Source: Candidatus Doudnabacteria bacterium RIFCSPHIGHO2_02_FULL_43_13b
GTDB lineage: Bacteria; Patescibacteriota; Doudnabacteria; UBA920; O2-02-FULL-48-8
Assembly: GCA_001777655.1 (NCBI GenBank)
Contig: MFER01000016.1
Span: 1-45,930, forward strand
DNA: 45,930 nt
Direction: 5' to 3'
Notes under the pieces: model-generated
What the model saw: the letters and a program-made list of their open reading frames with translations, nothing else
What the model was told of the DNA's origin: nothing
Database searches by the model: none
Shown here: positions 1 to 45,930 of the stretch, in pieces
Position numbering within the stretch: the stretch's first letter is position 1
How the letters are laid out: each line of letters starts with the position of its first letter
Translations under genes and position numbers: made by a program

Positions 1-118
1 GTCCACCTGAGGAAGGGACGCAAGTGATACTCGAAGACGTTCACAAGAAGAGCGCCGGATGGCGCGCAGAGCAAGCTAGGTACTACAGACCCTCAGATGA
101 GGGAGGAGCAGAAGAGCA

Positions 119-989
119 ATGAGTAACGCAGCACTGGTTCCACTCAAGGCGACCATGAGTATTCCAGACATGGTGGCCGCAATCCGCAAGCACATCACCG
201 ACGGCGGCGCGACTGTCCGTCGCTCACTCGAAAGCGTGAACCTGACGTTCTTTGTCAGGATGCGTCTGGATGAGAACCGGGTATTCGTGCTGGCCGACGA
301 GATCGAAGGCGGCCAGCGCCTGGATCCGATGGTCGTCACCATCAACAGCAACGAGCTGATCGACGGCCGGCATCGCAAGGAAGCACGAGCTCGCCAAGCG
401 CAAGGAAGGGGAGTTCATCCTGATCCCTGATCTTGATCGGCCGACGCTCATCGCACTGGCGATGACGCTGAACACTGGCGGTGCGCTGCCGCCGACCAAG
501 CGGGACATCGAGCACACAGTCGAGATGCTGCTGGGTCAGGAACTCCCGACCAAGCGTATCCTCGAGCTCATGCCGTTTCCACCGAGCATGGTGCGTAAGT
601 ACGTTCAGTCGGTGCAGTCACGACTGGCACACACCCGGCTCATGAGCGCTGCCGATGCCGTCGCCGAGTCGAAGATGACGGTGGCACAGGCCGCGAAAGA
701 GTTCGGCGTTGACGAGACGAGGCTGAAGGAGCACACCTCGGGCACGAAGCGCGGGCGGAGGAAGGGCATCGCCGAGATGAAGTCGATGCTGTCGCTCAAG
801 TACCGCGGGTACTCGGGCTCGACCGCTCACGTCTTCAAGCAGCTGTTCGAGCAGCTCGAGGACGGCGAGGTGAGCGCGAAGACAGTGAGTGATGTGGTTG
901 CCCACGTCCAGCACCTCAACAAGCGGGCGGCGCGCACGCTCAAGGGCTGGGAGGATCGCCTCAACGCGAAGATCGCCAACGGGTCCTAA
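119..989 (+). pseudogene. GC-rich ParB/Srx-like N-terminal domain protein split by a frameshift near 385 (pseudogene or sequence error)
   Basis: ORF 119-430 has the ParB-like LIDGRHR motif. The frame of ORF 462-989 is open upstream (HELAKRKEGEFILIPDLDRPTLIALAMTLNTGG) and joins seamlessly if 2 nt are restored at GAAGCACGAG. GGAGGAG SD upstream. Confidence 0.7.
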
Positions 990-1014
990 CGGACTCTGCG
1001 GCGTCACGTAACAC

Positions 1015-1052
1015 ACGGCAGGTGCCTGAACAGCGCCTGCCGTTTTCTTTTT
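1015..1052 (+). terminator. Intrinsic terminator after the ParB-like gene
   Basis: ACGGCAGGTGC-loop-GCGCCTGCCGT followed by TTTCTTTTT. Confidence 0.75.
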
Positions 1053-1068
1053 ATGCTATAATTCTTTT

Positions 1069-1647
1069 ATGCTCAATAAAATTGTTTTTGATTTGGAAAC
1101 GCAGAAATCTTTTGATGACGTGGGCGGGCGCGATCGCAATCATTTGCTGAAAGTCTCGGTGCTGGGGCTTTATTCATATCCGGAAAATAAATATTATACT
1201 TTTACTGAAGATCAGATTTATAAAGCCGCGGAAATATTCACAAACGCCGACCAGATCATCGGGTTTAATATTATCAATTTTGACTATCCAGTCCTGCAGC
1301 CATATGTGCATTTCAAACTCGCCGATTTGCCAACTTTGGATATTCTCTCAGAAGTGGAAAAATTGATTGGCCATAGAGTCAAACTGGATAATTTGGCTCA
1401 AACGACACTTAAAACGGCTAAAACAGGGGATGGCCTGTTGGCTTTGAAATATTGGAAACTAGGACAGCTTGATGAGCTGAAGAAATATTGTTTGGACGAC
1501 GTAAAAATTACCAAGGATTTGTATGATTACGTGCTCAAATACGGCAAGTTGTTGTATAAAGATTATTTTGAGACGAGAGAAATAAATATTGCTTTTCCTG
1601 AGCCAGTTGCCAGGAAATCCGTGAGTAGGCAGGCGAGCCTGTTTTGA
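1069..1647 (+). CDS. RNase H-like (DEDD, YprB-type) 3'-5' exonuclease domain protein
   Basis: VFDLETQ (ExoI), GFNIINFD (ExoII), YCLDDV (ExoIII). TGCTATAAT ends 6 nt before the ATG. Confidence 0.85.
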   Translation: MLNKIVFDLETQKSFDDVGGRDRNHLLKVSVLGLYSYPENKYYTFTEDQIYKAAEIFTNADQIIGFNIINFDYPVLQPYVHFKLADLPTLDILSEVEKLIGHRVKLDNLAQTTLKTAKTGDGLLALKYWKLGQLDELKKYCLDDVKITKDLYDYVLKYGKLLYKDYFETREINIAFPEPVARKSVSRQASLF

Positions 1648-2110
1648 CTACGAAATACGAAATCACGAAAATACGAACTATGTTTAAACCTAACGTTTTA
1701 AAAAAAGACTTAGTTTACCCCGAACTAAGCTACACAATAGTCGGTATTTTATTTAGGGTTTATAAAGCAATAGGCGCTGGATTTGATGAAAAACATTATC
1801 AGAGAGCTGTGGCAAGAGAATTAGAAAAATCTGGCTTAAATTTTTTAGAACAAGTTAGATTACCCCTAAGTTACTCAGGTCAGAGTATAGGTTCATTTGC
1901 CTTGGATTTTCTAATAGAAGAAAAAATAATTTTAGAGATTAAAAAGGATAAAAATTTTGGCAGTAAAAATTTGGACCAAGTTTACTCCTATCTAAAAGCG
2001 ACAGGATTACAGCTTGGGATTCTTGCAAATTTCACAAAAGACGGTTTGAAGTTTAAAAGAATTGTGAATTTAAAGTCCAGTTCGTAGTTCGATTTTTCGT
2101 ATTTTCGTAG
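1648..2110. repeat. Imperfect ~32-bp inverted repeats (ACGAA units) flanking the GxxExxY gene: 1648-1679 and 2079-2110
   Basis: Left CTACGAAATACGAAATCACGAAAATACGAACT; reverse complement of right CTACGAAAATACGAAAAATCGAACTACGAACT. Confidence 0.9.
1680..2087 (+). CDS. GxxExxY family PD-(D/E)xK-like protein
   Basis: GAGFDEKHY, DFLIEEKIILEIK, QVYSYLK, GILANF. ATG at 1680 preferred over TTG at 1644. Confidence 0.9.
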   Translation: MFKPNVLKKDLVYPELSYTIVGILFRVYKAIGAGFDEKHYQRAVARELEKSGLNFLEQVRLPLSYSGQSIGSFALDFLIEEKIILEIKKDKNFGSKNLDQVYSYLKATGLQLGILANFTKDGLKFKRIVNLKSSS

Positions 2111-2121
2111 AAAGGCAGCTT

Positions 2122-2937
2122 ATGAGAAAGGTTTTAGTGATTCTTGGAGGAATTATAATTATCGCTGCCTTAGTTTTTTTTATTTTCGTTCCGGCATTTC
2201 AGGGAAAGCTGGTGATTGACCCGATTATCCATTTGGGACCGCTTAGTATCCGCTGGTATGGGTTGATTTTAGCTGCCAGTATATTGACGGGTTATTTTAT
2301 TATCCGGAAGAATTCCTGGAAATTTGGAATTTCCGCCAAAGACATTGATGATTTTGCGTTTTGGTTAGTGATTGTCGCTGTGGTGGGAGCCCGGATATAT
2401 TTTGTGCTATTTAATTGGGCGTATTTTTCCCAAAACCTCGCTGAGATCTATAAAATTTGGTACGGTGGCATATCGATTTATGGTTCCCTGATCGCCGGCG
2501 TTATTTTTTCCTATTTTTATACGAGGAAAGCTGCCTATAGTTTTTGGCAGTTAACTGACTTGCTTGCTTTGGGACTGCCCCTTTCGCAGGCGATTGGCAG
2601 ATTGGGCAATTTCGTCAATCAAGAAGCCTATGGAACACACACAAATTTACCTTGGAAGATGTATGTGGCTGCAAAACAAGATTACGTGCATCCCACCTTT
2701 TTGTACGAAGCAGTCGCGAATGTTTTGGTCTTTGTGGTATTGAAAAAAATGATCGGTAAATTCAAACCCGGGGTTTTAGTGTTGACATATTTTATGGCGT
2801 ATTCTGTCATCAGATTTGTTGTGGAAGGGTTGCGCACCGACAGTTTATATATTTCAATTTTTCGGGTGGATCAAATCGTCGCGGTTATAATTTTGCTCAT
2901 CTCCGGCCTACTGCTTTGGATGAGGTCCAAGCATTGA
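2122..2937 (+). CDS. lgt: Prolipoprotein diacylglyceryl transferase
   Basis: IRWYG, GARIYFV, GRLGNFVNQEAYG and HPTFLYE motifs. Confidence 0.95.
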   Translation: MRKVLVILGGIIIIAALVFFIFVPAFQGKLVIDPIIHLGPLSIRWYGLILAASILTGYFIIRKNSWKFGISAKDIDDFAFWLVIVAVVGARIYFVLFNWAYFSQNLAEIYKIWYGGISIYGSLIAGVIFSYFYTRKAAYSFWQLTDLLALGLPLSQAIGRLGNFVNQEAYGTHTNLPWKMYVAAKQDYVHPTFLYEAVANVLVFVVLKKMIGKFKPGVLVLTYFMAYSVIRFVVEGLRTDSLYISIFRVDQIVAVIILLISGLLLWMRSKH

Positions 2938-2974
2938 TTTTTGGGCCAAAAATTGATATCCTAGTTGGGTCATG

Positions 2975-3116
2975 CCCAGTAATACAACTTCGATCGTTTT
3001 TGCATTTAAATGATTTTTTATCTAAATTCTGATCGGTAGATTGTGCTGGTCAATGCATCAAATTTTGACGTCGCAAAAACGTTAAAAAAATCATTAATCG
3101 AAGTTGATATACTGGG
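2975..3116. repeat. Intergenic element with ~20-bp imperfect terminal inverted repeats (MITE-like or structured RNA)
   Basis: CCCAGTAATACAACTTCGAT ... ATCGAAGTTGATATACTGGG, plus two internal complementary pairs. Confidence 0.7.
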
Positions 3117-3824
3117 ATGTTTAATAAGATTTCATCTCTGGCCCTGGCCATTTTGTTGTTTTTGGTTCTTTGGGGGACCCAGAGTCATTTTTATATTTTT
3201 TTGGCCGCAGTTGGCGGGCTGATTTTAGCCACAATTGCAATTAATTATCGGCGATTAAATTTTACTTGGCCGCATCTGATGTTGCCTATCATCTATTTGA
3301 TTGGAGTCGCAGTTGTGTTCGCGGTTGTCGGCAGCGGGACTGTAAGATTAATTTTTTTGATTTTCGCGGCATTGGCATTTTATGTTCTGGAATTTAAATT
3401 AGGAAAAGAAAGTCATTTTTTACAAAATATTTTTTTGTTGTCAACGTTTGGCTGGTTTCTCGGCATATTCGCTCTAGAATTTTATCTTCGATTACCGACG
3501 ATCTTTTTGGCTATCTTAGTTTTTGTTATCACGTATTTGTTCGCGGTGCAAGGATTTGCGGGTTTCACGCTGCCGAGTAAAAAATACTTTTATTTGTTGT
3601 TAGCCTTGGTTTGTGCCGAGGCGGCCTGGGGGATAATGTTGTGGCCGACTTTTTATTTCGTTAATGCGGTTGTATTATTTTGTATTTTCTATCTGATTTG
3701 GCTGTTTGCTTTTTCCGCTTTTTTCGGCAAACTGACAAAGGCAAAAATGTATTGGCAGGTAATTTTGGTGGTCATAGTATTAACCGCGGTGTTATCAACC
3801 GCCGCCTGGAAACCCTTAAGATAA
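3117..3824 (+). CDS. Polytopic membrane protein (CPR DUF5656-like, tentative)
   Basis: About 8 hydrophobic segments; C-terminal half loosely resembles the 10460-11374 protein. Confidence 0.7.
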   Translation: MFNKISSLALAILLFLVLWGTQSHFYIFLAAVGGLILATIAINYRRLNFTWPHLMLPIIYLIGVAVVFAVVGSGTVRLIFLIFAALAFYVLEFKLGKESHFLQNIFLLSTFGWFLGIFALEFYLRLPTIFLAILVFVITYLFAVQGFAGFTLPSKKYFYLLLALVCAEAAWGIMLWPTFYFVNAVVLFCIFYLIWLFAFSAFFGKLTKAKMYWQVILVVIVLTAVLSTAAWKPLR

Positions 3825-3931
3825 TGATCAATATATACCTTGTCATCGGGTAGTAGGGTATAATGGAACAGGTGGCTACAGCGCGCAAGGCGGGATTAGG
3901 AAAAAGTTAAAATTACTAAAGAAAGAAGGTT

Positions 3932-4981
3932 ATGAATCGTAAGCAGGTGATAATCATTATTTTAATCGCTTTTGTTTTTGGTGCTGTGGGCAGCATAGTT
4001 TTTGGCCGTTACATCTTGCCGCCCTTGGCTCAAGTAAAAGGTTTTGGCTGGGTTAGTCAGTTAATCAGCGATGCCCCGATTGTCATCAACCGTCGGGAAG
4101 AAGTTCAATATACCGAAGGGGTTAATCTCATCGATTTGATTAAGCAAACCAACGGAATTACTGCTTCCGTTTTTTCTTTGGATAATAAATTTTTAGGCAA
4201 TGGCATTATCATCACTTCCGATGGATTAATTTTTTCTACGGATGTCATTTTGAGCGGCCAAACACAAGTCAGAATTGTTTTAAACGACGGTCGGAGCTTC
4301 GAAGGGTTGGTCAGGGGCAGGGATTTGAAAAGTGAATTAGTGGCGATAACTATTCAAGCAAGCGGTTTGCCAGTGGCGCAGTTTTTTGAAGGAACGACGT
4401 TGGGCGCAGGACAGCGAGTCGTCGCCTTGGGAAAATCCGTTACAGTTTTTGATCACATGTTTCGAACCGGTTTTGTCACACAAACGCCACAAAATTCTGC
4501 CAGCGCTTCTGTTTTGAAAGACTCAGAGCGCATCAGTGAAAGTCTTATGACTGATTTATCAATTAATTCTGATATGCTGGGAGCCCCCGTGGTTGATCTG
4601 GCCGGCCGGGTAGTCGGCATCATCGCGACAGAGCAGCAGATAATTTTTTCCGAACATCTGCAGACCGCCATGAATTTGTATTTAAGCAGCGGCGGTATTT
4701 TTCGACCAGCGTTTGGCGTAAAGTATTTTTTTCTTAGCTCGAGCCTGGCCGGATTGGAAGGATACCCCCAGGCAGGAGCATTGGTCTCTTCGCTTTCTAC
4801 TGGCAGCAGTGCCCAAAAAGCTGGATTATTAAAGAATGATTATATCCTCGCAATCAACGGGCAGGAATTTGGCAACGATACGTTCGAAGAGGTCTTGAAC
4901 CGGCACACGAGTGGGGAAATTAAATTAACGGTTTTACGAGCAGGGGTTGAGCGGGAATTAATTGTGAACTTAATCAAATAA
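3932..4981 (+). CDS. HtrA/DegP-like trypsin-fold plus PDZ protein, probably catalytically inactive
   Basis: N-terminal TM; GNGIIITSDGLI; PDZ motif SSAQKAGLLKNDYILAING; triad motifs degenerate. Confidence 0.85.
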   Translation: MNRKQVIIIILIAFVFGAVGSIVFGRYILPPLAQVKGFGWVSQLISDAPIVINRREEVQYTEGVNLIDLIKQTNGITASVFSLDNKFLGNGIIITSDGLIFSTDVILSGQTQVRIVLNDGRSFEGLVRGRDLKSELVAITIQASGLPVAQFFEGTTLGAGQRVVALGKSVTVFDHMFRTGFVTQTPQNSASASVLKDSERISESLMTDLSINSDMLGAPVVDLAGRVVGIIATEQQIIFSEHLQTAMNLYLSSGGIFRPAFGVKYFFLSSSLAGLEGYPQAGALVSSLSTGSSAQKAGLLKNDYILAINGQEFGNDTFEEVLNRHTSGEIKLTVLRAGVERELIVNLIK

Positions 4982-4983
4982 TT

Positions 4984-5400
4984 ATGAACTCTGACTGCAT
5001 TTTTTGTAAAATCATCAGCGGTGGGATTCCATCAGATAAAATTTACGAAGACGACGCAGTTTTGGCGTTTATGGATATCCGACCGGTCAGTCGCGGCCAT
5101 ACTTTGGTCGTGCCCAAAACGCATACCGATGATTTTTTATCAACTGATGACCAGACACTTTCTGATTTGATCCCAAAAATAAAAAAAATCGCCCACGTTG
5201 TGATGCAAGCTGTTGGGGCCCAGGGGATGAATATTAGCACCAACCATGGTGAAGCGGCCGGTCAAGTGGTCATGCATCTGCATTTCCATTTAATCCCGCG
5301 TTTTTCTAATGATGAGCTTAAACCCTGGCCACATCAAGAGCTTGATCCAAAAATCCGCGCGGAGATCGCAGAAAGAATAAAAAGCAGGTTAAATGAATAA
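4984..5400 (+). CDS. hit: HIT family nucleotide hydrolase
   Basis: DCIFCKII, GHTLVVPK, HLHFHLIPR. Confidence 0.95.
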   Translation: MNSDCIFCKIISGGIPSDKIYEDDAVLAFMDIRPVSRGHTLVVPKTHTDDFLSTDDQTLSDLIPKIKKIAHVVMQAVGAQGMNISTNHGEAAGQVVMHLHFHLIPRFSNDELKPWPHQELDPKIRAEIAERIKSRLNE

Positions 5401-6277
5401 GACAATTGTTATTGGTAAGAAAAATTTTAGTTTACAAAACCGGCGGGCATATAAGCCTGTTTATGTTTATAAGGGAAGGGATTTATTTTTAAGATTAGGT
5501 CCTGCGGCGATAGTTCAAAAAGAATTAAAGCTCCATCAACGCCTGATTAAGCTTGGTTTTCCCTTCGCTCCAATCGTCTCATCGGGAAAACAGGGGAACC
5601 GATTTTATTATATAGAGGAATCTTTAGGTAATATTCATTTTGGTCAAATTTTTTCCAAAGACATCCAGAATCAAAAGTGGATTTCAAAGCAAAACTTCGA
5701 CGCATTTTTGACTATCACCAAGAAATTTGCTGAAGCACAGTTAAGAACTGTCTTGAGGATAGGATTCCGAAAAAATTTCGCTGTCGGGACTAATTTTGTA
5801 AACATTATAAAGGAACTCCCGACAATGAAGTTACAATTTACAAAAGCTTATAAAATTCTCTCAAAGCGTCTAGAAGGACTCCCTTTTGTTTTAACCCACG
5901 GTGATTTTAGCCCGTTTAATATCTATCGCAGGGGCATAATTGACTTAGAATCGTTTTTTTGGGCACCAGCCGGTTATGATTTAGTATCCAATTTGTGTCA
6001 TAATGAGTTTTTCCCGAAAAATAAGGGCTACGAAATGCAGCGGGTCTATGAGTTTACCAAGGATCAAAAAAATCTCTATCTAGACTTGGTAGATCGCATA
6101 TATTTGAAACACAAATTACCAAAACCCTCGAATTATTATTTGGATTTTTATGTGTGCCGATGTATTTGGAGCGCCGCCCGGATGGGAAAGTGGCCCAAAA
6201 TTCAGCAGTGGCGCTATGAACAGTCGAAGAAGGTTATACGAAATTATTTAAGACTAAATAGTAAAATCAGGTTATAA
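5393..6277 (+). CDS. Aminoglycoside/choline kinase-like (APH) phosphotransferase
   Basis: THGDFSPFNI and IIDLE motifs. Confidence 0.8.
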   Translation: MNKTIVIGKKNFSLQNRRAYKPVYVYKGRDLFLRLGPAAIVQKELKLHQRLIKLGFPFAPIVSSGKQGNRFYYIEESLGNIHFGQIFSKDIQNQKWISKQNFDAFLTITKKFAEAQLRTVLRIGFRKNFAVGTNFVNIIKELPTMKLQFTKAYKILSKRLEGLPFVLTHGDFSPFNIYRRGIIDLESFFWAPAGYDLVSNLCHNEFFPKNKGYEMQRVYEFTKDQKNLYLDLVDRIYLKHKLPKPSNYYLDFYVCRCIWSAARMGKWPKIQQWRYEQSKKVIRNYLRLNSKIRL

Positions 6278-6284
6278 TAGGCAT

Positions 6285-6484
6285 ATGCGCTATTTAATTA
6301 CAGGTGGAGCGGGGTTCACCCAGCACCACCTGATGTTATGTCAGTTTATTTTTTAAACCTATCTTAGATGCGCTATTTAATTACAGGGGGAGCGGGGTTC
6401 ACCCAGCACCACCTGATGTTATGTCAGTTTATTTTTTAAACCTATCTTAGATGCGCTATTTAATTACAGGTGGTGCTGGGTTCA
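6285..6484 (+). repeat. 83-bp-period tandem repeat giving three copies of the first 34 nt of rfbB (6285, 6368, 6451)
   Basis: ATGCGCTATTTAATTACAGG... three times. The first two copies continue CCCAGCACCACCTGATG...TCTTAG and each encodes MRYLITGGAGFTQHHLMLCQFIF*. Confidence 0.95.
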
Positions 6485-7398
6485 TCGGTTCCAATTTTAT
6501 CCATTTTTTGTTTGCCAAAAATCCAGATTGTGAAATTGTCAATCTGGATAAACTGACTTATGCGGGCAATCTGGATAATTTGAAAGATATAGAAAACAAT
6601 CCGCGCTACAAGTTTGTGAAAGGGGATATTGCAGATCCCAACGCCGCAAACCTTTTAGTGGCGGATTGCGACGTGGTCGTCAACTTTGCGGCCGAAACCC
6701 ACGTGGATCGATCAATCATGGGGCCTGCTGAGTTTATCCAAACCAACGTAGTCGGCACTCAAGTATTATTAGACGCCTGCGTCAAAAACCAAAAACGGTT
6801 TCATCATATTTCTACTGATGAAGTCTTTGGGGATTTAAAGGTTGGCGGGAAAGAAAAATTTACTGAAAATACCCCGTATAACCCCTCTAGCCCTTATTCT
6901 GCCAGTAAAGCCGCTTCTGACCATCTGGTTCGCGCCTATGTTCGGACTTATGGTTTGCCGGCAACGATTTCTAACTGTTCGAATAACTATGGGTCGTATC
7001 AATATACTGAGAAATTTATTCCGTTAATGATTACGAATGCGCTCGCGAATAAAAAACTTCCAGTTTACGGTGATGGACTAAATGTCCGCGATTGGATCCA
7101 CGTCGATGATCATAATGCTGCGGTTGATTTGGTGATCCAAAAAGGGAAAATTGGTGAGACATATTTGATTGGCGGTAATAATGAAATGGCCAACATTGAT
7201 GTGGTCAAGATGATTTTGAAAATACTAGGTAAGCCGGAGAGTTTGATTGAGTTTGTAACCGACCGTAAAGGCCATGATCGGCGCTATGCGATCGATTCCA
7301 GTAAAATTGAAAGAGAATTGGGCTGGAAGCGAGAAATCGAGTTCGAAGCCGGCCTACAAAAAACTATCATTTGGTACAAAGATTTTTATAGGTTATAA
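6451..7398 (+). CDS. rfbB: dTDP-glucose 4,6-dehydratase
   Basis: TGGAGFIGSNF, DKLTYAGN, AAETHVDRS, STDEVFG, YSASKA. Confidence 0.97.
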   Translation: MRYLITGGAGFIGSNFIHFLFAKNPDCEIVNLDKLTYAGNLDNLKDIENNPRYKFVKGDIADPNAANLLVADCDVVVNFAAETHVDRSIMGPAEFIQTNVVGTQVLLDACVKNQKRFHHISTDEVFGDLKVGGKEKFTENTPYNPSSPYSASKAASDHLVRAYVRTYGLPATISNCSNNYGSYQYTEKFIPLMITNALANKKLPVYGDGLNVRDWIHVDDHNAAVDLVIQKGKIGETYLIGGNNEMANIDVVKMILKILGKPESLIEFVTDRKGHDRRYAIDSSKIERELGWKREIEFEAGLQKTIIWYKDFYRL

Positions 7399-7838
7399 TA
7401 CTTTAACGTATTATAAGTTAAATAAATGACTAAAATATCCACAAAACCTGTTCCAGAAAATCGAATGGGGCAGATGATTGATCAACTTTGGAGAGCGGTG
7501 GCAAGTCTGGAAACCAAAGACGAAGTTCATGATTTCCTGCATGATATTTTGACGCATACAGAGCTCCAAATGCTGGCCAAACGATTGCAAGTAGTCGTGA
7601 TGCTTGATGAAGGATTTAAATATGAAGAGATTAAAAAAGCGCTAAGCATTAGTGAGGCAACAATTTCGAAAATTCAAAACTGGCGACAGGCTTTTGGGAA
7701 AGGGTATAGTGTTGTGATCGAAAGACTAAAAAACAAAAAGAAAAATTATCGAAACGTAAAGTCAGGTAGGATTTACAGTAGCCGTACGGCAGCTCTAAGA
7801 ATGTGGAAAAGTTAAAATACTTTAACGTATTATAAGTT
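7393..7838. repeat. Identical 23-bp direct repeats (7397-7419, 7816-7838), each overlapping a palindrome, flanking the TrpR-like gene
   Basis: AATACTTTAACGTATTATAAGTT twice; dyad TTATAATAC-TTTAAC-GTATTATAA. Confidence 0.92.
7426..7815 (+). CDS. TrpR-like (YerC/YecD) helix-turn-helix protein
   Basis: FLHDILTHTELQMLAKRL...YEEIKKALSISEATISK. Confidence 0.9.
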   Translation: MTKISTKPVPENRMGQMIDQLWRAVASLETKDEVHDFLHDILTHTELQMLAKRLQVVVMLDEGFKYEEIKKALSISEATISKIQNWRQAFGKGYSVVIERLKNKKKNYRNVKSGRIYSSRTAALRMWKS

Positions 7839-7845
7839 CAGATTT

Positions 7846-8394
7846 ATGAGTCAGATCACTGAATTTAAAATTAAACAAACTGAAATCCCGGGCCTGTTAG
7901 AGATTGATATTAGTTTGATGGAAGACGAGCGCGGGTATTTTCAGGAAAAGTTTCAGAAAGAAAAGTTGGTCGCAGCCGGGTTTCCTGAAAGTTTCACGCC
8001 GGTTCAGCAAAGTGTTTCATACAATAAGGAAGTGGGCGTGACGCGGGGTTTTCACGCCGAGCCTTGGGAAAAATATATCGCGGTAATTACCGGTAAAGCT
8101 TTCGGCGCTTATCTCGACCTGCGACCTGGCCAAAATTTCGGGAAAATTGTGACAATAGAGCTTAATCCGACTAAGGCCGTTTTTCTGCCCCGTGGAGTAG
8201 CCAATGCCTTTCAAACATTGACTCCAGACGTATATTATTCCTATTTGATCAATGCTCACTGGTCTTCTCAAGCCAAATATCAATCCGTGAATTTGAAAGA
8301 TCCGGAGATTCATATTGATTGGCCGATAAATTTGGCAGAAGCAATTATTTCTGAAAAGGATTTAAACAATCCCTTCTTGAAAGATTTCCGATGA
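7846..8394 (+). CDS. rfbC: dTDP-4-dehydrorhamnose 3,5-epimerase
   Basis: DERGYFQE, RGFHAEPW, DLR, PRGVANAF, ISEKD. Confidence 0.95.
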   Translation: MSQITEFKIKQTEIPGLLEIDISLMEDERGYFQEKFQKEKLVAAGFPESFTPVQQSVSYNKEVGVTRGFHAEPWEKYIAVITGKAFGAYLDLRPGQNFGKIVTIELNPTKAVFLPRGVANAFQTLTPDVYYSYLINAHWSSQAKYQSVNLKDPEIHIDWPINLAEAIISEKDLNNPFLKDFR

Positions 8395-9218
8395 AAATTT
8401 TAATTTTAGGAGCCAAAGGCAGTCTAGGGCAGACGTTTGTGGATCTTTATTCCGACCATGAAGTTTCGGCATGGGATCGGCAGGAGTTGGATATTACGGA
8501 TGAAAATCTTGCTCATGACCATATTACTGAGCTGGCTCCGAAGCTGATTATAAACTGCGCGGGTTATAATAATGTCGATCAAGCCGAAGATGAACGCGAG
8601 GCGGCGGATTCGATTAACGGTTACGCTGTCGGGTTTATCGCCAGAGCGGCGGATGAAATTGGCGCAATTTTAGTTTCTTATTCCACCGGCCAGGTATTCG
8701 ACGGCGGTAATGCTTCCGGCTATAATGAGGATGATGAGACCCGGCCAGTTAATGCTTATGGCAAATCCAAGCTTCTAGGAGAAATGGAGCTTCAGGAAAA
8801 AGCAGAGAAATATTATCTCATTCGGACTTGTTGGTTATATGGCCAGCCAGCTGCCGGAAAGAAAAGCTTCACGGATATCATGCTCGATTTGGCGGCTGGG
8901 CATCAGCCAATCAATGCCGTCACAGACGAGTTTGGCAAACCGACCTTTGTCGTCGATTTAGCTCAAGCCACTCGCGCATTGATTGAGGAGCGGAAACCAT
9001 TCGGCATATATCATTTGACGAATTCCGGGGTCGCGAGCCGCTATGATTGGGCGAAAGAAATTTTTGCGATCAAAAAAATGAAAGTGAATTTACAAGCCAT
9101 GGACGCCAGTTTTTTTGAACGAAAAGCCAAGCGGCCGAAATACGAAGTATTAAATAACACGAAATTTATCGAGCTGAGGCCTTGGACCGAAGCTTTGAAA
9201 GAATATTTAAATACATGA
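8391..9218 (+). CDS. rfbD: dTDP-4-dehydrorhamnose reductase
   Basis: ILGAKGSLG, VFDG, PVNAYGKSKLLGE, PTFVVDLA. Confidence 0.93.
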   Translation: MKILILGAKGSLGQTFVDLYSDHEVSAWDRQELDITDENLAHDHITELAPKLIINCAGYNNVDQAEDEREAADSINGYAVGFIARAADEIGAILVSYSTGQVFDGGNASGYNEDDETRPVNAYGKSKLLGEMELQEKAEKYYLIRTCWLYGQPAAGKKSFTDIMLDLAAGHQPINAVTDEFGKPTFVVDLAQATRALIEERKPFGIYHLTNSGVASRYDWAKEIFAIKKMKVNLQAMDASFFERKAKRPKYEVLNNTKFIELRPWTEALKEYLNT

Positions 9219-9693
9219 TGCTAATCTGCGAATGATATGCCAATCTACGAATTGCTAATATGGAACCCTCGAATTTAGTTTATCCCAAAGAATCATATAG
9301 AGTTACCGGGGTATTATATGCAACTCATAACGAACTAGGTCGATTTTGTAACGAAAAGCAATACTGTGATCGAGTTGAGCAGATTTTTAAAGAGCTAGGT
9401 ATTAAATACGAACGAGAAAAGATTTTACCACCAAGTTTTGAAGCAGAATTACCAGGACGGAATAAAATTGATTTTATTGTGGAAGGTAAAATTATATTAG
9501 AATGCAAGGCGAAAAGAGTATTAACCCGAGAAGATTACTATCAGGCTAAACGTTATTTAAGATCGTACAATAAGAAACTTGCATTATTAGTTAACTTCCG
9601 AGATAAATATATTAGACCGAAAAGAATTTTGAATTCATTAGTGAAAGAAGATTAGCAATTCGCACAATTGGCATTAATTAGCAAATTCGCATC
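9217..9693. repeat. Imperfect ~43-bp inverted repeats (TGCNAAT units) flanking the second GxxExxY gene: 9217-9259 and 9651-9693
   Basis: Left GATGCTAATCTGCGAATGATATGCCAATCTACGAATTGCTAAT; reverse complement of right GATGCGAATTTGCTAATTAATGCCAATTGTGCGAATTGCTAAT. Confidence 0.9.
9260..9655 (+). CDS. Second GxxExxY family protein
   Basis: HNELGRFCNEKQY, DFIVEGKIILECK, QAKRYL, LLVNF. Confidence 0.88.
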   Translation: MEPSNLVYPKESYRVTGVLYATHNELGRFCNEKQYCDRVEQIFKELGIKYEREKILPPSFEAELPGRNKIDFIVEGKIILECKAKRVLTREDYYQAKRYLRSYNKKLALLVNFRDKYIRPKRILNSLVKED

Positions 9694-9699
9694 ATACTT

Positions 9700-10458
9700 A
9701 TGAAAGGCATAATTTTAGCCGGCGGGCTAGGAACCAGACTATATCCACTCACTCATGCGACGAATAAACATTTGTTGCCGGTGTTCGACAAGCCTATGAT
9801 TTATTATCCGATCAGAACCTTGGTTCGGGCTGGGATTCGGGACATTATGGTTGTTGTTTCTGGGCCTCATTCCGGCGACTTTATCCGGGTCCTGAAAAAC
9901 GGCAAGGAATTTGGGATCAAACATTTGGAATACGCTTATCAGGACGCGCCAGACGGCGGGATTGCTGACGCGCTGGTAAAAGCCGAAAGCTTTGCTGATA
10001 ATCAACCCGTCACCGTGATCTTGGGCGATAATTGCACGGATGCGAATATCGGCAAGGAAGTCCGAAGTTTTAAGGGTGGTGCCTTGGTTTTTTTGAAGAA
10101 AGTTGATGATCCTAATCGATTCGGGATTGCAGAGTTTGACAAAAAAGACTCGAGCAAGGTTATCGGCATCGTGGAAAAACCCAAAAAACCGAAAAGTAAT
10201 TTTGCTCAGACCGGGGTTTATATTTATGATAATAAAGTATTTAATTATATAAAAAAAATTAAACCCTCGGCTCGAGGCCAGTTAGAAATCACTGATTTAA
10301 ATAATATCTATATCAATGCGAAGAAATTTAATTGGGCCGAACTGAAAGGATTTTGGTCTGATGCGGGAACTTTCGAGAGCCTTTATAAAACCAGTGTTTA
10401 TTGGGCGAGAAAAATTTTGGGTAAACGAAACGAACGGAATTTAACCAGATTTGACTAG
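9700..10458 (+). CDS. rfbA: Glucose-1-phosphate thymidylyltransferase (short RfbA/SpsI type)
   Basis: MKGIILAGGLGTRLYPLT, KHLLPV, LGDN, EKP, RGQLEITD, WSDAGT. Confidence 0.9.
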   Translation: MKGIILAGGLGTRLYPLTHATNKHLLPVFDKPMIYYPIRTLVRAGIRDIMVVVSGPHSGDFIRVLKNGKEFGIKHLEYAYQDAPDGGIADALVKAESFADNQPVTVILGDNCTDANIGKEVRSFKGGALVFLKKVDDPNRFGIAEFDKKDSSKVIGIVEKPKKPKSNFAQTGVYIYDNKVFNYIKKIKPSARGQLEITDLNNIYINAKKFNWAELKGFWSDAGTFESLYKTSVYWARKILGKRNERNLTRFD

Positions 10459-10459
10459 C

Positions 10460-11374
10460 ATGCGCAATTTATTTAACGAGCGGACCCATAAATATATCTC
10501 AATCTTAATCGTGACCTTCGGAGCTTTTTTCGGCTTTGAGGCGGTCAGTTATGCTATCGGGATTTATCAGCTGAATTCCAGTCTTTATCTTTCTTTGTAT
10601 ATCTACGCCTTTCATATTTTTTGGTTGACTTTTCTGTTTGATTTGCATTTTAAGAAGCGCGGAGTGCTAGCTATCGCCCGTTTAAACCACCAGGGTCTGA
10701 AAATGTTTTGGGAAGCGTTTAAAGACCGGATCGCCCACGTCCGGAAATGGGAATACTTCCGGCATTATCAAAACTACCTTGTCCTCCCCGGCGTACTTTA
10801 TTGGGGAGTCGTGGTTTTGTTGTTTTTAAATCCATTTAAATACGGATTGAAACAGATGATAATTCTTTCTGGTACATTTGCTATGAGTGTGGCTTATTGG
10901 TATATGAAAGAGCATATCAGCCGGCAATTAGAACACCAGGCCTCTTGGATTAAAGTTTTGGCCATGGTTAAGTTGTTCGCCGCATTTTTGATTTACTCCG
11001 CCCTTTTAGGCGTGACTCTGCGATATGGATTTGAAGCCTGGTTTTTGGTCGCCGCCACATTGACTATTACTTTTCTGTTGGTTTATCAAGCGTTATTCCA
11101 ACATCGCCTGTTAACCTTTGATACTTTTTTATGGGTTGTTATAATCGCCTTTGTGGTCGGGCTGGTGTCGATTTGGGTTTACTCGCACTGGAATACCCAG
11201 TACTTTACGGGAGGATTAGTCATGCTGGCGGTTTACAATACTCTCTGGGGATTGCTTCATCATTATCTTGAACATACTTTAAGTAGGAAAATTGTTTTCG
11301 AATATTTACTAATGATGATTTTTATCATTTCTTTTCTTCTTGCTTCACACAACTTCAATCAAAAAGTAATTTAA
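10460..11374 (+). CDS. Polytopic membrane protein of unknown function
   Basis: About 9 hydrophobic segments; ATG at 10460 directly follows the rfbA stop. Confidence 0.75.
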   Translation: MRNLFNERTHKYISILIVTFGAFFGFEAVSYAIGIYQLNSSLYLSLYIYAFHIFWLTFLFDLHFKKRGVLAIARLNHQGLKMFWEAFKDRIAHVRKWEYFRHYQNYLVLPGVLYWGVVVLLFLNPFKYGLKQMIILSGTFAMSVAYWYMKEHISRQLEHQASWIKVLAMVKLFAAFLIYSALLGVTLRYGFEAWFLVAATLTITFLLVYQALFQHRLLTFDTFLWVVIIAFVVGLVSIWVYSHWNTQYFTGGLVMLAVYNTLWGLLHHYLEHTLSRKIVFEYLLMMIFIISFLLASHNFNQKVI

Positions 11375-11400
11375 AAAGCCCCAGGCCCGGGGCTTTTTTT
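11373..11400. terminator. Bidirectional intrinsic terminator
   Basis: AAAAAGCCCC-AGGCCC-GGGGCTTTTTT between convergent genes. Confidence 0.85.
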
Positions 11401-11413
11401 AAATGCGCAGAAT

Positions 11414-12604
11414 TTACCAATTAGTAAACAGCGCCACTGCGGCGATTAGGAGAAAAAGTAAAATATGCGTGTGGGAATGAATGCCTGGTCGTTGAATTTT
11501 AGCGCGATGAATGATCAGGGCGTCGATAATTAGAAAACCCATGTAGATTGCCGCGAATATACCAAACAATAATCGCAGGATTTTAATCACACCTGCTTCG
11601 TTGCTCGCAACCTCAGTCGGAATCGTTTTTGAGGTTTCGTCTTCTAGACCTGAAACGCCCGGGGAAGATATGTTAACAGGGAATTCCGAAAAAGTTTTTG
11701 CGCCGTCTTGGTCTCGGGCCTCGACAACCAGGGCCTGATTTTCCAAGTTTTCGCCCGGATTAAAAGTAAATGTTCCCAAATATTGCCCATCAGTTTGGCT
11801 AGGCAGCAAAGTGATAGATTGAGCTTTAAGAGTTGCGGTAACTAGGGTTGGCTTGCCTTGAATTACGATATCGACCCCGATTTTAGTTTGATTCGAGGTA
11901 AAATCAGGTTGAATTTTTAAATCCTTAAATATTTTAATCTCAACTTTTGGTTGGGGTGGGGGAGGAGTTGGAGTTGGGATGGGCGTTGGTGTTGGCGTAG
12001 GTGTCGGCAGCGGTGGAGGCACTGGTTTAGGAGTAGGGGGAGGCGCTGGCGTTGTTTTTTTGTAAAGTGTTCCGAACAAACTGGTGATCAAAATTGCCTC
12101 CTGGTTGGGTTCATAGAGTCCGAAGAGGGAAGCCAACCCTTGATCCTCGAATTTTGTGTTGAGGATGTTGGTTCGGTGGGTGGGACTGTTCATCCACGCA
12201 TTAGTTACCGAATCGGCGTCAGTATAACCCATCGCCAAATTTTCGCCCAAAGTTAAGTAAGGCGTAAATCCGGCCGCTTCAATCCGAACCCAGACATAAT
12301 TGCCATCTGGATCAATGTGGGCAAAATAGCTTCGGTCGAGCATATCTTGGGATTTACCGTTGGCCGCGCTAACCAGTTTCGAGTTGGTGGCTAGGCCGGC
12401 AATAAATCGTTGAGTCCGTTCAAAGTTGATTTTATTCATCAGATCAGTTGGATCGATGCTGGGGGCGGCGATGGTGAAGGTATTGGGTAGCAAAAAGCGA
12501 ATTCCCCAGATCACGACACAAAAAACCGCCAAAGCTTGCGGAGTCAGCAGCCAGGGCTTATAGTCATTATATTCAGTGGGAATTAGGTAATGTTTGAGTT
12601 TCAA
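11414..12604 (-). CDS. CAP/SCP domain membrane-anchored protein with Pro/Thr linker
   Basis: AANGKSQDML..YFAH, GENLA, AWMNSPTHRTNIL; PTPTP linker; C-terminal TMs. TTG at 12604 lies just downstream of a TATAAT. Confidence 0.88.
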   Translation of the reverse strand: MKLKHYLIPTEYNDYKPWLLTPQALAVFCVVIWGIRFLLPNTFTIAAPSIDPTDLMNKINFERTQRFIAGLATNSKLVSAANGKSQDMLDRSYFAHIDPDGNYVWVRIEAAGFTPYLTLGENLAMGYTDADSVTNAWMNSPTHRTNILNTKFEDQGLASLFGLYEPNQEAILITSLFGTLYKKTTPAPPPTPKPVPPPLPTPTPTPTPIPTPTPPPPQPKVEIKIFKDLKIQPDFTSNQTKIGVDIVIQGKPTLVTATLKAQSITLLPSQTDGQYLGTFTFNPGENLENQALVVEARDQDGAKTFSEFPVNISSPGVSGLEDETSKTIPTEVASNEAGVIKILRLLFGIFAAIYMGFLIIDALIIHRAKIQRPGIHSHTHILLFLLIAAVALFTNW

Positions 12605-12636
12605 GGCAATTAAATTATAGCCTATCGCAAGAAGTA

Positions 12637-12665
12637 TTGACAAATTTTCGAATTTGTGTTAATAT
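12637..12665 (+). promoter_or_regulatory. Sigma70-type promoter for the sortase gene
   Basis: TTGACA-17 nt-TAATAT with TG extension. Confidence 0.7.
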
Positions 12666-12696
12666 TATCTGTTTTGATTAAACAGTCATAAATTTT

Positions 12697-13806
12697 ATGC
12701 CCAGTAGTGAATACGCTTCTGAAATTCATCGGTTACTGAAAATTCCTGATCCCGGCTCTCAAAACGCAGGATTGCCGGAAGATTTGCCTGTAGCCGAAAC
12801 ACATTCAAAAGAAGAACTCCCGAAAATTGAGCAACCGGCCCATCATTTGGAATTTGTGCCGGAGAAAGTCCGAACGCTGAAGTTTCGGGGCTTGATTATT
12901 TACCCTACGATTTTTATCGTCGCGTTTATCATTTTCTACGCGGCATTAAATTTTTCGTCTCTAGTATCGCAGGTCGAAGGTTTTTTTATGAAACCGCAAG
13001 AAGAGGTGGTACTGGGTGATCAATTAGTTCCTTACTATCAATGGATTAGCGGTTATTATTTTTCCGTCGGCGACAGTAAATTATTGGAACCAAATAACGA
13101 TATAGACAAGGACGGTCTTTCCAACATGGATGAATTTATCATGCGGACTAATCCAATCGTTGCTGACTCAGACAGCGACGGCTATTCTGACGGAACGGAA
13201 ATTATCAATTATAAAAATCCATGGGGCAGCGGAAATATGAGTGAGACGCAAAAAAAATTGGCAGAAAATATTGATCTGAGTTTGATTAATAACCGCGTCA
13301 GCTTCAACACCTATGAGCAATCGCTGGCCGGTCAAGTTTTGGGCGCCAATACGTTTAATTATGATTTAGAAAAACCAGGCAAATTATCCATACCGCGATT
13401 ATCCACGCAAGTTCCTTTGGTCTGGTCCAAAGAGCCTGCTAATTTCGAAAACGATTTAACACAGGGAGTGGTGCATTATCCAGGCACCGCTCTGCCAGGA
13501 GAATTGGGGACGATTTACGTTTCCGGGCATTCGTCTGATTATATCTGGAAAAAGAATCCTTATCGGCAGGTATTCGCCAAACTAAATTATTTAAAACCCG
13601 GGGATGATATCTTCATTGAGCTCTTCGGAGTAGATGGTAAAACTTATAACTATCGCTACCAGGTTATGGCTACCAAAATATATGCACCAGATGATCAAAC
13701 CCAGTTTATCGACGGCTCGGGTAAAATTTTGAATCTTTCGACGTGCTGGCCGATCGGCACCCAGAAGGATCGGTTAGTGGTAACAGCAGTTCAAGTTGGG
13801 TTGTAA
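12697..13806 (+). CDS. Sortase with N-terminal TM and DxDxDG (TSP3-like Ca-binding) repeats
   Basis: GVVHYPGT, SGHSS, LSTCWP...R catalytic H/C/R; DIDKDGLSN and DSDSDGYSD. Confidence 0.92.
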   Translation: MPSSEYASEIHRLLKIPDPGSQNAGLPEDLPVAETHSKEELPKIEQPAHHLEFVPEKVRTLKFRGLIIYPTIFIVAFIIFYAALNFSSLVSQVEGFFMKPQEEVVLGDQLVPYYQWISGYYFSVGDSKLLEPNNDIDKDGLSNMDEFIMRTNPIVADSDSDGYSDGTEIINYKNPWGSGNMSETQKKLAENIDLSLINNRVSFNTYEQSLAGQVLGANTFNYDLEKPGKLSIPRLSTQVPLVWSKEPANFENDLTQGVVHYPGTALPGELGTIYVSGHSSDYIWKKNPYRQVFAKLNYLKPGDDIFIELFGVDGKTYNYRYQVMATKIYAPDDQTQFIDGSGKILNLSTCWPIGTQKDRLVVTAVQVGL

Positions 13807-13816
13807 ATAGTCGCTT

Positions 13817-13924
13817 GGCACAGTCAAAAAATTACCGGTTGTCCAAATGCTTACGCATTTGGCAACCTGCGTGCTCGTCCCGACATTAAGTCGGGACTGC
13901 GCAGGCTAATTTTTTGCCAGTGCC
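13817..13924. repeat. Multi-stem palindromic intergenic element
   Basis: Outer GGCAC..CAAAAAATTA/TAATTTTTTG..GTGCC; inner CCAAATGC/GCATTTGG and GTCCCGAC/GTCGGGAC. Confidence 0.8.
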
Positions 13925-13974
13925 TCGCTTCAAAAAAGATTTTTGAAAAGCGGTTTTTTTGAGTTAAGTAGGGT

Positions 13975-14013
13975 AAAAAAGAGGGCGGGAATTCTTGCGA
14001 ATTCCCGCCCTTT
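13975..14013 (-). terminator. Intrinsic terminator of the GC-rich collagen-like gene
   Basis: AGGGCGGGAATTC-TTGC-GAATTCCCGCCCT with a U-run on the minus strand. Confidence 0.85.
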
Positions 14014-14036
14014 AGTTTGGGGCGCCGCTTAAAAGC

Positions 14037-15314
14037 TTAGCGGCGACCGAAACGGTAGTTGAAGCCCATCGTGACAGCGGACAGATTCGTTCGCTCGTGC
14101 GCGGTGAACGTGTTGGGACGGGTCGAACTGATTCCCATCCAATCCAACGCCATCGTGCCATGCAGCCCTCCGACGAGCCGCACGTTGGCTTCCGCGCGGA
14201 AACCGTAGGAGCGCGCGTCTTCCTCAGGTCGGGTGACCTTTGGAAAGTCGATGCCTTGGTAGGTCTGGTGCGTCCACGCCTTACGGCGCAGAAACCCGAA
14301 TTCACCAATGGCACTGACCTCGACGCGGCCGTTGCCAGTCTGACCTCTCGCCTCCACACCGACGATTGGCCCTGCGTAGGACCGCTCAGCGTCAGTGTTG
14401 GCTCCCTGGGCGACATATTCTTCGCACAGACACAGTCGAGACCAGCCGCCGTAGCCGCCGATGGTGAGGTCTCCCAGTGAGCGTTGATAGCCGAGCTTCA
14501 CTTTCAGCAGTTCATCGCGGCTATCGTCACTGTCACGATCCTTGTCGACCCAGTTGCCAGTGATGTCCTGGAACTCCATGCCTAAGGTTGAGCCCAGGGC
14601 ATTGGACGAGACGGATCCGAACACGCCGCTGCCTGCTCGCTCGACTCGAAGGATCGGCACCACAGCTCGGAAACTGTGCTTTTGGGGCACATCTCCGGAG
14701 TTGGGTACCGGTTCCGTATAGTCGGAGCGAACGTTTCCCATCGTGACGCCAACGCCGAACGAAATCGCGAACCCACGGCCGACTTTCTTTGTCGTCCGTG
14801 TGACGGGTGCGGGAGGCGGAGGCGGGAGAGCGACGATTGCATCAGTACCCTTTGGTCCCTGCGGACCCACGGGGCCTCGTGGACCTTGAGGTCCTTGCGG
14901 ACCAGTCGGCCCTTGCGGTCCTGGCGGACCAGGGAGGGGTTTCAGTGTTGGGAATGCAACGATCTGAAACGAATCGTTGTTGCATGCCGTCATTCGTAGC
15001 GGCAATCCGGTGCCACGGTCGTAGACGAACTCTCGCCCCTTTTCGACCTTCACGAAGCCGCGCTTGCCTTCACGGTCCGGGAGGACCATATCGACGCAGC
15101 TGTCCGAGGGGAGACCACGGACGACTTCGTTGGCGGCGAGAACGCGAGTTTTGATGACACTGGGGTAGTAGAACGGCGCGTCGACGGACGCCAGACATTC
15201 CGTGCTGGTCTTCCAATGGTCGACCAGTGTCGGTGTCTGTGCCGTCGGGCTGCTGGCGCCAAGTCCAACGAGGAGTACGAACACTCCTACGAACACTCCG
15301 ATGATATTGCGCAT
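14037..15314 (-). CDS. GC-rich secreted protein: signal peptide, Cys-containing domain, collagen-like repeats, beta-rich C-terminal domain resembling an outer-membrane barrel
   Basis: AAAGGAGG SD; hydrophobic N-terminus; about 10 Gly-X-Y triplets (14841-14930); alternating beta strands ending MGFNYRFGRR. Confidence 0.8.
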   Translation of the reverse strand: MRNIIGVFVGVFVLLVGLGASSPTAQTPTLVDHWKTSTECLASVDAPFYYPSVIKTRVLAANEVVRGLPSDSCVDMVLPDREGKRGFVKVEKGREFVYDRGTGLPLRMTACNNDSFQIVAFPTLKPLPGPPGPQGPTGPQGPQGPRGPVGPQGPKGTDAIVALPPPPPAPVTRTTKKVGRGFAISFGVGVTMGNVRSDYTEPVPNSGDVPQKHSFRAVVPILRVERAGSGVFGSVSSNALGSTLGMEFQDITGNWVDKDRDSDDSRDELLKVKLGYQRSLGDLTIGGYGGWSRLCLCEEYVAQGANTDAERSYAGPIVGVEARGQTGNGRVEVSAIGEFGFLRRKAWTHQTYQGIDFPKVTRPEEDARSYGFRAEANVRLVGGLHGTMALDWMGISSTRPNTFTAHERTNLSAVTMGFNYRFGRR

Positions 15315-15424
15315 TGTATTTACCCCTCCTTTGGGGCGCCAGTCTAGCTGGCTGATCGATCGAAAGAACGAAAGTGGTTGTGTCCTGCCCCTGATTGCCC
15401 CGAAAGGGACAGGGTAGAACTGTA

Positions 15425-15511
15425 TATTATTCTCCTTTTCAACGATTTTGTCAATAGCTCGTTAACAGTGGCGCTACCACTATTGACAAAACCACTCATC
15501 TTTGCTAAACT
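15425..15511. promoter_or_regulatory. Divergent sigma70-type promoters
   Basis: Plus strand TTGACA(15483)-17 nt-TAAACT with TG extension; minus strand TTGACA (TGTCAA at about 15449) followed by AATAATAT. Confidence 0.65.
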
Positions 15512-15619
15512 ACGGTGTTCATGTAATTTTTGTATTAATGGCTCGTTTTATATTCAAACGAAAGCGGCAGCATAATTTGGGTAAATTAATAATTAAGATT
15601 TAGGAAGTAGAATAGGTTT

Positions 15620-18600
15620 ATGATAAATATGCTACAAAATATTAATAAATCAACGGTGACAAAAACCGCGGCTTTGGCTTTGATTGCAGCCGTATCTGTT
15701 TCGTTTGTCGCGTTAAGTAATGCTAACACCACTTATCAACTTACAGTTAACGTCTCTGATGAGTGCGGTCCAGTTATAGGGGCTCAAGCCACGATTGTTA
15801 ATGGGCCGGATGACGGCGCGTTTGGCATCACCAACCAAGCCGGGACTTTTACTTTTAATAATCTTAGCGCCGGCGTGTTTTATATTCACGCCGCTGCCGC
15901 CGATCATGTCAGCCAAGATTCTAATTCTATTGTTTTGGACAGAAACCAAACTGTGAACTTTACTTTGACGCGCACCAACGGTGGATGTGAGCCCCTGCCG
16001 CCGCCAACCTGCACGATTACTGCTAATCCCGCTGCGATTGTTGCCGGTACTTCCTCAACTCTGTCTTGGACCTCTACCAATGCCACCAGCGCCTCGTTAA
16101 ATCAAGGCATTGGCAATGTTAGTCTCAGTGGTACGCGCATAGTTTCCCCAGCCGTAACTACTACTTATACTTTATCAGTTGCTGGTGCTGGTGGGTCTGC
16201 TACTTGCAGCGCGCCAGTTGTCGTTAACCAACCAGTGGAAAATTTTTACAATCTCACAGTCAATGTCCGCGATGTCTGCGGCCCGATCGTGGCGCAAGTG
16301 ACTATCGTTAATGGGCCGGATGACGGCGCCTTTGGCATAACGAACAACAGCGGTCAATTTATTTTCAACAACCTCAATGCTGGAGTATTCTATCTCCGTG
16401 TTGTTTCAGCCAACCATATTCCAAAAGACACCGGAACAATTGTTCTTAATTCGAATCAAACCGTGAATGTGGTCTTGGATCGCACGAATGGACCGTGTAA
16501 TCTGCCTGTCATTGGAACAATTACAGTCAGCAAACAGGTGCGCAATCAAACGCAGAACCAATCAACTTTTGTCGAAACCACTGCGGCCAACCCATCAGAT
16601 ATCGTGGAATTTAAAATTGCAGTGCCTGCCAACAATGGGGCGGTATCGAGCGTGGTTGTTTCAGACATTCTGCCGGCCAAGTTAAGTTATGTTGGCGGCT
16701 CGCTTAGAATTGACAATGTGATTAACGGCAACAGTTTGACCAACATTAGTTTGGGGGATTTGTCTGCCGGTCAGACGAAAACGATCTTGTTTAGAGCCTT
16801 AGTGGCCCAAACCTCTGAATTCGGTTTTGGGACAACTACTTTGACGAATACCGCCAATGTTAATTCCCAAAGCAATTCCGCATCCGACACTGCTTCCGTT
16901 ACGGTAACCAAAGACCAGCTCCCACAAGGTTTTTTGGACGTTGCTGACTGTAATATTATCGCGGGTTGGGCCAAAGATCCTGATAATGAATTAGCGCAGA
17001 CTGTAAAAATTTATCGCGATGGTGATTTTAATACGGGCACTCTGATTTCTACCCTGATTGCTGACCAGAATCGCGCTGACGTGGGTGCACACGCCTTCCA
17101 AATTGCCACTCCGAGTGTGCTGAGAGATGGTAATTCTCATCAAGTCTACGCCTATGTCATGAGTGGGTCGTCACATATCTTGCTTAATAATTCTCCAAAA
17201 AATGTGGTTTGCCCGATTAGTGGCCAAGTTAATGTTTCTAAAACTGTAAGAAACTTAACTCAAGGACAAATGATCTTTACAGACAGTATCGCTGCTGGCG
17301 GAGCAGACCAAGTTGAATTTAAGATCGTTGTTGGCGCCAACGCTGGATTTGTGAACAATATAATTCTTAGCGACATTCTGCCAAATAAATTGACTTATGT
17401 TTCAAATTCTCTAAGGATCAACGCAGTTAGTGTCGGGAACAGTCTTAACCAAATCAATCTGAATAATTTAACCAACGGTCAATCAAAGTTAGTTACCTTC
17501 CAAGCATCTGTAGCCGCAAGTTCTGCTTTTGCGGTTGGCACCACAGTCCTTACCAACACTGCTAACGTGGTTTCAGATCAAAACTCTGATTCGGATACTG
17601 CCAGTGTTAGCGTGACTATTTCTCAAGAACCTCACGCCCAGTTATTTATTGATAAAATGGCGAAAAATATTACTCAAGGACAAAATGTTTACGACAGCAC
17701 TATTGTTGCCAATCCGGGAGATCAGATAAGTTTCAAAATTTCCGTTACCGCTTCTGGCAACACCAGCGCACAAAACGTCGTGGTAACTGATGTTTTACCT
17801 GCCAACTTTAGCTTGGTTTCTGGGAACATTACATTCAACTTAGGGTCAGTACCAGTTGGCACTACGGAAACCGTAACTTTGGTTGCGCAGGTTGCCCAAG
17901 CTTCCAATTTCGCCTGTGGTGAAAACCCTCGGACCAACACTGCGACTGCTACTGCCAGCAATACTTCTACGGTTTTGGATTCAGTAGGTATAATTATTAA
18001 TAAAACTGAAGGTTGTGGCGGGATCAGTCCGTTATTGTCAGTGGTGAAGTTGTCTCGGAACTTAACTGCCGGCCAAACGGTCTTTACTGATAACATCTCG
18101 GCCAATCCTGGTGATCAAGTTCAATTCCAAATTCAAGTCTCTACGTCAGGCAATACTACCGCTCAGAACGTTGTGGTAACAGACACTCTTCCTGCTAATT
18201 TCAGTTTGTCTTCGGGTTCGTTGGTAAATAACCTTGGCAATATGACTGCGGGATCGGTTCAAACAGTAACCCTTACCGCTAATATTGCTTCTGATTCAAA
18301 CTTTGATTGCGGGTCAACGACAAGGACGAATACTGTCCAAGCTACGGCTACCAATTCAAATTCGGCGACAGATACGACTAATGTTGTGGTTTTGCGCAGT
18401 AATGGATGCGGGGGAGGCGGATCTAATTTCGTCACGCTTTCATTTACTAAAGAAGTAAGGAATATTAGCACCAATACTTCTTTCGCCAATACAGTTAACG
18501 CTTCCAACAACGACCGCGTACAATTTAAGTTGGTTGTTCGAAATAACAATGTTTCGACGGCTGCCAACAATGTCAGAATTACTGATACGCTGCCTTCTGG

Positions 18601-19357
18601 TCTAACTTATATTCCAGGTTCCTTCTTTGTTGATTTTGGAAGCGCATCGGGAAATCTTTTCAGTGGTGGAGAAAACTTAGGTAATTTGTCCGCAGGTCAA
18701 TCAAGAACCATTACTTTTGATGCTCAAGTTATCGCTTCGACCACCCAAACCTTAGTTAACCAGGCTTTGGTTACTGCTGATAACGCCTTCTCAACTTCTG
18801 CCTCCGCTTCGGTTTTCGTGCAAGGGGTAGTCGCCGGTACCAATATTGATTTGGTGCTCTTCAAGAAAGCGTTTAATAGAACACAAAACGTAGACGCAAC
18901 CACAGTCGTCGCAAAGCCTAATGACGTAATAGCTTATACTCTGACTGTCGAAAATCGGGGCAATGGGGCTACTAGTAATTATGTATTCCAAGATAATATC
19001 GAAGATATTCTCCAACTGGCGCAACTAGAGGATTTTGGCGGCGCAGAATTTTTACTGGGGCAGTACTTATTGAAATGGCAGCCAGTAACGATTGGAGCCT
19101 TTTCTAAAGTTGAGAAAACCTTCACCGTGACAGTTAGATCGTCTTTTCCCCAAGGATCAGACAATATTATGACTAACTTTTTCGGCAATACCGTGAATGT
19201 CACAGTAAATAAACCGGCAGTAGCTGGGGTGTTTATTGCGCCTAAAACCGGTTCTACCGCTACCTTAAGTTTCGGCCTAGCGGTGCTATCCGTGCTAGGT
19301 TTTGCGGTTTATAGAAAAAGAGAGCAATTGAAATTATTCTGGCAAAAAATTGTATGA
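15620..19357 (+). CDS. Large sortase-anchored surface protein with multiple DUF11-like Ig repeats
   Basis: Signal peptide; two carboxypeptidase-regulatory-like repeats; repeated ANPGDxxxFxI..V.D.LP..NTA units; C-terminal APKTG + TM + RKR. Confidence 0.88.
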   Translation: MINMLQNINKSTVTKTAALALIAAVSVSFVALSNANTTYQLTVNVSDECGPVIGAQATIVNGPDDGAFGITNQAGTFTFNNLSAGVFYIHAAAADHVSQDSNSIVLDRNQTVNFTLTRTNGGCEPLPPPTCTITANPAAIVAGTSSTLSWTSTNATSASLNQGIGNVSLSGTRIVSPAVTTTYTLSVAGAGGSATCSAPVVVNQPVENFYNLTVNVRDVCGPIVAQVTIVNGPDDGAFGITNNSGQFIFNNLNAGVFYLRVVSANHIPKDTGTIVLNSNQTVNVVLDRTNGPCNLPVIGTITVSKQVRNQTQNQSTFVETTAANPSDIVEFKIAVPANNGAVSSVVVSDILPAKLSYVGGSLRIDNVINGNSLTNISLGDLSAGQTKTILFRALVAQTSEFGFGTTTLTNTANVNSQSNSASDTASVTVTKDQLPQGFLDVADCNIIAGWAKDPDNELAQTVKIYRDGDFNTGTLISTLIADQNRADVGAHAFQIATPSVLRDGNSHQVYAYVMSGSSHILLNNSPKNVVCPISGQVNVSKTVRNLTQGQMIFTDSIAAGGADQVEFKIVVGANAGFVNNIILSDILPNKLTYVSNSLRINAVSVGNSLNQINLNNLTNGQSKLVTFQASVAASSAFAVGTTVLTNTANVVSDQNSDSDTASVSVTISQEPHAQLFIDKMAKNITQGQNVYDSTIVANPGDQISFKISVTASGNTSAQNVVVTDVLPANFSLVSGNITFNLGSVPVGTTETVTLVAQVAQASNFACGENPRTNTATATASNTSTVLDSVGIIINKTEGCGGISPLLSVVKLSRNLTAGQTVFTDNISANPGDQVQFQIQVSTSGNTTAQNVVVTDTLPANFSLSSGSLVNNLGNMTAGSVQTVTLTANIASDSNFDCGSTTRTNTVQATATNSNSATDTTNVVVLRSNGCGGGGSNFVTLSFTKEVRNISTNTSFANTVNASNNDRVQFKLVVRNNNVSTAANNVRITDTLPSGLTYIPGSFFVDFGSASGNLFSGGENLGNLSAGQSRTITFDAQVIASTTQTLVNQALVTADNAFSTSASASVFVQGVVAGTNIDLVLFKKAFNRTQNVDATTVVAKPNDVIAYTLTVENRGNGATSNYVFQDNIEDILQLAQLEDFGGAEFLLGQYLLKWQPVTIGAFSKVEKTFTVTVRSSFPQGSDNIMTNFFGNTVNVTVNKPAVAGVFIAPKTGSTATLSFGLAVLSVLGFAVYRKREQLKLFWQKIV

Positions 19358-19974
19358 ATAAAATTCTGTTAGGCGTAATTGTCCTGCTGGTTATCTTAGC
19401 AGGTATCATCTGGTTTTACCAAAGTCCCAAAGAAACACAAGAAAATTCTTTACCCGTATTGTCTGTGTCTGCGTTTAATCAAACGCAAAGTAATGACGCC
19501 ACAAAAGTTTCAGCCAGACCACAGGATTCAATCGAATTTATTTTAACCGGTCAGAATCAAACCGATCAAATTATCTTGGGTTATGTCATGACGATTGATA
19601 TTTTCAAGCTTTCTGATTCAGCCACCCTGATTGATGCCGGTGGAGCAAGTTACAATTCGGCCAGTAATTCCTTGGTTTGGACGCCACTAGACATTCCGGT
19701 GGGTGGATCAATCGAAAAAAAGTTCACCGTACGGGTCAACGAGTTACCTCCCAACACGCCATCGCAAATAATGGAGGTAGAATTTAGCAATAAAATACAA
19801 ATCACGGTTAGCCCAAAATTACAGGTTTTGGGCAACACTGTGCCAGCAAGTTCACAAGACCCATATACGGCCCCCATAACTGGATCAACCACAGGGTTGG
19901 TTTTGATCTTGTCGGTTTTAACCACTTTTGCCGGATTGATTATACGAAAGATCTGGTTTAGAGCCTGGGGATAA
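19354..19974 (+). CDS. Small sortase substrate homologous to the last Ig repeat of the upstream protein
   Basis: AFNQTQSNDAT vs AFNRTQNVDAT; EKKFTVRV vs EKTFTVTV; APITG + TM + RK. Confidence 0.8.
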   Translation: MNKILLGVIVLLVILAGIIWFYQSPKETQENSLPVLSVSAFNQTQSNDATKVSARPQDSIEFILTGQNQTDQIILGYVMTIDIFKLSDSATLIDAGGASYNSASNSLVWTPLDIPVGGSIEKKFTVRVNELPPNTPSQIMEVEFSNKIQITVSPKLQVLGNTVPASSQDPYTAPITGSTTGLVLILSVLTTFAGLIIRKIWFRAWG

Positions 19975-20002
19975 GCTTTCATAAAAACGAAGAAAATAAA
20001 CA

Positions 20003-20033
20003 GACCGCATGATCTTGCGGTCTTTTATTATTT
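20003..20033 (+). terminator. Intrinsic terminator
   Basis: AGACCGCA-TGATCT-TGCGGTCT followed by TTTATTATTT. Confidence 0.75.
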
Positions 20034-20159
20034 TAGATATGATTGATTTATAGCAAGAAAACCAAAGACAAAAACCGAAAAATAGATTCGGTTTTTAATT
20101 TTATCCAGCACCAGTTTTGACAGTCTAAATTATTGAAAGTAGCTGCGTTTACCCAATTT

Positions 20160-21167
20160 ATGGCAAACTCTAAAAAAATTTTAGTCACCGGCGGGGCGGG
20201 ATTTATCGGTTCTCATACCACAAAGTTGCTCCAAGAGCAGGGGAGAGACGTTGTTGTTCTGGATAATCTTTCAACAGGACACGTCAGTAGTGTTTCGTGC
20301 CCGTTGATTATAGGTGATTTATCCGATCGAGGACTGCTCAATAAGATTTTTTCAGATTTTGATATAGATACTGTAATTCATTTTGCCGCCTCGGTGATTG
20401 TTGAAGAATCAATGATTCTGCCGGGTAAGTATTTTGAAAACAACGTGGTCAACAGTCTAAATTTATTAAACGCAATGGCGGCGCATGGTATTTCGAAAAT
20501 TATTTTTTCTTCCAGCGCAGCGGTTTATGGCGAACCCCATTATTTGCCCATTGACGAGGATCACCCCAAGATGCCAACCAACCCTTATGGTGAAACCAAA
20601 CTCATGGTGGAGAAAATTTTAAAATGGTATCTTACTTCACACAATCTTTCTTCGGTGAGTTTACGATACTTCAATGCTTCTGGGGCCCACTCTGATGGGA
20701 GTTTAGGAGAGAATAAAGCGATTGTGACCCATTTGATCCCGCGAGTTTTGCGGGTTGCCGCCCATCAGACCGAAGTTTTGCAAATTTACGGCAACGATTA
20801 TTCCACTCCTGATGGGACTTGTATTCGCGATTATGTTCATGTCCTCGATTTGGCGCAAGCTCATTTTTTGGCGCTTGAGAAATTAGATAAAGAACAAGGA
20901 TGTTTTGCCTACAACGTCGCCACAGGAAAGGGCCATTCGGTGACAGAGGTAGTTAACGCAGCCGTTGAGATTACCAAAAAAATGATTCCGATCGAATATG
21001 CCATAAGACGAAGCGGCGACCCCACCAGTTTAGTCGCGGATGCATCGAAAATTACCAACGAATTAGGGTTTAGTCCAAAATATTCAGATCTCGAAACGAT
21101 TATAGGAACCGCTTGGGTTTGGCACCAGAGATTGTTACAAGAAAATCTTGCGAAAATAGTTGCGTAA
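20160..21167 (+). CDS. galE: UDP-glucose 4-epimerase
   Basis: VTGGAGFIGSH, HFAA, FSSSAAVYG, NPYGETK, LRYFNASGA, DGTCIRDYVHV. Confidence 0.95.
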   Translation: MANSKKILVTGGAGFIGSHTTKLLQEQGRDVVVLDNLSTGHVSSVSCPLIIGDLSDRGLLNKIFSDFDIDTVIHFAASVIVEESMILPGKYFENNVVNSLNLLNAMAAHGISKIIFSSSAAVYGEPHYLPIDEDHPKMPTNPYGETKLMVEKILKWYLTSHNLSSVSLRYFNASGAHSDGSLGENKAIVTHLIPRVLRVAAHQTEVLQIYGNDYSTPDGTCIRDYVHVLDLAQAHFLALEKLDKEQGCFAYNVATGKGHSVTEVVNAAVEITKKMIPIEYAIRRSGDPTSLVADASKITNELGFSPKYSDLETIIGTAWVWHQRLLQENLAKIVA

Positions 21168-21222
21168 AATCCATTTTTTTGGTACAATTTGTCTTGCAAA
21201 TTCACCATTTTAGAAACAAACA

Positions 21223-21948
21223 ATGAGTGTTAAATTATCAGTTATAATCCCCGCCCATAATGAGGAAAAGAGGATCGAACGAACCCTAAGGGATGTTGAT
21301 GATTATTTGGAAAAACAGCATTACCCTTATGAAATAATAGTGGTTGATAACGCGAGTAACGACCGCACCTCCCAAGTCGTTGAAAAACTGGCTGCAACCA
21401 GCGTGCAAAACTCAAAAATATTACTCCAGCCAATCGTCGGCAAAGGGATGGCTGTTAAAATGGGGGTTGAGGCTGCCGTTGGAGATTACATTATGTTCAT
21501 GGATGCCGATAACGCTACTCCGATTTCGGAAATTGAACAATTTTGGCCATCTCTCGAACAGGGAATAGAAGTGGTAATTGGTGATCGTTATTTGGATATT
21601 AAACATCGCGCCAAACAGCCGTTTATCCGGACAGTTTTATCCCGCGCGAGCAACTATCTGATCCAACTAGTTTTAATTCCTCACATTCATGACACCCAGG
21701 CGGGGTTTAAAGCATTTCAAGGTTTTGCAGCAAAACAAATTTTTAAACATATTACAATCCGTGGTTGGGCCTTCGATATGGAACTATTGGCTATTGCCTT
21801 AAAATTAAGCTACCGAATTAAAGCGGTTCCAATTACCAGAGAAGAAGAAGGAGGCTCGACTGTCCCCCCAACCGCTTTTTTACAATCCCTACGCGATCTA
21901 TTTGTAATTAAATGGAATGCACTGACTGGAAAATATTCGACTAAATGA
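21223..21948 (+). CDS. GT2 polyprenyl-phosphate glycosyltransferase (Dol-P-Glc synthase-like)
   Basis: SVIIPAHNEE, FMDAD, DTQAGFK, WAFDMELL. Confidence 0.88.
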   Translation: MSVKLSVIIPAHNEEKRIERTLRDVDDYLEKQHYPYEIIVVDNASNDRTSQVVEKLAATSVQNSKILLQPIVGKGMAVKMGVEAAVGDYIMFMDADNATPISEIEQFWPSLEQGIEVVIGDRYLDIKHRAKQPFIRTVLSRASNYLIQLVLIPHIHDTQAGFKAFQGFAAKQIFKHITIRGWAFDMELLAIALKLSYRIKAVPITREEEGGSTVPPTAFLQSLRDLFVIKWNALTGKYSTK

Positions 21949-23768
21949 CAAAATTTAAAGTAATAATTTGCAAAAAAATCACCGTAGGCATCTTAATGCC
22001 AGTTTTTTTATTTATGCTGTTTCCAACTCCAGGTTTGGCCACTTTAAGGGACTCAACACTTACAGCTGCTGCCATTACCACCTCTGATCCTTTTTTTACG
22101 ACTGATGCCAGCAAGGAAGATCGACAGTGGTATCTGGCCAAAACTCGGGTGATTGACGCGTGGGATTTCATCCAAGGCAGCTCTTCGGTCGTGGTGGCAG
22201 TGATAGATACGGGCATTCACGCCAGTCACATTGAGCTAAACGACGGACGAGTTATAGAAGGATACAATGTCATAACCAAGCAAATTATCGCCGCAGGCGC
22301 TAACTCCGATGATAATGGACATGGGACAGCTGTGGCTGGGGTAATTGGGGCAATTTCTAACAATCAAAAAGGAATAGCCGGGATCAATTGGGACGTTAAA
22401 CTAATGCCGGTAAAAGCTCTGGCAGCTGATGGGACAGGCAGCGTTTCGGCAGTCGCGGAGGGAATTGTTTGGGCTGCCGATCACGGAGCGAATATTATTA
22501 ATTTAAGCATTGGTGGTGGGGGATTTGCTGCCAGTCAAACTTTATCAACTGCGATTGCCTATGCTTACAACAGGGGAAGTTTAGTCATCGCCGCGGCCGG
22601 TAATGATTTGGTCGAAGATGGCATTAACTTAGATTTTTCTCCAACTTACCCAGTTTGTGGTGATAATGGTTTAGATATGGTTTTGGGCATCGCCGCCAGC
22701 GACGTGTTTGATCAGAAAGCCAGTTTTTCTAACTTTGGCTCCAAATGTATTGATTTGATCGCTCCCGGCAAACGAATTCTTACTACAGCATATTTCCCCC
22801 AAGATCCCGCTGACAACGTTTTAATTTATGGCTCAGGAACTTCTTTAGCCGTCCCAATAGTTTCGGGAATCGCCGCTTTGTTGAAATCCGCCAATTCCAA
22901 TCTAAGCAATGTTGAGATTCGAAATATTTTATTACGAACAGCAGATAACGTGGATTCTTTAAATACTACCAATTGCGACGGGGTTTCTTGCAACGGCTTG
23001 ATCGGCAAGGGCAGAGTGAATGCTTTTAATTTTTTCGCGCCGAAATCGATCGTTGAGGGTTCCTTAGTTCGCGAAAGTGTTTCCAATAATCTTTATTATA
23101 TTACTGGCAAGTCGAAACGAATTGTATCCTCTTTCGTCTTTACACAAAGAGGGATGGATATAAATAACGTGATTGTTGATAACAGTAATCAACTGCGTTT
23201 TTATGATTTAGGATCGCCATTGCCACCATTGGAAGGGACCCTGATTAAATCCGTCACAGACCCGACAGTTTATGTCATACACCAGGGGCTCAAAAGACCT
23301 TTAATGTATTTGGTTTTTACTTCGCGAGGTTACAAGTTTGACAACGTTTTAACACTACCAGATTTAGAAGTTGGAAATTATCCTTTGGGTGATTGGTATT
23401 GGCCCGCCGATTCCACTATGGTTTTGGTGGCTGGTAATCCGCTAGTTTATGTGATGGATAAAGAACTGCGCCGCCCAGTTACTTATTTTGTGTTTACGCA
23501 GCGAAAATTGTCTTTCGCTAAAGTAGTAAGGATCACGCCTGATGAATTTTCACACATCCCTTCACCCAACGATATATACTGGCTGCCGCCGTTGGATGGG
23601 ACTTTGATTAAATCAAACACTGACCCGGCGGTTTATGTGATAGAGAGTGGTAGAAGACGACTTTTATCCTATTCGGCTTTTATTTCTCGTAAGTACAAAT
23701 TTTCTAACGTAAAGACCCTGCCTCAAGTCGAAGTTGATGTTATAGCGACGGGCGAACCTCTAATTTAA
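21945..23768 (+). CDS. Secreted S8 subtilisin-like protease with C-terminal PxxGTLIK repeats
   Basis: Intact triad: VIDTG, GHGTAVAG, SGTSLAVP. Confidence 0.93.
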   Translation: MTKFKVIICKKITVGILMPVFLFMLFPTPGLATLRDSTLTAAAITTSDPFFTTDASKEDRQWYLAKTRVIDAWDFIQGSSSVVVAVIDTGIHASHIELNDGRVIEGYNVITKQIIAAGANSDDNGHGTAVAGVIGAISNNQKGIAGINWDVKLMPVKALAADGTGSVSAVAEGIVWAADHGANIINLSIGGGGFAASQTLSTAIAYAYNRGSLVIAAAGNDLVEDGINLDFSPTYPVCGDNGLDMVLGIAASDVFDQKASFSNFGSKCIDLIAPGKRILTTAYFPQDPADNVLIYGSGTSLAVPIVSGIAALLKSANSNLSNVEIRNILLRTADNVDSLNTTNCDGVSCNGLIGKGRVNAFNFFAPKSIVEGSLVRESVSNNLYYITGKSKRIVSSFVFTQRGMDINNVIVDNSNQLRFYDLGSPLPPLEGTLIKSVTDPTVYVIHQGLKRPLMYLVFTSRGYKFDNVLTLPDLEVGNYPLGDWYWPADSTMVLVAGNPLVYVMDKELRRPVTYFVFTQRKLSFAKVVRITPDEFSHIPSPNDIYWLPPLDGTLIKSNTDPAVYVIESGRRRLLSYSAFISRKYKFSNVKTLPQVEVDVIATGEPLI

Positions 23769-23776
23769 AAAAAACA

Positions 23777-25480
23777 ATGAGTCAAGTTATAAAAAAAATT
23801 ATCGGGATCGGTCTATTATTTTTGTTGGTTAGTCCTGCGAATTTTGTTTTGGCTCAAACTTCGATTGACCCCTTATTTAATCCGAATCTGCTGATTCCCG
23901 ACGAAGCCTTTGGCGATGTTGGGACGTTCGGTTCGTCTGCCGGTATTCAGAAATTTTTAGAATTAAAGGGATCGGTTTTATCTAACACCACTCCGGAGTT
24001 TTTGTTTAAACTCAAAGAGCCGGATACCCTGACGAAAGTTGGACTGGAAGATTTGCAACCTAACTTAACCAGACTTCGATCCGCAGCTGAATTGATTTAT
24101 GATGCTGGTAGAAAGTGGGGATTGAACCCACAGGTCATTCTGGTATTGCTTCAGAAAGAACAAAGCTTGATTACCGGCACATTTTTCTCTGATTCGGATT
24201 TGCAACGGGCCTTAGACCGGGCCGTAGGGTTTGGCTGTCCTGATTATGAAGGCTGTGGTGATATTTTCGTCGGTTTTTATAGGCAACTATTTGGTAGTTT
24301 CGATCCAGCGGGCAATCGTTGGCTGGGAGCGGCGGCGTCTTTGATGAAATCGTTCCGAACGGAAGTTGGCGGAGTTAGGGTTGGCCGCGGTCCGATGGTT
24401 GATTCAGCCAGTAGATCGTTCGGCCGACCGGTTGTGCGAACATCGAGAGTGGGGGACACGATTATTTTGGATAATACTAATGGTGGTTTTTTTGGTGTAG
24501 CAGGCCAGCAATCGGTAACATTGGGCAACTTTGCGACAGCTGCGCTTTATCGTTATACGCCCCATGTTTTTAATGGTAATTATAATTTTTGGCGATTTTA
24601 TTCCAGCTGGTTTAAATACCCCAACGGCACAGTGATTCAGCACCCAGGAATTCTTACTCAATATGTGGTTGACAACGGCACCAAGCGGCCATTTTCGGCT
24701 TTTGTTGCGCAGCAGCGAAAATTTAAAGTTGATAATGTTATCCTCGTTTCGCAAACTGAGCTTGATTCATATTTGACCGAAAAACCGATGCCGCCGCTGG
24801 ATGGGACTTTGATTATGGGAGACAGCGAAGGAACGGTCTATCTGGTCCAAGATTCGGTTAAGCTTCCAATTTCTTATCCCGTGTTTGTGCAGCGCAAATT
24901 TTCATTTGCCAACGTCATAACTTTACCGCAAGCTGAAATTGCTAGCTACGGTCAGGGCACCTATGTTCCTCCTTTTGATGGAACCCTGATTAAGGGCCAG
25001 ATTGATCCCACTGTCTATATGATCGATGGCGGGCTGAAACGGCCAATCTCGTTTGAGATTTTCAAAATCCGAAAATTATCGTTTGCGAAATTAATGATCC
25101 TTTCTGATGCGGAAGTTTTAACCATTCCTTTGGGCCCGTTTCTTACGCCACCCAACCTAGTTGCGATTAAGACGGCGAATGACCCAACGATTTATTGGTT
25201 TCGTGACAATATAAAACGCCAAGTGTCAGCCTTTGTTTATAAACAGCGGGGAGTCGCTTACTTTCCCCAAATCGTGATTTCAGACCAGGAGCTGGCATCG
25301 ATCCCAACCGGCACACCGTTTCCTCCGCGCGACGGCTCAATCATCAAAGGCGACGCTTCAACCGCGATCTATAAAATGGAAAACGGACTAAAGAGGCTTT
25401 TAACCGCCGAAGAGTACCGACGACTTGGGTATCCAAAGCCTTCAGTTTTAGCACAGACAGAGGTTGATTCGTACCAATAG
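23777..25480 (+). CDS. Secreted protein with a putative lysozyme-like N-terminal domain and five PxxGTLIK-type repeats
   Basis: NPQVILVLLQKEQSLIT, GFGCPD, ATAALYRYTPH, GNYNFW; repeats shared with the S8 protein. Confidence 0.75.
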   Translation: MSQVIKKIIGIGLLFLLVSPANFVLAQTSIDPLFNPNLLIPDEAFGDVGTFGSSAGIQKFLELKGSVLSNTTPEFLFKLKEPDTLTKVGLEDLQPNLTRLRSAAELIYDAGRKWGLNPQVILVLLQKEQSLITGTFFSDSDLQRALDRAVGFGCPDYEGCGDIFVGFYRQLFGSFDPAGNRWLGAAASLMKSFRTEVGGVRVGRGPMVDSASRSFGRPVVRTSRVGDTIILDNTNGGFFGVAGQQSVTLGNFATAALYRYTPHVFNGNYNFWRFYSSWFKYPNGTVIQHPGILTQYVVDNGTKRPFSAFVAQQRKFKVDNVILVSQTELDSYLTEKPMPPLDGTLIMGDSEGTVYLVQDSVKLPISYPVFVQRKFSFANVITLPQAEIASYGQGTYVPPFDGTLIKGQIDPTVYMIDGGLKRPISFEIFKIRKLSFAKLMILSDAEVLTIPLGPFLTPPNLVAIKTANDPTIYWFRDNIKRQVSAFVYKQRGVAYFPQIVISDQELASIPTGTPFPPRDGSIIKGDASTAIYKMENGLKRLLTAEEYRRLGYPKPSVLAQTEVDSYQ

Positions 25481-25498
25481 AAGAGTTATACTGATTTG

Positions 25499-26416
25499 AT
25501 GGATTCTATTATTGAAGTCAGGAATTTAACCAAGCAATATAAAACCGTCACCGCGGTTGACGGGATTAGTTTTATCGTAAACCAAGGCGAGATTTTTGGA
25601 ATTTTGGGTCCTAATGGCGCTGGCAAAACTACGACCTTAGAAATGATTGAGGGCCTAAAACCCATAAGTTCAGGGCTTGCCTTACTGGATGGAAATGATG
25701 TAGCCAAACATACCCACAAGGTTAAATCTTTAATCGGAGTGCAACTGCAATCGTCTTCGTTTTTTGAAGGTCTAACTTTGCTGGAACTTTTGGATACTTT
25801 CGCCGCGCTTTATGGACGGCGAGTAGATGCGGTTGAATTGTTGGCTGAAGTCCAACTGCAAGAAAAAGCCAAGTCGCAAGTCAAAGAATTATCAGGCGGC
25901 CAAAAACAGCGTTTCTCCATCGCCGCCGCTTTGGTTAATGATCCGAAGGTTTTGTTTTTGGATGAGCCGACGACTGGCCTGGATCCTCAGGCCCGGCGCC
26001 ATCTGTGGGATTTGATCTCCAGTATCAACAAGAAAGGCAAAACCATCGTTCTAACCACCCACTACATGGACGAAGCGGAGATTTTATGCGATCGGATCGC
26101 AATTATGGATCATGCAAAAATTGTCGCCTTGGATAAAACCGAAAACTTGCTCAAACTGCCCAGCCTTTCATCCTCGATTCATTTTCGGGTTAATAAGCCT
26201 TGCAGTATCGAGCATCTGAAAAACTTGCCAGCAGTGATTGAAGTTGATGCCGAGGACCACAGTTATAAACTAAACACGAATAATGCTGAGGAAACTCTCC
26301 CAGCTTTGTTTAAACACGCGAAAGAATGCGGGTTTAATCTAGTTGATTTGCAACTTCATCAGCCAACATTGGAAGATGTTTTTTTGAAATTAACAGGTCA
26401 CGCCTTAAGAGAATAA
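25499..26416 (+). CDS. ABC-2 type exporter ATP-binding subunit
   Basis: GPNGAGKTT, LSGGQKQR, LFLDEPT, TTHYM. TATACT ends 6 nt before ATG 25499. Confidence 0.95.
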   Translation: MDSIIEVRNLTKQYKTVTAVDGISFIVNQGEIFGILGPNGAGKTTTLEMIEGLKPISSGLALLDGNDVAKHTHKVKSLIGVQLQSSSFFEGLTLLELLDTFAALYGRRVDAVELLAEVQLQEKAKSQVKELSGGQKQRFSIAAALVNDPKVLFLDEPTTGLDPQARRHLWDLISSINKKGKTIVLTTHYMDEAEILCDRIAIMDHAKIVALDKTENLLKLPSLSSSIHFRVNKPCSIEHLKNLPAVIEVDAEDHSYKLNTNNAEETLPALFKHAKECGFNLVDLQLHQPTLEDVFLKLTGHALRE

Positions 26417-26509
26417 TTATTCCGTGACCTGTTATCCCGGACCCCGATCCGGGATCTAGTAATTAGATTCCCGCTTTCGCGGGAATGGAAAAATCGCCTT
26501 AAGAGAATA
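26401..26509. mobile_element. Palindromic element (ATTCCCGCTTTCGCGGGAAT family) between 15-bp direct repeats
   Basis: CGCCTTAAGAGAATA at 26401 and 26495 flank hairpins ATCCCGGA/TCCGGGAT and ATTCCCGC/GCGGGAAT. Confidence 0.8.
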
Positions 26510-26511
26510 GA

Positions 26512-27612
26512 ATGAGAACTCTGTTAATTCTAACCTTATCAACTTTCAAAATGTTCGCACGGAACCGTCAAGCGGTTTTTTTTACGTTTTTTGCCCCCTT
26601 GATGATCATGACGATTTTTGGGCTTATCGGGTTTGACAACGTGGCCAAAATTGAAATTGGGACTGTGTTAAATGCTCCTCCGACATCGGGCACGAAAATG
26701 TTTTTAGAGCAACTAAAACAAATCCCGGCTTTTAACATTCATGAAGGAACGGTAGAAGATGAACGCGCAGCAATTATTGACGGTGATCGGTCAGTGGTTT
26801 TGATTATCCCTTTTGATTTAATCCCGCAAGTGCCCCAGATTAATTCGCCCAAGACCGTTATTGCGTTAACCAATGAAGGCCAGGCCCAACAGGCCAACAC
26901 CGCCATCAGTATCGTCAATCAAATTTTGGACAAAACCACCATCGCCCTGGCTCGTACCCCCACGATGTTTAATTTGGTTTCGGAAACTATCAATGCCAGA
27001 AATTTAAAATATATTGATTTTTTGATTCCGGGCGTGGTGGCTTTGGCCGTCATGCAGATGTCGGTGTTTTCCGTCGGCTTTGTCTTTACCAGTTATAAAG
27101 AAAAGGGGATTTTGAAAAGATTAATCGCGACCCCGATGCGACCCTATCAATTCGTGACGGCAAACGTCATTACGAGATTACTTGTCACGGTTGTTCAAAC
27201 TCTCGTTTTGATAGCGATCGGAGTTTTTCTATTTAAAGCCCACATGTTAGGTTCGTATTGGCTTGTATTGTTAATCTCCAGTCTTGGCGCCATTATGTTT
27301 TTGGGGTTAGGGTTTACGATTTCTGGGATCGCTTCAACCGTGGAAGCGGTGCCTGCGATTGCCAATTTAGTGGTTTTTCCCATGCTGTTTTTGGGGAATA
27401 CTTTCTTTCCGATTTCTACCATGCCGGATTGGTTGCAGAAAGTGGCCAATGTTTTACCCCTAACTTATTTTTCTTCTTCTTTGCGGGAAGTCATGATTAA
27501 GGATGCTTCGATCAGCGCGATTGCTCCGGATTTACTTTGGATGTTGTTATGGTCCGTAGTTTTGGTCATTACCGCGATCATCACTTTTGGGTTTGAGGAA
27601 AAACGACAATAA
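26512..27612 (+). CDS. ABC-2 type exporter permease
   Basis: YIDFLIPG, EKGILKRLIATP, FFPISTMPDWLQ..LPLTY. Confidence 0.93.
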   Translation: MRTLLILTLSTFKMFARNRQAVFFTFFAPLMIMTIFGLIGFDNVAKIEIGTVLNAPPTSGTKMFLEQLKQIPAFNIHEGTVEDERAAIIDGDRSVVLIIPFDLIPQVPQINSPKTVIALTNEGQAQQANTAISIVNQILDKTTIALARTPTMFNLVSETINARNLKYIDFLIPGVVALAVMQMSVFSVGFVFTSYKEKGILKRLIATPMRPYQFVTANVITRLLVTVVQTLVLIAIGVFLFKAHMLGSYWLVLLISSLGAIMFLGLGFTISGIASTVEAVPAIANLVVFPMLFLGNTFFPISTMPDWLQKVANVLPLTYFSSSLREVMIKDASISAIAPDLLWMLLWSVVLVITAIITFGFEEKRQ

Positions 27613-27740
27613 AATCGCTCGGCACAGATTGAAATCCACCGCAAAAAGAAATTGGAATATTAGAGGAAATATTTTTGTACTCACAATTGATCGATCGGTC
27701 AAATGAGAGTACATTTTCCCAAAAAGAAAAGTCCTGAACC

Positions 27741-27962
27741 CTATCTCGGCCAGGACTTGAGCACTTTGATGGTTGCACAGATTTCCTCGCGGAGCTCACC
27801 CGGCTCCAGGTCTGGCAGCAGAGCCTCGTAAAACGCAAGACGCATTTGGATGTAGTCCGAGAGAAGATTCTGCGGGACGAGCCGTAATTCCTCTCTCGTT
27901 GTTTGTGCACAACGGCCCGGCTGTTGGTTCCGATCATTTGTTGCATTTTGCTTCGTGCACAA
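27741..27962 (-). CDS. Possible small GC-richer orphan protein or gene remnant
   Basis: Local GC rise; C-terminal ~50 aa look helical; no clear start or SD. Confidence 0.3.
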   Translation of the reverse strand: MCTKQNATNDRNQQPGRCAQTTREELRLVPQNLLSDYIQMRLAFYEALLPDLEPGELREEICATIKVLKSWPR

Positions 27963-27993
27963 AGCGACTTTTTTGGGTATAATATTGGAGAAT

Positions 27994-29451
27994 ATGCTTC
28001 ACATTGGACGCAATATTATAAGTCTGGTGATTTCGAGGGTGCTGGCCGCAGTCATCCTGTTTTTAATTTACACCAGACTGGCTCAATATTTGGGGCCAGA
28101 GGCCGCCGGCCAATACGGACTGCTGGCCAGCTACATCACGATTTTTAGCATTTTTGTTGATTTGGGCATGTCACAGTTGGTGATTAAGAAGGTCAGCGAA
28201 GACCAAACCCACGCGTCGAAATATTTAAGTAATTATTTTTTTATCCAAACTAGTTTGGCTGCCCTGTTCATGTTGATTATGGCCGCCATAGTTTATTTTG
28301 CCGATTATCCAGTAATTGTAAAAAATTCTCTTTATGTCACGTCTTTGGTACTATTTCTTTCTTCATTGAGTTTACCTTTTCGTTCGGTCATCAACGCTTT
28401 TCAAAAATTAACAGTTATCGCCAAAGTTAATTTTTTTAATTCCATGATTAATGCCCTCTTCATGGTTTTGGCGATTGTGCTGCGAAAGAATATATTCTTT
28501 TTGGCGTTTATCGGAGTGACCGTCAGCCTGTTCGATTTGATTGTCTATAGTTACATCACTCACAAAAAATTTGCCCGATTTAAATGGGAAATCGACTGGA
28601 CCTTTGTCAAGCAACTGTTTATCTGGACCTGGCCGTTTACCTTGGTGACTTTTTTTAGCGTTTACAACCGAATTGACACTGTGTTGCTCGCGCATTTTCG
28701 GGATTTTCACGAAGTTGGCTACTATGCGGTCGCGTATAAATTTTGGGACGTACTGGCTTTTTTACCCACGGTGATCGGAATATCTCTCTATCCGTTTTAT
28801 GCCCAGCGCCTGAGTGTCGGAGCGAAAGAAGACGTCCGCAGGGGAGTGGAAACCTATACTCGGTATATGATCGCGCTGGCATTGCCGCTTTCGGTAGGCG
28901 CTTTTTTGACCTCGACCAATTTGATCTCGGTGTTTTATGGTCAAGAATTTCTACCGGCAGCGCCCGCACTTTGGTTGCTCGTATTGTCGGTGTCAATTTT
29001 GTTAGTTTATTCGCCGGTGAACAGTTTGATTCTTTCGCAGAAAACCAAGACAGCTACAATTATTACTGGCGGGACCCTGTTTTTCAATGTCGCGACCAAT
29101 ATTATTTTCATTCCCAAATACGGTTTTGTTGCGGCAGCGGTGATTACCGCCATCAGTGAATTGATCCAGGCGGTTTGTTATTCTTACGTTATCAAACATC
29201 GGGTGATTGATTATCGAATTTTTCGAAATTTCGCCAAGCCGCTGGTTGCGGTTGCCGTCATGGCAGCATTTATAGTCCTGACACAGTCTTACTTGACTGT
29301 TTGGTTGGTAATAATTTTGGCCGGTTGTGTTTATGGTCTGATGCTGTTGCTCTCAAAATTTTTCCACAAAGAAGATTGGGAATTATTCAAAGCGGCAATT
29401 GATATACGAAAAAAAGTTGTAACCGAGATTAAACCAGACATAACCCTATGA
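27994..29451 (+). CDS. wzx: Wzx-type polysaccharide flippase
   Basis: RLAQYLGPEAAGQY, DLG, YNRIDTVLL..VGYYAVA, IPKYGFVAAA; about 14 TMs; GGAG before ATG 27994. Confidence 0.9.
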   Translation: MLHIGRNIISLVISRVLAAVILFLIYTRLAQYLGPEAAGQYGLLASYITIFSIFVDLGMSQLVIKKVSEDQTHASKYLSNYFFIQTSLAALFMLIMAAIVYFADYPVIVKNSLYVTSLVLFLSSLSLPFRSVINAFQKLTVIAKVNFFNSMINALFMVLAIVLRKNIFFLAFIGVTVSLFDLIVYSYITHKKFARFKWEIDWTFVKQLFIWTWPFTLVTFFSVYNRIDTVLLAHFRDFHEVGYYAVAYKFWDVLAFLPTVIGISLYPFYAQRLSVGAKEDVRRGVETYTRYMIALALPLSVGAFLTSTNLISVFYGQEFLPAAPALWLLVLSVSILLVYSPVNSLILSQKTKTATIITGGTLFFNVATNIIFIPKYGFVAAAVITAISELIQAVCYSYVIKHRVIDYRIFRNFAKPLVAVAVMAAFIVLTQSYLTVWLVIILAGCVYGLMLLLSKFFHKEDWELFKAAIDIRKKVVTEIKPDITL

Positions 29452-29730
29452 ATCCCGTTAGAGACAACTATATGCACTATGTATATATAATTCAAAGTCA
29501 ACGAGATAAACATTTATATACCGGATCAACGAATGATTTACGGAAACGCTTCAGTGAGCATAATAATCGAAGAGTTTTTTCTACCAAAGGTCGGGGTCCT
29601 TTTACTTTGATCTATTACGAAGCTAGTTTAAATAAACAAGATGCTCGTGCTAGGGAAAAGTATTTGAAAACAGGAATGGGCAAGCGTTATATTAAAAACA
29701 GACTGAAGCGTTTCCTGTCTCTAACGGGAT
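29452..29730. repeat. Perfect 15-bp inverted repeats bracketing the GIY-YIG gene
   Basis: ATCCCGTTAGAGACA (29452-29466) and TGTCTCTAACGGGAT (29716-29730). Confidence 0.93.
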
Positions 29731-29732
29731 GA
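29472..29732 (+). CDS. Stand-alone GIY-YIG nuclease
   Basis: HYVYIIQS..LYTGSTNDLRKRFSEHN..YYE..ARAREKYLK. Confidence 0.93.
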   Translation: MHYVYIIQSQRDKHLYTGSTNDLRKRFSEHNNRRVFSTKGRGPFTLIYYEASLNKQDARAREKYLKTGMGKRYIKNRLKRFLSLTG

Positions 29733-30841
29733 AAATAGGTTTGGAAGCAGAGCGAGCGAATTTACCCAACCCGACGGGGGTTGAGCGGTATGCGGCCGAA
29801 TTGATCAAGCACCTAGCGTTGATCGATCGACAGAATGGATATGTGTTATATTTCCGTACGAAACCGCAGCCTTGGTTTTATGATTTGCCGAAAAATTTTC
29901 GTTTGCGTGTGATCCCGTTTCCGAAATTTTGGACCCAAATTAGATTATCTTGGGAAATGATCACTCACCCGGTGGACGTTTTGGTTATTTTGGCTTCGGT
30001 GTTGCCTCTTTGGCATCCGAAAAATTCAATTTTTACCACTCACGACGTCGCTTATGAGATGTTCCCCCAAGCCTTTACGAGATTTATGAGAAATTACTTG
30101 GTTTGGTCCACTCGCTTTGCGGTTAAACACGCCAGAAAGATTTTTGCGGTTTCAGAATCAACCAAGCAAGATCTGATAAAAATTTATCAGACTAATCCAG
30201 ATAAAATTGTAGTTACTCATTTGGGTTTTGATAATAAGAAATTTCACCCCAGAAGCTATCAAGAGGTTCAAGCCGTTTTGGACAAGTATAATTTAGTTTA
30301 CCAAAAATACGTGTTGTTTGTGGGCACTATTCAGCCACGAAAAAATATCATTCGTCTAGTGGAAGCGTTCCAGAAATTAAAACGGCAAAACCACATTGAA
30401 GAAAAATTAGCAATTGTAGGTGGTCGAGGGTGGTTGTGGGAGCCTATCGTCAAAAAAATTAAAATGGCCGGGTTAGATGGGTCCATAAAATATTACGATT
30501 ATATTCCGGAAGAAGATATATCCTTCATCTATGCCGGGGCTAAACTTTTGACGTTGCCTGCGTTATATGAAGGTTTCGGTCTGCCGCCGCTCGAGGCCAT
30601 GGCTTCCGGCGTGCCAGTAGTGGTGTCGAATGTCTCTTCCATGCCTGAAGCGGTGGGGGAGGCAGGGGTTTTGGTTGATCCCAACTCGACCGACTCCATC
30701 GCCGAAGGATTACTAAAAGTTTTGACTAATCAAAATGTCAGAAACCAGATGATCCAGCAGGGGTTAGAGCAGGCCAGAAAGTTTACTTGGGAGAATACGG
30801 CGAGAAAGACTTTGGAGGTAGTAGAAAGTTTGAAAGAATAA
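29729..30841 (+). CDS. GT4 (GT-B) glycosyltransferase
   Basis: TGVERY, FVGTIQPRKN, YEGFGLPPLEAMASG. Confidence 0.95.
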   Translation: MKIGLEAERANLPNPTGVERYAAELIKHLALIDRQNGYVLYFRTKPQPWFYDLPKNFRLRVIPFPKFWTQIRLSWEMITHPVDVLVILASVLPLWHPKNSIFTTHDVAYEMFPQAFTRFMRNYLVWSTRFAVKHARKIFAVSESTKQDLIKIYQTNPDKIVVTHLGFDNKKFHPRSYQEVQAVLDKYNLVYQKYVLFVGTIQPRKNIIRLVEAFQKLKRQNHIEEKLAIVGGRGWLWEPIVKKIKMAGLDGSIKYYDYIPEEDISFIYAGAKLLTLPALYEGFGLPPLEAMASGVPVVVSNVSSMPEAVGEAGVLVDPNSTDSIAEGLLKVLTNQNVRNQMIQQGLEQARKFTWENTARKTLEVVESLKE

Positions 30842-30850
30842 ATTAAGTCT

Positions 30851-30992
30851 GTCTTTGCGAGGAGTCCCGTCATGGCGGGACGACCCGCCCGACTGATCGT
30901 CGGATCGGGCGGGCGAAGCAATCTTAGCTAAGAGATTGCTTCGCGACTACCAAGACTAATTCTAAGTAAATAAAGCAGTCGCTCGCAATGAC
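30851..30992. repeat. GTCWTTGCGAG/GAAGCAATC family palindromic element with nested hairpins
   Basis: GTCTTTGCGAG...CGAAGCAATCT/AGATTGCTTCG...CTCGCAATGAC; nested CCCGCCCGA/TCGGGCGGG at 30884-30913. Confidence 0.9.
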
Positions 30993-31007
30993 AAGAAGAG
31001 ATAGTCT

Positions 31008-32327
31008 ATGCAAACATTCTTAATTACAATTTTCACTTTTTTGTCTATTGCCAGTTTTTGGTTTTTTTTGCGAGGCAAATTAAAATTTTCGCCACTTTGG
31101 ATTATGTTATCGGCGTGGTTTTTGGCGATTGCAATTTCACAGCTGTATTTATCGCGTCTGGAAGTAGTCTGGCCCACCAAATACTGGGTTTTGGTTTTTA
31201 TATCATTAGCTAGTTTTGCGCTCGGGGTTTGGGCATTCAGTCACCCCAGACTTGATCTGTGGTCCAAGAAATGGATCCCCGCTTTCGCGGGGATGGGAGT
31301 AAAGGCGGGGATGGGAGTAAAGGCGGGGATGGGAGAAGAAAAGGGAAGCATGATTAAAAAACTTCGTCTAGTTATTTACTTCCTGTTTCTAGCCTCATTG
31401 GTTGGGCTTTACATGTTTTACACCCGCGCCGGGAATTTTCCGCTACTGACCCAAAACCCTGATGAATTTCGGTTTATCGCCGACGAACAAGTGCCCGGGC
31501 TAATTAACTATGCGGCTCAACTGGCCAGGATTTTTATCCCACTTTCTTTTTTCTTGATTTTTTTTCAGGGATTTTCCTGGCGCAAACATTGGGACATCAG
31601 TCTCATCGGTCTGGTCGGTCTTACAGGTTTGATTTTATTTGCATCCCGCACGCAGATTTTTTTAATTGATTTGTGGGTCATGGCCTTGTATCTGTTCATC
31701 CGAAAACCAAGTTTTCGACAGGCAGTTAAATTTTATCCTATATTTCTTTTAGTTTCGATTTTGGTTTTGGCGATCGTTCCCTTATTCCGGCAATATAAAA
31801 GTTATGGCGCGGATTATCTCGGCGTCATCACAGGTATCGATACCAGCCACTATAACGCAGTCCAAAAAGCTCTGGTCCCGATCTATGTTGGGGTTTCCTT
31901 CAACCAGCAAGCCTTGCTCCATTCTTGGCAGTATTATCAAACCCACCCCTTGCAATATGGCAAAGTTACTCTGGATCCCTTCACGAATATTTTAGGACTT
32001 GATCAGTTTAAATCCCAATATGATTTGGGTGCGATATTTTATCCGTGGTGGAATACCGGAACCTATCTATTTCCATTCGTTCAGGATTTTGGGGAGTCGG
32101 CCTTTTATTTCACGCCTTTTGTTATTGCGGGAATTTTGACACTCGCCTGGAAATACTCGCAAGCCAACCCAAACTTTCTCTCGATTAACCTTTATGCTTA
32201 TGCTATGTTTTTTATAGTCATGACCGTGTATTTATCATTCACGGTCCGCGCCGAGATGTATATTGATTTGTTTTTATTGGGATTAAGTTATGTTTATATT
32301 TCTAAAATCAATTATGCCCAAAGTTAG
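31008..32327 (+). CDS. Wzy-like oligosaccharide repeat-unit polymerase with an in-frame palindromic insert
   Basis: About 11 TMs; ASR, NTGTYLFPFVQDFG; located among wzx and GT genes. Confidence 0.75.
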   Translation: MQTFLITIFTFLSIASFWFFLRGKLKFSPLWIMLSAWFLAIAISQLYLSRLEVVWPTKYWVLVFISLASFALGVWAFSHPRLDLWSKKWIPAFAGMGVKAGMGVKAGMGEEKGSMIKKLRLVIYFLFLASLVGLYMFYTRAGNFPLLTQNPDEFRFIADEQVPGLINYAAQLARIFIPLSFFLIFFQGFSWRKHWDISLIGLVGLTGLILFASRTQIFLIDLWVMALYLFIRKPSFRQAVKFYPIFLLVSILVLAIVPLFRQYKSYGADYLGVITGIDTSHYNAVQKALVPIYVGVSFNQQALLHSWQYYQTHPLQYGKVTLDPFTNILGLDQFKSQYDLGAIFYPWWNTGTYLFPFVQDFGESAFYFTPFVIAGILTLAWKYSQANPNFLSINLYAYAMFFIVMTVYLSFTVRAEMYIDLFLLGLSYVYISKINYAQS

Positions 32328-33357
32328 CGTCATAGTTTTAATTTACGAAGGCAAAAAGTTTATCAAACCAGTGTTTGATGCGATTTTCGCGCAGACACAT
32401 AAAGATCTGGAAGTGATTGCGGTGATTAACAAATCGACAGATGGTGCTAAGGAAGCAATCCAAGCCAATTATTCAAGCGTCAAAATTATTGATCCCGGTC
32501 GAAATACAGGTTTCGCTGAGGGCAATAATATTGGTATCAAAGCTTCAACTGGTGAATTCATTCAGCTAGTCAATCAAGACTTGATTTTAGAGCCAAATTA
32601 TATTGAAGAAATTCTGAAAGATTTTGCGGATCTGAAAGTGGCCGCGGCTACTGGCAAGATTTTGCGTTATAATTTCGATAAAAATCAGAAGACCAAAATT
32701 ATTGATACGACCGGAATTATCATGCAAAAATCAGGGAGGGCGAGGGACAGGGGGCAGAACCAAGTGGACGCGGGACAATTTGACAATAATGATAGCCGAA
32801 TTGTTTTTGGCGTTTCTGGAGCCGGCCCGATGTATCGCCGAAGCGCCTTGGAGCAGGTTAAGTATTGTAATCCTGTCTTTGCGAGCGAAGCGAAGCAATC
32901 TCCGCCAAATGAAGGGATTGCTTCGTCGCCTGCGGCTCCTCGCAAAGACGAAAATTGCGAATACTTTGACGAGAACTTCTTTATGTATTGGGAAGATGTG
33001 GATTTGAGCTGGCGGCTCGATAACGCGGCGTATATATGTGCGTATATACGTGAGGCTGTTGCGTATCATGGCCGCACCGCTGGCCAGGCGGCGGGTGGAT
33101 ATTTGCACTTATTCAAATTTATCCAACATCACAAAAAGTTATCACCGCAGGTTTTGCGCTTAAATTACAAAAATCATATTTTGATGTATCTAAAAAATGC
33201 CCGGCACATTTGGCACCCGGCGTTTATCTTCCGCGAGTTAGCGATGCTGATTTATGTTATAATCTTTGAGACTAGGACTTTAAAAGTAGTGCCGGAATTG
33301 TGGCGGCAAATTCCTCAAACTTGGCGCAAACGTCATCTACAAAAGAAGAGGCCGTGA
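32314..33357 (+). CDS. GT2 glycosyltransferase with a 25-codon in-frame palindromic insert
   Basis: NTGFAEGNN, LVNQD, SGAGPMYRR, FDENFFMYWEDVDLSWR. Confidence 0.92.
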   Translation: MPKVSVIVLIYEGKKFIKPVFDAIFAQTHKDLEVIAVINKSTDGAKEAIQANYSSVKIIDPGRNTGFAEGNNIGIKASTGEFIQLVNQDLILEPNYIEEILKDFADLKVAAATGKILRYNFDKNQKTKIIDTTGIIMQKSGRARDRGQNQVDAGQFDNNDSRIVFGVSGAGPMYRRSALEQVKYCNPVFASEAKQSPPNEGIASSPAAPRKDENCEYFDENFFMYWEDVDLSWRLDNAAYICAYIREAVAYHGRTAGQAAGGYLHLFKFIQHHKKLSPQVLRLNYKNHILMYLKNARHIWHPAFIFRELAMLIYVIIFETRTLKVVPELWRQIPQTWRKRHLQKKRP

Positions 33358-33386
33358 CCTAGAGCGGGAAGCTCCAAGGTCACGGC
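33339..33386 (-). terminator. Hairpin terminator for the GC-rich minus-strand gene, overlapping the GT2 stop
   Basis: GCCGTGACCT...AGGTCACGGC with a U-rich tail on the minus strand. Confidence 0.7.
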
Positions 33387-33425
33387 GGGGGCGAGTTCGT
33401 CGACCGCCGTCAGTACAGCCACGGG

Positions 33426-33833
33426 TCAGGCTTTGGTCAGGTCGCCTTGCGCTGCGTACCAGGAGACGTACTGCCGAGCCATGCCGAGGAATTGTTTGAC
33501 GCTCAGTGGTAGTCCAGGAAAGGCTTTGGTCAGGGCCGGCTCGACCACGGACAGATATGGCTCCACGTCGGTCATACCGCCGCGGTCGAATTCCTCCTCG
33601 ATATCGGTCTGCCAGTTGGTGACGTATTTGTCCACGAGCATGAGCGCGGCCAGGTTGCGCAACGACGCGGCAATTTCGGCGGCGGCTACCTCGGTCGGCA
33701 CGTCGTAGCGGGCGAAGTTGTAGAGTTGCTTGAGGGCATCTGGATTGCTTCCCGCCCACAGCAGGTCCGATGCTGTTTCGAGATTAGCGACCCAGAGCAC
33801 CTCGTTGAAGAATTGCGGCCGGCGTGTAATCAT
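33426..33833 (-). CDS. GC-rich orphan protein (135 aa, probably helical)
   Basis: AAGGAGG SD 6 nt before ATG 33833; TTGGCA-17 nt-TATATT promoter; own terminator. Confidence 0.75.
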   Translation of the reverse strand: MITRRPQFFNEVLWVANLETASDLLWAGSNPDALKQLYNFARYDVPTEVAAAEIAASLRNLAALMLVDKYVTNWQTDIEEEFDRGGMTDVEPYLSVVEPALTKAFPGLPLSVKQFLGMARQYVSWYAAQGDLTKA

Positions 33834-33894
33834 GGACTTCCTCCTTGGATGTTTAGAATATAACAAGATTTACTCTTATTGCCAATAGTAACTT

Positions 33895-34746
33895 ATGGAT
33901 TTATCCGTCATAATTGTCAATTATAATACCAAAGAACTACTCAAACGGTGCTTAAAGTCCGTCATGGCCTCGCACACTGATTTTGGGTTTGAAACCATCG
34001 TTTCAGATAACGGTTCGACTGACGGCAGCCAGGCTTTGGTAAAAGAAGAGTTTCCCGAAGTTGTTTTGCTCGAAAATGGTGCAAATTTAGGCTTTTCTAA
34101 GGCCAATAACATAGCTATCAGACGGGCTACCGGACGATATTTGTTATTACTAAACTCTGATACCCAAATTCAATCTGATACCCTGACTCTTTGCATTAAG
34201 CGGATGAATCAAGATGATTCGATCGGGATTTTAGGCTGTAAAGTATTGTTACCAGATGGGAAACTTGATCCGGCTTGCCGGCGGAAATTTCCCAATCCCC
34301 GGAATTCATTTTTACGACTATTCGGTCTGGAAAAATTTAGCGATTATAATATCAATGCTCCGATTGATAAAGAAGGGGAAGTTGATTCGGTCACTGGAGC
34401 CTTCTTGATGATTCGAAAAACAGTGGTTGACCAAATTGGGCTTTTGGATGAAGAATTTTTTATGTACGGCGAGGATTTGGATTGGTGCTGGCGCGCAAAA
34501 GCAGCAGGATTCAAAGTTTTATATTATCATGGCGCACAAATTACTCATTTCAAATACGGTTCCTCGCAAAAAAAACCGTTTTTTATAATTCGATCGGCCC
34601 ACGAAGCGATGAAGATTTTTTATCGCAAGCATTATGCTGCTCGCTATTCGTGGATTTTTAACCAACTTGTATTCTTAGGGATTAGTTTCCGGAAGTATCT
34701 GGTGATGTTGATAAATATATTTAGAACAAAAAAAGTAGTTCATTAA
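33895..34746 (+). CDS. GT2 glycosyltransferase (WbbL/rhamnosyltransferase-like)
   Basis: SVIIVNYN, DNGSTDGS, LLLNSD, GLLDEEFFMYGEDLDWC. Confidence 0.92.
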   Translation: MDLSVIIVNYNTKELLKRCLKSVMASHTDFGFETIVSDNGSTDGSQALVKEEFPEVVLLENGANLGFSKANNIAIRRATGRYLLLLNSDTQIQSDTLTLCIKRMNQDDSIGILGCKVLLPDGKLDPACRRKFPNPRNSFLRLFGLEKFSDYNINAPIDKEGEVDSVTGAFLMIRKTVVDQIGLLDEEFFMYGEDLDWCWRAKAAGFKVLYYHGAQITHFKYGSSQKKPFFIIRSAHEAMKIFYRKHYAARYSWIFNQLVFLGISFRKYLVMLINIFRTKKVVH

Positions 34747-34835
34747 TCCCGCACCACTTTTTATCAAAATTGGCAAAAAATTGGCTTTGCCTAGCCTCCC
34801 TTGCCAGTTCGGCGGGCAGGTGCTAAAGTATTTTT

Positions 34836-36077
34836 ATGGATTATCCACTAGAAACAAATTTTCCCGAAACTCCTGTCAAGAATAAAAAGATAAAACTTTA
34901 CACCATTTTGGTGGTTTTATTTTTGGTGGTTTTCGGGTTAGGTTTTTTCACGGGCAGGGGACAAATCAAACTTCAGAACGGCAAGATTGAGATTACAAAA
35001 GGCGATCAACCAGCCACCTCAGCAGATTATTCGCTACTTTGGGATGCTTTGAATATTTTGAATAACAAATACGTGGATCGGCCACTGGATCAGCAAGAAC
35101 TAATGTATGGAGCGGTTGCCGGTTTGATCCAAGCCGCCCGTGATCCTTACACGGTATTTTTCGACCCCAAAGAAGCCAAAAGTTTCGCCGAAGAGTTAAA
35201 AGGATCTTTCGATGGCATCGGCGCAGAAATCGGGATCAAAGATGAGCAATTGGTAATTATCGCGCCCTTGGATGATACCCCGGCGCAGCGAGCCAATCTG
35301 CGCGCCGGCGACGCGATCATCGCGATTAATGACGAAGGAACGGTTGGGATGACTACGGATCAGGCGGTATCTAAAATTCGCGGCAAAGCCGGCAGCCAAG
35401 TGATTCTGACGATTATTCACAAAGGAGAAACAAAGTCCGAAGAGATTAAGATCACACGAGCAAAAATTGTAATTAATAGTGTTAAATTTAGTTCGAAAGA
35501 AATCAGCGGCCAAAAAATCGCGGTAATCAAAATCAACCGTTTTGGCGACGACACGAAAGGGCTTTTGGATCACGACATTGACCAAGCGGTTTCCGGCGAT
35601 TATGCCGGGTTAATTCTTGATCTGCGCAATAACCCCGGCGGGTACTTAGAAACTGCTGTTACCACCGCTTCCAATTGGGTGGATGATGGTTGGGTCGTAC
35701 TAAAAGAAGTTGCCTTTAACAACGCAGAAAAAATTTATAAAGCCGAAGGGGTGCCCAGGCTTAAGGGCATGAAAACCGTTGTTTTAATAAATGTCGGCTC
35801 TGCTTCTGCTTCAGAGATTGTCGCCGGCGCTCTGCAAGATTATAAGTTAGCGACTCTGGTCGGTGAAAAAACCTTTGGTAAAGGATCAGTACAGGAATTA
35901 GAGAACTTACGGGATGATTCTCAGCTGAAGATTACAGTCGCCAAGTGGTTTACGCCGAAAGGAAGAGGGATTGATAAAACCGGCTTGGAACCGGATGTCT
36001 TGGTCGAACTGACGGCTGATGATGCGCAGAATAAGCGGGATCCCCAGATGGATAAGGCTTTAGAATTGCTCAAATAG
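34836..36077 (+). CDS. ctpA: S41A carboxy-terminal processing protease
   Basis: DPYT, PDZ domain, LDLRNNPGG, GSASASEI, FGKGSVQ. Confidence 0.95.
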   Translation: MDYPLETNFPETPVKNKKIKLYTILVVLFLVVFGLGFFTGRGQIKLQNGKIEITKGDQPATSADYSLLWDALNILNNKYVDRPLDQQELMYGAVAGLIQAARDPYTVFFDPKEAKSFAEELKGSFDGIGAEIGIKDEQLVIIAPLDDTPAQRANLRAGDAIIAINDEGTVGMTTDQAVSKIRGKAGSQVILTIIHKGETKSEEIKITRAKIVINSVKFSSKEISGQKIAVIKINRFGDDTKGLLDHDIDQAVSGDYAGLILDLRNNPGGYLETAVTTASNWVDDGWVVLKEVAFNNAEKIYKAEGVPRLKGMKTVVLINVGSASASEIVAGALQDYKLATLVGEKTFGKGSVQELENLRDDSQLKITVAKWFTPKGRGIDKTGLEPDVLVELTADDAQNKRDPQMDKALELLK

Positions 36078-36085
36078 TTTTGACC

Positions 36086-36195
36086 CCATCGCGAGCTCCG
36101 ACGTTTTTGGTCGGAGCGTGGCGATCTCTTTTTTAGATTGCTTCGTCGTTGCCCAAATTAGCGCTTATTTGATCAATTGCAACTCCTCGCAATGG
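36086..36195. repeat. Degenerate copy of the GCGAG/GATTGCTTCG palindromic element
   Basis: CCATCGCGAG...GATTGCTTCG...CTCGCAATGG with inner GCTCCGAC/GTCGGAGC. Confidence 0.8.
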
Positions 36196-36218
36196 TATTT
36201 TCGTGATATAATCACGCC

Positions 36219-37949
36219 ATGGACTCCAAAGAATTAAGAAATAAATTTCTCAACTTTTTCGTAGAAAAAGGACATGAAATCATTCCTTCCGCATCGTTGG
36301 TACCGGCAGATGATCCAAGTGTCCTGTTTACGACTGCTGGCATGCACCCGCTGGTTCCTTTTTTGCTTGGCGAGAAGCATCCAGCCGGCATAAGATTGGT
36401 TAGTGTCCAAAAATCCTTGCGGACCGACGATATCGATGAGGTCGGCGACAATGTCCATAATACTTTTTTCGAAATGCTCGGCAACTGGTCGCTCGGAGAT
36501 CCCGCCCGACCGGACGACCCCGGTCGTTCGGGCGGGTATTGGAAACAGGAATCGATTGCTTGGTCATACGAATTTTTGACCGACAAAAAATGGCTGGGAT
36601 TAGAAAGAGAGAAATTAAAAGTCAGCGTGTTTGCCGGAGATCAAGACGCGCCCAAGGACGAGGAGTCAGCCAAAATTTGGAAAAGTTTGGGATTTAGAGA
36701 TGACCAGATTGAATACCTGGGAAAAAAAGATAATTGGTGGGGACCGCCCGGCATAACTGGCCCGTGCGGCCCGGACACGGAAATTTTTTATAATACCGGC
36801 AAAGAATGGGTCGAGATTTGGAATAACGTCTTCATGCAGTATGAAAAAACTGCGGAAGGCAAATTTATTCCGTTGAGGCAAAAAAATGTTGATACTGGCA
36901 TGGGCATGGAGCGTACGACCGCGGTTTTGGAAGGCAAGGAATCGATCTATGATACAGAATTATTTTTACCAATCATTGAAAAGATTCGGATTCTATCAAA
37001 AGTACAAGGCCAAAAAGCGGAGCGAATTATTGCCGATCATTTGCGCGCTGCGGTGTTTTTGATTGCTGACGGCATAATACCTTCAAATAAAGATCGCGGC
37101 TATATTTTGCGGCGGTTAATTCGCCGCAGTATTACTTATGGCCAGAAGCTGGGAATTGAACAGGATTTCACCACTGATATTGCCGACGTAATTAGACATA
37201 TATATGGACGTATATATGCGGAATTAAACAATTCCAAAATCGAAGATGAGTTAAAAAAAGAGGAACTGAAGTTTCGAACTACCCTGGCTAAGGGCATGAA
37301 AATTTTAGAAAGGAAAGAGGGAATTACGGGCAAAGAAGCTTTTGATTTGTTTCAAACTTTTGGTTTCCCCTTTGAATTAACGAAAGAATTTGCTACCGTT
37401 GCAAACATCTCACAGTTTGAAGAAGAATTTAAAAAACACCAAGAGCTTTCTCGCACCGCTTCAGCCGGGCAGTTTAAGGGCGGCCTGGCTTCGCATTCCG
37501 ACAAGATTATCCGTTTGCATACAGCAACTCATCTGATGAATGCTGCTTTGCGCAAAGTTTTGGGTGAAAATGTTTGGCAAAAGGGGAGCAATATCACCGA
37601 AGAACGGACGCGGTTTGATTTTACTTTTGACCGAAAAATGACGGATGAGGAAAAAGCCGAAGTTGAAAAGCTGGTCAATGGATGGATCAAGGCAGATTTA
37701 TCGGTAAAAAGACAAAACTTGCCGTTAGAAGAGGCAAGGAAACTTGGGGCCATCGGGGTATTTGGGGAAAAGTACGCTGAGACGGTTTCGGTGTATACTA
37801 TATATGATAAGGAGAGCGGGGAAGTGATTTCCGCGGAATTCTGTGGCGGCCCGCACGTGGAGCACACCGGAGTGATCGGAATGTTTAAGCTCATAAAGGA
37901 AGAGGCAGTGGCATCAGGCCTGAGGAGAATTAAGGGTGTAATTAATTAG
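36219..37949 (+). CDS. alaS: Alanine--tRNA ligase, short form lacking the C-Ala domain, with a 12-aa in-frame palindromic insert
   Basis: LFTTAGM, TFFEMLGN, EIWNNVFMQY, DTGMGMER, HTATH, EFCGGPHV. Confidence 0.97.
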   Translation: MDSKELRNKFLNFFVEKGHEIIPSASLVPADDPSVLFTTAGMHPLVPFLLGEKHPAGIRLVSVQKSLRTDDIDEVGDNVHNTFFEMLGNWSLGDPARPDDPGRSGGYWKQESIAWSYEFLTDKKWLGLEREKLKVSVFAGDQDAPKDEESAKIWKSLGFRDDQIEYLGKKDNWWGPPGITGPCGPDTEIFYNTGKEWVEIWNNVFMQYEKTAEGKFIPLRQKNVDTGMGMERTTAVLEGKESIYDTELFLPIIEKIRILSKVQGQKAERIIADHLRAAVFLIADGIIPSNKDRGYILRRLIRRSITYGQKLGIEQDFTTDIADVIRHIYGRIYAELNNSKIEDELKKEELKFRTTLAKGMKILERKEGITGKEAFDLFQTFGFPFELTKEFATVANISQFEEEFKKHQELSRTASAGQFKGGLASHSDKIIRLHTATHLMNAALRKVLGENVWQKGSNITEERTRFDFTFDRKMTDEEKAEVEKLVNGWIKADLSVKRQNLPLEEARKLGAIGVFGEKYAETVSVYTIYDKESGEVISAEFCGGPHVEHTGVIGMFKLIKEEAVASGLRRIKGVIN

Positions 37950-38009
37950 ACTGCTTCGCTTAGTTCGCAGATGCGCATTTGCGAGGAGGCGAAGCCGACG
38001 AAGCAATCT
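37948..38009. repeat. Tail-to-head fragment of the GATTGCTTCG/GAAGCAATC element
   Basis: AGACTGCTTCG...TCGCAGATG/CATTTGCGA...CGAAGCAATCT. Confidence 0.8.
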
Positions 38010-38014
38010 ATTTT

Positions 38015-38815
38015 ATGATCAATTTAGAAAAAATTTCTGGGTTGCCGATTGAACTGACTGATGATTATCATCTGAAATTCAATCCGCCGCTAACTGATAG
38101 AGAGCCGACCATTGTACGGAAGTTTTCTGAATTGATGCCGGTCTTGATGGAACAGGGTTTAAAACCCGATTACGAAGATCGATATTTCGTCTACCGAGCG
38201 ATATCCTTGCCGGAAGACGAAGCAAAAGTCAAAAAGTATCATCTAACTTACGATGTTACGATTCTTCCACCCGGCAAGCTCGGAGCGGAGTTTAACAAAA
38301 CTGTTGGCCATTATCATGCAAATATTCCGGGCAAAAATATTGCGCACCCGGAAATATATGAAGTCCTAAACGGTCGCGCTTTGTTCGTTTTACAAAAAAT
38401 GGATGCGGAGTTTAGAAAAGTCATTTCTGTTTTAGTGATCGAGGCTGATCGCGGCCAGAAAGTTGTTTATCCGCCCAACTACGGACACGTGATTTATAAT
38501 ATAGGCCCCGATCCTGTGGTTACGGCAAATTGGTGCTCGACTAACTATAAAGCGCTCTATGAACCGGTGGCTCAATTGCACGGTTTAGCATATTTTGTCA
38601 CAGCCTCACCCCACCAGCCGTTTGATTTAGCGGCGAATAGAAATTATGGAGAAATTCCCGCCGCTCGGATGTTTACGAATAAATTTATGTCGGGTTTTTC
38701 GATCGTCGCCACTAATCGTCCGATGTATATAGAAGGAATGCTTCATCCGGATGAATTGGAATTTTTAAGCAATCCAGAAAAATACGCCGTAGAGCTTTCT
38801 TCCATTAGTTCTTGA
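38015..38815 (+). CDS. Cupin (archaeal-type) glucose-6-phosphate isomerase family protein
   Basis: YDVTILPPGKLGAEFNKTVGHYH, PEIYEVLNG, PPNYGHVIYN. Confidence 0.85.
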   Translation: MINLEKISGLPIELTDDYHLKFNPPLTDREPTIVRKFSELMPVLMEQGLKPDYEDRYFVYRAISLPEDEAKVKKYHLTYDVTILPPGKLGAEFNKTVGHYHANIPGKNIAHPEIYEVLNGRALFVLQKMDAEFRKVISVLVIEADRGQKVVYPPNYGHVIYNIGPDPVVTANWCSTNYKALYEPVAQLHGLAYFVTASPHQPFDLAANRNYGEIPAARMFTNKFMSGFSIVATNRPMYIEGMLHPDELEFLSNPEKYAVELSSISS

Positions 38816-38819
38816 TTTT

Positions 38820-40364
38820 ATGTCCCCGAAAATTATCAAACTGAATAAGTCAGACGATATCGTTTCAGTCGTCAAACAGATTCGAAAAATCAAAGATCGC
38901 GAAGTGATCTTTGAATTGGAAAAAGGTTCCACCCTGCTTCGCAGTTCGGATAATTTGAAGCTCATGAAAAGGACCGGCGAAGCTATGGGTAAGAAAATTT
39001 TGGTAACGACCGACGATGAAGTCGGGCGGGTGTTAGCCAAAAAAGCCGGGGTCCTAAATAGCGCGATTGAAGTAAAAATGCCCAAAGGAGGTTCATTGAT
39101 GCGAACCTCGCAAGACATCAAGGTCCGATTTTCTGATATTGCAAGCCGACCAATTCGCAGTGTTCAAAACCAGATTGAAACGATGCCTCTACCCAGTGTT
39201 GTGAAAGCCGTCAAAACAGCTTCCCAGCGCGTATCCTCGAAACTTACTAAAACCGTCATAATAAGTTTAATCGTGCTGGTCGCAGTTTTTTTGGCTCTGG
39301 CGGTTTTGCTTCCTCGGGCGAATATCGAAGTCTATGCTCGTTCCGAGCCCATCACCAGAGATTTGGAAATCACAGTTGATAAAACCGCGACCAACGCGGA
39401 TCCGGTTAAATTGACGGTCCCGGCGATTTTGATCAACCAAGAGGTTTCGAAAACAAAAAATTTCGAAACTTCTGGAATCAATCCGGTCGGCACGAATGCC
39501 TCCGGCGAGGTTGTGATTTATAACAACACTTCATTTACCCTGACCCTGAAGGCAGCAACCACCACGTTACTCGTTGACGGAAAAAAATACTTTTTCACCA
39601 AAGATCAATCGGGGATTCGTCCCAATGCTGCCAGCAACCCAGTCTCGATCGTGGCCGAATTGCCCGGCGAAGCGTACAATCTGTTACCGAATCAAAAATT
39701 TGAAATCATCAATACGGCTTTGGGAAATCGTGATGTCTATGGCATGAATCCCAAAACTATCAGCGGGGGAGCCGCCATCAAGACGAAAGTATTGTCCCAG
39801 AAGGATCTGGACGAAGCGCGGGAGATTTTGATCGGCGAAATATTAAAACAACTGGAAACTGATTTAAGCGATCAGCGAGGAGTTGCCGTGAAAATTCCCC
39901 GCAATGGTATCACGCTTGATGTTTTGGCTGACGCGGCCAACCAAAATGTCGGAGATGAGACAGAGAGTTTTGACATGACACTAATTATCAAAGTTGCGGG
40001 TGTGGGTTTTAGTGAAGACGATATCAAATCCGTGGCTGTCGCTAAAATTCAAGAAGTTTTGTCCGCCGATAAATATCTACTTGATGAAGCAAGCAAGCAA
40101 GTGGTGGCTGCCTATAAAACCGTGGATATCCAAAACGGTCGGGGGGTTTTGACCGTGCATTTTGAAACAGTAGCTTCTTATCAGGTGGACTCATCAAATT
40201 TAACCAAAATTTTAGCCGGCAAGACCGAGTCAGAAATCAAAGAGATCATGCTGAGCAAACCAGAGGTGGATGATGTGAAGGTAGAATTTTGGCCGTCCTG
40301 GCTGGTGCATAAAGCTCCCAGGTTGAATGGCAGAATCGAAATTGAAACCATATTGTCTGAGTAA
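38820..40364 (+). CDS. Single-TM protein with a baseplate-J-like extracytoplasmic region (tentative)
   Basis: N-terminal NLKLMKR domain, TM, then ASGEVVIYN..AELPGEAYN..ISGG pattern. Confidence 0.6.
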   Translation: MSPKIIKLNKSDDIVSVVKQIRKIKDREVIFELEKGSTLLRSSDNLKLMKRTGEAMGKKILVTTDDEVGRVLAKKAGVLNSAIEVKMPKGGSLMRTSQDIKVRFSDIASRPIRSVQNQIETMPLPSVVKAVKTASQRVSSKLTKTVIISLIVLVAVFLALAVLLPRANIEVYARSEPITRDLEITVDKTATNADPVKLTVPAILINQEVSKTKNFETSGINPVGTNASGEVVIYNNTSFTLTLKAATTTLLVDGKKYFFTKDQSGIRPNAASNPVSIVAELPGEAYNLLPNQKFEIINTALGNRDVYGMNPKTISGGAAIKTKVLSQKDLDEAREILIGEILKQLETDLSDQRGVAVKIPRNGITLDVLADAANQNVGDETESFDMTLIIKVAGVGFSEDDIKSVAVAKIQEVLSADKYLLDEASKQVVAAYKTVDIQNGRGVLTVHFETVASYQVDSSNLTKILAGKTESEIKEIMLSKPEVDDVKVEFWPSWLVHKAPRLNGRIEIETILSE

Positions 40365-40417
40365 TGGCTTAGATTAGCCAAAAATTGATCATTAAGTAGA
40401 TCTGACAAAATGAGGGT

Positions 40418-40446
40418 TTGACAAGGAGTGGTAGTTTTGTTACTAT
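40418..40446 (+). promoter_or_regulatory. Sigma70-type promoter of the infA cluster
   Basis: TTGACA-17 nt-TACTAT with TG extension. Confidence 0.75.
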
Positions 40447-40523
40447 TTTTGAGCAATTAGCTTTATATCACTTTTATTTCTACAGTAAATCCAGACTTAG
40501 GGAAGTCTAACTTACAAAAAAAT

Positions 40524-40727
40524 ATGATTGAGTTGGAGGGGAAAGTTATTGAAACTTTGCCTAATGCTGTTTTTCGTGTGCAGATTGAGTCCGGTCAAGT
40601 GATTTTGGCTCATATTGCGGGAAAATTGCGAGTGAACAAAATTCGAATTTTGCCAGGGGACAAAGTCATCGTCGAAGTGACACCATATGATTTGACTCGC
40701 GGGAGAGTGATAAGACGCTTGCGGTAA
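40524..40727 (+). CDS. infA: Translation initiation factor IF-1
   Basis: [27 protein letters not shown]. Confidence 0.97.
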
Positions 40728-40728
40728 T

Positions 40729-40840
40729 ACGGTTTACGGCAGCGCCACGCGTATCGGTAACCGTTAGGCGTTAAACGGCCGTAAGAACGCAGCCGTAAGA
40801 GACGATACGCGCAGCGCAAACGAATAACGATTAACGATAA
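40729..40840 (+). repeat. Structured intergenic element, copy 1
   Basis: CGGTTTACGGCAGCGCCACGCGTATCG...CGATACGCGCAGCGCAAACGAATAACGATTAACG. Confidence 0.85.
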
Positions 40841-40844
40841 ATTT

Positions 40845-40958
40845 ATGAAAGTAAGAGCCTCAGTAAAACCGATGTGTAAGAAATGTAAAATTGTCCGCCG
40901 GCAGGGTCGGATTTATGTTATTTGTTCGAATCCTAAACACAAGCAGCGCCAAGGTTAA
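40845..40958 (+). CDS. rpmJ: 50S ribosomal protein L36 (below the ORF-track size cutoff)
   Basis: [37 protein letters not shown], translated by hand. Confidence 0.97.
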
Positions 40959-40995
40959 CTTTTGACTTTTTATTTTTAACCTTTAACTTTGAAAC

Positions 40996-41391
40996 ATGGC
41001 ACTAGTTAGAATCGCGGGCGTGACCCTCCCGCAACAAAAAAGAATCGAAGCAGCTCTCCCTTATATTTTTGGGATTGGCTGGCCGGCCAGCCAACGGATT
41101 TTAAAGGCCGTGAAAGTTGATCCGAATAAGCGCACTTCCGAACTTAACGAAAATGAAGTGGCGAAAATTCGCGAATTTATAGAAAAAAATTACACCGTGG
41201 AAGGAGCGTTGCGGCAACAGGTCACTATGAATATTAAACTTAAGAAAGAAATTGGCTCTTATCAAGGTATCCGACATATCAAGGGATTACCAGTCCGCGG
41301 GCAGCGAACCAAGACCAATTCTAGAACTCGCCGGGGTAATGTGCGAAAGACCGCCGGTTCCGGCCGCAAATCATCAGCAGAAAAGACTTAA
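40996..41391 (+). CDS. rpsM: 30S ribosomal protein S13
   Basis: RIAGV, IFGIG, GLPVRGQRTKTNSRT. Confidence 0.98.
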   Translation: MALVRIAGVTLPQQKRIEAALPYIFGIGWPASQRILKAVKVDPNKRTSELNENEVAKIREFIEKNYTVEGALRQQVTMNIKLKKEIGSYQGIRHIKGLPVRGQRTKTNSRTRRGNVRKTAGSGRKSSAEKT

Positions 41392-41472
41392 TGCGGTTTT
41401 ACGGCAGCGCCATGCGTATCGGCAAACGTCAAACGATACGCGCCGCGCCGACGAATAACAATTAACGAATAA
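41392..41472 (+). repeat. Structured intergenic element, copy 2 (shorter loop)
   Basis: CGGTTTTACGGCAGCGCCATGCGTATCG...CGATACGCGCCGCGCCGACGAATAACAATTAACG. Confidence 0.85.
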
Positions 41473-41474
41473 GT

Positions 41475-41921
41475 ATGGGACAACAAAAAGCTACCACAAT
41501 TCCCGGAGAAGCAGTTAAGGTTGGAGCCCAGACGGCGCCAGCCCCAACTTCGAAGAAGAAAAAATCGAGAATCAAAGTTGCTCGAGGCCGAATTTGCGTT
41601 GAATCAACTTATAACAATACGATTGTGACTATCACTGATGTTAACGGCAATGTAATCGGTTGGGGTTCGGCCGGTCGCACGGGATTCAAAGGATCGAAAA
41701 AATCAACTCCGTACGCCGCCCAAAAAACCATGGAGGATGCCCTGGCTCGTCTAAAAGATGTTGGCCTTACCGAAGTGGATGTATTGGTAAAAGGTATCGG
41801 TACCGGACGAGAGAGCGCGATTAGGGCTTTGCAAGGTAGTGGTCTGAATATTCTCTCAATTAAGGACCGAACCCCGATCCCGCATGGGGGCGTGCGTCCC
41901 AAGAAAGCAAGGAGAGTTTAA
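41475..41921 (+). CDS. rpsK: 30S ribosomal protein S11
   Basis: STYNNTIVT, GFKGSKKSTPYAA, TPIPHGG. Confidence 0.98.
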   Translation: MGQQKATTIPGEAVKVGAQTAPAPTSKKKKSRIKVARGRICVESTYNNTIVTITDVNGNVIGWGSAGRTGFKGSKKSTPYAAQKTMEDALARLKDVGLTEVDVLVKGIGTGRESAIRALQGSGLNILSIKDRTPIPHGGVRPKKARRV

Positions 41922-42530
41922 ATGGCTCGCTACACCGGTCCTAAAATTCGACAATCCCGCAAGTTTGGCGAAGCTTTTACGAAAAAAGCCGAAAAGTATT
42001 TGGCGAAGCGAAATTATCGCCCTGGTCAGCACGGTCAGAACCCACAGCGGATTTCAGAATTCGGTATGCAGCTGCGCGAAAAACAGAAGGCCAAAATTAT
42101 TTACGGATTAATGGAGCGACAATTTCGCAGATATTATGAAGTTGCCAGTCGAAAGGTTGGCGCGACCGGAGACGCCTTGATGCAACTTTTGGAAACCAGA
42201 CTTGATAACGTGGTTTTCAGGCTAGGGATCGGCGCGACCCGAGCTCAGGCCAGGCAGTTGGTTAGTCATGGTTTTTTTGATGTCAACGGACAGAAAGTCA
42301 ACATCCCATCATATCAACTGAAGGTTGGTGATGAGATCAAAGTGCGGGAGAGCAAAAAGAACTCGAAATATATAAAAATCCTCCAACCAAGTTTGAATAA
42401 TACAAAGACTGTGGAATGGTTGTTGTTGGACCCTAAAAATCTTTCCGGAAAACTTTTATCCAAACCGACTCGCGAACAGATTGATAGTAATTTAAATACG
42501 CAATTAATCGTCGAATATTATTCCCGTTAA
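41922..42530 (+). CDS. rpsD: 30S ribosomal protein S4
   Basis: MARYTGP, QLREKQK, LETRLDNVVFR, IVEYYSR. Confidence 0.98.
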   Translation: MARYTGPKIRQSRKFGEAFTKKAEKYLAKRNYRPGQHGQNPQRISEFGMQLREKQKAKIIYGLMERQFRRYYEVASRKVGATGDALMQLLETRLDNVVFRLGIGATRAQARQLVSHGFFDVNGQKVNIPSYQLKVGDEIKVRESKKNSKYIKILQPSLNNTKTVEWLLLDPKNLSGKLLSKPTREQIDSNLNTQLIVEYYSR

Positions 42531-42559
42531 TTTTAATCATTAATCTTTAATCTAATTTT

Positions 42560-43489
42560 ATGGAAAACATAGCGCTCCCGAATAAAATTTCATTTCAAGA
42601 CCTAGGTTCGAATAAATATAAAGTGATTATGGAGCCGCTTTATCCAGGCTATGGTGTTACGCTTGCCAACAGTCTTCGCCGCGTTTTGCTTTCTTCCTTG
42701 CCTGGGGCCGCGGTTGTGGCGGTTAAAATCAAGGCTGTGGATCATGAGTTTTCCACGATTCCGAACGTCAAAGAAGATGTGATTGAGATTATTCTTAATT
42801 TAAAGCAGCTGCGCATGAAAATTCATACTGACGCAACGGTCAAACTGGAACTGAAAGTGAAAGGTGAAAAGCAGGTAACCGGCGCTGATTTTAAGAAAAA
42901 TTCGGACGTGGAAATCGTCAATCCAGATATGCATATCGCGACCTTGGATAACAAATCGGCGGAGCTGGACATGGAAGTGACTGTGGCCAGAGGCCGAGGT
43001 TACGTTCCGGTCGAGCAACGGGAACATGAGAAATTAGAAATCGGAACGATTGCCGTGGACGCAATTTACACTCCGATTCGGATGGTTAATTATGAGATTA
43101 ATAACGTCCGGGTTGGTCAAATCACCAACTATGACGAATTGATTTTAACTTTAGAGACTGACGGCACCATCAACGGTCAAGATGCAATTGATCAAGCTGC
43201 AAAGATTTTAGTCGATCATTTCAATTTGTTCAGCAAAGATCAACTGAGTCAAACCCAAGAGCCGGTTTTAGACGCGGCCAAAGAAGAGGGAATCAAAACG
43301 CCGGAAGAGGACGATCTCAAATCCTTGGGTCTGTCGAACCGATCTTACAACGCGCTGATCAAAAATAACATTACGACCATTTCACAAGTAGCCGGCTTAA
43401 CCCATGACCAACTGATGACCACTGATGGCTTGGGTGCCAAATCAGTCGAAGAAATAGAGCGATTACTAGCAGGGTATTTAGGGAAATAA
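42560..43489 (+). CDS. rpoA: RNA polymerase alpha subunit
   Basis: EPLYPGYGVTLANSLRRVLLSSLPG, HEFSTI, GRGYVP, LSNRSYNAL. Confidence 0.98.
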   Translation: MENIALPNKISFQDLGSNKYKVIMEPLYPGYGVTLANSLRRVLLSSLPGAAVVAVKIKAVDHEFSTIPNVKEDVIEIILNLKQLRMKIHTDATVKLELKVKGEKQVTGADFKKNSDVEIVNPDMHIATLDNKSAELDMEVTVARGRGYVPVEQREHEKLEIGTIAVDAIYTPIRMVNYEINNVRVGQITNYDELILTLETDGTINGQDAIDQAAKILVDHFNLFSKDQLSQTQEPVLDAAKEEGIKTPEEDDLKSLGLSNRSYNALIKNNITTISQVAGLTHDQLMTTDGLGAKSVEEIERLLAGYLGK

Positions 43490-43523
43490 TTTCTAATTGA
43501 CCTAATTGATCTAATTTCTAAAA

Positions 43524-43868
43524 ATGAGACATCGAAAGAAGCAGAAAATTGGCAAAGGTAGAGATCACAAAAGGAAACTTTTGCGGGCTTTGGCTGCTTC
43601 AGCGATTGTTTACGAAAAAATCCAAACCACGGCCGCCCGCGCTAAGGTTACCCGTTCTTTGGTTGAAAAATTGATCACCAAAGGCAAAAACGACAGTCTG
43701 CATTCTAAGCGTCAGATTTTCTCAGCACTGCCAATCAATGCCGCACGTAAGGTCATCGAAGTGTTAGGACCACGTTATAAAACCCGCCCCGGAGGATATA
43801 CTCGGATTGTGCGAATTGGCAAATATAAAGATGGTATGCCAAAAGTAATGCTGGAGCTAGTCGAGTAG
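43524..43868 (+). CDS. rplQ: 50S ribosomal protein L17
   Basis: MRHRK, EKIQTTAARAK, RPGGYTRI. Confidence 0.97.
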   Translation: MRHRKKQKIGKGRDHKRKLLRALAASAIVYEKIQTTAARAKVTRSLVEKLITKGKNDSLHSKRQIFSALPINAARKVIEVLGPRYKTRPGGYTRIVRIGKYKDGMPKVMLELVE

Positions 43869-43931
43869 GATATAGGGGATAGGTTATAGAAAAATCTATA
43901 ACCTAAAACCTACAACCTATAACCTAAATCC
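43866..43931. repeat. Inverted arrays of 7-mer TATAACC-like units
   Basis: TAGGATATAGGGGATAGGTTATAG-AAAAAT-CTATAACCTAAAACCTACAACCTATAACCTA. Confidence 0.85.
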
Positions 43932-44351
43932 ATGAAAACATTTATTCCAAAAACGAAAGATATCAAAAGAGCCTGGTACGAAGCCGACGCGTCGAAGTTT
44001 ACTTTGGGTCGGTTGGCTTCGAAAGCGGCTTCAATTCTTCGTGGTAAGCACAAAGTAACATTTACCCCTCACATGGATGTGGGAGATTTCGTGATTGTAA
44101 AAAACGCAGAATTGATCAGATTTACCGGACGCAAATTGGCGCAGAAGAAGTATTACCGATTTTCTGGTTACCCGGGCGGATTATATACCAAGAAACTTTC
44201 TGATCGAATGAAAACCGAACCGGACAAAGTTATCCGCGACGCGGTTTACAACATGCTGGATAAAAATCGGTTACGCAAACATATTTTAAGACGACTGAAA
44301 GTGGTGGTCGGTGACAAACACCAGTTTCAGGTGGATAAGGAACTTTTATAA
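43932..44351 (+). CDS. rplM: 50S ribosomal protein L13
   Basis: LGRLAS..LRGKHK..PHMDVGD, SGYPGGL. Confidence 0.98.
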   Translation: MKTFIPKTKDIKRAWYEADASKFTLGRLASKAASILRGKHKVTFTPHMDVGDFVIVKNAELIRFTGRKLAQKKYYRFSGYPGGLYTKKLSDRMKTEPDKVIRDAVYNMLDKNRLRKHILRRLKVVVGDKHQFQVDKELL

Positions 44352-44845
44352 TGGAAGCGATACCTAAAAAAATAGCGAAGAAAACCGTGCACAAAAAAGC
44401 AACAATCAAAGCGGCCAAAACCACCAAGCCTGCCGTTGAAACTCCGAAGGTTGCTCACGCTAAGCATTTTTACGCGGTCGGTCGCAGAAAAACCGCAGTG
44501 GCTCAAGCAACTCTCAGCTCTGGAGACGGGACCATCACCGTGAATCAATTGCCGCTGGAAGGTTATTTTATGACGGCTAGCTTGCAGCACATCGTCAAGC
44601 AACCACTGGCGACCTTAGGTCAAGAAAAGAAACTGAATGTTAGAGCGAAAGTTCATGGTGGCGGCATCCATGCTCAAGCCGAAGGTTTACGGCATGCGAT
44701 CGCCCGCGCCATCATTGCCCTGGATCCTGAATCTCGAAGAACTTTGAAAAAACTAGGCTTTTTGACTCGCGACCCGCGGGTGAAAGAACGAAAGAAACCA
44801 GGGTTGAAACGAGCCCGCCGCGCCCCACAGTTTTCCAAGCGATAA
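44351..44845 (+). CDS. rpsI: 30S ribosomal protein S9 with Lys-rich N-terminal extension
   Basis: GRRKTAVA, GGG, TRDPRVKERKKPGL, QFSKR. Confidence 0.98.
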   Translation: MEAIPKKIAKKTVHKKATIKAAKTTKPAVETPKVAHAKHFYAVGRRKTAVAQATLSSGDGTITVNQLPLEGYFMTASLQHIVKQPLATLGQEKKLNVRAKVHGGGIHAQAEGLRHAIARAIIALDPESRRTLKKLGFLTRDPRVKERKKPGLKRARRAPQFSKR

Positions 44846-44908
44846 AGAGCTGACATTATAAAAATACTTATACCAATCAAGTCCTTGGTTCGATATAAAG
44901 CATAAGGT

Positions 44909-44941
44909 AAAGCTCTGTTCATTTGGGGGACAGAGCTTTTT
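44909..44941 (+). terminator. Intrinsic terminator after rpsI
   Basis: AAAGCTCTGTTC-loop-GGACAGAGCTTTTT. Confidence 0.75.
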
Positions 44942-45033
44942 GCTTATCATAATACCTCGATTTATATCCAGTTTTCATCTGTCATTTGCTGCCAATATTT
45001 TTGCCAAAATAAATTTAATAGTCTCAGTCCTAG

Positions 45034-45768
45034 TGTCCAACATGCTGTCCGATCGGACGAAGAATTGGACAAGGTGTTTTAACCATTAGGGTCTAATATT
45101 CGTTAATACGATAACCTGTTAATATAATATCCATTGTCCAACCATATAACCGTACGGGCGGCAAATTGGACATTTAAGTTATTTGTATTTATAGTATAAG
45201 TTATAGTATAAATTTATGAATAAAGAAGAATTGAAAGAAGCATTTATTGAAACCATCAAAGATATGGGCGGGTTGATTGATGATATAATCTTCCGACCAT
45301 ATAGCTTGCGTATTAGCCGAATGTATTATCCCAGGTCCACTTATTATCACCGACTGAATAAGTTCGAAATGCAAGGCTTGGTCAAAAGAAAGCAACATCG
45401 AAAATACGGCAACCCTTTTGTCGTCACACAAAAAGGGAGAACGTTGCTGCATAAGCCGAGCATTCAAAAAAGAAGATCTGATGGGTTCTCAAGCATTATT
45501 ATTTTCGACATTCCAGAAGATAAGCATCGGGAGAGAAATATCTTTCGGCGCTATTTGAAACGAAATGGTTACACTCTCATCCAAAAAAGCGTCCTGATCA
45601 GCCCATTGGAAATTTCACGTGAATTAGAAGAGTTGATGGAGGAACTTAAAATCAGACCTTACGTAACCAAGATTTCAGGTAAAATCAATTTTTCCTAAAA
45701 AGTCGCATATATGGCATAAAACAGTGTCCAAGCCCAACCATATGCCCGTACGGACGCGGGATTGGACA
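45034..45768. repeat. Three 38-bp dyad sites TGTCCAA-N8-CCGWWCGG-N8-TTGGACA (45034-45071, 45135-45172, 45731-45768)
   Basis: Read directly. The third copy has AGCCCAA as its left arm, with an extra TGTCCAA at 45725. Confidence 0.9.
45216..45698 (+). CDS. PaaX-like protein: winged HTH plus Cas2/VapD-like domain
   Basis: LNKFEMQGLV..VTQKG (wHTH wing); IIIFDIPEDK..RNIFRRYL..GYTLIQKSV. Confidence 0.85.
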   Translation: MNKEELKEAFIETIKDMGGLIDDIIFRPYSLRISRMYYPRSTYYHRLNKFEMQGLVKRKQHRKYGNPFVVTQKGRTLLHKPSIQKRRSDGFSSIIIFDIPEDKHRERNIFRRYLKRNGYTLIQKSVLISPLEISRELEELMEELKIRPYVTKISGKINFS

Positions 45769-45865
45769 GTTAAATTCTCTAAGAATGTTATACATTTTTT
45801 AGATTTGGCAACCAATTTTCGACTTGACAATCAACCACCAGCATTGATATATTGGGGTCATCTTT

Positions 45866-45930
45866 ATGCAGAATCGAGACGTCAAAGCAGTATTGTTCGG
45901 AGCGCTGTTTTTCAGCGCTTTTTTGATTCT
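45866..45930 (+). CDS. Probable start of a gene truncated by the window end
   Basis: TTGACA at about 45824 and TATATT at about 45848, then MQNRDVKAVLFGALFFSAF... Confidence 0.4.
   Translation, partial: MQNRDVKAVLFGALFFSAFLI

Follow-up and report, generated by a model that had tools for sequence, protein, structure and literature searches.

Small self-flanked genes in a Doudnabacteria genome: probably two kinds of module

What are small genes that carry their own repeats on either side? The window analysed here is a stretch of 45,930 nucleotides (assembly GCA_001777655.1, contig MFER01000016.1, positions 1-45,930, forward strand) from Candidatus Doudnabacteria bacterium RIFCSPHIGHO2_02_FULL_43_13b, an ultra-small groundwater bacterium. 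A sequence-only reading of it had picked out five small genes, each bracketed by a different repeat, and had proposed that all five belong to one class of selfish or regulatory module, each moving or being looped out of the mRNA. Our analysis favors a mixture of two kinds, which we think the probable answer while leaving real room for doubt: selfish nuclease-type cassettes at gene junctions, and HTH regulators flanked by their own operators. We found no description of self-flanked module types or of GIY-YIG mini-elements in the literature searched.

The bracketed layout stands out across the genome. Flank-to-flank similarity was scored for 877 crudely called genes in the genome (G000, 776 kb); the 95th percentile of the score is 28 and the 99th is 52. 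The repeats can be read directly from the sequence, and the five genes rank 11 (TrpR-like), 12 (GxxExxY-2), 21 (PaaX-like), 37 (GIY-YIG) and 58 (GxxExxY-1), the last being under-scored because the gene caller began at TTG 1644, within the arm. All 16 looked-up members of the five genes' families and of a four-helix-bundle family rank 58 or better. Profile matches uphold the family names first given: PF13366/TIGR04256 for both GxxExxY genes, TIGR02531 for the TrpR-like gene, PF01541 for GIY-YIG and PF20803 for the PaaX-like gene. Four of the genes do sit co-oriented between genes; the PaaX-like gene is the exception, lying after the end of an operon at the contig end. The window was described as free of transposases and integrases, and a scan of 48 of its ORFs, 13 of them matching no family, turned up no such domain. 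Genome-wide there is no match to Y1, rve or DDE_Tnp_1 transposases (PF01797, PF00665, PF01609) and no Cas1; two PF00589 tyrosine recombinases and an RNase III are encoded.

Three of the five genes encode nuclease-type proteins between inverted repeats. These cassettes and the gene-less hairpins of the window are as follows.

1648-2110, forward strand: GxxExxY cassette 1, an ORF between inverted arms
1648-1679, forward strand: its left arm, CTACGAA and then TACGAAA-type 7-8-nt words
1680-2087, forward strand: its ORF, 135 aa, PD-(D/E)XK
2080-2110: its right arm, inverted, ending TTTCGTAG
2975-3116, forward strand: gene-less mini-element, family B, ends CCCAGTAATACAACTT / AAGTTGATATACTGGG
9215-9695, forward strand: GxxExxY cassette 2, an ORF between 45-nt inverted arms, 73% complementary
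9215-9259 and 9651-9695: its arms, of TGCGAAT / TGCCAAT / TGCTAAT words
9260-9655, forward strand: its ORF, 131 aa
29452-29730, forward strand: GIY-YIG element, family A, ends ATCCCGTTAGAGACA / TGTCTCTAACGGGAT
29472-29732, forward strand: GIY-YIG ORF, 86 aa
about 40729-40840, forward strand: GC-rich hairpin element between infA and rpmJ
about 41392-41470, forward strand: second, shorter copy of the GC-rich element, between rpsM and rpsK
43866-43919, forward strand: word hairpin with no gene, a 4-nt loop separating TATAGG-type words from the words complementary to them, between rplQ and rplM

Both GxxExxY genes and the GIY-YIG gene are lineage-specific, precise insertions bounded by inverted repeats. 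GxxExxY-1 lies in the gap that separates the stop of ORF 1069-1647 from the RBS and start of lgt (2122) and is absent from the orthologous junction in all 17 relatives; its termini also flank homologues in other genera, and its type of word arm has no second copy in G000. GxxExxY-2 is inserted at the ATGA overlap of rfbD and rfbA. None of 15 relatives has it there, eight of them with the overlap intact; one genome (G007) has a family-A mini-element at this junction instead, and another (G012) carries both GxxExxY-2-type arms without the gene, as a 118-nt copy at rpsM|rpsK. The GIY-YIG gene has a perfect inverted repeat of 15 nt, its left copy at 29452-29466 and its right copy, which encodes the protein's C-terminus, at 29716-29730; the element is inserted at an ATGAAA stop/start overlap of flippase and glycosyltransferase genes. 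It is missing from this junction in 17 of 17 relatives, 13 of which retain the ATGA overlap.

Ends of the GIY-YIG type also occur without their gene. At least seven such family-A pairs, 45-95 nt long, are found in the genome, with an ATGA...GAA context in 7 of 8 pairs, and the same ends accompany the closest GIY-YIG homologues (72-83% identity, other genera). The family-B mini-element at 2975-3116 is inserted on the ATG of gene 3117-3824, leaving ATG on both sides; 0/17 relatives have it, their site reading ...GGTCATGTTT. Across the genome, family B has five pairs of ends with no gene between them; a further pair encloses a GIY-YIG gene (C13 6058-6372) and another a decayed GIY-YIG gene (C6 64663-64869). 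Its ends alone are common to many other metagenome contigs. A third GIY-linked end family has eight pairs in the genome. All four gene-less hairpins first reported in the window exist; their supposed likeness to the gene flanks fails for those at 40729 and 41392, which are GC-rich and resemble none of the five (a similar GC-rich element occupies infA|rpmJ in G008). The hairpin at 43866 is absent from rplQ|rplM in all 17 relatives, where the gap is at most 16 nt in 12 and holds different word hairpins in three.

The pairing of protein family and inverted repeat extends well beyond the window. Order-wide, the inverted-repeat flank score exceeds the control 95th percentile in 12/17 GxxExxY genes that stand alone (p 3e-8 by Mann-Whitney test against 77 controls) and in 23/27 genes of the four-helix-bundle family (p 1e-13 against 68 controls), p-values that overstate the case because the relatives are not independent; clear inverted repeats are missing from the other five and four. 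Among 78 more GxxExxY loci, drawn from a few Bacteroidota and many lineages of Patescibacteria, 61 reach a score of at least 28. For GIY-YIG the count is 23/29 against 0/27 shifted controls, with clear repeats missing from 6/29. Arms of the GxxExxY and S23p (four-helix-bundle) types are arrays of 7-8-nt words, whereas GIY-YIG ends are short unique inverted repeats. GxxExxY cassettes also lie in frame inside relatives' LepA (five loci) and RecG (five loci), the G000 alleles being empty. Some occupy a single orthologous site across several genera (L105, L109, L153, L155, L160), and many are therefore old and vertically kept. No target duplication could be defined for GxxExxY cassettes.

Are the genes or the arms the moving party? 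The hairpin arms could themselves be the mobile or self-generating entity, moved by host enzymes (the two tyrosine recombinases, or replication and repair at hairpins), with the ORFs as captured passengers. Junctions are indeed occupied by gene-less word hairpins of many types, with different ones at a given junction in different genera; one arm design serves the unrelated GxxExxY and four-helix-bundle families, and the genome has the recombinases and lacks the three transposase families searched. Arm word type is nevertheless co-inherited with protein subfamily, requiring 15 changes on the protein tree against 27.3 +/- 1.5 in shuffles (0/1000 as low), and each GIY-YIG end family likewise follows one protein subfamily. 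The PD-(D/E)XK residues E37, D76, E86 and K88 are invariant across 12 GxxExxY sequences, and such intact catalytic residues suggest selection on the protein; the modeled fold (pLDDT 89) is nearest to Cas4, lambda-type exonucleases and Hjc resolvases. We consider passenger genes unlikely.

The remaining two genes are regulators with a different arrangement of repeats.

7392-7838, forward strand: TrpR/YerC-like module, an ORF between 28-nt direct repeats, 96% alike
7392-7419: its first repeat, palindrome-bearing, with TATAAT overlapping AATAC-N6-GTATT
7426-7815, forward strand: TrpR-like ORF
7811-7838: its second repeat, just before rfbC (7846)
45034-45768, forward strand: mini-PaaX module, winged-helix and Cas2-like
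45216-45698, forward strand: mini-PaaX ORF
45034-45071, 45135-45172 and 45725-45768: its palindromes, TGTCCAA...CCG(A/T)(T/A)CGG...TTGGACA

The palindromes of the TrpR-like and mini-PaaX genes are most likely their own operators, to judge from sequence. Of the mini-PaaX palindromes, the two that flank the ORF (45135-45172 and 45725-45768) are direct repeats (43 nt, 79%) and the one at 45034-45071 is a related third. All seven PaaX-like paralogues in G000 have their own palindrome pair, as do four of four longer TrpR-like paralogues; order-wide, direct-repeat scores exceed the control 95th percentile in 22 of 25 PaaX-like and 17 of 20 long TrpR-like genes. At three PaaX-like loci in two genera, the upstream and downstream copies each retain distinct centres. 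No PaaX-like homologue follows rpsI in the loci of 18 relatives. The TrpR-like gene is present with both repeats at rfbB|rfbC in two of 15 relatives (G011 and G006), from two other genera. The candidate operator AATACTTTAACGTATTATAA is the same letter for letter in G000 and G011; identity between their TrpR-like proteins is 61%, within the 52-70% of their neighbours. Such sharing and neighbour-like divergence fit the operators of a resident regulator better than mobile ends.

It is improbable that all five genes, the two regulators among them, form a single type of mobile module, each recognising itself and carrying its repeats along on excision and insertion. The same layout does recur in at least five unrelated families and dominates the genome's top flank scores. 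The TrpR-like gene is patchy (3/16 genomes, with a solo motif and no gene in G012 and G008 and a tight junction in seven others), which would also fit cassette gain and loss. Paralogues of the PaaX-like and TrpR-like genes occupy variable regions, with neighbours that four to five of the five closest relatives lack, and in G018 an apparent toxin-antitoxin pair (judged by eye), flanked by a duplication of ~55 nt, takes the place of one PaaX-like gene. Ordinary operator binding nonetheless explains HTH proteins with palindromes, and these direct palindrome copies are kept across genera as functional sites are, which is why a single class is not supported. Gene-less dispersal tied to insertion was not seen for them; solo CCGATCGG-type palindromes are located after gene 3' ends. 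What stands of the one-class proposal is its nuclease part, with empty junctions, gene-less copies and cognate ends. A proposed search for excision junctions came back negative: Logan contigs from four DNA runs span the cassettes and contain no joint across them, and no circle or empty-allele read was seen.

As predicted transcripts, the cassettes fold on their arms. The arms of GxxExxY-1 close a stem in MFE and centroid folds (z -4.56; 0/100 shuffles as stable), and those of GxxExxY-2 do so in both folds. Even with such stems, an RNase III and some cassettes kept at one site across genera, it is very hard to believe that the repeats are only host RNA devices (processing sites, terminators, coupling hairpins) around resident, immobile genes. 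For the three nuclease-type cassettes the precisely empty sites of 15-17 relatives, with ATGA junctions still intact, contradict this, and dispersed gene-less copies and in-frame LepA and RecG copies missing from other genomes also speak against it.

The nuclease-type cassettes share features with several known elements and coincide with none. Bacterial MITEs (Neisseria Correia elements, Rickettsia palindromic elements) are short, bounded by inverted repeats and dispersed at gene junctions, some being read in frame, and in REPIN-RAYT systems the repeats also flank a gene present in single copy. The window has comparable short elements at junctions and a gene with the same ends, but the partners are an 86-aa GIY-YIG and ~130-aa PD-(D/E)XK proteins rather than HUH/Y1 or DDE transposases, and the target is ATG or ATGA(A) at starts. 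Phages have free-standing homing endonuclease genes (GIY-YIG Seg, HNH Mob) that are likewise small, variably present among relatives and inserted between conserved genes of one orientation. Their proteins have a DNA-binding domain, and they are not known to have terminal inverted repeats or gene-less copies, whereas the window GIY-YIG element has both and its protein, by profile search, is a catalytic domain alone. Such a domain is unlikely to be the sole transposase. The cassette build, in GxxExxY and S23p with their word arrays above all, matches the ORF-bearing intervening sequences (IVS) of 23S rRNA in Coxiella burnetii and Leptospira. In these a single small ORF is enclosed by a long stem of terminal inverted repeats, with tandem heptamer words directly upstream of it; they have long been suspected of being selfish or mobile in origin. 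The Coxiella IVS has a terminal stem of 28 bp and, ahead of its S23p ORF, tandem heptamers of the sequence GACAGAT; RNase III excises it (PMC4990558). The PF05635 (S23p) genes of G000 have this IVS build. Unlike IVS, the cassettes lie between protein-coding genes (in relatives, inside them) and not in rRNA helices, and the window ORFs are GxxExxY PD-(D/E)XK and not S23p.

The regulators, too, depart from their known relatives. The TrpR-like protein shares a Trp_repressor HTH domain with E. coli TrpR and with HisR (YerC of B. subtilis), and its gene, as in that family, is preceded by a palindrome of ~20-28 bp. For HisR the bound palindrome measures 20 bp; roughly half of the hisR genes have such a site, and autoregulation is common (PMC9413887). 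The window module differs in having a second site directly after the stop codon, no amino-acid operon context, and four to five paralogues in a 0.78-Mb genome (up to eight matches in one relative), each with its own site. Mini-PaaX best matches the fold of PaaX (phenylacetate catabolism repressor, PDB 8a39) over 120 columns and then Cas2 proteins, sharing the PaaX_M / Cas2-like domain (PF20803, 52 bits). It is about half the length of PaaX, without its C-terminal domain (TIGR02277 17.6 bits against a cut-off of 264.55), and unlike either it is flanked by its own palindromes.

Each of the five proteins may recognise its own flanks, with different outcomes for the two kinds of module. In a regulator module, the upstream palindrome, overlapping a -10-like box, would serve autoregulation. 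Downstream neighbours are often convergent (12/22 PaaX-like and 8/14 TrpR-like cases, crude gene calls) and so leave the second site no obvious promoter to control; that site probably acts in looping or insulation, not in control of the next gene. A nuclease-type cassette consists of a single small ORF with a nuclease fold, set between terminal inverted repeats (the S23p genes elsewhere in the genome are built alike), and entered at operon stop/start junctions (ATGA, ATG). The encoded nuclease may recognise the ends, or their cruciform or hairpin, and promote spread. In RNA, the arm stem could make the insertion tolerable to the host, either because RNase III processes it or because the upstream stop is drawn next to the downstream start. 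Such cassettes would leave or spawn gene-less hairpin copies and can persist in frame within core proteins.

Small genes bracketed by repeats of their own form a real pattern, present genome-wide in this Doudnabacteria genome (776,513 bases in 17 contigs, 99.7% complete) and recurrent across its order. Five such genes lie in the window, which is all of contig C16 (45,930 bases), and reading the sequence found each gene and its flanking repeats at the positions first reported. Four hairpins without a gene accompany them.

Repeat-bracketed modules and gene-less hairpins in the window
1648-2110: GxxExxY-1, nuclease-type cassette
2975-3116: gene-less hairpin with family-B ends
7392-7838: TrpR/YerC-like regulator module, between rfbB and rfbC
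9215-9695: GxxExxY-2, nuclease-type cassette
29452-29730: GIY-YIG element with family-A ends, nuclease type
40729-40840: gene-less hairpin
41392-41470: gene-less hairpin
43866-43919: gene-less hairpin
45034-45768: mini-PaaX regulator module

A genome-wide flank scan excluded chance as the origin of these repeats. We aligned the upstream flank of each of 877 crude genes to its downstream flank, in direct and inverted orientation. Best scores had a median of 18, a 95th percentile of 28 and a 99th of 52, and the five window genes ranked 58, 11, 12, 37 and 21 of 877. The top of the scan was occupied by paralogues of the same families: all four longer TrpR-like genes, all seven PaaX-like genes, both GxxExxY genes and two four-helix-bundle (S23p-type) genes, one of the latter confirmed as PF05635. 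Searching 48 window ORFs against Pfam or NCBIfam returned no transposase or integrase family and left 13 without any match. The recognizable ORFs include rhamnose genes (rfbB, rfbC, rfbD, rfbA), lgt, glycosyltransferases, a flippase, an ABC transporter, proteases, AlaRS and the ribosomal protein cluster infA-rpsM-rpsK-rpsD-rpoA-rplQ-rplM-rpsI.

The modules are of two kinds. The sequence-only reading had placed them in a single class; the shared pattern stood, and the class itself divides into nuclease-type insertions and regulators bracketed by likely operators. Three of the five are selfish inverted-repeat cassettes, IVS-like or MITE-like, with a putative driver. Two of the four gene-less hairpins belong with them: the family-B copy at 2975 and the word hairpin at 43866, words being the 7-8-nt repeats that make up cassette arms. 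The remaining two genes are regulators between likely operators.

Relatives lack the nuclease-type cassettes at the same junctions. We fetched the orthologous loci of same-family and same-order relatives and compared junctions, and the presence/absence expected at such units was found for all three.

Nuclease-type cassettes at orthologous junctions (junction; presence; state of the junction in relatives)
ORF 1069-1647 to lgt; GxxExxY-1 in 0/17 relatives; mostly gaps of 1-60 nt, other hairpin elements in 3
rfbD to rfbA; GxxExxY-2 in 0/15 relatives; overlap ...ATGAAAGG... in 8/15
flippase to glycosyltransferase; GIY-YIG element in 0/17 relatives; ATGA overlap (...ATGAAAATAGG...) in 13/17

At rfbD-rfbA the window reads ...ATGA, then arms and ORF, then ...ATGAAAGG, and at the flippase junction ATGA(ATCCCG...CGGGAT)GAAAATAGG. 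Family A turns an empty ATGAAA into ATGA-element-GAAA, a 2-5-bp duplication whose exact placement is ambiguous; family B has ATG on both sides of the element. For the GxxExxY cassettes no target-site duplication was definable at the compared junctions (15 and 17 relatives). The element without a gene at 2975-3116, placed precisely at the ATG of gene 3117, is found in 0/17 relatives, whose site reads ...GGTCATGTTT....

Other elements occupy the same kinds of junction elsewhere. At rfbD-rfbA, relative G007 has a gene-less element of 117 nt whose ends are those of the GIY-YIG element in the window, and G004 and G016 hold small unrelated ORFs. The 118-nt rpsM-rpsK spacer of G012 matches both GxxExxY-2 arms and is gene-less. 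Ribosomal junctions of relatives carry differing word hairpins, family-A mini-elements or nothing, varying by genus.

Terminal inverted repeats are a recurrent property of these families. They stand at both ends of the GxxExxY-1, GxxExxY-2 and GIY-YIG elements and recur order-wide. Among 121 genomes, TIGR04256 has matches in 66 and TIGR02436 in 86, with up to 14 copies per ~1-Mb genome; close GxxExxY loci include some in Doudnabacteria MAGs. From 30 GxxExxY loci we set aside 10 inside LepA or RecG ORFs, one inside another long ORF and two that were too short, and scored 17; among four-helix-bundle loci, two short ones and one with a long ORF were left unscored. Inverted-repeat scores exceeded the control 95th percentile for 12/17 GxxExxY genes (77 same-locus control genes; Mann-Whitney p 3e-8) and 23/27 four-helix-bundle genes (68 controls; p 1e-13), p-values that are overstated because related genomes are counted as independent. 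Direct-repeat scores showed no enrichment over controls for either family.

Arrays of 7-8-nt words make up the arms, in a single orientation upstream and complemented downstream, and many GxxExxY cassettes end in CTACNAA...TTNGTAG. A wider scan with one genome per species and a narrower alignment gave 80 loci, biased towards the GxxExxY-1 subfamily, from many Patescibacteria classes, four Bacteroidota/Bacteroidia MAGs and one Planctomycetota MAG; 61 of the 78 usable loci scored at least 28. A quick GxxExxY protein tree needs 15 changes of word class; 1000 shuffles of the labels gave 27.3 +/- 1.5 changes, none of them as low as 15. So few changes indicate that arms and ORF travel together, which by itself does not imply recognition of one by the other. 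GxxExxY-1-type arms occur in a single copy in this genome.

GxxExxY cassettes also live in frame within host proteins. LepA contains an in-frame GxxExxY domain in five loci, between ITIKLQPVRM and LNLIDTPGHVDF, and RecG in five, between DEQHRFGV.QR and PHLLS.TATPIPRTL. Translated inverted word arrays (...ACGCAGAC... / ...GTCCGCGT...) flank each of these domains, and LepA and RecG of this genome lack precisely the ~140 and 157 residues, respectively. GxxExxY domains also occur within 354-531-aa frames other than LepA and RecG (G059:C7, G071:C12, G116:C7 and others), where the cassette may sit in frame within further host proteins.

GIY-YIG elements combine a gene-bearing form with many gene-less copies. 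The family-A 11-mer end ATCCCGTTAGA occurs 46 times in this genome (at most one mismatch), with at least seven short inverted pairs of 45-95 nt; 7/8 family-A pairs, counting the window copy, lie in an ATGA...GAA context. Family B (CCCAGTAATACAACTT) forms five gene-less pairs, and encloses one GIY-YIG gene (C13 6058-6372) and one decayed copy (C6 64663-64869). A third paralogue (C6 77856-78035) bears ends of a further type, found at 19 sites and in eight short pairs. Flank inverted-repeat scores reach at least 24 in six of this genome's 13 GIY-YIG hits; the others are fragments or have no clear ends.

Of the 121 genomes sampled from the order, 91 have GIY-YIG homologues. Inverted ends scoring at least 24 flank 23/29 scored GIY-YIG loci (22/28 without the window's own) and 0/27 controls shifted by 600 nt. 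Most scored homologues of both GxxExxY and GIY-YIG are therefore repeat-flanked. The closest homologues (72-83% identity; G008, G007, G011, G017) have the window's ends, three of the four in an ATGA...ATGA context, and more distant ones have other end families.

The proteins in these cassettes are small and have nuclease folds. Twelve aligned GxxExxY proteins share invariant E37, Y40, D76, E86 and K88. The AlphaFold model (pLDDT 89) matches PD-(D/E)XK nucleases with TM-scores of 0.43-0.56, among them Cas4 SSO0001 (E 4.6e-5), lambda-type exonucleases and archaeal Hjc Holliday-junction resolvases (E 4.9e-4), the last similar in size to the GxxExxY protein. A PDB sequence search matched neither the GxxExxY nor the PaaX-like protein. 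Given this Hjc/Cas4/exonuclease-like fold, it is conceivable that the protein cuts structure-specifically where the arms form a cruciform. The cassettes contain no transposase of a known class, their sole ORFs being GIY-YIG or PD-(D/E)XK, and the genome encodes two tyrosine recombinases.

The arms may also act in RNA. In both the minimum-free-energy and the centroid fold, they form the closing stem of each GxxExxY cassette; the GxxExxY-1 fold is unusually stable (z -4.56, 0/100 shuffles as stable), and GxxExxY-2 has z -1.33 with 9/100 shuffles as stable. With such predicted stems and an encoded RNase III (rnc; 244 bits, cut-off 166), two outcomes are feasible: RNase III would process the cassette out of the operon transcript or, alternatively, the arm stem would juxtapose the upstream stop with the downstream start. 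At the DNA level, contigs of four runs (1000-10900) bridge the GxxExxY-1 left end, the TrpR-like module and GxxExxY-2 in full. No cassette-skipping joint appears in these assembled contigs, which drop rare variants and so are uninformative on excision; their only informative joints or loose ends are other copies of family-B ends (2972/2975, 3116/3119) and, at 9214-9248, the left arm of GxxExxY-2 in one foreign copy.

Known mobile elements resemble the cassettes in part. REPIN-RAYT systems are ruled out by the absence of a Y1 transposase: PF01797, like rve (PF00665) and DDE_Tnp_1 (PF01609), has no hits in the genome. Transposons with terminal inverted repeats, and MITEs, share with the cassettes those repeats and dispersed gene-less copies with identical ends, but the cassettes lack a transposase of known class.

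The 23S rRNA intervening sequence (IVS) shares more of the architecture. The Coxiella burnetii IVS is described in PMC4990558 as a selfish element whose terminal inverted repeats pair into a 28-bp stem, with tandem GACAGAT heptamers directly upstream of an S23p four-helix-bundle ORF, and as excised by RNase III. The same text cites an older idea that the ORF served mobility, and treats IVS origin and the S23p role as open since the 1990s. PMC4692102 deals with heptamer repeats in Xanthomonas and Nostoc. A terminal stem and tandem heptamers before the ORF are found in our cassettes too, but the IVS lies in helix 25 or 45, whereas the cassettes lie at mRNA junctions between protein-coding genes; its ORF is S23p (PF05635), whereas the window ORFs are PF13366. 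PF05635 genes of the same build are present on contig C12 of this genome.

A common chassis might account for these elements, a proposal we hold only tentatively and consider rather less probable than its negation. In it, a terminal stem plus words of 7-8 nt lying subterminally (or else short unique inverted repeats) would constitute a minimal mobile element encoding a single protein, a nuclease no longer than about 135 aa (GxxExxY PD-(D/E)XK or GIY-YIG). It would be of the type that produced ORF-bearing IVSs, would target stop/start junctions in a way that preserves operon expression, could live in frame in essential proteins such as LepA and RecG and would seed the intergenic word hairpins of small genomes; the regulators would be a parallel, perhaps domesticated, design. 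The literature searched, with subscription journals outside its coverage, yielded no paper describing these modules, and GIY-YIG papers involving miniature inverted repeats concerned, judged by title, eukaryotes or giant viruses only.

TrpR-like regulators sit between direct copies of a palindrome. The window protein matches PF01371 (63.7 bits, cut-off 27) and TIGR02531 (67.4 bits, cut-off 42.2). In all four longer paralogues of the genome, direct palindrome copies precede the start codon and immediately follow the stop codon. Their common core is AATAC-N6-GTATT, and in three of the four the upstream copy overlaps a TATAAT box. The window's copy of this putative operator overlaps its TATAAT box and is conserved in G011. 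Across the order, direct-repeat scores exceed the control 95th percentile for 17/20 long TrpR-like genes and 11/29 short YerC-type genes. HisR (YerC), according to PMC9413887, belongs to the TrpR-family repressors, binds a palindrome of 20 bp and often regulates its own gene.

The rfbB-rfbC junction carries this gene in only 3 of 16 genomes, ours, G011 and G006. Protein identity there is 61%, against 52-70% for adjacent genes. The predicted operator AATACTTTAACGTATTATAA flanks the gene on both sides in this genome and G011, and G006 has its own variant on both sides; conservation of the palindromes despite this divergence points to functional sites. G012 and G008 have a solo palindrome and no gene.

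PaaX-like genes follow a similar plan. Long palindrome pairs flank all seven paralogues in the genome and 22/25 homologues in the order, with centres CGATCG, CGGCCG or CGTACG; at three loci from two genera the upstream centre is CGATCG- or CGACCG-type and the downstream one CGTACG, conservation that likewise points to functional sites. For the mini-PaaX model the best match is E. coli PaaX (E 1.6e-3, weak), then come Cas2 proteins. Unlike PaaX (TIGR02277), the 160-aa protein scores 17.6 bits against a cut-off of 264.55 and matches the PaaX_M domain alone. It scores 28.0 bits against TIGR01573 (Cas2; cut-off 24.5), and a CRISPR identity or link is rejected: Cas1 (PF01867) has no match in the genome, and the repeats flank one gene, not spacers.

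As operators of the next gene the downstream palindromes are rejected, since by crude gene calls that neighbour is convergent in 12/22 PaaX-like and 8/14 TrpR-like cases. Possible roles are looping, roadblock or insulation, or hairpins at the 5' and 3' ends of the RNA. Solo CCGATCGG-type palindromes in the genome follow the 3' ends of genes, for the most part where two genes converge. The regulator modules are located in variable regions: for three further paralogues, downstream neighbours were matched in 1, 0 and 1 of the five closest relatives, and among relatives' loci compared, no clean repeat-bounded empty site was found except the patchy rfbB-rfbC pattern.

Several observations adjoin these loci. 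In G018, the one good orthologue (L348 ~780-1500), the PaaX-like slot holds what look by eye like an RHH antitoxin and a RelE-like toxin, with the 3' end of the upstream gene directly duplicated (~55 nt) at their flanks. On C6 22950-23720 of our genome, three copies of GGTCTAATTCGCGCGAATAGGCGAAT (palindrome TTCGCGCGAA) are interspersed with an ArsR-like HTH gene (by eye) and the small gene after it, which would make a third regulator family laid out as operator-gene-operator. The start of contig C15 (~160-200) contains the reverse complement of the window's terminal palindrome (45725-45768), and C16 and C15 may abut, the assembly having broken at this repeat.

Further repeat elements lie at other junctions. 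At window 6285-6450 an 83-nt unit stands in two tandem copies of 99% identity. Each opens with 34 nt from the start of rfbB (ATG at 6451), then comes a GGTGG...CCACC hairpin, so that the rfbB 5' end is present three times; depth of foreign contigs from the DNA runs is raised here. Between a glycosyltransferase gene and the next, 30842-31007 is a 166-nt GC-rich multi-hairpin element (...CGAAGCAATCT...AGATTGCTTCG...), with similar elements at other junctions in relatives; the 12-mer CGAAGCAATCTC has 137 sites in the genome (at most two mismatches) and also flanks a GIY-YIG fragment on C9. A GC-rich stretch at ~14000-16000 (0.546 vs ~0.43) contains ORF 14037-15314 (minus strand, 425 aa), which has no Pfam match. 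On C13 117500-118620, a FemAB-like 310-aa gene (by eye) lies between inverted TTACTGC-type word arrays, and a hairpin of the same word follows. In G006 (L050), the spacer after a glycosyltransferase gene holds a 422-nt insert in which a small ORF lies between GC-rich inverted repeats; by eye the ORF resembles DUF559/Vsr-type endonucleases, and it may add another nuclease family to those with this layout.

These modules matter for annotation. They hold about 30 genes of a 0.78-Mb genome: two GxxExxY, five four-helix-bundle, about 13 GIY-YIG hits, five TrpR-like and seven PaaX-like. 'Cas2' labels in candidate-phyla-radiation bacteria are misleading. To our knowledge, gene regulation in these bacteria is almost uncharted, and the palindrome-bracketed TrpR-like and mini-PaaX genes are ready candidate protein-operator pairs for it. 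The 2012 PD-(D/E)XK census (PMC3424549) gives GxxExxY (PDDEXK_3) as a family of unknown function. The GxxExxY and S23p families now gain a testable role, in which a nuclease or four-helix-bundle gene goes together with DNA ends and empty targets that are both defined. Should movement be driven by the small nucleases, these cassettes would be the smallest autonomous bacterial DNA elements known, and of a new enzymatic type.
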